DNA of 54,455 nt from Girardia tigrina. Lineage: Eukaryota. Position 1 is the stretch's first letter. Each line of letters begins with the position of its first letter. The stretch is taken from assembly GCA_001938485.1 (NCBI GenBank), contig MQRK01231253.1:35641-90095 (forward strand), given 5' to 3'. The notes beneath the pieces are model-generated. The model did not search any database, was not told where the DNA came from, and was given only the letters and a program-made list of their open reading frames with translations. This document shows, in pieces, positions 1 to 54,455 of this stretch. Position numbers and translations under genes: made by a program.

Positions 1-420
1 AGTGAAAATTTGAAGTTTCTATGTGGTCTAAATGCTGAGATATAGGCAAAAGTAAATGGCCCATTCTTGACAAGATGAAATACAGTGAAGGTATATGAAA
101 AGTGCTTAAATAAAAAATGCAATAGATGACCAAATATTAACATGTCAGTAGGATAGGGCCAGCGCTCTCATAGCAACAGCTTTAGTTCAATTTCTTCAGT
201 AAAATACTCCTGAACCGTAAGTTTGACCGTCTAAAATTTCAGACTTAAATATCATGGATTACGGTGTTTGGATCTTGTTATTAACAGAGCTTCAAAATTG
301 ACGACGTGACGTAAATTCTATTGATGATTTGAAAACGAGCTTGGGAAGAGCTTAAAACGATATCTCGCAAGTTGCCCTTCTCAACAATACACGAACTTGG
401 GTTTCTTGATTAATACGTTT
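1..420 (+). pseudogene. 3' part of a decayed Tc1/maT-like DDD transposase
   Basis: Degenerate QQDGA-like motif near 146-170 and *PSKISDLNIMDYGVW at ~224-271 (consensus WPxxSPDLNPxDYxVW), then NSIDDLKTSLGRA; many stops. Boundaries approximate. Confidence 0.7.
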
Positions 421-1245
421 TAACAATTTGATTGATTGATAGTTCTGATTTCGGATTAAAAATTTGAACAAGTTGTCCAGTTGAGGTGGTTGGAGTGGTA
501 GAATTACCGGACGGTTAAGGGGAGTATTTCGATATGTGTTTGGTGCTGTCTAATTTCGGTTTTAGGATTGAATTTCGAACTATATGATCCTAATCAAAAT
601 TTTCGACATAATAATTTGGTGCTGATTCAGAAAACCCGATCTTTAAAACGCTGTTTCCGCGTATGAAACCACCAAATGTTGTTTTATCTCGCGGGAAACG
701 TAAAGGAAAGTGTTCGATAACCTGGGAGTAATACAATTATAGGAGTCCTTAATAAAGGCCTCAAAAAATTTGTTAAAAATCAAGCGATTTTTAAACTTTT
801 TTTTGTAATTTTTCAAAATCCATTATATTTTTTATTAAAAAAATATAAAAAAATAAATAAAAAATATAAAATGATAATTAGTTATTTGTTTTTGTCAATT
901 TTTTAAGTAATTTTTTCTGTGTTATTTTATTCGCAATATTAGATTTATTTTGTTTCCATTGATTAATCAGATTTTTGTTATGTTTAGAATTATTTTCACA
1001 GTTTTATTTTATGATGAAATTTTAATTTTAAATATTTTAAATTTTTTTCATTCATATTCAATCTTTATTTATTATTATATTTACTAATTTGAAAACAAAT
1101 ATTTTTTTCGATATGAAAAATCGTATTTCTAAGTTTTAATTTTTTTATTCATTCATTTAATAATTCATATTATTTAATAAAAATTTCCTATTTTACAAAA
1201 TAAAAATTGAAATAGAAAATGTAAGAACGTTTGAATATTTTAGGC

Positions 1246-1350
1246 ATGTATGAATCGAAATTCCAGAATAAATTGTTCCCGAAGAATTTTCGAATTTTGA
1301 TTGTCGGTTAACTGGTTGTGGGAAAAATATATTGTTATCAAAAATGTTTG
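1246..1350 (+). pseudogene. N-terminal fragment of an A32-like packaging ATPase
   Basis: MYESKFQNKLFPKNFRILIVG(1-nt frameshift)TGCGKNILLSKM = Walker A GxxGxGK after a hydrophobic strand, typical of Polinton ATPases. Confidence 0.7.
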
Positions 1351-1464
1351 CCAGACACCTAAAATAGCTAAATTATTATAATATTTTATCCAAATATTCA
1401 TGACTATGGAAATAGCTTGATATTGATAAGATTTTTTATTAAAAAATAATTGTAAAATAAAAAA

Positions 1465-1756
1465 ATGAAAATGGAAGGTGGAGATATTGAAACAAATCTA
1501 TCTCAATATTCAAAATATATTCCTGGTTTTATGAAAACAAAATACGATGAGTTGCCTTTACCAGGAAAAAATTAATGTGGTCCGCTAACAAGATTGGAAA
1601 TCCGTTTGGATGACAATAACCAACAGGTGAGTGATGAACACAAAGCAGTTGATGGAATCGACGGAGCATGTTATCGTCATGCTTATAAATCCGATGATAT
1701 TCGTGATCGTCATTTAGCATATGTAAATCTGATTCACGATATCAATAATCTCGATG
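1465..1756 (+). pseudogene. Parvovirus-like phospholipase A2 (PLA2X) domain fragment
   Basis: Single frame reads ELPLPGKN*CGPLTRLEIRLDD...VDGIDGACYRH-AY...DIRDRHLA, matching LPGxNYxGP (Ca-loop) and DxACxxHDxAY; Tyr mutated to stop and the HD aspartate is deleted. Confidence 0.8.
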
Positions 1757-3296
1757 ATTGTTCCTTCTTTCTTTCGAGAATTTCAGCAAAATGTGTATGG
1801 ATTTCTATAAAATCGATCCCTGTTATTGTTACTCGACTCCTGGTTTGACTTAGTTAGCCGGAATGAAATCTACCAAACAAAAATTGAAATAGTTTAATGA
1901 ATCAACATATGATATGTTAATGTTTTACGAATCGGGAATACGAGGTGGTGTTGCATCGGTTTTGGGAAATCGATATATCAGACCACATAATCGCCATACG
2001 GAAGAAGATATCGATTGAAAAATATAAAATAAATGAACATGAATTTGATTTGATGATGGAAGATTTTGAACGGACGAAAGACAAAGCGAATTATGATTTT
2101 GATAAACATTTCCGAGAAAGTTTTATAATGTATTATGATGCCAACTCACTGTATTCAACATCAATGACCAGATATTTGCCAACGGGAGAAATGGAATGGT
2201 CATCAGACGATGATTTGTCGTATCAGAAATCGGATGAAAAATCGGATAAGGGATATGTTTACGAAGTCGATTTACGATATCCCGATGAAAGAAAACGAAA
2301 ATCATTCTATTATCCTTATTGTCCAGAAAGATTGTCCGCGTATGAAAAAATAGTTTATCCCGATCGGCCATATAAAACTGAAAAATTGGTGCAGACATTT
2401 CTCGATAAAAAGAAATATATTATCAAAGGCAGGACATTGGATTTTTATCTGAAAGAAGGAATGAAATTGAAACGAATCCATAGGAAATTGATTTACACGA
2501 AATCTCCCTGGTTGCGACCATATATCGAGTTCAATATCCAAAAACGTAAATAGGCAGGAGAAGGATCATTTGGAGATTTCTTTTTCAAATTGATGAACAA
2601 TTCGTTTTACGGTAAAACGCTGGAAAATGTTCGAAATCATTCGAAAATTAAAAATCTTAATAATCATCGGAAATTTGAAAAGTTGGCTGGCAAACCAGAA
2701 TACAAGTCATTGATTCTATTCAACCGGAAACTTTGTGCAGTTGAAATGCAGAAAACTTCAATCAAATTCGATAAATTCAAATATATTGAATTTACAGTTT
2801 TGGAACTATCAAAACTTTTCATGTTCCAATTTGCTTACGATGGTTTGCATAAAAATTGGGACTTTGAATCGGGAAATATATTAATCCACTATACCAACAC
2901 AGATTCTTTTTTTCGTTCAAATTTTTGATTCAATTGAAAATATTAATGAAAAATTAGGTGAATGGTTACATAATTCCGATTTAGGGTAATTCAAAGATGA
3001 AATAGGTGTGAAAATTATTGAAGAAATGGTTGATATTAAATCAAAAGATTATAGTTTTAAACTTATTTTATTGGCACAAAATCAGAAAAGAGAAACTTGT
3101 AAAAATAAGGGAGTTAAGGATGTGACTTTTGAAAATAGAATTAATATTTTATTTGATAATAAAACCATATTGAAAGAAGAAAAAAATATTGCATGAAATC
3201 AATATTGTATCGAGAACCAAGCAGGCATCTTCTGGATACGATAATAAACGATGATAGCCATTCAATAATGCAGCATCTTGTCTCATAGGATTTAAT
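1757..3296 (+). pseudogene. polB: Protein-primed family B DNA polymerase (Polinton pPolB), polymerase domain, disrupted
   Basis: FENF..C..FYKIDPC..YSTPGL, ESGIRGG, motif A YYDANSLY, SPWLRPYIEFN, motif B KLMNNSFYGKT, motif C YTNTDS, FKDE, KNKG; split over several frames. Confidence 0.93.
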
Positions 3297-4665
3297 AAAA
3301 ATGAATTAATGGAACAATATATTTTAATTTAATTTTTTATTAATAATAATAAATAATTGATTTTGAAAAATTACAAAAAAAGTTAAAAAGTAGCTTGATT
3401 TTTAACAATTTTTTGAGGCCTTTATTAAAGACCCCTATAACTGTATTACTCTTGGGTCAAGAAAATGATTTATCAAATATGCTATAACTACTAAGGAATC
3501 TAAAATATATTTATTACGAAAAAAGAGTAACAATTGTAAAATTATGACAAATTGAAAATAAACACAAATTTTAATTTATATTTCTATTTAATTTATAAAT
3601 AGGGGATAAATAGGTATTACAAAACGATTGTAATCGCAAAAACGTTTTTTATTGGAAAAAGACTAATTGATCATTTAGAATTATTCAAAGTTTACGTAAA
3701 TCTAAAATGTGATCAGGAAAAAATAAGTTTGCGAAATTCCAGCTCTATTCGATAACGAAAAGTGGGACAAATAATGACTAAACGTACAGTACAGCGAGGA
3801 AGGGCAAATTAATATAAAACATCTACACTAGTAATAATAAAGTAATAATTGATTACTTGAATGAATATAGGGAGATTCTAAAATTTCGATCTATTGAAGG
3901 TCAACCTAAGAATTTTTGTAATGACGATTCTCATTGTAATATTAAAAGTAATTGTATCCAAGAAATCTTAACACAAGTCATACCCCAAAGAGAAATGTTT
4001 TTGTTATAAAAACCCTTGGTTCAGGTTACGTACATTAATGGTTTTTAAGTTCCAAATTTTAAAATAAATCGATTATAATTTAACATAAAATGATTTCATC
4101 ATTATATTTTATTCATATTAGTTATTAAAATCTAAAATAATTAAAATAAATAAACAGCTAATACAAACATCTGCTATATCTTTTGCCAACTTATTACTTA
4201 ATTTAAATATCATTTCACTATAAAAATTTATCACCGAATAAATGAATCTTATTTTGTGTGAATTACCGCCGGAATGAAATGTTTGTTCGAGAAATCAAAT
4301 AATACATCGACAATCAGGAAATATGTTTCTTCCTCAAACGACTCAGCCGCTAAATTAAATAACAAAAAGTAGAAGACTTTAATTTAGAGGATCAATAAAT
4401 TTGAGTATGACAATTATTTTATAATAAATAATTTTAGATTTTAGCGCATTGCAAATATTTTTATTATTATTTTTATTTTTTTATTATACCCTTTATTAGA
4501 ATTGTGGATATTATAATTAAAACTTGTAAAATGAAAATGTAAATGTCACATTTCCGAAAAATGTCAAATGCAAACTTTACAAAGTAAGAAAACAAAATCG
4601 AATCTTTCAAATATAAAACATAAATTATTAAAGGAAATTGAAAAAAAACATAAAATGTATATTTG

Positions 4666-5239
4666 TGACCAAAGCTGAGAAAAGTGACCACAAGTAAGAA
4701 ACTGAGTTAAGAGTGCCACGTTGTAGGTCTCATAATAGTTAACATCTGTGCAAAAAATCATGCTGATATTCCATCATTTGACTCTTCTACAGATATTACA
4801 ATGGTCATATTCGTAAAAACTCATTTCTGAGAAAACGCGAATTGAAACATCATGTTTATTAAAATCCATATTTGAAACAATGCGTTTTAGACAGCAGCAG
4901 CAGTCTGAATAATGATTCACCTGACTTTAAATATTTTCACTGAAATTAAACATCAAGCCCGCTATTTATACCTAATTACAAAAATTATTTTCCTCAGTAT
5001 TGGTATGATTTTTTAGTGAAAACACAATGGCTGACTTGCGGTCTCTTTTCACTCAGTCACTTGAAGTTGGTAGTTAAGGCCTATAGATAGAATGATGCTT
5101 ACTGTATTAAGGGGCATGGATTGACCTATTGAAATAGATAGAGAATTACTTTTGCCCCATTTTTGACAAATCCACTATTACAGGCGATTTCTGGGCTTTC
5201 TGTGCAGCGACTTGTGGTCCCTTTTCTCAGCTGCGGTCA
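4666..5239. mobile_element. MITE-like non-autonomous DNA element with 30-bp TIRs
   Basis: TGACCAAAGCTGAGAAAAGTGACCACAAGT at 4666 vs ACTTGTGGTCCCTTTTCTCAGCTGCGGTCA ending 5239 (27/30); flanks ATTTG/TTTTG; no coding capacity. Confidence 0.75.
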
Positions 5240-5668
5240 TTTTGTAAACTTAAAGATATAAAATCAGAACGTTCTGAAATTTAAATAGAAAATGCGATTT
5301 TTATAGGTAAAATTCTTTACAAGTAATTTTGGAAAATTTAAAAGTAAAAAGTTATAAAGATGATAAAATAGTAATAATTGTCATTCATTATATAAAATTA
5401 AGCCGTTTCTAAAAAATATTTGATAATTTAAACAAAAATATAAAATGCGAGAATTATTAAAAAAGTAATTGGAACCATAATTAATAAATTTTTAAAAAAT
5501 TAATACATATTTAACTTTATTTGAATAATTTTTAAAAAGATATTAGCCATTCTCTACTGTAATTTTAATCTATTACGACATTATAAGAATTAAAAAAAAT
5601 AAAAATTGAAACTTTTAAAATTCAGAAAAAAATAGTAAGAAACGTTATTTATTAACAGTCGATATATA

Positions 5669-7317
5669 CCCTGAAATCTCGTTATAAACATCTAATAGTT
5701 ACTAAGCCCGAGGCTTAGTAAATAATTTCGGCCATCATAATTTTTCTAGTTTCTTTACTAAGCCACTACCTGAATTTTTATCTAAAATCTTCGAAATTAA
5801 TTTTTAATATAAAATCCATGTTATTGAATAATTAATTTCAAAAGTTTAGGGTAATTAAAATGTCATAACAAAAATGACAGTCTTATACGTTGAATCACAA
5901 GCTCGAAGCTGTCAAGTTTGCAGTCGATAATTCTCTAGCAAAAACTACTGAGCACTTTAGAGTAAACATTAGTCAAATTAGGCGATGGAAAAGTAACAAG
6001 TAGAAATGGAAGCTGCAAAAAAGAAGGAAGGAAATGTTGTCAAAAGAAAAAGATCAGCAAAATACCCAGCAATAGAGGCACACATGAAGACCTAGTTTGC
6101 TGCCAGCGTAAAGAAGGTTATCCAGTGTCTGGAACGGTTATTAAGCGTGAAGCAAAAGCACATGTAATTCGGATGAAAATTAATGACTTCAAAGAATCTT
6201 GCTGTTGGTTTTCCAATTTCATGAAACGAAATGGTGTTGTTCGCCGTGCAGTGACATCAATCGGTCAGAAACTCCCAGATAATTGGAAACAAAAAATGAA
6301 ATCTTTCGTTGATTTCGTAACTCAACATAAAGACAACTATTCACTTGATCATATTGAAAATATGGACGAAGTTCCAGTATATTTTGATATGCCATCAAAA
6401 TTCACCATGGATCTTCAAGGGTCATCTGATATTCGTGTTACCACTACAGGTTCTGAATACTCACGCTTCACGGTTGCTCTTTGAGTAGAATTAAACTTCC
6501 AGGCTTATATCATTTTTCGTCACAAAACAATTCCTAAATTCAATCATCCTTCAAATGTTATCGTCTCGGAAAATGAAAAATCATGTATGACTGCTTCAGA
6601 AACTCTACTTTGGCATGAAACAATTTTGATGAAGCGAAAAAAATGTAATGTTCAATCGTAAATCATTACTTATGCTCGATGGTGCTCCTGGTCACAAACT
6701 GATTACGTCAAGGAAAAATTCCATCGCAGTGGTACTTTGATGGCCATGATTCCAGAAGGTCTAACTAAAAAACTACAAGTCTTAGATATCAGTGTCAATA
6801 AATCGTTCAAATCACGTCTTCGAAGCAGGTGGGAAAATTGGCTCATAAACTATTACAAAAATTCCACAAAATCTGGAAATTTAAAGCGTGTGTCATACGA
6901 AGAAATTACAAAATGGATTTCAGAAGCATGGAATGAAGTTACAGTCTCAAAAATTACAAGTGGTTTCAAAAAGACAACAATCAAATTCTACGGTGATGAT
7001 GAAGAAGAAATTGATCAAGTCTCAGAAGAAGACCCAGATGATAACGAGGATGACATGGAAACTAATGATGAAGAAATTCGTGATCAACTCATATACATTT
7101 TAACGGATGAGAGAAACTTTGGAAGTGATGAAAAAGATGATAAAGATCAGATTTAAGTTTTTATATTAAAATAAAAAAAATTTAATTATTCTTTCTAATT
7201 TCTTTACTAAGCCTCTACTAGATACTAAGCGTCTATTTTTTTACTAAGCCTCTACCAAGCTGAAAAGAAAACGTTTTTTTCTCTACTAAGCCTAAGGCTT
7301 ATAACTATATTTCAGGG
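5669..7317 (+). mobile_element. pogo-family DNA transposon
   Basis: TA-flanked TIRs CCCTGAAATCTCGTTATAA / TTATAACTATATTTCAGGG; subterminal ACTAAGCC repeats at both ends. Confidence 0.9.
5860..7156 (+). pseudogene. pogo transposase (N-terminal HTH, CENP-B HTH, DDE_1), disrupted
   Basis: SYTLNHKLEAVKFA...SQIRRWK; WFSNFMKRNG; NMDEVP; LDGAPGH; LQVLDISVNKSFK; acidic tail; stops and frameshifts. Confidence 0.9.
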
Positions 7318-7439
7318 TAGTTATATTTCCTTCGTTGCAAGATTGATTACTCCTTCTCAACTCAGTTAATTGATTGTGCAATAACTACTTTTTTGGTTGC
7401 TAATTAATTGAATTAACCATGTAATAGATCGACAACATG

Positions 7440-7700
7440 GTATTACGTATTACTCTTTTACAAGTATCATTTTTCACATGATAAGTGCGATCAAGAATCT
7501 TTCTAATGACACCATAGGGTCAGTCATATCTGATATCGTCTTTCCTACGACATTTTTTTACAATTACTTCATCATTTATTTCTAAATGGCTGTTTCCTCA
7601 ATTTTCATTTTTTATAAGTTTTAAATTACAGTAATCCTTACAATATAAGAGTTTCAATTACTTTTACATTGTTAGATAAAGCGATCCTCAATTTTCGGGA
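7440..7700 (-). pseudogene. Gypsy integrase C-terminal (GPY/F) remnant
   Basis: Minus strand reads LEINDEVIVKKCRRKDDIRYD*PYGVIRKILDRTYHV, resembling xGDxV...GPYxV...Y. Confidence 0.45.
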
Positions 7701-9585
7701 CAATTTTTTAGTCATAAAAAGTCCTCTTACATATCGAAATATACGGTAATGCATATTTTTTCATTAATTTTTTTACTAATAATAAATTCAAGCATCTTTT
7801 TTACTAATTTTTACTAATCTTTTTTTACAATCTAGCAGTGATATTATGTAATCAGTTTCATAGAATTGATTATTTAAAACTAGGATGTTCAAAATTACCG
7901 ACAAAATCTTTTACCGGTATTACCGTATTATATTTTGCATTTACAAATATAAATATCATTTTTGATTCTTAAAGAGTTTCTTAATGTTTTTTTTATTTTA
8001 TATTCTGCAGTAGCCGTTCTTTGAATGTGATTAATTCATTCGGAATACTTTCGCGAACTTCTTAAATGTCACTCTCAACAATTTTTTTGTGTCAATATTT
8101 TCATTTATTGAAACTCATTTAAAATTTGTATAATTATATTTATTAGTTGTGTTTTGCTTGGTATCTATAGAGTCCAAATCAAACAGACATCCATCAAAAA
8201 AGTTCCGATTATTTAAAAAAATGAATTACATCAGAATATATTGTTCTCCGTTCCTCTATCACTTTAATAATTTCATAATGTAATATGCTTGATAATTCAT
8301 TATTCTTTTTTAAAAAATTTTAAAAAATAAACATTTTTAAAAAAAATAGAATAATCCCCAGGGAGATTATTGGAAGTTTTAGAGTATTTATTAATTTTAA
8401 TTAATAAATCACTAAATTATTAAACAAAAGTGAAAATCACAAAATTATTTTTAAGATTGTGGTAATTGCAAAGTCTTTTTTAAATTGTTTCTAAATTAAC
8501 TGATTTGTCAATAGAAATCAAATGCGCGTATTATTAAAGTTGTACGAGACCATTTAACGGCTGGCTTCAGCAATGCCTGGCTGATAAAAGAGTTTTTGAG
8601 CTCCACTAATTATTTTTGCCTCGAAAGACGATTAACCAAATCGAATATGTTTCTTCGGCTGTTTCTAACACCGCAAAAAAATAGGTAAAGCACTCCGAAA
8701 ATATAATTAATTATTAATTGTCAAAATATCGTATTAGTTCCTGTTAAATTCAATTATTTTTAGCAAAATGATTCTCATCTTACTTTTATCACAATAATCT
8801 TTTTAAAGGCCATGAATAAATCATTGGCTCATAAAAATATGTTTCTGAACAATTTTTGCTTAGGTCAGACTAAGATTGAGTGAGTACAAAATTATTAGGT
8901 ATTATCAGTTAACATCAGTGTAGTCTATAGAAGATTTGATATCGAAATTTGATATTACAATTTAATTTACTTGCATTTTTTTTACTACATTTCAAGCATA
9001 TTTCGACTTAATTGATGTAAAACACAGGAAGTTACACTAATGTCGTTTCTAAGAGTTTATAAAATACTTCAGAATACATAATAACGTTTTATTCTACTTC
9101 TCAGAAACATTTCAATAATGCGATTACTAATCACAATTATTTATTACACAACATATTTTAAACTTTTAATGACTGAGATATAATTTAAAAATATAAAAGA
9201 GGATTTTAAAATTTTGAAAGAAAATTCAGTGGGCTTTTAAGGTTTCACACATTAATGTAAGCTTAGTGTAAGAAGACATTTTCAGCCGTGAGGCACTTTC
9301 TAATCCACAAACAAATTAATAGACTCATTAGATTGAGTATTCTTAATTTTTTCCCTTCATTGTTTTATCTACAGTCTCACGAGTAAGCTTCCTTAATGTT
9401 TTAATGCCTTCAATAGATTTAATAAAAGAAAAGTAAATGGTCAAAGAACAATAAATAAGCCTCTTATCATATCCCTTCTAAATCTAGACTCTCGGAAACT
9501 ATAATGGAATATTTGAAACCAGAAATATATTATCATAAAAACTCTTTTTACTTTTTTCTATTTTTAACTCTTTTTTTTGCATTTT

Positions 9586-9796
9586 GGGGCTGTCCATAAA
9601 TGACGTCACGCAATTTTAGCAGATTTCCAACCTCTTCTTTCCCTTGTCAAAATTTGTTACAGAATTCTTTCTCTAAATACTTCAACATTTCGATTTGACG
9701 TCACATTTCCAAAACCCCCTCCCCCAAGTAACACTTCGTCACTAAATTCTGTCCACCTTCCCCCGTACTACGTTATGTTTTTTTATGGACGGTCCC
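9586..9796. mobile_element. 211-bp MITE (Zator/Harbinger-like termini)
   Basis: TIR GGGGCTGTCCATAAA / TTTATGGACGGTCCC (13/15); TTT flanks; internal TGACGTCAC repeats and C-runs. Confidence 0.7.
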
Positions 9797-9969
9797 TTTA
9801 TCAGCATATATATGATCATAGTAAAATTTGAGCTTGTGTTGTGAACCGTGAATCAGACGATAACGAAATTTTGCAAATTTAACCTAAATTGACTTTTAGA
9901 AATATAATTAATAAATAAGTGATAAAAATGGTCATTTATCAAATAAATTAGTATTTTATTGATATTTTC

Positions 9970-10086
9970 TGTTGAATAATTATGTAAACATTAATGTATT
10001 TTAATGTGTGTGTTGTTTTAATAATCATTATTGTAAATTGTTAATTCAAATATATTTTTCTTAGTTGGATATTCTCTTTCACAACA
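9970..10086 (+). repeat. 5' LTR (117 bp)
   Basis: TGTTGAATAATTATG...TTTCACAACA; first ~86 bp nearly identical to 14844-14929. Confidence 0.9.
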
Positions 10087-10095
10087 GTGGCGTCA

Positions 10096-11760
10096 TGAGC
10101 AGGATCAAAGTCGATAGTGGAGATCACCAGTCGAAATTGCTGGAAGTAATTTTGAATGTAATCCTGAAAAGGGACTGCGCCAAAACTCCGAAAACATTTG
10201 AAGTAGGGGATGGTGCTGTCCAATTTTTGAAATGCATGGATGCATTTATGTGGCAACTTGAAATATCGGAGGAAGCACAAGCTGACTTTTTCATGGAATA
10301 CTTTGAGGAAGATGTTCAGTGTTTTCTGAAGTCGCAGTGGGATTACACCCAAACCAAAAGAGTTTCGAATGACTTAAGGAAACTTTTTTGAAGCTGTTCG
10401 GACGAAAAAAGTCAGATATTTCATCGTGGATGAAACTATTCGGCATTCGACAGAAGTATGGCCAGTCAACGAAGGACTTAATGAAAGAAGTAAGAATTCG
10501 TTGTTTTAAAGAATTACCGGAGTTGACCTCCGAAGAAAGAGAGCCAAAAACTCTCCAAGTTTTTATAAATGGTTTAATGAATGACAGAGCTCAAAAAGCA
10601 CTAAAAGTGTTGCAGCCTAAAACTTTGGATGAAGCATTCGAGATGATAAAAAAAGAATGTGTAACTCGGGAGATGTCGGCAACAGTAAATGTGCTGGCCG
10701 AGAATGATGAAATTCGAATGCTCAGGGATGAAATTTCAGAACTGAACAAACGTATTATCTCATTGCAGGAAACGGTAAAAGGGCTGCAGCAAGAAAGACA
10801 ATCGAGTCAATGGAAAGGCGATAATNNNNNNNNNNNNNNNNNNNNNNNNNNNNNNNNNNNNNNNNNNNNNNNNNNTGAAATTCGAATGCTCAGGGATGAA
10901 ATTTCAGAACTGAACAAACGTATTATCTCATTGCAGGAAACGGTAAAAGGGCTGCAGCAAGAAAGACAATCGAGTCAATGGAAAGGCGATAATAAAACGA
11001 GAAATCCTGTCAGAGAAACAAGAAACAATGTGACTGAAATTGTGGGAGCAGCAGTCACATTTTGAGAGACTGTAAAAAGTCTCGATTCTGCAAAAAATGC
11101 AACAAAAAGGGACATATAGATAAGTTTTGTCTAAACGGAAAACGTAAATCAGTCCATGTGGTCGAGTCTGCCAGTAAATCCAGTAATGAAAGTGAAACAG
11201 ACACGGGAACAGGTACGGAAGAACCGAGCATTTGTCATATTTCAAATGAAAAGAAGTCGTATGCCAGAGAGGTGAAAGAAACAGTTCCGAAACAAAAGGA
11301 ACAGAATAATCTTCGAGTAAAGAAGAGCAGTTATAAAGTAAAAGATCAGAACAAACCAATGTGTTACGGTCAGATCAATGGGAACAGTAAAAAGATCTTA
11401 TTAGATACCGGAGCCGAAGTGCATGTTACCAGTAAAGACATGCTAATGGAGTTGCAAGATTTAGATAAAACATTGAAAACCAGACGTTCATCCCGAAAAA
11501 TCAAGTGTGCAGATGGATTTACAGTGCCTATACGAGCGGACGTATCCATGATAGTTGAATTGGGTGCTAAAGGGAAAAGTTGCAATTTCTTTGTTGTGGA
11601 TGGATTGAGCCCGGATATAATTCTTTGGATACCGAGCATGAAGAGTCTTGGGTTTAAGATTGATCTCGATAATAATGGTGTTAATAGTGGAACAATTTTC
11701 GTTCCATTCGTTTCGAAGGTGAATGAAGATACGACAGTTCGGACAAATCAGTTAAACTGA
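10096..11760 (+). pseudogene. gag: gag + aspartic protease (ORF1), frameshifted
   Basis: Capsid-like region (FINGL...PKTLDEA), coiled coil, two CCHC knuckles (xNCGSSSHILRDC; CKKCNKKGHIDKFC), protease LLDTGAEV. Confidence 0.88.
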
Positions 11761-11771
11761 AAGGGCACTGT

Positions 11772-14700
11772 TTGAGGAGTCGGAAGCAGTATGTGCGCTA
11801 TGAGACTCAGACTGTAGCAGCTGCCGTTTCACGAGAAGCGCCTGAAAGGGAATGTCTCTTATCCAAATTTAGATGTGTGAATGATATCAATAGAGACAAC
11901 AATATTAGTTTAGTGAAAGAATTCAGAGACGTATTTAGTTGGTCTAAATATGATATAGGCTTGGCACGGAACGCTGAGCATAAAATATAGCTTAAAGATA
12001 ATGGCCCGATACAGGAGCAAACAAGGAGAATTCCGGTGGCGCTCCAAGAAAAAGTGGATGAGTTTGTTTAACAGTTGCTACAGAAAAATATTATTCAACC
12101 AAGTCTATCAGAGTGGAACGCTCCTATAGTGATTGTGCCAAAAAAGGACGGAGATATTCGACTTACAGTAGATTACCGGAGACTAAATCAAAAGACTAAA
12201 GTTCCATCATTTCAAATTCCTGACGCACAATAACTTTTTGATATCTTGGGAAGTGCGAAATACTTTAGTACAATTGATTTGGCAGCAGGATATTATAACA
12301 TAAGTCTTGCAGAGTGTGACAGAGAGAAAACAGCGTTTAGTACTAGAAAAGGCCATTGTGAGTTTTTGAGGTTGACAATGGGCTTAGCGGCAGCGCCGGC
12401 AACGTTCCAAAGAGTTATGAAAGCGATATTAAAGGAAGAAGACTGGAGGGAATGCTTGATATATTTAGATGATATTCTAGTTTTTGGGAAGACACAAGAA
12501 GAGCATTTAGTCAGACTGCGAAAAGTATTATCCAAAATCAAAGAAGCCGGTCTAAAGATTGCACCAGTAAAGTGCCAATTTTTTGCAAGGGATGTAAAGT
12601 ACCTGGGCCATAGAGTATCAGCCAATGGAATTTCAATGGATGAAAATAAAATCAAGTGTATCCAAGAGTGGCACACAGCCAGAGTCTCAAGAAGAAATGA
12701 GAAAATTTCTTGGACTTTCCGGATACTATCGCAATTATATTAAAGAGTACGCCAAAATTGTTGCACCATTAGAAGACGCATGTAAAGACTGTTGGAACAA
12801 AGCTAGGACTAGAAAATTACACCCGTTGCAATGGTCAGCCTGTTTGGGTGACGCATTTCTTCATTTGAAACAATGTTTAATGACCGCGCCAATTTTAGCA
12901 GTTCCGAAAAGCTACGACCAATTCATATTGGATACGGATGTATGTGATAACAAGATTAAATGCGTCCTTTCTCAAGTGCAAAGTGGTGATGAAAAAGTAA
13001 TGGTCTACGCTTCGCATAAGTTGTCTACAGCAGAACAACATTATTGAGTGACACGAAAAGAGTTACTGAGTGTCTATAAATACACAAAAATGTTTAGACA
13101 CTATTTATTTGGAAGAAGATTTAGCATAAGAACTGACCACAAAGCTCTATGCTGGATGATGAATAGGAAAACACTGAGTACAAGTCAATTTAGTTCATGG
13201 TTCAATGAATTGAGTGTCTTAGATATGGATATCCAATACCGGAAAGGAGAAGAACATAAGAATGCGGACGCTCTATCCCGAGCGACAGAGCAATGCCAGC
13301 AATGTGCAATGAGCCACGAAAATCCGAAGGCAAAACGAGATGTTAAATATTACAATGAAAATCAAAATGATAAAAAAGCTGTTGTCTACTGCCGGCGGAT
13401 AGCAATGGAAAAAGAAGAGGTCTGTCAGACGGATGATAATAATCTGGCTTTGATAATTAAACTTATGAAAAACAAAAACGTTGAAGATCAATATCCTGGA
13501 GAACTTCAGAATGCAGAAAGAGAAGTCCAGGTGCTATGGAGAAATCGGAAGGACTTGCGATTTAGAGGAGACTTGCTACATATTATTCGCAAAGGGGACT
13601 ATAAACTTCTTTTACCAAAAAATAGAAGAGATGAAATCATCGGCCATGCCAATATGTTGTATGGACACATCGGAGTCAACAAAACAACAGCTCTTTTAAA
13701 GGACAAATTCTACTGGCCAGGTATGTTTTTTTTGATGTTAGAATAAGAATAGAAAATGTAAAGAATGTCAGAGCCGAAAAAATCAACGACCAGACAGAAA
13801 TAAGGCTCATGGATCCTTAAATGCAGGATACCCCTTTGGAACAATATCTATTGATGTAACAGGACCACTGCCAGAAAGTAAAAATGGATGTAGATATATC
13901 CTGGGAATTATTGATAACTTTTCAAAATACCCCATGATGATACCGCTGAGAAATATGACTGCGAAAACGATATGCAAATCCATATTTGACAAGTGGATCG
14001 TGCAATTTGGAATCCAGGACAGGATACACTCAGATAGAGGGACTGCTTTTGGGAGCGAGATTGTACAGGAACTTTGTGCTCTTCTCGGAATTAGAAAATC
14101 TCGGATCTCACCATATTATCCTCAAGGTGACGGGGTAATTGAGAGACTATTTGGAACAGCAAAAGACATGCTTTACGAAACAGCGAAGTCATCTGGATGT
14201 GAATGGGAAGAGGCGATCCCATTTGTTGAATTTGGATTAAGAAATACAATTTGTAGAAGCACTGGATTCTCTCCCTTCGAGGTGATTTTTGGTCGAAAAT
14301 GAGGTCTTTCTACTCGGAAAAGAAAGTGAGTCCAGCAAATGATGGAAACTATTGCAAATATATCACAGAGCTTCAACAAGTGTTACAAGTGGTGATCCAA
14401 CATATCAAGACCAAACAAGAAATTAAAAAGCCAGCTACATCAGGTTCAGGGGGTTGTTTGGCAATTGGTGATCTAGTGCTGGCTAGAATACTACCGCGAT
14501 TCAAAGAAATCGATATGCCGAGATACGAAGGACCATATGCGGTGATCGATAACATGGGAAACATGCATACAGATTAAAAAGGATTAGTGATGGAAGAATA
14601 ATTGAAAGAAATGTGGTGGATATCAAAAAATTGAGAACATCACAAAATGACACGAGAAAATCAGAAAAGGCTATAACAATTATGTCAAAAAGTATCAAAA

Positions 14701-14825
14701 ATGATCATGATGATGTATATGTAGAAGACAAGATGCCAGAGGAAGATCGACGGAATTTTAATGAAACAAGAGTGAGACGCAATCCAGTTCGAGACCGACA
14801 GAAGCCTAAAAGATACAGAAATTAA
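11772..14825 (+). pseudogene. pol: pol (RT, RNase H, integrase with GPY), disrupted
   Basis: WNAPIVIVPKKDGDIRLTVDYR, FSTIDLAAGY, YLDD, LDTD, RTDH, GHIG...FYW, IDVTGPLP, HSDRG, YYPQGDGVIER, EGPY. Confidence 0.95.
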
Positions 14826-14843
14826 GTTGTCGAACAGGGCGAG

Positions 14844-14929
14844 TGTGGAATAATTATGTAAATATTAATGTATTTTAATGTGTGTGTTGTTTTAATAATC
14901 ATTATTGTAAATTGTTAATTCAAATATAT
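14844..14929 (+). repeat. 3' LTR (3'-truncated)
   Basis: TGTGGAATAATTATG...TTCAAATATAT after GAACAGGGCGAG; match to the 5' LTR is lost at a TA tract. Confidence 0.85.
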
Positions 14930-16637
14930 ATATAAATTCAAATATGTATATAAAAATCTTCAAGAAATTCCGTGTAAGAATCCTCAAAATCGTCATTATT
15001 CGAAATCAGTGTTATTTAACCATTTACCGACTTGTACGGTTTTCCATCGATTTCATCGGCTTCTGGGCATCTTTCGGCGAAGGCGCTGTACCGACAGAAT
15101 TGTATTGATGCGGGCTATCCAGATTGTCTACATTCTTAAATGGATTAACTCCAGTTACTCCGCAATTTTGCATTTTATTTGTTGATATTTGCTGATACTA
15201 TTCTTAATAAAGAAAATTTGTAATTTTTACAAAATCGATTTTTAGCAAAATAATTAGTGAATAAGTGATAAAATTCATCATATATCTAATAAATTAGTAT
15301 TTTATTGACAATGTCATAAGAATTTTCACGCAAATCCGTGTAGGAATCCTCAAAATCGTCATTATTCGAAATCGATGTTAATTTAACCATTTACCGACTT
15401 GTACGGTTTTCGATCGATTTCATCGGCTTCTGGGCGTCTTTCGGCTAAGGCGCTGTACTGACAAAATTGTATTGATGCGGGTTATCCAGATTGACCACGT
15501 ACTTAAGTGGATTCACTCCGGTTCTTCCGCAATTTCACATTGAAAAGCGTGACCGACGAACAAACAAACAAACCAACACACTTTTTAGACAAAATATTAT
15601 ATATATATATAACGATAAAAACTGAAAAGATCATTTTAGAATACTAATTTACAAATATTATATGATAGTGGACTTTTGACTTCAAAACAGGGTGGGCGAA
15701 CATATAGACCTGTTGATCAACGTATAAGGATTAGCAAGTAATTAAGCTCCCAATTGTTGACTGAACTAAAACGAGATATTTCCTTTTTGATAACATCATT
15801 AAAAGAAGAATAAACTTGGAAATCTGAATAATAAAAATAGTTTTAATTTTTGTTAGTTTTTTTGTATTTAGCTAAATTTATTTCATTCTTATTCTTCTGC
15901 TTTTGATTTTTTAATTTCGTATGTAAAATTGACCAAATAATTAATATAGTTGATTTATATTAGAATAATCCTCAAGTATTATTACCGTCATAAGAAATCT
16001 TTTGCAATCTTTTCATTAGAAGAATGAAATGTTTTTGTAATTGTCAAGAGCACTCGCTAATTGATTATAACTTTTATTTGAAATAAAGTTATTAAAAATG
16101 AAATTAAACAAGCTTCATGCAATAAGAATTAAAATATTAATCATCCATTTGAGTATATGAGAAATAAACTAAACTCAACACAGCAATTCAAACACAAAAC
16201 ATCAAGAATTCAAAGTATTCTTTAAAAAGATTTCAAAAAACAAAACTTATGGTCCATCACCGACTTAGATCCCTAGCAAAAAAGTTATTGAACCTTACTC
16301 AGCTATAATGAATCACAAATCAATGCAAATATAATCAGATATCTAAATTACTCTGGAAAAGGGGTATTCGGTTTCGTTAAGATTTAAATAAGAATTTAAA
16401 TAAGTTAAGTAAAGAATTTAAATAAGTTAATTTTATATTTCAAAAAATTTAGAATTTGTTAAATTTAGAATTTCGCTATATAAAGGATTCTAAAATAAAG
16501 TAAAATTTATGTTTTCGTAAATTATTGTAAATTAAGTTAAAAAGAAAAAAATAATATCTTAAATATTTTTTTTATAAAGTCAAAAAATCTTAATTTAATT
16601 TAACGATAAAATTGTATATATATATTTATATGATCGT

Positions 16638-16681
<44 letters not shown>

Positions 16682-16807
16682 AATATTTGAAATTTGGTGT
16701 TTGTTTAAAACGTTGAAATTATTATATGCGGTAACTCCGCTAATTGTCAGAAATTGTTAATAAATCAATAAAAGTTTATATTGAATTGAATTATAATATT
16801 TTTGATA

Positions 16808-17491
16808 ATGATGGGAGAAAAGTATGAGCGACTGGATTCTAAGCCATGCCAGAGATGTAACAAGGATATAAACGAGTATGAAGTGACCGGATTGTCGGAT
16901 TGTGAACATCGGTTCTGTCCTGAATGTACTCGAATATCAAGCGACGAAAAGCATTCCAGATGTTCGATTTGTAATGTCGAATATTTATCTTTTCGAGTGA
17001 GTGTCACGATAGAGAGTCTCGAAACAATGGATAATCGATCGAATGGTAACGGCGGTGGTAGTAGTAGCGATGGTCGACAGATGGACTCGTCGCCATCGAA
17101 TCGATTTGGTAATACCGGCCGAGGTCGCGGTTTGCGGTCAAATAATGACAATATGAATGATAATAATAATCGGTCGTTTTTTAAAAGTGTTGAGATAAAA
17201 TTGACTGAAATTAAATTGAAATTAAAGGAATTAGTCGACGTGGAAATAATCGATTTGAAGCGGAACGATTTTATAATGGCGCGTCCGATCAATAAATGTA
17301 TGTTGTATATATATTTACATTCCGATATGTATAATGGTAAAAATATTAACAAAAATAATAAAAACAAAAATAATAAAATCAAGAATAAAAATATTAGTAA
17401 AAATAAAGATAAAATTGAAAATAATGATAACAATAATAACAAAAACAAGAATAAAAATATTAGTAAAAATGATAAAGATAAAAAANAATAA
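16808..17491 (+). CDS. Intronless C3HC4 RING-finger protein with low-complexity G/N/S linker and N/K-rich tail
   Basis: CQRC-x14-CEH-x2-CPEC-x11-CSIC at 16847-16972 is canonical RING-HC spacing; CpG-rich relative to flanks; tail is AAT-repeat derived and has an ambiguous base. Confidence 0.7.
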   Translation: MMGEKYERLDSKPCQRCNKDINEYEVTGLSDCEHRFCPECTRISSDEKHSRCSICNVEYLSFRVSVTIESLETMDNRSNGNGGGSSSDGRQMDSSPSNRFGNTGRGRGLRSNNDNMNDNNNRSFFKSVEIKLTEIKLKLKELVDVEIIDLKRNDFIMARPINKCMLYIYLHSDMYNGKNINKNNKNKNNKIKNKNISKNKDKIENNDNNNNKNKNKNISKNDKDKKX

Positions 17492-18059
17492 AAATAGGAA
17501 ATTTAATCAAAACATAAATGATGATAAAAATGACATTGACGTGACCGAGCACTTTCCTCCCCCCTTGGTGACCCGCAGGGGGTTAATATATGATGAAAGC
17601 TTCCACTGCGCTGCTACTGCAACAAGGGGTCTAAAAATTAGAATCCTCAGACACTTCAGGGTTGAACAGAGACAAAAAAAACTATTCCCGACAAAATGTT
17701 ACATCAAAATATTTTTGTGGCTTTGATAAAATCTTGGTTTTATTTTCAATGTTGTTATGTCGATTGAGGAGGACATAAATCTTAAAGTAACTGAAAAAAC
17801 TAATAATTATATTTTTCTTAAACATCTTTTGCCTTATTAATTACTTCCATTTTTGACAATTTAATTAATACTTCGATTAATTTTTATTATCAGAGTCAAA
17901 CATAAATTTTAGGTCAAATTATACCAAAATATTTATTTTCTCCAATTAAAATTATTCTCTGAATGAAGATAGTAAAAGTTGAGTCGTTTTCAAAACCAAT
18001 CACAAAATTTTACGTATTTTTGCGTGGCTCAAAATTGTAATTGCTGTAAGTAATAAACG

Positions 18060-19660
18060 TACAAATCTTTACCATATACTATCTAAGCCCAAAAATCACC
18101 GGATTTTTTTAATGGCCTTTTAAAACAAATGTGTACAAATATAAACCAATTGTACGATTTGTATAAAATAAAAATTTATATATAATTTCAACCCAGTTTA
18201 ATAATTTATTTCTTATTTTTTGATTATTTATGAGTTGAATAAAAACATTTTTTTATAAATGGCAACAAATATATCAGAGAGAAATATTTTGAAAACATCC
18301 AACTCAATTTATCAGAGATTAATGAATCTCTTTCTGAATTTTCGAAAGTTTATTTGATTTTCAATATGCATCCAAGAATAATGAAAAAATATAATATTGA
18401 CTAAAGATTGCGAGGAAGCTTTTCAAATATTAAAACAAAGGATTAAGATGCCTATCTTGAAAAAGAATTTATACTTTTAGAATTTGTACGGATGCATATC
18501 TCGATACAATCGGAACAGTGTTATCACGAAAGAGAGAATGAATGCGCATGCATCACATAAAATGAAAAAAATACCAGAAGTCTGAAGTAGAAATAGTTTA
18601 CTTCAGCTCTTATCATAATGATACAAAAAGAATGATTGAAAGGAAAATTGTACCAATTAGAGACACACTAAATAAACGGATGAAAGATGATACTTATAAA
18701 GATTGGACATAAATTTTATCATCAATAGAATATATGTTGAAGTGCAAAATTCAAGCTAACACAGAAGACTCACTAGCAGAAATGACATTTGCTAAAAGTT
18801 ATCCAGAAAAAAAGTTATAACATTAAGAAAAAGAGCAAAAATACAATAGAGATAAAATGAATATTTAAAACGGGGACAAAATCCTGATAAAAAAAGAAAA
18901 TGCAACAAAGAAACAAGATCGATGTATGGGTCCATCCACAGTGTATAACCTGACACATGAAAGAAGTTATGAATTGGAGTTAGAAGATGGTTGAAATTTG
19001 ATCAGGAATGCTGAATGGCTAAATCCAATTAAATCGGGTGGAATGTGAGCAATGTTTGATGTGTTTGAATGTTTTGTATTGAATTGGAATTTTATGTCTT
19101 CTACACAGATGGCTGATTAATATCTCAAATCTTATTATCTGAGACTAATTTGATTTAAATTAATATTTAATGCTTAAATACATTTTTAATTTTGAATGAT
19201 TTGATTAATTTTATTTAGAATTTTCAAACAAATAAATCAAATTAATACTTTTAAATAATTAATATTTATTTATATTTAAACTGTTGAAATTCGTGACAAA
19301 TTTTTTAAAGGGTTTTTCTTGTGTCAAATTGGTTCAGATACACTCATACCTCGCTATACGACCGCTCTTTATACGGCTTTTCGCTATAACGGCGTACTTT
19401 AATTATGGCACTTTTTCGATTTTTTTCGTTATACGGCCAAAAAAAATTTTGAAAAAAGTGTGAAAGAAAACATTAATGTACATATTTTCTAGGCCGTATC
19501 TAGGAACGTATCTAGGCCGTATATCGAGGTATGAGTGTATTTAGATTAAAATGATTAATATCTATTCATACCGATTGAAGCTCAACCGTGGATTGTGCAA
19601 AACGTGGTAAAAATGGTGAATATAATAAAAATTATAATTAGAGTGTGAGTTCGCATAACA
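18060..19660 (+). mobile_element. Second Ty3/gypsy remnant: RH/INT fragments, PPT and 3' LTR
   Basis: EAF..LKQ, CTDA..TIGTVLS (RNase H); W..IL..IEY (INT); FKTGDKILIK...MGP...SYEL...IRN; purine tract AAATCGGGTGGAA then LTR 19044-19660 (TGTGAG...TAACA). 5' boundary approximate. Confidence 0.8.
19341..19537. mobile_element. Tigger/pogo-type MITE inserted in the LTR
   Basis: TA TSD; TIR CACTCATACCTCGCTATACG / CGTATATCGAGGTATGAGTG; internal TATACGGC-like repeats. Confidence 0.88.
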
Positions 19661-19799
19661 ACAGATATATTTTAGTATTTCCATTTGTTAAGATAAAATA
19701 GGCACATTTTTAATTTCTTGAATGGTATCATGATTGTTATTGCTGTTAAGAGGTGGATTGTCATTACCACATCATGAACTTGTCGAATTTTTATTTTTT

Positions 19800-20310
19800 G
19801 TGAGAAAATATCCCCATTCAACGAAATAATGAACATTGGAATGAAAGTTTTCGAACAAAAAGTAAGGTTCCATCGTAAAAATAAAAAATAGAGATGTGAT
19901 ATTATTTTTGTCATCAGTTACTAGTGATTTAGGAGAGTGTTTCAATAATTCATTTTATTATGATGACTTTAACATAAAAATATGATGTTTCTGGTATCGT
20001 TTAGCAGTGAGCATACATTGGCGACCATCACATATAAAATGTTTAAGAAAACTTTGGTTGGATCACTTCTTGAAATATTGTCGAAAATGTATCTTGAGCT
20101 GCTCATAGAAGCTTTAGACTCATCTTTAAGTTTTCTTTTAAACTTTCTCATAGTTTTATAGTAAGCCTCAGTTGAGTTGTTATGTTCAACATTTTCAAAT
20201 ATCAGCTCCTATTGAGTCAGGAGACTTGTAAAATTTGGTATATAAATTTGGTACTGACAACTATTCTTGTAGGGTACGTCTTATTATTATAGTGAAAATA
20301 TCCTCAAATT
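19800..20310 (-). pseudogene. Possible Mutator (FLYWCH/MULE) transposase remnant
   Basis: Minus strand shows GYFHY, EHN and FYDGT motifs in the expected order; heavily decayed. Confidence 0.35.
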
Positions 20311-21164
20311 CTGTATAACTTAGTATATTTTTTACAAATAAAACAATTATTAAAACAAATGATAATTTTTAAATTTTTATTTTACTAATTTGTCATCAAT
20401 TTTTGAATTTTTAAAAGTAAATTCCATGATTATTTTAATTAATTTCAACGTGAAATAAATTCCAATAAAACATTATTTACAACGGAAAAGAAATCATAAA
20501 AAAAATCGTAGAAAAGTCTCCTAACACCTTTTTTTAATCTGTACTTGGCTGGTTTGAGATAAATTATAATTAATTAAAATTAAATAATACATTTCTCCTT
20601 ATTGGAGCAAGAACATTTTCAGGTGCTACCTGAAAATATAACACTCAAAAGTTTCACCATAATTTCCCAAATCCATTTCATTTTATTTGAGATTTCATCT
20701 TATAATCACATTTAGTCTTTCCGTTCAAGTTATTTAATAATATATTTTGAAATATTATTTTTAGTATTCATTTATTTATTTATTTATAAAAGATAAAAGT
20801 AATGTCAGGTTCCTGGAACTGAACTTTAGATTACTTTTACGAACATTATAAGTAAAATTTTATACAATAAGTTAAAAATATTTTAATGAATAAATTTTGA
20901 CCAAATGATTGAATAAACAGGAAATTTGTTTATTTTATTGTCATTAATATAGTTTTGCGATAAATATGAATTCTGAAATTTCCGATAACGATAATTGCAT
21001 AAACGCTACCAACAGTACCAAAAACAAAATTTTTTAAACCGAGGTTACTTTGAAATCAAGATGATCAACAAGCTCAAAGTTAAGTATAAGAATAGAATGA
21101 TCAACTTGAGTTCGGAGAACGAGCAGAGTGCTTGGTGCAGCAACAACAGTACGCATACAATTTT

Positions 21165-21470
21165 TCTTTTGCACAAACCATTTATACATAAAAATAAGGA
21201 AAAATAAATATGAATACTTAATTTATTATTTTTTTTGAATTTTCAAAATTGATTTTATAAAATTTTTTTTATTAAAATTTTATCCTGTTCAGATTTTTTT
21301 AAAAAACTTAATTTATTTTTAAAAAAAATCTTCATATCAGACATATTTCAAATATAAAGCTTCTGTTTAATCGTTAAGCATATTTTTAAAAAATCCTAAT
21401 CTAAGCTTTTCATTTTTATTTTATATTCTTATAAAATTTGCATTTTTATAATAATGTTTAAATAATAAAA
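21165..21470 (+). repeat. AT-rich dispersed repeat (inverted copy at ~39825-40205)
   Basis: Shared blocks TTGCAC...TTTATACATAAA, AATATGAATACTTAATTT, TCTTCATATCAGA, TTTTTATAATAATGTTTAAAT. Confidence 0.65.
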
Positions 21471-21662
21471 GGTAGAAAAAAGCAGATGTGCATGCTACCA
21501 CATCACTTCCTCTGGCAAAAATGTGAAATATTTCAGTTTTGGTTTCGATGAACAGAAATGATATATTGTATCACAAAGTTCAATATCGTGGTATAAAAGG
21601 TGAACAACATCAAATTTGCCTTGCAAAACTCTGAGCTATTTGTTCGGAATCGAAAATATATA

Positions 21663-22856
21663 CAGGGTGCGGCAGCTATTTGAGAACAAAATGACATAAA
21701 GTTCAAAAAATGAATATACAACAGAAAAATAACATTTATTACAATTTAAAATTTTACATATATTAACACGNNNNNNNNNNNNNNNNNNNNNNNNNNNNNN
21801 NNNNNNNNNNNNNNNNNNNNNNNNNNNNNNNNNNNNNNNNNNNNNNNNNNNNNNNNNNNNNNNNNNNNNNNNNNNNNNNNNNNNNNNNNNNNNNNNNNNN
21901 NNNNNNNNNNNNNNNNNNNNNNNNNNNNNNNNNNNNNNNNNNNNNNNNNNNNNNNNNNNNNNNNNNNNNNNNNNNNNNNNNNNNNNNNNNNNNNNNNNNN
22001 NNNNNNNNNNNNNNNNNNNNNNNNNNNNNNNNNNNNNNNNNNNNNNNNNNNNNNNNNNNNNNNNNNNNNNNNNNNNNNNNNNNNNNNNNNNNNNNNNNNN
22101 NNNNNNNNNNNNNNNNNNNNNNNNNNNNNNNNNNNNNNNNNNNNNNNNNNNNNNNNNNNNNNNNNNNNNNNNNNNNNNNNNNNNNNNNNNNNNNNNNNNN
22201 NNNNNNNNNNNNNNNNNNNNNNNNNNNNNNNNNNNNNNNNNNNNNNNNNNNNNNNNNNNNNNNNNNNNNNNNNNNNNNNNNNNNNNNNNNNNNNNNNNNN
22301 NNNNNNNNNNNNNNNNNNNNNNNNNNNNNNNNNNNNNNNNNNNNNNNNNNNNNNNNNNNNNNNNNNNNNNNNNNNNNNNNNNNNNNNNNNNNNNNNNNNN
22401 NNNNNNNNNNNNNNNNNNNNNNNNNNNNNNNNNNNNNNNNNNNNNNNNNNNNNNNNNNNNNNNNNNNNNNNNNNNNNNNNNNNNNNNNNNNNNNNNNNNN
22501 NNNNNNNNNNNNNNNNNNNNNNNNNNNNNNNNNNNNNNNNNNNNNNNNNNNNNNNNNNNNNNNNNNNNNNNNNNNNNNNNNNNNNNNNNNNNNNNNNNNN
22601 NNNNNNNNNNNNNNNNNNNNNNNNNNNNNNNNNNNNNNNNNNNNNNNNNNNNNNNNNNNNNNNNNNNNNNNNNNNNNNNNNNNNNNNNNNNNNNNNNNNN
22701 NNNNNNNNNNNNNNNNNNNNNNNNNNNNNNNNNNNNNNNNNNNNNCGTAAGAGTAGCTTCTGCCATGTCTACCAGCAAAAATAAAATTATGTAATTATAA
22801 CACACAAAAAGATATGGTGTCTATATTACGTGTTCTCAAATAGCTGCCGCACCCTG
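21663..22856 (-). mobile_element. Young Tc1/maT-like element, interior lost in an N-gap
   Basis: Perfect 26-bp TIR CAGGGTGCGGCAGCTATTTGAGAACA, TA TSD, ~1.2 kb; minus-strand ATG (MAEATLT...) runs into the gap. Confidence 0.8.
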
Positions 22857-22978
22857 TACATCTGTACAGATTATGAAAAGAGGCAGCATTTATCATTATA
22901 GGAACCTGTCGTTTGATGGCTTCCATTCCTCAATCCTACTGAGAATTGCTTCAGTAAGTTGAATTATATGGTTATCAA

Positions 22979-24765
22979 TAGGGCAACCTTTTTTGTTAAC
23001 TTTATTGAATAAAAATTTTTAAAAAAATCATATATATATAATTTATTTATTCATTGAACTTTGTTTTAATAATCATGATTTAATTGAAAACATATTTTTT
23101 AAAACGAGTCTTTGAATTGATAAAAAAACAATAAAAATTCAACGTTAAATAAAAATGTTTCCCGGAGAATTCGTACTCGGAGCAAAGTCGGAACTGTTTT
23201 GTAATATATGTAGTTTTACTGTCCAAATCGAAAGAAAGTCGTCTGAATATAAAAAACAGAAGTTCAAAGAAACATTGATCCGTGAAAAAAAATGTTGAAG
23301 AAATGCCGAGCATCTCAAAGCAGACATTTTTAAAAGATACAAACGAAGAATTTACGGAAAAACTTCTTCTTGGTTTCTGATCTTCAAATATACCGCTGCA
23401 TCGACTTAGAAATCAATAATTAAAAGATTTATTTGATTATAAGGATTTTTTTCTAGTTTCAGAAACAGCAGCACGATCACATCTTCCAATTATGCACGAA
23501 AGAAATATTTTACAACTGAAGAAACATTTTAAAGAAAAATTTTTTTTATTATTATTGATGATAGCGAAATTAATAGGAAGAAATATTTAAATACTTTAGC
23601 TAGTTGTATTGAATGGCCGCATAAGATTTCACATATTAATGGTGTTGAATTTCAATGGTCTATGAATTATCATATTGTCATATATACAATTGAAAAGACT
23701 TTTGAGAAATATCAAAGTGATTTTAAAAATATTGAAATAATTATTTCTGATTCTGCGAAATACATGATTAAAGCAGTAGAAGATATAAAGAAAACATACA
23801 ATGAAATTCAACATGTTCAGTATCTTCTACATCTGCTTCATAATTGTGTTATGAAAATTCGACTATTTTATTCAAATATTGACAATATTGTGGCAACAAT
23901 AAAACTTGCTTCACATAAAAATAAAACTGTTCAATCAAAATTTAGTGAGATTGGTCTTCCATCAAGTGTTGTTGTCACAAGATGTGGAGGTTCGTTAGAA
24001 GCAGTGATGTATTTTTGTGACTTTTTTCCCAAAGTTAAAATCATTATTGATTCATGTGAACCGAACGGAATATTGATGTCAAAAGCAAAAGAAGCATTAA
24101 TTTACCAAATATAGCAAATGAACTTTTAAATATTAAACTGAAGTATGGAGTATTGGTAGGAATTATGAAAGAATTTGAAAACGGGAAATACAACATTAGA
24201 ACAGGTTATGAAGTGATTAAAAATTTAACATATGAAATTGATAAAGCCGATATATGCGCATATATTGATGATAGGCTAAGTAGGAATGATGTTGAAAAAT
24301 AGCATTATTGAAAAATGATTGACTTTCTCCATTTAAATATCTAATTTTGGGAAATTGTCCTGCAACTTCAATAGTTGTTGAAAGAAGTTTTTCAATGCTG
24401 AAAAAAACTCTTAGAAAGAGACAGAAATTTTAATGCAGAAAGTGTATAAAAATATTATAACAAATCATCACTTTCTGATAATACAAAAATAATTGAAGAG
24501 TATTTGCCTGATTAGTCCAGTCATTCGGAATAAAATAAAAATTACTAAATCGTCATTTTCCTTTATGAATTTAACTTTGATATAAATAATCTATATTTAA
24601 CTGAAAAATTTTTTTTATGTTTATGTTAAAGAACAAAAATAACAGATGCAGTATCTTAACAAATTTACCATTTTCTAATAAATGTTATACAATTCATGAT
24701 ATTTTTAAAATCAGTAAGACGTTGCAACTTTTTAAAATTGATTTGCAACGTTTTCTGTTGCCTTA
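22979..24765 (+). mobile_element. hAT transposon
   Basis: Short TIRs TAGGGCAAC / GTTGCCTTA; degenerate 8-bp TSD GTTATCAA / TTTATCAG. Confidence 0.75.
23155..24512 (+). pseudogene. hAT (CGGBP1/DUF659-like) transposase, disrupted
   Basis: LFCNIC, SNIPL, IIIDDS, SDSAKYMIKA, HxxxxxHLLHN, VVTR(W>C), CPATSIVVERSFSMLK. Confidence 0.85.
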
Positions 24766-26018
24766 TTTATCAGACATATTTGTATTAATGAGGAACACAC
24801 GAAAGAGCGACTAAACACAAGGTTTTAAATAAATCAACAAAGATGGTCGAAAAGACTACCTTATGAACATGCTGGCTTACACCAAGAAACTAGAAATACC
24901 GATTGTAAATAAAGTTATATGAATATCTTTCTGAATTTTAAATGTTGAAATTTTTATTTTTTAAAACAAGTTCTGATCATATCGTCATTGATTGCAAAAA
25001 CGACGTAATAGTTTGAAAAACCCTAAAATGATAGTCAAATACGATTTTAGAGATTATAGAATATTTCGTGTTTCATTTTACTTAAAACTCTTGATTTTTG
25101 AAAACATAATTTAAAATAATTATAAAATTACTTATTTTACAAAAATCTGAAAGATGATAATTTTCTTTAGACTTGTAAAAGTAATTTAATAAACAAAACA
25201 AGTCTCAATTGGAAATAATTACTTTAATTAACATATGAAAAGATTCATTTTTTTATTTTATAATTTATACTTTAAAATCATCTTTAATTATTTTGTTTCT
25301 TATTATTTTAGAAACTGATTTTATTTTCGCAATTATTCTTTAATAATTCATTAAAATAATAAAGAAAATTCTTCGTCGTCTGATTTGTATCGGAAGGACA
25401 GTCAGAATTAATCAACATTCGAAAAACTGAAGAACACTTAAACCAGAAGTTGATAAAGTAAACTTTAGGAAAAAATTCATTGATAAAACAAATTAACTTA
25501 AAAATGAAATAAAATTTAATTAATTATTTTTTTTCATAATTATAATTACATTTAAACGTAATTTAATTATTATTACTATGATTGTTTTGATAATTATTAA
25601 TTTAATATTATTGATGGTGACTGGTCGTTTCATCACGTTAGCGCTCCGTGAGGTGTTATCGCTTTCTTTGTTGTCATCATAAAATTTACTGCTTTATGGT
25701 TTGTTCGTAATTTAAATCGCGTACTGAAAAAATGTTTAAAATATTAGGTGAAATGAACAATCACTTATAACACTTTTCGAGTAGAACTTTAACCAATCTC
25801 ATGTTTTCGCATCGTCTTTGACTCGTCTGCAATTACTTGTTCATTGTTACTGCCATCTATCAGTAAACATACAACATCTATTGGGTCAAATGATGCATCA
25901 GTATCTAATATAAATTATATGATAATCAGAACAATAAAGCAAAATTTTAAACTCTTTTGAAACGACCGTTCAATAAAATGACCTTGATGAAATGTCAGCC
26001 CTTTTTTGACAAAGGACT

Positions 26019-26549
26019 TGTGAGGAATATTTTAAATTTGGTATGTTGAAATTGGTTTGTTGAATTTTGTATGTTGAGTTTAGCATTTGGAAATGTGTTT
26101 CTCCCACCCAGATGGAAAATTGATAATTTAGATGTTCACGATAAATAATTATTCGGATATAATTTACATTTTAAAGTACAGCATAAGATATTTAAAAAAA
26201 TTAAAAATATTAAATCTTTTCAAATTTTCATATTAAAATTTAAATAAAATAAATAGTTTTAACTAAGTTTCGAATTAAATAAATTTTCTTTCTCTATATA
26301 AAATAATTTTTAAATAAAATTAATATGTAAATAAAATTAATACCAAAATTACCAAATTTGAACTGTAAAAATAAAATCTGAAAATAATGAAAAATTTGTT
26401 CGAATAATTGTTTATTAACAAACATTAACAAAAAAATTATCAATTTAGAACGATGTCGAATGACGAGAGTTTTGCTGAGAGTTGTCCAAAAGACAATTCT
26501 GACTGTATTGAAAATAAAAGTTTGAAAACCCATGTTGGTGTTCTTAATA
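26019..26549 (+). repeat. Solo LTR
   Basis: TGTGAGG...CTTAATA with exact 5-bp TSD GGACT. Confidence 0.85.
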
Positions 26550-27914
26550 GGACTATATGATATTTTTATTTAATACATTATTAAGTAATATTTTGCTTAA
26601 GTTTATTTTAATTATGAAAATACTTAGATGGTTACCAAACCAGATGTCCTAAATAACCTGACGCTTCAAATTTACAGTAAAAATTATCGACAGACTCAAG
26701 ATAGCATAACATATACCAATGTCACTGAACCAAAACTTATAAGAAATCATTAATTTCGATCGAACCGATCATGGAATTATTAATTTCTGCAAAATCGAGA
26801 ATAAAATAAATCAGAATCTATTTTATATTTTTCGACATATCGTGGAAGATATAAGATCAAAAGATTTCTATATCGAAGAAGCCAAATCTCAAGAAAATTT
26901 ATTCCAAAAAAAAGTTAAATTTAGTGGACCACATTTTTGATATTCACCGACAGAAGACATTAATCAATGCTCTAAAAGAGAGAGCAGCTTTTCCAATCCG
27001 TCTAAATCAACTAAAGAAAATCTTAGAACCAAGAAATTTCAATAAGGAAATTTCAATAAACCATACGATGGAAACTACGAGAAACCAGTTGTACGTTATG
27101 GCTTACAACAAATATTCACACACGTCAAGATTGCCCCCCAAAATATTAAGATTTGCTATTGTTTCAGAGAAAAAGAGTGTATTAGTACTTGAAACTTGCA
27201 TTACATAAGATAATTTTGACTATCAATATTTCAAGAAAGATTTGCAGCAATGTGATTTGGAGAAGAATGTGATTTTAACGATAAAAATGCCATTATATCG
27301 TTGCTTTTTTAAACACATCACTGTCCATCAATACTGTTTTGTTTGAAAATAATTTCTTTTGTACTGAATGATTTTAAAATTCAATCAACAACTACGAATT
27401 ATAAGCTTCACAAGCCATTTTAAAGTTTATTATTCCAGTGTTCGAAATCATGGCCAGTAAAGAAAATTAAATCCAGTTTCATCAAACTATAGCAACTGAG
27501 AGTCTTTGATCAACCTTTTTTTATAGATATATTTTATGTGAATTTAAAACATCGAAATAATTGCGTTTATCGCCAAATTTAACGGTCCTTTTCCTAGTAA
27601 CTCCAAAATGTTTTAAATAATGGAATATCATCCTCTGTGATTTATTAATTTTTTTTGTTTTTTAAAAAAAACATTTTTTCACCCTTTCTTGAGGTAGTTT
27701 ATATCGGCAAGAATTATTTGTTCTTCTTACAGTCATTTAGTCTTTCGTTCAAGAGGAGCTGTAAGGGCCTTCATTGACGTAACAGAGCCAATCGTGACAG
27801 TAACCTTTAAATAAAAAATGTAGACGACTTACGTTACGGCCGGGGAAGCATACAAATTCGAGCGGTTTAAACTGCGAGTTTTTGAACTTCGACCCCGTAA
27901 GACGCGATGATTTA

Positions 27915-28091
27915 AACTCTTTAAAATTAAATATTTTTGAAAGATTTAGAAACATTTTTCGAATAATCATTAATAATACAAAAACCAAATTAGAATGATG
28001 TCAAACTGTGAACGATTTTCCGCGAGTTGTTATGACTCTATATGTGATAATAATACATGTTCAAATAAAAACTGTCCTAATGCTCTTAATT
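27915..28091 (+). repeat. 3' part of an LTR of the same family
   Basis: TTAGAATGATGTCAAACTGTGAACG...GCTCTTAAT matches the 3' ends of the solo LTRs. Confidence 0.65.
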
Positions 28092-28298
28092 ATTTCTCAG
28101 TTATTGTAAATAATATTGTAAACTATATAAATTAAAATTAAAAGAATGATGTCAATTACATAAATTATTTTATGGTTATTTGAAAGAAACATTTAGATAA
28201 TAAACGTTTACATAAATTTGATATTCGTAAATTGTTTCAAATATATCAAGTTATGTCAGAATTTTGAAACTAATAAAAATATCGATTGAATTGTTATA

Positions 28299-29571
28299 TT
28301 GGGTCGGCCAAAAAGTCATTGCGTTTTTTACTAAAATATTTATTATCAAAAAATGACATGGATGCACAAATATTTTTACACGATATACTGCCAATTATTT
28401 TCTATCACTTTCTTCCACCTTTCCGGTAGCTTCATTATTCCAGATTCATAAAAACCTTTGCCTTTGTCAGCAAAAAAGCGTCTAGGAACGATTTGATGTC
28501 ATCATCACTGGCGAATGTTTTTCTGTTTCAGGATTTCTGCAGTGATCTAAATAAGTGAAAATCCGATGGGGCCAAGTCTGGAAAATAGGGTGGGTGCGGC
28601 AAAACCTCCGATAAGAGTTTCTGGCGAGTGGTCAAACTTGTATGTGGTCTTGCGTTATCATGCTGATTTACAACTCCTTTTCGATTTGCCAATTCAGGAC
28701 GTTCCTGTTGAATTGAATGAGCCAATGTCTCCAGCTGACTACAATATCTGTCTGAATTGATGGTTTCATTCCTCACTAGGAGTTCAAAAAACACAATTCC
28801 TTTAAAATCCCACCAGACGGAAAGCATAACCTTATTTTGGTGAATTTCTACTTTTAGGATCGTTTTCGCAGGCTCACCATGTTTTGTCCATGATCATCGG
28901 CGTTCCACATTGTTGTAAACAATCCATTTTTCGTCACCCGTAATCAAGCGCTTCAAAAATGGATCACTTTGTTCTCGCTTCAAAAGAGAATCGCAAATGT
29001 CTATACGTTTCACCAAATGAATTTCTTTCAGTTCATGTGGTAATCACATATGGAGTTTACTGACGAATCCTAGTTTCTTTAAATGACTTCCAACACTTGA
29101 TTTTGATATTTCCAGAGTCTGTGCAACTTCTCCTGTCGTCATATGTGGATTAGATTTGATCAGTGCTGTTATTTTGTCGATATCAACTTCAACTGGTCGA
29201 CCGGAGCGTGGTGCATCTTTCAGATGAAATTTTTCAGAACGAAATTTAAAAAACCAGTATTGACACTGTCGAAGATTTAAGGAGTCACTATCATATACAA
29301 AACATATCTTCTTATGAGCTTGCACAGCGGTTTTCCCTTTGCGAAAATAATGTAACAAAACATGACGAATATGCTCATTTTGATTTTCCATTTCGAATTG
29401 ACGGTAAAGTAACAAATTAAAACAAAATCAATTAATATTTTGTATAAACATAGTCTGAAAATTAAGGTTTCAGAATATATAATTGAATTTAAATTTTATC
29501 ACATCGTTATATAATTTCAAACTTTTAATTAGGACGTACTCAAAAACGCAATGACTTTTTGACCAACCCAA
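28299..29571 (-). mobile_element. mariner (DD34D, mellifera-like TIR), defective
   Basis: TA TSD; TIR TTGGGTxGGCCAAAAAGTCATTGCGTTTTT; TGDEKW, HDNARPH, PDLAPSDFHLF. Confidence 0.95.
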
Positions 29572-30049
29572 TAAAATAAGTTAGTAAACATATTAGCATT
29601 TTAGTTTTATAAAAGTCGAAAATAAAGTCGTAAATTTATAAAATTAAAATTTAATAATAAATAACTTATAAATATTTATAATTTGATTAAAATTTATATA
29701 TTGATATTTATATTTAGCAAGTTTTATATCAGGTTTGTGTGAAGTAAGAAAACATCGTTCCTGATAAATTTATTTGAAAAATATTTCATTTTTATATTAA
29801 TAAAGGTTTGTGTTATGAATTATATCTTTGATTACGAACCCAACAGTTAAGAAAGTTTAGCTAAGGAATTATAAAATAATAAGGAATAATAATAACAATA
29901 AAATAATAAAAATAATAATAGTGTTAATAAAATTTAATAAATAAATGTTTTAAATATTTCTGAAGGATAACTTGAAAATGTTAATAAATGTATCAAAAGT
30001 AATTTTAGGTGGTTTAAACTACAAAAGTATCATTAATTCTCAATATTCA

Positions 30050-30600
30050 CTGTTTATATTTACATTTTCTATCAAAATAATATTTCTTCAATATCAAATT
30101 AGTTTGAGCAAGTCATGAAGAGGTCTCTTTGTTAACATTGATTTGGGACAATAAAATTTATTATTAACACAAAATATATTATATTTTTGAATTCTTAAAA
30201 AGCATTCTTGGGTCTAAAACTGGATTCTCTCCTAGACAAACGTCTCAGTTTTCCCAATGTGAGAACGATAAAATTTTATTTTGATGATATATTTAATGAT
30301 ATAATATTTTAAGGCTTTTTTATAAGAATAAAAGTAGAATTATAAACTGATATGAAGATGAATTAAAAGCCTTAGTTATAATCTATATCCAACGCAACCT
30401 AAAAAATAATTTCTGTTAAATATTATTCTTCTAATTAAAACTTAAATAAATAATTTACAAAAGAAATATTTCCTGATCAATATTAAGAAACCTTTAATTA
30501 TTTCTTCAAAAGACATCTTTGCGGAAGGAGGATTTGTTTGTAAATTCAAATCCTTTAATTATTCCAAACATGAACGACAATCTCTTTGTCCTACTTTTAT
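30050..30600 (-). pseudogene. Possible R4/Dong-like non-LTR reverse transcriptase remnant
   Basis: Minus-strand fragments GQRDCRS, LNIDQEI and VA(W)IDYxKAFNS appear in the order of EQKGC...LLID...AWIDYKKAFDS; needs indels. Confidence 0.4.
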
Positions 30601-31655
30601 TGAAGATATTTTTTAAAATAATACAAAACTTGAAATAAGGACCACATAAAAATACGTATAGAAAAGAATTTTTTGAATCTAATGAGTTATTATTATAAAT
30701 TAAATTAAATTACATCAAACAATTCGATTTAATTTAATTCCAAAAAAATCCATATAATTAAAAAAATAATTAAATCAACTAATCAAATCAATTTACTGAA
30801 TATTAATTAATTAATTAAATTGGATAACTTTGTTTAAGTTAATGACAAAAAACCAATTAAAATCAATATTGTTATGGAAATAGAAATTGGATGTATTTTC
30901 CTCTTCCATTAACTTTATTAAATAACTAGATATAAAGAGATGAGGAATATTTATTAATTAGAACAATAAGCATCCGGTTGTTAAAGTCGATTGTTAAATC
31001 ATTCGGGGATATAAAAAATAGATAAATGTGGTTCTGGCTAAGTCAAAATGAGTGACGCGAAATTGTCCCATGAGATTTGTTGTACAACTACTTATTTTCT
31101 TGTTTAATTTGTTACTAAACATTCGTCGAGTGATCTTGAAATGCAAGTGGATTACCTAATCCAGGGAACCCAACAAATGATTAGTGATCCGATTGGATGC
31201 TTCACAAGTAACATCGTGCAAAATCAGCTTGTTGAGTTTATCTGTGACACAAATCAGCAAACATCGACTGGTCCAGAATACTTAAGTACTGATTTTGGGT
31301 CGATAGCGATTTCAAAATTTGTCAAACGTGAAACTTTAAAGTCGTCATTTTTTACGGCCGAATTGTCACCGGTAAACAAATTCGAATTGCAGAGAAATTT
31401 GGTGTTTAAATTCTTCTATCGAGTTTTGTAAGTTAGATTGACTATTTTCATTAAGGGAATGGTACAAGAACCGATTTTATTGCAATGAAAGACAGATTGC
31501 AATTCGAATTGAATTATTCCATCCATTTTGATTGTGGAAAAAATGGCATATAATTTCAGTTTCCCGCAAAAATTCTCCATCTCTACATATTAAATTTTAT
31601 TCAATTGATTAAAATCCATATTTATTTCATCTTTTATTTTCATATACATAAATAC

Positions 31656-31696
<41 letters not shown>

Positions 31697-31761
31697 GCAA
31701 GACTGCTACAATTATCATTATTTATAAATATTTACATATATATTTAAAATAAGAAAACTTT

Positions 31762-31895
31762 TGTGTAGTGTTTGCATGTTTAAATGCTGTGTATTGATTT
31801 TGGATTGTACCTTTTCTAATCAGATGGATGATTAATATTTGAATTCTTATAATCTGAAACTAATTTATTTAAATTTAGATTTAATATTCAAATTT
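31762..31895 (+). repeat. LTR 5' fragment related to the 19044 LTR
   Basis: Shares CAGATGGxTGATTAATAT...ATCTGAxACTAATTT with the 19044 and 47239 copies. Confidence 0.7.
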
Positions 31896-32051
31896 TTATT
31901 ATTGTAACTTTTAAATATTTTTTCATATTTTTTAATATGAAAAAAAGGATATAAATAAACTGTTAACAAAAAATAATTACTTTTATTTTTGTAAAATTTT
32001 AAATAATTAAAATCCAATTAATGTTTCAAAGTAATTTTTTATTTTAGCCAA

Positions 32052-32606
32052 TGTGAGTAGGAATATTGTTTAATTATGTAATTATGCAATAATGTTTAAT
32101 TATGTAATCAATATTGTTTGTTACTAACAGAAGTAACTAAGATTAATTGCATAATAATTATTGAGTGATTGTTGATTAAATTGATTGTGTAAAGTCAATT
32201 GTGATGATACAATAATATTGGTTATTTGTCTGATGTTGAATGTATGCTGAATGTTTGTTGATAGTATGTATGTCTTTGTGATTGTAAACCAANNNNNNNN
32301 NCTTTGAAAATATGAGTCATTATAGCATCACTATTTTCCCCATTAAATAGACTAGATTGTTGATATTTTGTTATAGTAATAAATCTTATAATCGGAATTT
32401 GTTATTTGATATTAAATGGATAACAGCCAATAAAATTTAAATTAAATAATTTAAATAAAATAATTTTCTTCAAGTTAGTTCAGATTGTAAGGAGGAGTAT
32501 TAAACATTGAGTGATGGATTTAAATGCGAGCGATGCTACGGATTGTCATAGAGATGATCAAACATGTCAATGTAATAAATGTTATATCAAATATGTGAGT
32601 TCTCTT

Positions 32607-32610
<4 letters not shown>
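32052..32610 (+). repeat. Divergent solo LTR
   Basis: TGTGAG...GTGAGTTCTCTTAACA; 3' end matches the 19044 LTR end; TSD obscured by (TA)n. Confidence 0.65.
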
Positions 32611-32657
<47 letters not shown>

Positions 32658-34809
32658 GTTAAAAAATTAAGATCATTGTTGTCGTGAAATAAATCATTAA
32701 ATAAAAGTTTCAAAAAATTATTTTTGCATTTATTTTTTATTTTTAGAAGATATTATTTTTAACAAAACTAGTTGGAACAATAACCACATTATTCCCATTT
32801 ATACAAAATAGAATTATATTATAAATCATTTGACATATGCATCAGACATTTTCCAATCTGTTGTGTTTTGAATTATTATTTAATGTTAAGAATTCTCTTG
32901 AAACTCAGATTTATTTCCACAGATTTAATGGTCCGTTAATAAAAGTCGTGGCGTTCGGTGATATGCTTTCTGTAATTAGGAGATTTGTGACCTGGAGAAC
33001 CTCAAGAATCTGGTTTCCAGAGATAAATAAATCTCAGGGCTCGCTGCCCAGAATATAATAGTGAAATAATATGATAAAAAGGATATAAATAAACTGTTAA
33101 CAAAAAATAATTTCTAGCATCTCAAATATGAAAACGATAAATCTTTCTTTCATGTTTCCTTCGTGTTTTAATACACCGTTTTTGTAATTTTAATTATACC
33201 GACGAAATTTATTATACAGAAACAAATGAATATTTTAATTTATTTAAAATTCATATTAAAACAATATGCGAAATAATTAATGAAAACAATTAACTATAAA
33301 CAAGTGCCGCAATAAATGCATAAAAAGAAAAGGAAATAACCTTTCTTTCTATTTTGTGGCTAATAAATGATTGTTTTATGGATGAACGTTTCCCTTTTTC
33401 ATTCCTGTTCAGAATTTTCCCTAATTATCTTTCTTAAAGAAATCTTCAACTCGGTCTCATTCCAAATTATTAATTTAAATATAATTCCAAAAATATTAGT
33501 TGAGCTGGAAAATAATTAATTATTGTTTATTGAATCCAAAACACATTAAGAACGAATATTGAATATTAAATTTTCGGTTAAAAAACGCTTATAAAAGAAA
33601 TGTTATTTTATTTTATTGTTAAAGATTAAATGTTTCACTCTTGAACGCAAATACCAAATAATACTTTTTTAATATCAGATTATCAGTGCTAGAAATACCA
33701 ACAAAATTGTAAAGGAAGATTTAAATCAGAGAGTGCAAATCATGTGTGCAAGCCGGGCAAATATACTTCCACGTAGTGTCGCTGGGGAAACTAGATTGGG
33801 TAGATTTTCTCGGAGACCGGAATATAGTCCGTCTTTAGGTCAAAATATCAGAAAGCTATCCGATATCTACACCGACAGAATTTTGTAGTACCAGTGGGCT
33901 AGAAATCGTCTTACAAGGTAATAGCTTTACTAATCTGGGTGTGGTGGCTGTAGAAGTAGTGACCCTGCAATCGATGGTGATGTAACATTGATATGATAGC
34001 TGATTGATATTCAAATGTTTTTTTTTCAATCAGACGGAGCGGTATTGCAATGCAATCTGTTAATACAGATAGAACAGTACACTGTCGATCCCCAGTTGGA
34101 AGTAGGGGTATGAAGATATCATAAGTGTCCTAATCTAAATTTTGAAAATCTTTGCAATTTGATGATGAATAAGTTGAATGAGATGCCCTAAAAAACTCTA
34201 AATTTTCATAAGTCATATTCCAAACTAAGTTAGGCAGATGATGAAAGTATCAATTGTTTGGATGTTTTGAACAATTCCAAGGTAACCAAGGACATTTGGT
34301 AAACAAATGAGGTTATTCTATGTCAGGGTTGCAAGTTATTCATAACAGAATGGATTTTATAGTACTGTTGCAACGCTCCGCGCCACGGTCATCCGTCTTT
34401 GCCTCCGAAAACTTTGAAAAAGTCATACCTTCCGATGCCGAACCGTTGACGCAAGGAATTGCGAAATCCAGCATTGGCATTTTTTTCAATTTAGACCAGC
34501 GGGACAGGCTGACAATCGATATCGCCCGTGCCGGTGCTCGAGTTGTACGAGACCCAGCGGTTCCGGAACATCAGCGCTGACAGATACTGGTGAAAGAGGA
34601 CCGTGTAAAGGATAACGCAAATTTCTTATTCAATTTCGTTTTCCAATAACAAGACATGGATTTTATTTCAATATATTTTTTCATCAAAACAAAATTTCAA
34701 ATGCAAAATCTCATCAACTTGATATGTATAAACAAATTTACGATTGATAATAATAATTTTCAATTTTACATTTATTTTACTTGTTTAAGAAAAAAATGAT
34801 AATAATAAA

Positions 34810-35150
34810 GATTTGACTACAAAAACAAACACCACACCCCATCAGCAACCACATTCGATTCAGCAAAACTTACAAAATAAACTTTTATCACTGATATGGC
34901 CGTCCCCTGGAATCAGAATCACATAGAAGAAAAATAAGAAGGAGCAACTAATATCATAAAACAATTTGATTCCTGAACATTCTTCTAAGAATTCAAGTTC
35001 TTTTCTATTTCATGTCATGCCAGGTGCTTAGAAAAATACAGAATTTGGAAGGTAGGAAAAAATATAAAGATTAAAAACCAAAACTAATTTAATAAGGTTG
35101 CATATATGTATTAGTGGCAATTATTAAATAAGAACTTAACATTCGTCTCG
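34810..35150 (+). pseudogene. Possible restriction-like endonuclease remnant of an R4/R2-type LINE
   Basis: FITDMAVPWNQNHIEEK resembles IIDxAVPxDxN..EK. Confidence 0.35.
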
Positions 35151-37089
35151 ATGTAAAAGATCTTGGTCGATGACGTTAAATGTTAAAATGGGTAGAATTT
35201 TGAATTCTCTGTTTATAACTTAAATATTATATTAAATAAATAATTTTATCATATATAGAGAAAGATTTCCCAAATAAACATACATTTATCAGTATAGTGC
35301 TTCGTATAAATATCTATTATTTAGCGTCCTAATAACATAATTATACCTCCATTACTTTTGTGAGGCGATTAAACTGCAATTTCATAAATAACTCCCGAGT
35401 GATATTCGAATGCTTCCCGATTTGGGCATTCATCATCCATTTGAACTGAGATCCAGTCGTTGAATAAAATGTAATATATGTATATATGAAGGAAGAAAAA
35501 AACTCTTTGAATGATAACCAAAATTTTATTATTATTAAAACAAAAAGTATTTTGTGTTATTATAAATAATTTATGAAGGCATTTTAGTATATTTAATTAA
35601 TATGTATAAGTATTTGTATGAAAATTAATTTTTCCTTTCGATATTTATAATTTTGGTATTTTACTTTTTAAAGGTTGTCACTACAATTACATACAGTTGA
35701 CAAGGCCTTACAAATACATTAGAGATATCCTTGTTGCACCAGATAGAAAGAAGAGAGTCGATCATTGAAAGAAATTATTTAATTTCTTTATCATGAAGGA
35801 ATAACTATTCTGTTAAAATATAATGTATAAAATGTACAATAAATAATATTATAAATGAAATAAGAGATAAAATTATAAAACTAGCTTTGTTTATAAATAA
35901 TGACAAAATATTCATCAGAGATTTATTGATTAAATACAGAAAAGATATTTCCTATTTCAATATAATTAATGTTATCCCATAGGGAATGCAACCTAATTTA
36001 CTCAATAATTATCTATAATAAAATGCCTAAATAATGATATTTATCAATGCAATTGTAATGAACTATCCGTAATAAAATTCTAATATATTCTTTATTTATC
36101 ATTTTATTATTTTTGAAAAATATTCTCTACTTAAATAAGGTATAAAGAAGTAAACAAAAGAATTAATTATAATTTTTGAAAAAAAGGTTTTTCACTAGAA
36201 TTTATGAGATTATTTGTGATAAAATTTATTGTAACACGTATAACACCGCTTCATAATGTAAAGAAATTATGTTTGGCTATGAGAGCATGGAGATTCGGTT
36301 ATTCCGTTGTTTATAATAATTATTTTTTATTTAGGGATTATTCCCATTTATTGTCCAATCAAATGCAAGGGTTCCGGAAGTTATGGAAACTGCTTTTCTT
36401 AGTAAAATTGTATTAAAAACTTTATTATGTGTTCAGAAAATAAAAAAACTATTTTTTCTAATCAAAATTACATATATTCAAAAAATTTATAATTTAAACA
36501 AAAACCGAAAAAGAATTTATTCGATACATCGGTCATCAGGAATCAATGCAAGCCAGCAACCGTCTTGAAAAATCATCACCAATAATTTTTAGATTTTTAG
36601 GTCTAATTTCTTTTAATCTTTTGTCAAAGTTGTTTTCAGAGATTCAACGTTAAAGAGAATTGTTAGGAAAATTTTTGAAAGCAAGTTATATTAAATATGT
36701 ACAAATTAAAATTTTTGATGTAATTAAATATGTAACATTCGAAAAAATAAAATTACTAAAATTAAGATCAATTAAATTGCTAATAAAAATTTTTGAGAGT
36801 TTTAATATAATATAAAAAGTAAAAAAAAGTGTATAATTTTTATGTGAAACGATTTTAAAAAAGTAATAAAATTAAATGAAACGATTAAATATTTTAAAGT
36901 GTTATCGTAATTATAGAAATAATAAAAGCAAATTATGAATATTTATGTATTTTTATCTATATCGGTTTAAGATTTATGAAACAAATAGTTTCTAAAAAAA
37001 ATAAATTTGTTTAAATATTAGATTTAAACATTTTTTTGTGGTATAATAAAAGTTTTAATGTCTGATACTAATAATTCTGACGATTTTCC

Positions 37090-37897
37090 AAGAACCTCTA
37101 ATAAGAATATTCCAGATTCAGTATTCTAATAGGTTGATATCAGGAGAATTTAAAGGTTAATCATCTGTTATTCATTTTTTGTGATGCCAATCTTTTGTTT
37201 TGAGGACTTTGTAAGCTGGCACTGAAATTGCATACAAGTCCAAAGTTGATCGATTGTTGTTAATTTTTATTCCATCATTAAGAAAAACTAATGGAGTTTT
37301 GTCATATTATGTAATTCTTGTCCAAACCATAACGATTTTTGGTTTTTGGGTTCAATTTACTACTATTTCACCTGTTAATACTGCATTTGCAGTGTAAACC
37401 CTTTCATTATGTGGTTTAAAACCCTACTATACTATAAAAAGTTTCGGCTTTGAAAGAAGGATTCGTCGATGTCGGTTACACGAAAACTGTTTCAAAAGAC
37501 TTGAAACTTTCTTCTTATCTCCTTTTCTTCAATTCATGAGTCAAGATATGAAGCCTTAAAAAATTTTAAGCTTTATTTTTGAGGTCATTTTTGATTATTT
37601 CATGAAATGACAATTTTGAGACATTCAAAGTTTTTCTTTACTTTCTAGTGCAGTTCTTCTTAGTTGAATTATTTTGATTGAGTATTCCTTCAACATGCTG
37701 AATGTTTATTTGTGTTCTTGTAGTTTTGACTTTTTGTTTTCAAGTCGATCATCATTGCTACATTTGTCTTTGTAGCGCTTCATTGATGTTGTAATGGTAA
37801 ATTTGGTATTACCATACATGTGCAAAATACCAGTACTTTAAACTCTATTTTGATGCATCCTTATAAGAGCATTTCTCAAAGCTTTCATCGATTTCAT
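37090..37897 (-). pseudogene. Decayed Tc1/maT-like transposase
   Basis: Minus strand: VMVWTRIT..KTPLVFLNDGIKIN and NSPDINLLEY*IWNIL. Confidence 0.7.
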
Positions 37898-37955
37898 TTG
37901 TCTAAACTAAACTTTATTTTAATTAAAATAGTATAAAGTAGTAAATGATAAAGAG

Positions 37956-38456
37956 TATTAAGAACATTTAGACAAGTCCCATTTGAATTTTTATTGCAAT
38001 TACATTTAGAGTCATTACAACTCTCAGAAGGTCTTTCGTCGTTTGCCATCGTTCTAATTGGTTTTCTTATTTCTATTTTTAATCATGATTATTCAAACAA
38101 TTTTTCTAAGTTATTTTTAAAAATATTTAACCTCTAAAAAATATTAATTAAAAATATTAATTTTTACCATTTCTCAATAAATCCCAAAATAATTAAAATG
38201 TCATCAAATTATTAAAAATGCATTTAATTTAAATTATACTAAAAATTATTAAACTTAATTTTAATTGTGAAATTAAAGATATGAATTTATAAAATGATTA
38301 TTTTAATTATGTTCGAATAGTCAATCTCTTTAAATTTAATAAAAAATACCAATTTCCATCTTGGTGGGAGAATCACCATTCTAAATTCAACATACTTAAA
38401 TCATCATACAACATCACTACATTTACATATTCAAACAATTTAAAATATTCCTCACA
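37956..38456 (-). repeat. Solo LTR
   Basis: Minus strand TGTGAGG...CTTAATA with exact 5-bp TSD AAGAG. Confidence 0.85.
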
Positions 38457-38724
38457 AAGAGAAAATAAGTTTTCTTATTTTCTTTTCACACTAAAGTTTT
38501 TGAATTTAATTTTGAATAAAAAAAGAAGTTCCATAATTTCCGGTCACCCACGAAATAACTATATAAAGAAAAGAAAATTAGATTAAAAAAATTATGGCTA
38601 TTGGTAGATTAGGTCTTTAGCTTTAATATTCTGTGAGTAATACTGCTTTGAATGACAAAAAGTTCTATTTCATCTAAAATGTAATATAAATCTAGCCATA
38701 ATTAAGGTAAAGAGTAATAATGAT

Positions 38725-39252
38725 TATTAAGAACACCAATATGATTTTCCACACTTTTACTTTTATAATATTTTGATTTGTCTTTGTAACAATTCTTACT
38801 AAAACTTTTGTAATTTGAAATCTAGATAAATTGATAAGACTTGATAATTACTTGTTTGAAACAATTATTGGAAAAAATTATTATTTTATACATTGATATT
38901 ATTTTCATATTTTATTTTTAAAATTTTACTTTAATAATTTTTTAATTATTTTTTTTAAAAATTATTTTAATTTTAAAATTATTTTATTTTAAAAAATTAT
39001 GTAATCAATTTAAAAATTAAGTGAAAACTTATTTACTATATAAAAATGTTTAATATTTAAATATTCAAAGATTTAATATTTTATTAGTTGAAATTTTTAA
39101 ATATCTTATGTCCTGGTTTAAAATAAAAATCATGCTCGAACAATTAATCATCACAAACATCCAAAATACAAAATTTCCCTCCAAATACTAAACTCAACAT
39201 ACAAAATCCAAAATAGAAATTTCCACATACTAAATTTAAAATAGTCCTCACA
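38725..39252 (-). repeat. Solo LTR
   Basis: Minus strand TGTGAGG...CTTAATA; TSD ATGAT/AAGAT (4/5); collinear with 26019-26549. Confidence 0.8.
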
Positions 39253-40722
39253 AAGATATTGTTTCACTTCAAAAATCATTTATTACAATCACCACATGTT
39301 ACGTTCAACATAGAAAGTGTTTAGGTGTAAGGTCCATTTTAGGAAAGCAAGGTTTAAACAAAAACTTAAAAAGGTCATTCTGTATTGCATTTCAGAAATT
39401 ATCAAAATAACCATGTACAATAAATATTTACATAAAAATTAAACCGCATGGTTAATTAAAACTATAAAATAAATCTTTGAAGTACAAAAAAATCATTTGA
39501 AAACTTAAAAATGATTCTTAAAAGGAAATTTATTTAATATTTATTTACTAAATTAAAATTATTAGGTTCATGATTAAAATTGGAAGTCATAATTTTGTAA
39601 ACTTTATTTCTACTACAATTTTCATTTTTGAAACAAATTTATGAGGAACAATATTTTAATTACATAATCCAGATCTCAAAATTCTAAATATAAATAACAG
39701 TATTGATAAATATATAAATTAATTATTAATTAATTTATCAATCAATTATTATGTGTTTTAATAATTAAAATATTGGAAAAATTTAAGGCGGAAAATATTT
39801 TAAATTAAAATCTTAAATGAAAATTATATTATTTAAACATTATTATAAAAATACAAATTTTATAAGAAAATAAAAAAAAATGAAAAGTTTAGTTTAAAAT
39901 TTTTTTAGATGAAGATTTTTTAAAAAATAAAAATTTTATAAAATTACAAAATTGAAAAGTTTAGATTAAGATTTTTCTAAAAAATATGTTAAGCTATTAA
40001 AATAGAAACCTTATAGAAATATTTCTGATATGAAGATATTTCAAAAAATGAATTGAAAGAAAAGAATTTTAACGAAATTTTTCTTGGATAAAATGTTAAT
40101 AAGAGAAATATTTTAAAATTTATTTTGGAAATTCTAAAAAAATAGTAAATTAAGTATTCATATTTATATTAAATTATGTTTATGTATAAAAGGTTCGTGC
40201 AAAAAAAATGTTACTCTAAAATTTGTTCAAAAAATATGTTCTTGTGTTGCACAAATAAAATTTTAAATAATGTCTATTTCCGATTCTTCTTTAAAGCAAG
40301 ATTTGAAAATTATATCGAACCTAACAATTGATATAATCATACTTATTATTATCAGTATTATAAGTTGTAAGTTCATTATTATCTTTAACACATTTTGAAA
40401 ACTCTGAAATTACATTTCCTGATGGGGACAGCTCTCAGCATTGAGGCAATTAAGAATGCGACTCCCATTTGTTAATAATCAAACGCCAATCGATATTTTT
40501 CGTCCTAAAGAGGATGGTTTTCCATTCAAATAAATTAAATCGATCAGGACAATTCACAACATTAAAGTCTCTGGCAGTAAACTGATTATCTATACATTCA
40601 AGTGTTGGATTCGTAAATCTTGATCCATTGTAAACATGTTGATTTTCAATCATATGAGACTCTTTTGAATTAATATTTTATAGGCTTAAAGCTTTAAATA
40701 TACATATATATATTATAAACTA

Positions 40723-42005
40723 TTGGGTTGGCCAAAAAGTCATTGCGTTTTTAAGTACGTCCTAATTAAAAGTTTGAAATTATATAACGATGTGATAAAA
40801 TTTAAATTCAATTATATATTCTGAAACCTTAATTTTAAGAATATGTTTGTACAAAATATTAATTGATTTTGTTTTAATTTGTTACTTTACCGTCAATTCG
40901 AAATGGAAAATCAAAATGAGCATATTCGTCATGTTTTGTTGCATTATTTTCGCAAAGGGAAAACCGCTGTGCAAGCTCATAAGAAGATATGTTTTGTATA
41001 TGGTAGTGACTCCTTAAATCTTCGACAGTGTCAATACTGGTTTTCTAAATTTCGTTCTGAAAAATTTCATCTGAAAGATGCACCACGCTCCGGTCGACCA
41101 GTTGAAGTTGATATCGACAAAATAAAAGCACTGATCAAATCTAATCCACATATGACGACAGGAGAAGTTGCAGAGACTCTGGGAATATCAAAATCAAGTG
41201 TTGGAAGTCATTTAAAGAAACTTGGATTCGTCAGTAAACTCCATATGTGATTACCACATGAACTGAAAGAAATTCATTTGGTGAAACGTATAGACATTTG
41301 CGATTCTCTTTTGAAGCGAGAACAAAGTGATCCATTTTTGAAGCGCTTGATTACGGGTGACGAAAAATGGATTGTTTACAACAATGTGGAACGCCGATGA
41401 TCATGGACAAAACATGGTGAGCCTGCGAAAACGATCCTAAAAGTAGAAATTCACCAAAATAAGGTTATGCTTTCCGTCTGGTGGGATTTTAAAGGAATTG
41501 TGTTTTTTGAACTCCTAGTGAGGAATGAAACCATCAATTCAGACAGATATTGTAGTCAGCTGGAGACATTGACTCATTCAATTCAACAGGAACGTCTCGA
41601 ATTGGCAAATCGAAAAGGAGATGTAATTCAGCATGATAACGCAAGACCGCATACAAGTTGGACAACTCGCCAGAAACTCTTATCACTGGGTTGGGAGGTT
41701 TTTTCCGCACCCACCGTATTCTCCAGACTTGGCCCCATCTGATTTTCACTTATTTAGACCACTGCAGAATTCCTTAAACAGAAAAATATTCGCCAGTGAT
41801 GATGACATCAAAGCGTTCCTAGACGCTTTTTTGCTGACAAAGGTAAAGGTTTTCATGAATCAGGAATATTGAAGCTACCGGAAAGGTGGAAGAAAGCGAT
41901 TGAAAATAATGAACAGTATATCGTGTAAAAATATTTGTGCATCCATGTCATTTTTTGATTATAAATATTTTAGTAAAAAAGGTAATGACTTTTTGGCCAA
42001 CCCAA
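40723..42005 (+). mobile_element. mariner (DD34D), defective; near-identical inverted sibling of 28299-29571
   Basis: TA TSD, TIR TTGGGTTGGCCAAAAAGTCATT; TGDEKW, HDNARPH, YSPDLAPSDFHLF. Confidence 0.95.
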
Positions 42006-42192
42006 TATTTTAATCATTACATGTACTTTATCTTCTGTATAAAATATTTTACTTTCGTTATTTAGCCATACGTTCAAATATTAAATTAATTTTCGAGTTA
42101 TATTATTTGATTTTACTCTGTTTTTAAATATTCGAATTATTTTTTAATTTTACTTTTCTCTTTTTCCTGGTCACCTTTAAAAAGAATAATTA

Positions 42193-43700
42193 TTTGTTTA
42201 TCAAGTATGAAATTTGTATGTATGATTACAATAAATTCAAATAGTTATAATTTGACAAATACACACCATGTTGTTGTTCAGGTTTTTTGTTTGATTGCTA
42301 CATACACATTAATAAAAAATAAATAAAATTATTGATAACTTGTTTTAAAATTCAGTATTTTAAAAAATTGAAAGGCAGAAATTTGAACTATTAGGCAATT
42401 CCTACTTGGAACCTCAGCATCAGAAACCATGTGAAACATCAACAGTGTATTTGAATACAATGCTACTACACATTAGACAGTCTCAAATTGGTTAAGGATA
42501 TTCGTAAAAGGTAATTTTAACATCAATAATAAATCTTAGGGTTGTCAAGTATCGCAGATAGACAAAGACAAACTGAAGGTAACCATGGAATAGGATCAAT
42601 CAAAAAATGCTTATGATTTATCGCTTACTTTTTTGATGTTATAATGCAAAAAATATTGAATGACTTGGCTCAAATTTGTTGTTGGGTTCATGATTTTTTG
42701 CAGTTAAAACTAGTAAATCAACAAATTAAAATTTTTATATTCGTTCTTTATGTAGACAGAAATCTACTTTACCAACAAAGTTTTTAAAATTTAAAAAATG
42801 TAACACTTAAAAAATTTTAATAAAAAAAAACAATAAAAATTAATATAAACTACTTATAATTTATAAGTAAATATCTTGCAATTAATATTGTTCGGGAACT
42901 CCGAATTTTCCGTTTTTTTCCCATTTTGGGACTTTAAAAATTTTTTTTCGATCACAATTTTACATAATCATTTATTGTCATCGAAAATAAGTTATTGTGC
43001 AAAGTAAAAAGCCTTCAAAAATAGGTTTCTAAATTCACTATTTAATTAGATATCTAGTGTTTTTAAATTTATAACCTCTTTGCTACTTTCGGTACTTCAA
43101 ATTCTATTAAAAATATTTTATTTCAAACCTTATTAAAGTTTTGCATTTAAAATCTATAAACAAATAATTTTATTTGTATGGGGAAATATGTCAGTGGATT
43201 TTAGATTTATGGAATGCAGTTACTGTGTCGTGTGTTCAAGGTGGCTTTTACCGTTCTAAAGTTTTGTTGAAATCCTCTTTTTTATTTCATAGATAGGATC
43301 AATCACAAAATGCTTATTGTGTTTTCAGTTACATTATCAAACTCAAAGAAACACATCTGCGTTTGGTAAACAAGTCGACTCCCATCTTGCTTCACAACAG
43401 CACAAAACCACATACTGCACTTAAGGCCACGACAAAACTTCAGGAATTCGAGTTTAAATTTCTTCATCATCATCCATACTCACCAGACTTAGCCCAAACT
43501 GACTACATTTTCTTCTGAAAATTTAAGGATTCTCGCCCACCAAATGTTTATTCAAAAGGCATCAACAAGCTGCCACTCAAATGGCAAAAGTTTATCGATA
43601 AAATGGGTGTATACTTTGAAGAATAATATAAATATTTGTAATGGTAAATTATCAATATACTTTAACTTTAATTCTACAAATTTCATACCTGATGACCTAA
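42193..43700 (+). mobile_element. Old mariner deletion derivative with internal insertion
   Basis: Degenerate TIR (ATCAAGTATGAAATTTGTA / TACAAATTTCATACCTGAT), TA flanks; HTH remnants ~42370-42520; HPYSPDLAQTDY at ~43470; WQKF..KMGVYFE. Confidence 0.7.
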
Positions 43701-45501
43701 TATTACTTTATAAATCAACTTTGAACGCAGAACATATACATTACATTACAAAATTACTTTTAATTTTATTTTATAAAACAAATCCTATCATTAAAGGAAT
43801 CGCATATTAAATGAATTAAAACGAATTAATATTATTTATGTCTTTAAATTTCTAGAAAACACAAGTGATACTGACTCTGAATTTTTATGACAGAATGTTA
43901 ATGAATGGTTAACAAGAAAATATTATTTTTATCTAACCTAAATGTTTTTCTTATAACCGACAAGATATAAAGTATATTTACTATACAAAACAGCATAATT
44001 CTGAGTTGCTCATAAATTTCATTACTATTCACACTGTTGCCCGGTGGTTACTGAAAGATTTGTATTTATTTTTACTAATAAAAGTTTATTGCAATTTAGT
44101 TCAGTGTGTAATAAATATGTCGAAATGACGCGTTTTATTAAATTTATTTAATGATCTCATAATCCTTGCCATTTTCTTCTCAAATTTCGATTATTTTGAG
44201 AAACATTTTCTATATGTTCAACTAGTGCATAAATCTTTAGGATTACAGTAAGATGGTAATGAAAAAATAGTTAAAAACATTTACATTGATATGTACTTTA
44301 ACAGAAAACTAAGCTTTGTAACTTTTTTCGTTCATAAAAAAATAAGAATGCTCATAAAAATTCAAAAATAAATATTTTTTATCAAGTTTTATTAAAATAA
44401 AAATAATAAGACATTGCAGTTGATATGTTATTCAACTAAACATTATAAATCTTTGCACATACCGATGAGAGGAAAATAAGGTTGTCTTAAGTTAAAATTA
44501 GTAGTGTGAGGATCTTCGTGAGCTTTTTAATTAAAGCTAAAAAAAGAAAGACATTTTAAATTAATTTTTTAAAGTATTTTTTACAAGTATATTTGGAGGT
44601 ATATTTTTAGAATATATTTTAAAGTATAAGTAAATATTAAAACAGAAATGTTTAGATTTTTAAATTAATAAAAATAGTAAATTAAATAGATTTAAAACAA
44701 ATTAAATTTAAATTAGTTGGTAAATTAAATAGTTTGGAAAACAAATTAAATATAACACATTAAGAATAGTTAAACGGAATAACGAAAGTTTTAGAAAGTA
44801 AATACAATAGGAAGAAAAATAAATTTCATAATAAATATTAAAATTAACGAAATTTAATAAAATATTTATTTAAAAGAAAATACAATATTTAAAAAAATAC
44901 AAAATTAAATACGAAGTTAATGTATAAACTATTTGAAAATTGTTTTTTTTATAATTAAAATAGTTTTTAAATTCAAATATTTTATAAAATTAAAGATAAT
45001 ACAACATTTCGAAAATAATAAATCTGCATATTTATATTTACAATTATTTTAATTTTATTGGTTTATTATTATTTTTATATTTTTATTATGAAAATAAAAG
45101 TTTCGAAAACGTCTGAACTGTCATCTGAAAATAATACCGAGCCGTACAAATAGAAACCTAAGTAAAATACTTGTTCCAGATTTGAATTAATAAAAAAAAT
45201 TAAAGAAATAATTAACATTGAAATTGGAATTTTGCATTCCAATTTCAATTCATTAAAATTATATAATATATATTTATATATGTATATGTATATACATTAT
45301 TGAGAAGTTAAAATTTTTATGGTTTAAAAATTCGTTTGTTAAAACGAATTATTATAATTAATGTTAGTTTTTGATATCTAATAAAGATAGTTCAATATCG
45401 ATTTTTTTAATTATTAGAGAAAAAATATTAAAACGAGTTACTTATTAAAAAAAATTAAATTGTGCTTTTCCTGAACGGTGACAAAAATGAATATGTGACC
45501 G

Positions 45502-46113
45502 ATGGTTTTGAGAAACCGTGAAATAAATCCATCGGATGAAAATTCCGATCAAAAAATGTTCTCCGGTGTTACGACAAGAAAACGAGCCGCTCTGAAAGCG
45601 CTCGAGAATGCGAATCTCGCCAATAGAGACGCAGTGAACGAATTGAAACACATTACGACGAGATTGAAACCGATTGCGGTGATCGAAGAACCGGAATCGG
45701 AACCGATGGATATTTCGATCAAAAATATCGAAACCGAATCAATCGATTACGACTACCTCGTAAAAAATCCGCTAACATGGCAAAAATATTCGGAAATCGA
45801 AACCGAAGAATCTCGAAAATCACTTTTGAAAACGATTATCGAATGACGAAACGCGATTCGGTCTCATTTCAGTGAGTATACCGAAAATGGATTACCGATC
45901 TGGTTGTTGAGCCGGTTTGACAATCATGACGAGTTCATGAATATCGATTATTTAACGAAAATCAATGATCATTTGATCGAAAATGAATTGGAGTCGAAAA
46001 AAATATTATTATGATTGTTAGGAACATCAGGAGCCAGTTGGGAAAGTTTGAATATACAAATTATTTGTAATAATCATTCGGAAATTAAAGGTCATTTGAA
46101 ATTATTAATTTAA
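45502..46113 (+). pseudogene. Intronless destruction-box ORF resembling a cyclin A/B N-terminus; two in-frame TGA stops
   Basis: RAALKALEN fits D-box RxxLxxxxN; EPMDIS; IDxD...NP...YxxI; weak cyclin-box echoes (LSRF, LLGTS); frame continues past TGA at 45844 and 46012. Confidence 0.5.
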
Positions 46114-47238
46114 AGTTATAAAATAAATTAGAAGACTTTTTTCTGGAACAAAAATTAAAAAAATGCAATTAAAAATCAATATTAATATTATAATAATTTT
46201 TCCGGTTTATAATCGATAAAAATTACAAAACAAAGGTTTTACAAATAATTTTGTGTGAATTGAAAAGTAAGTAAAAATACATTGTTTAAAAACTGGCGAG
46301 TGAAAAAAAGAGGAATAAAAATTTGTAATTTGTGTTAAAATAAAAATTTCTCGTCAATGACTCAGTGTTATTATCACCCGAGTGATGTGACCCACATCTA
46401 GCAATAATATTTTAATAATTGACAACATATAATAATACCAAAAAAAATCTACCAAGACATCTAGAATAAAATTTTTATTTTTACAAATAAATTCATGAAA
46501 ACTTTTTTTCAACTTTTCATTTACATCTCAATCGCAAATTTCATTATGATTCTCTCCTATAGCAATGATCAAATGATCAATTTAATTAATTTTCGTAAAT
46601 TATTAATAAATTGTAATTCATTCAAGGAAAACTATTACTAAAATAATGCGAAAAAAAATAAAATTATTTCTCCCTTGTTTTGGTAATGGTAGAATTCATA
46701 AAATAATAATAAATATAATCAAAATAATAATTATAAATAATTATATTGTGTTATATATTATTATATTTTATTAAACAAAAAATATTTTTTTAAATTTTAC
46801 CGTTTTTTTGTAAAAAATTTAATTTATTAATTTAATAAATATAAAAATAATCCAATATTAAGTCATAATGTTTGTTAAATCTTTCAAATAAAATATCATT
46901 TATACTTACATGAACGGGTTCAATGCAAAAAAATAAAAGTAAATGGACAGCTACTGCAACTGGCAAAATGTAATCACCGATGAATATAAAATTAAAAGCA
47001 AAAAATTTGATTGGTCAAAATTTTAAATAATGATAATATGAAATTGAGAATAATTTGTCGTAAGAGAAATAAAAAATAAATGAATTTATTGATTGTTTTT
47101 CAACCAAAAGAATTTATGTAATAAACATATAAAAACGAAACAGAGCTACGAGGTTGTCTGAAATGTTTCTGTAAAACATTTTCCTGAATTAGTTTCGATC
47201 TCTTTGATCATCATCATCAATCAACACCATTTGAAAAC

Positions 47239-47620
47239 TGTGAGGAATGTTTACTGTTTTGTGGTTGAATGTCGTGTGTTGGTTTTAGATTGTGTCTCTC
47301 TTACTCCGATGGCTGATTAATATTTTTGATTCTTAGCTGATGAAACTAATTTAATTTAATATTTAAATTTATTTCAAATTTAACATCGTGGTCAAATTTA
47401 TATTTCGTCCTTTGTTACATAACAGTAAAAATTTATTAGTTCGTACACAGTGTAATAAATGAGATTTTTGGCTTAAATTTTATTTTAAATTTTTTGAATG
47501 AATAAATCAAATTAACATTTTTTAAATAATTAATATTTATTTTAATTTCAACCAATCGAATTTTAAGTACATATTTTAAAAGGACCTTTAAATGTATCGA
47601 ATTGATCAGAAAATTGGATA
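47239..47620 (+). repeat. LTR copy related to the 19044 LTR, 3'-truncated
   Basis: TGTGAGGAATGTTT...GATGGCTGATTAATAT...AATAAATCAAATTAA...TTTAAATAATTAATATTTATTT. Confidence 0.75.
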
Positions 47621-48046
47621 TAACGTAACATAATTATTAATTTAGTCAAATTATGTCTATGAATAAAGATAAAGCTTTACAATAAATTTTACTGTTTAGT
47701 ATTCCGCACGTTTCGGTCGGTTTATCAAAGAAACAAAACTCTTCCGTAAAGACACAAGTTAATTTATTCGCCTATATAATCAGAATCTTAAAACAAAAAC
47801 ATTTATTGGTCATATATTCATTATATTTTTGATTAAAATCGTCGATAAAAATTGTTGTATTAAACGAGAGAGAATAAAATACTCAACAAATTTTAATCAA
47901 CTAACAATAATTATGAGACAAACTCATCACAAGTCCAATGGATTATCCAAATGTGATTTTAATAATAGTTATAAACAATGTATGACTTCTCGTAACAATA
48001 ACCAATAATTGACCATGTTTCATTTCGACTTAAAGCTGATATAGAT

Positions 48047-48992
48047 TGTTAAGATCATTGAGTCAATTACTATTATAACTTTTATTAGTATCAAATTTAG
48101 AGTTTTCACAACTTATCCAAAGATCGTTCATAGTTTGACATCATTCTAACTGGTCTTATTTCTATCTTTAAAAAAAGGATTATTCAAATAATTTTTTAAA
48201 ATCTTTCTAAAATAATTATTATTTTGTAATTTCCAAAAATATTTGTTAGAATTAATAATTTTAACCATTTCATTATAAGAACAATAAATAAATAAAAATA
48301 TTTTATCAAATTATAAAAAATGAATTTTGTTAGGTTTGAAATCATTAATTGAAGTCATAACACGTAAAAATATATTTCTATAACAACGATTTTTAAAAAA
48401 ATTTTTGAGGAATAATTTTCTTATTGTGTACGAATCAGAAATAAAAATATAAATGATCGAAAGTCTAGCCAACAATGTGACATTTGTTATCAAGCAGTTT
48501 GCTTTGAGCACTCAATTCGTCGTTGTAATTAATGTCAATAGAACTTTTCATATTCTTGTCATTGTTTTATAAATTAATAAATTTGTATATTTTAATACTC
48601 TTAACTTACTAGTGTGATGTTAGAGACTAATAAAATTAATTTTTTGATAATAGTAACCGTAAAAAATATAGATTCTGTACTGGGGTCCAGCAGACCACAT
48701 TTGGTACTCAACGTGATTTTTTTTCTTAGTTGTTTAAGGGTTAAAATGTCTTTTAATTCAATTATTTAAATTTGATTTTAATTGCTAATTTCAAAAATTT
48801 AAACTTATAAGATTATTATCATTTTGTTATTGTAATTGTAATTAATTATATTCGAAAAGTCAAAAACCGGTTATACAAAAAATACCAATTTCCATCTAGG
48901 TTGGAGAATCACCATTCCAAATTCAACGTACTCGACACAACATACAACATTCAAAAATTAACACATTCATACAATTTGAAATATTCATCGCA
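48047..48992 (-). repeat. Solo LTR containing a ~430-bp insertion
   Basis: Minus strand TGCGATG...CTTAACA, exact TSD TAGAT; collinear with 37956-38456 except ~48316-48740. Confidence 0.8.
48316..48740. mobile_element. Possible piggyBac-like insertion (only one end recognisable)
   Basis: Ends AGGG|TTAA with subterminal GGGGTC..GACC; extra sequence relative to the sibling LTR. Confidence 0.4.
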
Positions 48993-49385
48993 TAGATGAC
49001 TCAAAAATTGAATAAATAATGATATTACAACCAATCACAGAAAACACGTTTTTTGCAACGGATTCATGCGATAAAAGTGTTTTAACATTGATATTAATTG
49101 TCTAGTTCTTCAAAAACATTGACACAAAATAATGTTCCTGAGATAAAATTTTATTTTGTATTCTACTAGTTAATATACAATAACAAATATAGTAATAATT
49201 TAAGCATAAAATATCACTTATTACACTCTTTACTAGGACGATCAAGTTATCAGGTTATTTGATTTTCAGAATAACAAAGTATATTTTCATCAAATAACCG
49301 GTTTATCGGTTGACAGGCTACTTGAAGAATTTTTTGCTTTCAGTAATTTCATCACCTTATCGTGGTATTAAATGTAAAATACATA

Positions 49386-50867
49386 GGCTGTCCCAAAAGT
49401 CCTCAGGGGGCCTTTAAAAACACACTAATATTTTACCAATTTTAACCAAATTTGGACTGAATATTATTCAGACTGTCATAAATACTGTGTTAAAATTTCA
49501 AGGTATAAAATTTGAAACTTACCAAAAAAATAATATTAATAACCAACAAAAAACATAGATGCACCGAATTTAAAAATTTATTTAAAAAAATATTTTAATA
49601 ATTTATTAAGCAACAACATATTCACCATTGTTGTCAATAACCAACTGACAATAGTTAAAAAGTTTATCTAGTTGATTTTTTAATGTTTCTGTTGATAAAG
49701 AATTCAAAAAGAATTTACAAGCTTCTTCAATTTCTTCATGTTATTTGAAAACATGATTTTTAAAACTTTTCTTCATTTTGGAAAACAAGAATCTGTCACA
49801 CAGATTAAAATCTGGGCTATAGGGCGATTGATAATTTTTTTTCAATTTTTCTTCTTTCAAAAAAAAGAGTTGTTTCTTTGCTAGAATGAGGTCTTGCATT
49901 ATCATGCCACCACTTAAGTTCCTTTAGCTTGATGCTGTTAGATCTAAGTTTCCGCCATTTTTCACCGGTGTCATGAACAAAGTTCACATACGCCTCGGAA
50001 TCAATCTTGGTACCATATGGCAGTGCTTTTATATTAAAACGTTTATTGCAGGTAAAGGTTACGAAAACAAGAGATTTTTTATCAGTCATTGACTTTATCA
50101 CTTTTGGTGAACAGCATTAGAAGGAATCCAAACTTTATGATCTTCTTTCTTTCCTCTACCCGGGAAAAAGACCCATGTCTCATCCTCGATCACTATGTTG
50201 GAATATGCTTCATCACCCATCTGAGAAATTATATGGCGTATATACTTTGCAGTGTTAATGCGTTGTTGTTTATTAGCAGCAGAAAGTTCGTGAGGGACCC
50301 AAACAGAACAAACTTTTTTTGTAATGAAGTTTTTCACGCAAAATTTTTTGTACTGTATTTTTGCCTAAAGAAAGTTAATTTTCAATATAATGCAAAGACG
50401 CATTTGGAGCTTCATCAATCACTATTTTTCCTGCTTTAATCTTTTCATCGTCTATTAATGACGGCCTACCATTTCTTGATAAATCATCGAAGCACGTCCG
50501 CCTTTTTTTAAAATTAGTGAGCCATTGTTGAATAGTTTTCAGTGCTGGGTGATTTGCGTCTTCCCATGCCTGCTGAAGTTGCTGAAAAATTTCTAAAGCA
50601 GAGAATCCTCTTTTACTTTGAGTTAGAACAAGAAAACGTTGGCAACATTTATTTGGTTCCATTGTTAAAAACCGCTTGATTTGAATTCGCTGCACTTTTA
50701 AAATTTCAATACTTTAATAAAACAAAATTTTACTTTTTTTAATTTTATGCTTTGAAATTTAAACACAGTATTTATGACAGTCTGAATAATATTCAGTCCA
50801 AATTTGGTTAAATTTGGTAAAATATTAGTGTGTTTTTAAAGGCCACCTGAAGACTTTTGGGACAGCC
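49386..50867 (-). mobile_element. Divergent mariner-like element with ~120-bp TIRs
   Basis: TA flanks; long TIR GGCTGTCCCAAAAGTC...; WVPHEL, EDETW, HDNARPH, PYSPDFNLCD. Confidence 0.9.
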
Positions 50868-50955
50868 TAAGTATTGAATGAAATAATATTATTAGCATAT
50901 TTACAGAATGGTAATTAAAAAGATAATGTTCATTATAAATATTTATTCACTTGTA

Positions 50956-52347
50956 TTGAGTGTACAACTAATTAATTTCGTATTTTTTTGTTAAAAAAAC
51001 CATTTATTTAAGTATAAAAGTGAAAAAATATTTTATTCAAAATATTGTCCATCGGAAGCGGCAACTTTTTCCCATCTGTCAGGCAATATATGGATTCCAT
51101 CCCAAAAAATACTTCTCATCTTTTGCGCCGAGAAAGTCATCAAGCCATTTTTTAATACCTTCAACATTGGTGAACCGTATTTCAGAAAGGTGATTCTGCA
51201 TCGACCGAAACAAGTGGTAATCAGAAGGAGCTATGTCTGGGCTATAAGGCGGGTGAGGTAGAATTTCCCATCTGGCATTTTCCAAATAATTTTTGACCGG
51301 TACTGCAACATGTGGCCGAGCATTATCATAATGGAAAATCAATTTCTCGTGTCTGGTCGCCCATTCTGGCCGTTTTTCGGCTATTGCTTGCTTCAAACGT
51401 ATCAATTGTTGCCTGTATAGCTCTCCCGTGATCGTCTGGCCCGANNNNNNNNNNNNNNNNNNNNNNNNNNNNNNNNNNNNNNNNNNNNNNNNNNCGTTTT
51501 TCGGCTATTGCTTGCTTCAAACGTATCAATTGTTGCCTGTATAGCTCTCCCGTGATCGTCTGGCCCGATTTTAACAGCTCATAGTACAGCACACCCTTCT
51601 GATCCCATCAAATGCAGAGCATTACCTTCAAACCATGAATATTCGGCTTTGGTGTCGATTTGGCTGGTTAACCTGGTTTCACATATGATCTTTTACGCTT
51701 TGGGTTGTCGTAATGAATCCACTTTTCATCGCCAGTGACAATACGATGTAAAAACGGTTTCTTTTTGTGGCGATTAAGCATCATTTCAGACATGCANNNN
51801 NNNNNNNNNNNNNNNNNNNNNNNNNNNNNNNNNNNNNNNNNNNNNNNNNNNNNNNNNNNNNNNNNNNNNNNNNNNNNNNNNNNNNNNNNNNNNNNNNNNN
51901 NNNNNNNNNNNNNNNNNNNNNNNNNNNNNNNNNNNNNNNNNNNNNNNNNNNNNNNNNNNNNNNNNNNNNNNNNNNNNNNNNNNNNNNNNNNNNNNNTTTG
52001 TCTTCTGTGTCAAAATCGCCACTTTTAAATCGTGCAAACCACTGCTGACATACTCTAACCTCTGGACCATATTCAGGATAAGCTTCTGAGAGTAAACGAT
52101 GTGCTTCTGTTGCACCTTTCCTTAAATTAAAGAAAAAGAGCAAACCTCCCCGGAAATGCTGTTTTGTTGGAACGTAATTTGACATTTTGACTGTAATAAA
52201 AAAAAATTGTGTGTTTATTAAAATTCAATAAAATTGACTATTGACTACATAAATAGATGAGGTTAGTAACAAATTCGAAATGAGGTAACAAATACGAATA
52301 TAAGGTTATTTCGTAACAAATACGAAATTAATTAGTTGTACACCTAA
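50956..52347 (-). mobile_element. mariner, mauritiana/Mos1-like
   Basis: TA TSD; TIR TTAGGTGTACAACTAATTAATTTCGTATTT; MSNYVPTK..., TGDEKW, YDNARPH, YSPDIAPSDYHLF; two N-gaps. Confidence 0.93.
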
Positions 52348-52349
52348 TA

Positions 52350-54335
52350 CAAAAATGATTTCTATTTTTTGTTTTGAAATTATCACCTTAATAGAATGTT
52401 TTTTTAATAGTCATCAGAGCGGCATAAAATTTCTTAACCTGTTTACAACGCAATCATGTAGCTTAAAATATTTTTTAATTCGCTTTCATTATCTTTGAAA
52501 GGTCCTTCCTGTGGCACATATAGTAAAAAATTAATTGTACATCGAATATTCGTATATACAAATACTTCGTCAAGAATCTCTGGACTTCCTTGAACTTTAT
52601 CCTCTACTATTTTATTTTCATGTTGGAAATTAACAAATAAACGATCCCATATTTTATTCGTCCAAGAATTTTACTACAATTTTCGATGAATATTTGATTT
52701 AGGAATACGAATAATTTATTAGATTTGGGTATTCCCGTTTAAAAGACACAAAAATATCAAAGAGAAACAAAATTTTTCTGACGCCATTCAGTAACATATT
52801 TATGCAAAGCTTCAAACATCTCTTGAAAAACTGTTGTTTAGTTCGTTTAATTTATTAAATGAATAAATACTCAATCAGAAATCAACAGATTCGAATCATT
52901 TTTATTTAGCTTCTTTACAGCGATTTTCATGGGCTCAAGCACAAGTAATTTTTTTTCTAAAGCTCTAAATTTTCTTCTTTAAATAATACTGCTCCAAATT
53001 CACTTAAAGCCATATTGAAACTATTATTGGGTTGTTCGGAAAGTTATTTCGTTTTTTTTGTATTAAAGTAAAAAACAACTTTTTATGACGAATAAATATT
53101 TTATTGAAATACATATTGACCATTGTGGTCCAATACCTTCTTCCATCTTCCTGACAGTGACATGAATCCAAGTTCATAAAATATTTGTTCTTTGCTGCTA
53201 AAAAACTTTTCCAGGGGATTTTTAACATCTTCATTTGATCAAAAAGTGTTACCATCTAAATAATTTTGTAGACACCGGAACAATCAGAAGGTGCGAGGTG
53301 TGAAGAATATAGTGGGTAATGCATGATGTTCCATCCAAGCTGTAAAAGCTTTTGGCGAGTTACCAAACTTGTATGAGGTCTGGCATTATCTTGGTGAAAC
53401 ACTACACCTTTTCTATTGATCAATTCTGGCCTTTTGTGTTTAAGGGATTCATTTAATTTGTCCAGGTGATGACAGTAGACATTCGAATTGATTGTAGTTT
53501 TGTCCGGAAGAAGCTCATAAAATACGATTCCTTTGAAATCCCACCAAAGAGATAGCATCACTTTTTATGAATGTCAGCTTTTGAAGTGATTTGAGCAGGT
53601 TGATCTTTTTTACTCCAAGATCTCTTGCGTTTTACATTATTTTAAACTACCCATTTCTCATCTCCAATGACGATGCGCTTCAAAAATGAATCATTTTCTT
53701 GACGTTTGAGAAGCATATCGCAGATGTCTAAATTTCGTTCGGTAAGATTATGAGGAATCCATGTGTCGAGTTTTGATGTAAAATCTAAGCGCTGCAAATG
53801 ATCAAGGATGGTCGAATTAGATAAATGTAATGTATGGGCAATTGCACGAGTTTCGTCAGTTTGAATCAATCAATGCCTTTATTATGTCTTCGTTAGCCTC
53901 AACGAGCCTTCGGAACAAAAAATCTTCAACATCAAAATTTCCGGATCTAAATTTTTTAAACCAGTTTTAGCATTGGCGTTCTGTTAACACATCTTCTCCA
54001 TACACTTCGCATAATTTTCTTCTTGCTTGTACACCATTTTTACCTTTTCGGAAGTAAAAAAGTAATGCATGCCGTAAATGCTGATTCTTGCTTTCCATCT
54101 TTGATAGGTCAAAAATCAAATATAAATGTTTTTAATTATTCCAAAATTTTCCAAATCTAACCTTGATTACCAACTGCTAAAGTAAATAATATAGTCAATG
54201 ATTATTAATGATTATTAATATAAAAAATACATTTAAAACAAGTATTAAAAAACGAAATAACTTTCCGAACAACCCAATAAATAATTCTAAAAACGTTTTA
54301 TCAAACGTTTACAATCAAGTAAGAATTTTGGCGGT
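52350..54335 (-). pseudogene. hAT transposase remnant interrupted by mariner insertions
   Basis: Minus strand: LLDCK..LIKRF (54285-54325); after the 53027 mariner, LEPMKIAVKKLNKNDSNLLISD, then LRKFYAALM. Confidence 0.5.
53027..54277 (-). mobile_element. mariner (DD34D), defective
   Basis: TA TSD; TIR TTGGGTTGTTCGGAAAGTTATTTCGTTTTTT; WIPHNL, GDEKW, QDNARPH, LAPSD. Confidence 0.93.
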
Positions 54336-54339
54336 TTTA

Positions 54340-54455
54340 TTAGGTGTACAAGTATGAAATGCGGATTAAATTTTGAAAAGAAATATGTTAAAAACAAAAG
54401 AACGATAAAAAAAGCTTTATTCAAAATATGCTCCATTACTAATGATACATTTGTC
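54340..54455 (-). mobile_element. 3' end of another Mos1-like mariner, running off the window
   Basis: TA + TTAGGTGTACAAGTATGAAATG TIR; minus strand reads DKCIISNGAYFE*. Confidence 0.8.

What the first reader, a model, noticed from the sequence alone, without database searches (positions are those of the whole stretch)
19044..48992. LTR family whose 3' end carries a conserved Cys-rich micro-ORF reading out through the LTR terminus
Seen: seven LTR copies, some very divergent in DNA, end in a collinear ~32-codon frame: MSNDESFAESCPKDNSDCIENKSLKTHVGVLN (26453+), MSNCERFSASCYDSICDNNTCSNKNCPNALN (27998+), MDLNASDATDCHRDDQTCQCNKCYIKYVSSLN (32514+), MANDERPSESCNDSKCNCNKNSNGTCLNVLN (38049-), ISNYKSFSKNCYKDKSKYYKSKSVENHIGVLN (~38820-), DCAKRGKNGEYNKNYN*SVSSHN (~19593+, in a true 3' LTR after INT and PPT), and a frameshifted copy at 48141-. 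The final LN codons are the LTR end (CTTAACA). Inference: translation starts in U5 and crosses the PBS, giving Gag or an accessory protein a Cys-rich, possibly metal-binding N-terminus; each solo LTR would donate a promoter plus start codon to flanking DNA.
Basis: partly seen in the sequence, partly recalled or inferred. Interest (0 to 1): 0.7.

Follow-up and report, generated by a model that had tools for sequence, protein, structure and literature searches.

The report
Gypsy capsid gene starts inside LTR
In a large family of retrovirus-like jumping genes the capsid gene's reading frame begins inside the terminal repeat and runs unbroken through the repeat's end and the primer site, so the protein likely starts with a short floppy tail written over RNA signals; the layout is known from yeast Ty1, and the cysteines are probably not a metal-binding module.

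Summary
The seven LTR copies are real (4 of 7 keep ATG and open frame). The LTR-end/primer-site junction occurs 2,868 times in the genome (control 13). In full elements the frame continues into gag as one ORF of about 380-400 codons, in seven subfamilies with 22-32-codon extensions; 35 of 47 distant Gag relatives share the M-x(5-38)-N|MAT layout. The details differ: dN/dS of the extension is 0.50-1.15 (gag 0.07-0.29); AlphaFold leaves it unfolded; no distant relative has two Cys there. The stretch also carries an RNA hairpin with compensatory changes (which explains the Cys/His-11 column) and an AATAAA 34-42 bases from the LTR end, so the ATG is likely in R, not U5. What selection keeps is the start codon, the phase and a polar make-up. 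Translation itself and the transcription start were not observed. No support for solo LTRs founding genes. It is a Ty3/gypsy element with a Ty1-like layout; earlier notes of this scan report the same layout on other DNA.

The parts
26019..26549 (+). Solo LTR, subfamily A, 531 bp, ends TG...TA, 5-bp TSD GGACT
26453..26548 (+). 32-codon ATG-led frame, the predicted Gag N-terminal extension; base 26549 is the A that forms ATG with the PBS in full elements
26478..26500 (+). Predicted RNA hairpin (9-bp stem, 5-base loop) over codons 9-16, with compensatory changes between subfamilies
26513..26518 (+). AATAAA, likely poly(A) signal, read as Asn-Lys
19044..19660 (+). 3' LTR of a decayed element; frame without ATG and with a stop; 197-bp inverted-repeat insertion at 19341-19537
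18480..19043 (+). Decayed integrase C-terminal region and polypurine tract before the 3' LTR
   Evidence: translation resembles the integrase end of full copies
27923..28091 (+). 5'-truncated LTR, nearest to subfamily C; 31-codon frame 27998-28090 open
31762..32610 (+). LTR, 3' part subfamily D (87%); 32-codon frame 32514-32609 open; N gap inside
37956..38456 (-). Solo LTR, subfamily C (93%), TSD CTCTT; 31-codon frame from 38049 open
38725..39252 (-). Old solo LTR, A-like (70%); frame stop-free but no ATG and no AATAAA
48047..48992 (-). Solo LTR, C-like, TSD ATCTA, interrupted by about 450 bp of other DNA; frame shifted

Best explanation
This is a Ty3/gypsy retrotransposon family whose gag reading frame opens at an ATG inside the LTR and runs without a stop through the LTR end and the primer-binding site into the capsid, so Gag is likely made with a 22-32-residue polar, predicted-disordered N-terminal tail. 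Shown: one continuous ORF; the LTR's last A plus the PBS TGG spell an in-frame Met, and N-M-A-T is simply LTR end plus tRNA complement. Inferred: transcription starts upstream of the ATG, so the ATG lies in R; the ribosome reads over an RNA hairpin, the poly(A) signal, a short U5, the integrase attachment end and the PBS. Selection keeps start codon, phase and hydrophilic make-up, while the letters are set largely by the RNA and DNA signals underneath. The primer is inferred to be tRNA-Arg(ICG).
For: Continuous ORFs: 382 codons in L114, 399 in L153, 390 in L159; 22 of 23 junctions listed among 30 subfamily-A loci have the 32-codon frame in phase (loci chosen by likeness to this stretch). 59 of 86 pattern-found junction loci with clean upstream DNA keep an intact ATG-led extension of 22, 26, 31 or 32 codons. 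Proteins from other assemblies show the same for A-E, H, I and one more subfamily. AATAAA sits at -36, -39 or -42 only, multiples of three. Subfamily C lost 3 bp of the hairpin stem, 6 bases in all, keeping frame and stem. Neutral simulation: P(open and ATG kept) 0.007-0.018 per lineage at 40% divergence; with an empirical mutation matrix P(open) 0.11-0.25, and hydrophobic residues 2-5 observed against 6.5-8.7 expected, P<=0.05 in 6 of 10 non-independent pairs. Three-base periodicity p=3e-19 in the extension, none upstream (p=0.64), and it persists outside hairpin and AATAAA (p=1e-5). 35 of 47 full-size distant Gags have an upstream extension, 7 start at MAT, 5 neither, against 18-43% expected from gene callers by chance. 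A distant family in the same genome has an 8-codon extension with AATAAA at -34 upstream of its ATG (10 of 11 junctions each). Residues 1-40 pLDDT about 35, capsid 41-200 folded.
Against: No ribosome, peptide or 5'-end data. The junction ATG has a strong context (A at -3, G at +4) and could be the start or a second start. dN/dS is 0.50-1.15 for the six gapless subfamily pairs with flat codon-position divergence, and the +2 frame gave values as low or lower. Frame +1 is also poor in stops (0-2 fixed per subfamily), so part of the openness is compositional. Subfamilies share ancestry, so the tests are not independent. Library proteins are gene-caller output and may come from the same or related hosts; their LTR boundaries were checked in DNA only for the family of P0014. 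Subfamily A has a short in-frame upstream ATG-stop whose effect is unknown.
Confidence: 0.8

Rival explanations
1. Gag starts at the ATG made by the LTR end plus PBS; the upstream frame is a by-product of RNA and DNA signals (hairpin, poly(A) signal, U-rich elements, attachment end) and is not translated.
For: dN/dS near 1; real hairpin and AATAAA constraints; strong context of the junction ATG; 7 of 47 relatives are called from MAT.
Against: Signals cover under half of the stretch; ATG and phase are kept across 7 subfamilies and extensions of 5-38 codons in 35 of 47 relatives; length changes are multiples of three; T is avoided at codon position 2 even at sites that differ (12% against 27-36%).
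Confidence: 0.12
2. Both AUGs are used by leaky scanning, giving a long and a short Gag (compatible with the best explanation).
For: Both ATGs are in frame; subfamily D has T at -3 of the upstream ATG; the junction ATG has A-3/G+4.
Against: The junction ATG is forced by LTR end and tRNA complement, so its conservation says nothing about use; two copies with long ORFs read K at that place (L159, L160), though these may be dead copies.
Confidence: 0.3
3. The Cys-rich tail is a functional metal-binding or lipid-anchoring module of Gag.
For: Cys codons are kept above a stop-free neutral null (2-4 observed, about 1 expected; P<=0.05 in 5 of 10 pairs); the TG of Cys-18 is invariant in 27 copies of A, B, D, E and lies outside the hairpin; eight subfamilies have Cys in the tail.
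Against: Spacing differs by subfamily, A has 2 Cys and H 1-2; position 11 varies C/H/Y/L within subfamily C and tracks base pairing; unfolded in the model; 0 of 35 distant extensions have two Cys.
Confidence: 0.12
4. Solo LTRs donate promoter plus start codon and found new host proteins.
For: Thousands of solo copies carry the ATG-led frame up to the LTR edge.
Against: Read-out ends after a median of 10 codons, longest 48, among 29 loci scored of 30 (one is gag itself); in the window 3-25 codons. Only 30 young copies were examined.
Confidence: 0.05

Closest known systems
Ty1 of Saccharomyces cerevisiae (Ty1/copia)
   Same: GAG starts before the PBS and the PBS is translated: 53-nt 5' UTR (PMC7969010, passages); PBS at RNA nt 94-104 and inside the GAG ORF (PMC4974528, passages). 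RNA signals overlap the first codons.
   Different: Other superfamily (here PR-RT-RH-IN, RT nearest Ty3); primer inferred tRNA-Arg, not tRNAi-Met; up to 32 codons in the LTR against about 13 by those coordinates; Gag here has two CCHC knuckles.
Ty3 of S. cerevisiae and Ty3/gypsy (Metaviridae) elements
   Same: RT best match Ty3 Gag-Pol, E 4e-38; domain order; capsid model nearest dArc, copia and Ty3 capsids (E 0.009-0.16); 5-bp TSD, PPT.
   Different: The Ty3 PBS is described as adjacent to the 5' UTR and bipartite, not in GAG (PMC4974528); here it is translated. Most copies end in TA, not CA. No named clade could be assigned.

Membership tests
Ty3/gypsy LTR retrotransposon | RT closest to Ty3/gypsy RTs | tested here: met
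   Ty3 E 4e-38, next 1e-23, retroviruses 1e-13 or weaker
Ty3/gypsy LTR retrotransposon | pol order protease, RT, RNase H, integrase | tested here: met
   ORF order in L155 and L160, read from translations
Ty3/gypsy LTR retrotransposon | Direct LTRs, TSD, PPT and tRNA PBS | tested here: met
Ty3/gypsy LTR retrotransposon | TG...CA termini | tested here: inconclusive
   21 of the 100 listed junctions end in CA, 79 in TA (counted from the list); TSDs confirm the TA end
Ty3/gypsy LTR retrotransposon | Capsid fold plus CCHC nucleocapsid | tested here: inconclusive
   zf-CCHC just under the Pfam cut-off; Foldseek top hits are Arc, copia and Ty3 capsids but none reaches E 0.001
Ty1/copia (Ty1 itself) | Integrase before RT; copia-type RT | tested here: not met
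Ty1-like layout | PBS inside the gag ORF | tested here: met
Ty1-like layout | gag AUG inside the transcribed R region and used | not testable with these tools
   only assembled contigs were on offer; inferred from AATAAA position and frame conservation
Zinc-binding Cys/His module | Three or four ligands at conserved spacing in a folded unit | tested here: not met
Env-bearing gypsy (errantivirus type) | env ORF before the 3' LTR | tested here: inconclusive
   none seen, but the 12 long stretches examined were gapped or deleted

The most novel reading that the evidence does not exclude
One sub-clade of a wide, unnamed gypsy group has lengthened its LTR-encoded Gag tail to about 30 residues and recruited Cys-18 and neighbours as a membrane anchor or metal site that stands in for a matrix domain, while the same bases fold a start-enhancing hairpin and carry the poly(A) signal; translation of the PBS has let it shrink from 18 to 7-9 matching bases, with full tRNA copies now lethal by frameshift.
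Probability: 0.12. Interest if true: 0.7.

Novelty: new variant of a known kind. Interest (0 to 1): 0.42.

Why it matters
It shows that the Ty1 layout is the rule in a broad gypsy group, so Gag starts in these elements are easily mis-annotated. About 100 bases carry peptide, hairpin, poly(A) signal, attachment end and primer site at once, with thousands of natural copies to measure how such layers constrain one another. The short, translated PBS and the retained tRNA copies make plus-strand transfer on a 7-9-base match testable from genome sequence.

Tried and rejected
RNA: only assembled contigs existed. One contig of RNA run X5 (753 bases) spans from 59 bases before the ATG across the LTR end into gag, and extension and gag depths are alike in X5 but 20-40-fold apart in DNA-like runs; contigs can join 5' and 3' LTR reads through R, so this places neither start nor poly(A) site. 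No poly(A) end among the 24 of 238 loose ends shown. A splice acceptor just before the ATG was considered; X5 and X6 show no joint there. Subfamily F (6 copies, broken gag, broken extension) looked like a natural control, but four copies share flanking DNA, so it is one dead insertion. dN/dS pairs with subfamily C (0.45-3.2) were dropped because the gap placement was wrong. The indel deficit in the extension (1 event in 77 copies against 28-38 per 100 bases upstream) is confounded by homopolymers and by how copies were chosen. Whole-region folding z-scores were weak, -0.45 to -2.2 in 6 copies. ARAGORN found no whole tRNA gene in 13 sources. The C-to-H exchange at position 11 as a metal-ligand swap was rejected after the hairpin was found. 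A genome-wide count of AATAAA spacing could not be run, so spacing rests on held loci. No clade name came or the papers.
Full report
Observation. The quoted peptides are at the stated places. The seven copies are LTRs or LTR pieces of one family: four have matching or near-matching 5-bp target duplications, one follows an integrase remnant and a polypurine tract, one is truncated and one has an N gap. Four of the seven keep an ATG-led open frame. The 531-bp copy at 26019-26549 has many near-identical relatives in the 1.43-Gb, AT-rich genome (1,869 candidates, 40 scored).

Does the frame enter gag? Locus L021 showed it first: the LTR's last A and the PBS TGG form an ATG, and the upstream frame runs through it. 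The junction pattern has 2,868 matches against 13 for the reversed control. I fetched 89 of the first 100 listed places and added L021. Of these 90, 86 have clean upstream DNA, and 59 keep an intact ATG-led extension of 22, 26, 31 or 32 codons, 7 have another Met, 20 are broken (the lengths 22 and 26 were chosen after looking). Seven subfamilies were sorted by eye: A, B, D, E (32 codons), C (31), H (26), I (22). Single copies carry one ORF of 380-400 codons from the LTR ATG to beyond two CCHC knuckles. Proteins from other assemblies show the same for these subfamilies and one more. RT is nearest Ty3 and the pol order is that of Ty3/gypsy.

Is the extension under selection as protein? By dN/dS, hardly: 0.73, 0.86, 0.50, 1.05, 1.15, 0.91 for the six gapless pairs, with flat divergence over codon positions, whereas gag codons 4-60 give 0.07-0.29 where computable and a clear third-position excess. 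By frame and make-up, yes: no subfamily has a fixed stop in this frame, against 0-2 in frame +1 and 4-11 in frame +2; a neutral lineage at 40% divergence keeps ATG and open frame in 1-2% of runs; hydrophobic residues are fewer than in stop-free neutral runs in most pairs; periodicity is strong in the extension and absent just upstream, also outside the RNA signals. These tests share ancestry and are not independent. The AlphaFold model from a six-sequence alignment leaves residues 1-40 unfolded and folds 41-200, with Arc, copia and Ty3 capsids as weak best matches.

What else the bases encode. AATAAA lies at -36, -39 or -42 from the junction in 53 of 58 intact copies. In a distant family of the same genome it lies at -34, upstream of that family's ATG and outside its frame, which marks it as a poly(A)-type signal and not an Asn-Lys constraint; the ATG at -96 is then in R and U5 is short (inferred). 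Codons 9-16 form a hairpin: in 27 copies of A, B, D, E, 89% of cells pair, 5 of 9 pairs change on both sides, and slid controls give 27-56%; RNAalifold finds the same stem unprompted. The double changes come mostly from one lineage, D, so they are few events. G-U pairs fall on the sense strand. Subfamily C has a stem shorter by 3 bp, which keeps the frame. Cys-11 versus His-11 is a stem position, so that column is no evidence of a metal ligand; Cys-18 lies outside the stem and stays unexplained.

How wide is the layout? Among 47 full-size representatives from a search of 1.84 billion proteins, 35 begin with a 5-38-residue extension before an N|MAT-like junction, 7 begin at MAT and 5 neither; 3 of the 35 have one Cys, none has two. 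So the layout is clade-wide and the Cys-rich version local. For these proteins the junction is inferred from the peptide, except for the P0014 family, checked in DNA.

Primer site. Subfamilies A-E match the tRNA end for 7-9 bases, H and I for 10-11, the distant family for 18 in frame. Eighty LTR ends carry 16 or more bases of tRNA complement; where such a copy joins gag, the frame is shifted (3 of 12 examined). One copy reaches an anticodon loop reading GCG, which fits inosine-bearing tRNA-Arg (the family identity is partly recalled, and no whole gene was found).

Mechanism. Shown: continuous ORF, forced N-M-A-T at the junction, hairpin covariation, AATAAA position. Inferred: start of transcription upstream of the ATG, use of that ATG, a disordered polar tail, tRNA-Arg priming. 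RNA contigs are compatible but cannot place ends. Solo-LTR read-out is as short as random DNA gives.

Comparison. Ty1 has a 53-nt 5' UTR (PMC7969010, passages) and its PBS at nt 94-104 inside GAG, while Ty3's is not in GAG (PMC4974528, passages). The element works like Ty1 in layout and is a Ty3/gypsy by descent. Seven full-text searches (listings only) gave no paper describing this layout in a gypsy element; they are word searches of an open-access library and do not show absence. Passages of PMC4202319 and PMC6238403 had nothing on it; no supplements were read. Notes of this scan, looked up after my reading was set, report the same layout on other genomes; none matched this protein or this element in the same genome among the 8 of 15 shown.

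Verdict. Real, the central inference largely right, the metal-binding and gene-founding parts unsupported. New variant of a known kind; interest 0.42.

Noticed in passing
G000, 80 places; L163-L174, L176: LTR ends followed by 16 or more bases of the primer tRNA's complement, although subfamilies A-E match it for only 7-9 bases. Of 12 examined, 3 (L168, L172, L174) join the tRNA copy to gag out of frame, 1 is followed by a second junction, 8 by other DNA. L176 reaches the anticodon loop and reads GCG, as expected if inosine of tRNA-Arg(ICG) was copied (tRNA identity partly recalled).
   Followed up: partly
L199-L210: Distant family with 243-bp LTR, 8-codon Cys-free extension and a full 18-base PBS read in frame as MATTPGH; some matches lie in open frames of 1,200-1,500 codons.
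   Followed up: partly
window 26549, 37956, 38725: Most subfamilies end in TA instead of CA, a synonymous change in the last Asn codon.
   Followed up: partly
window 9971-14929 +: A second, unrelated gypsy element with about 115-bp LTRs whose gag-like frame has an ATG inside the PBS region and is stop-free a few codons into the LTR.
   Followed up: no
window 19341-19537: 197-bp element with terminal inverted repeats and TA duplication inside the 3' LTR.
   Followed up: no
window 28296-29573 - and 40721-42008 +; 49378-50875; 50951-52352; 53024-54280: Several mariner-like transposons, two of them 96% alike.
   Followed up: no
window 16790-17491 +: 233-codon frame with a RING-like Cys pattern followed by Asn/Lys-rich repeats; no Pfam hit.
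   Followed up: partly
window 726-3451: 125-bp inverted repeats around frames (1921-2928) that resemble a protein-primed type B polymerase fragment (resemblance recalled, not tested).
   Followed up: no
   Followed up: partly
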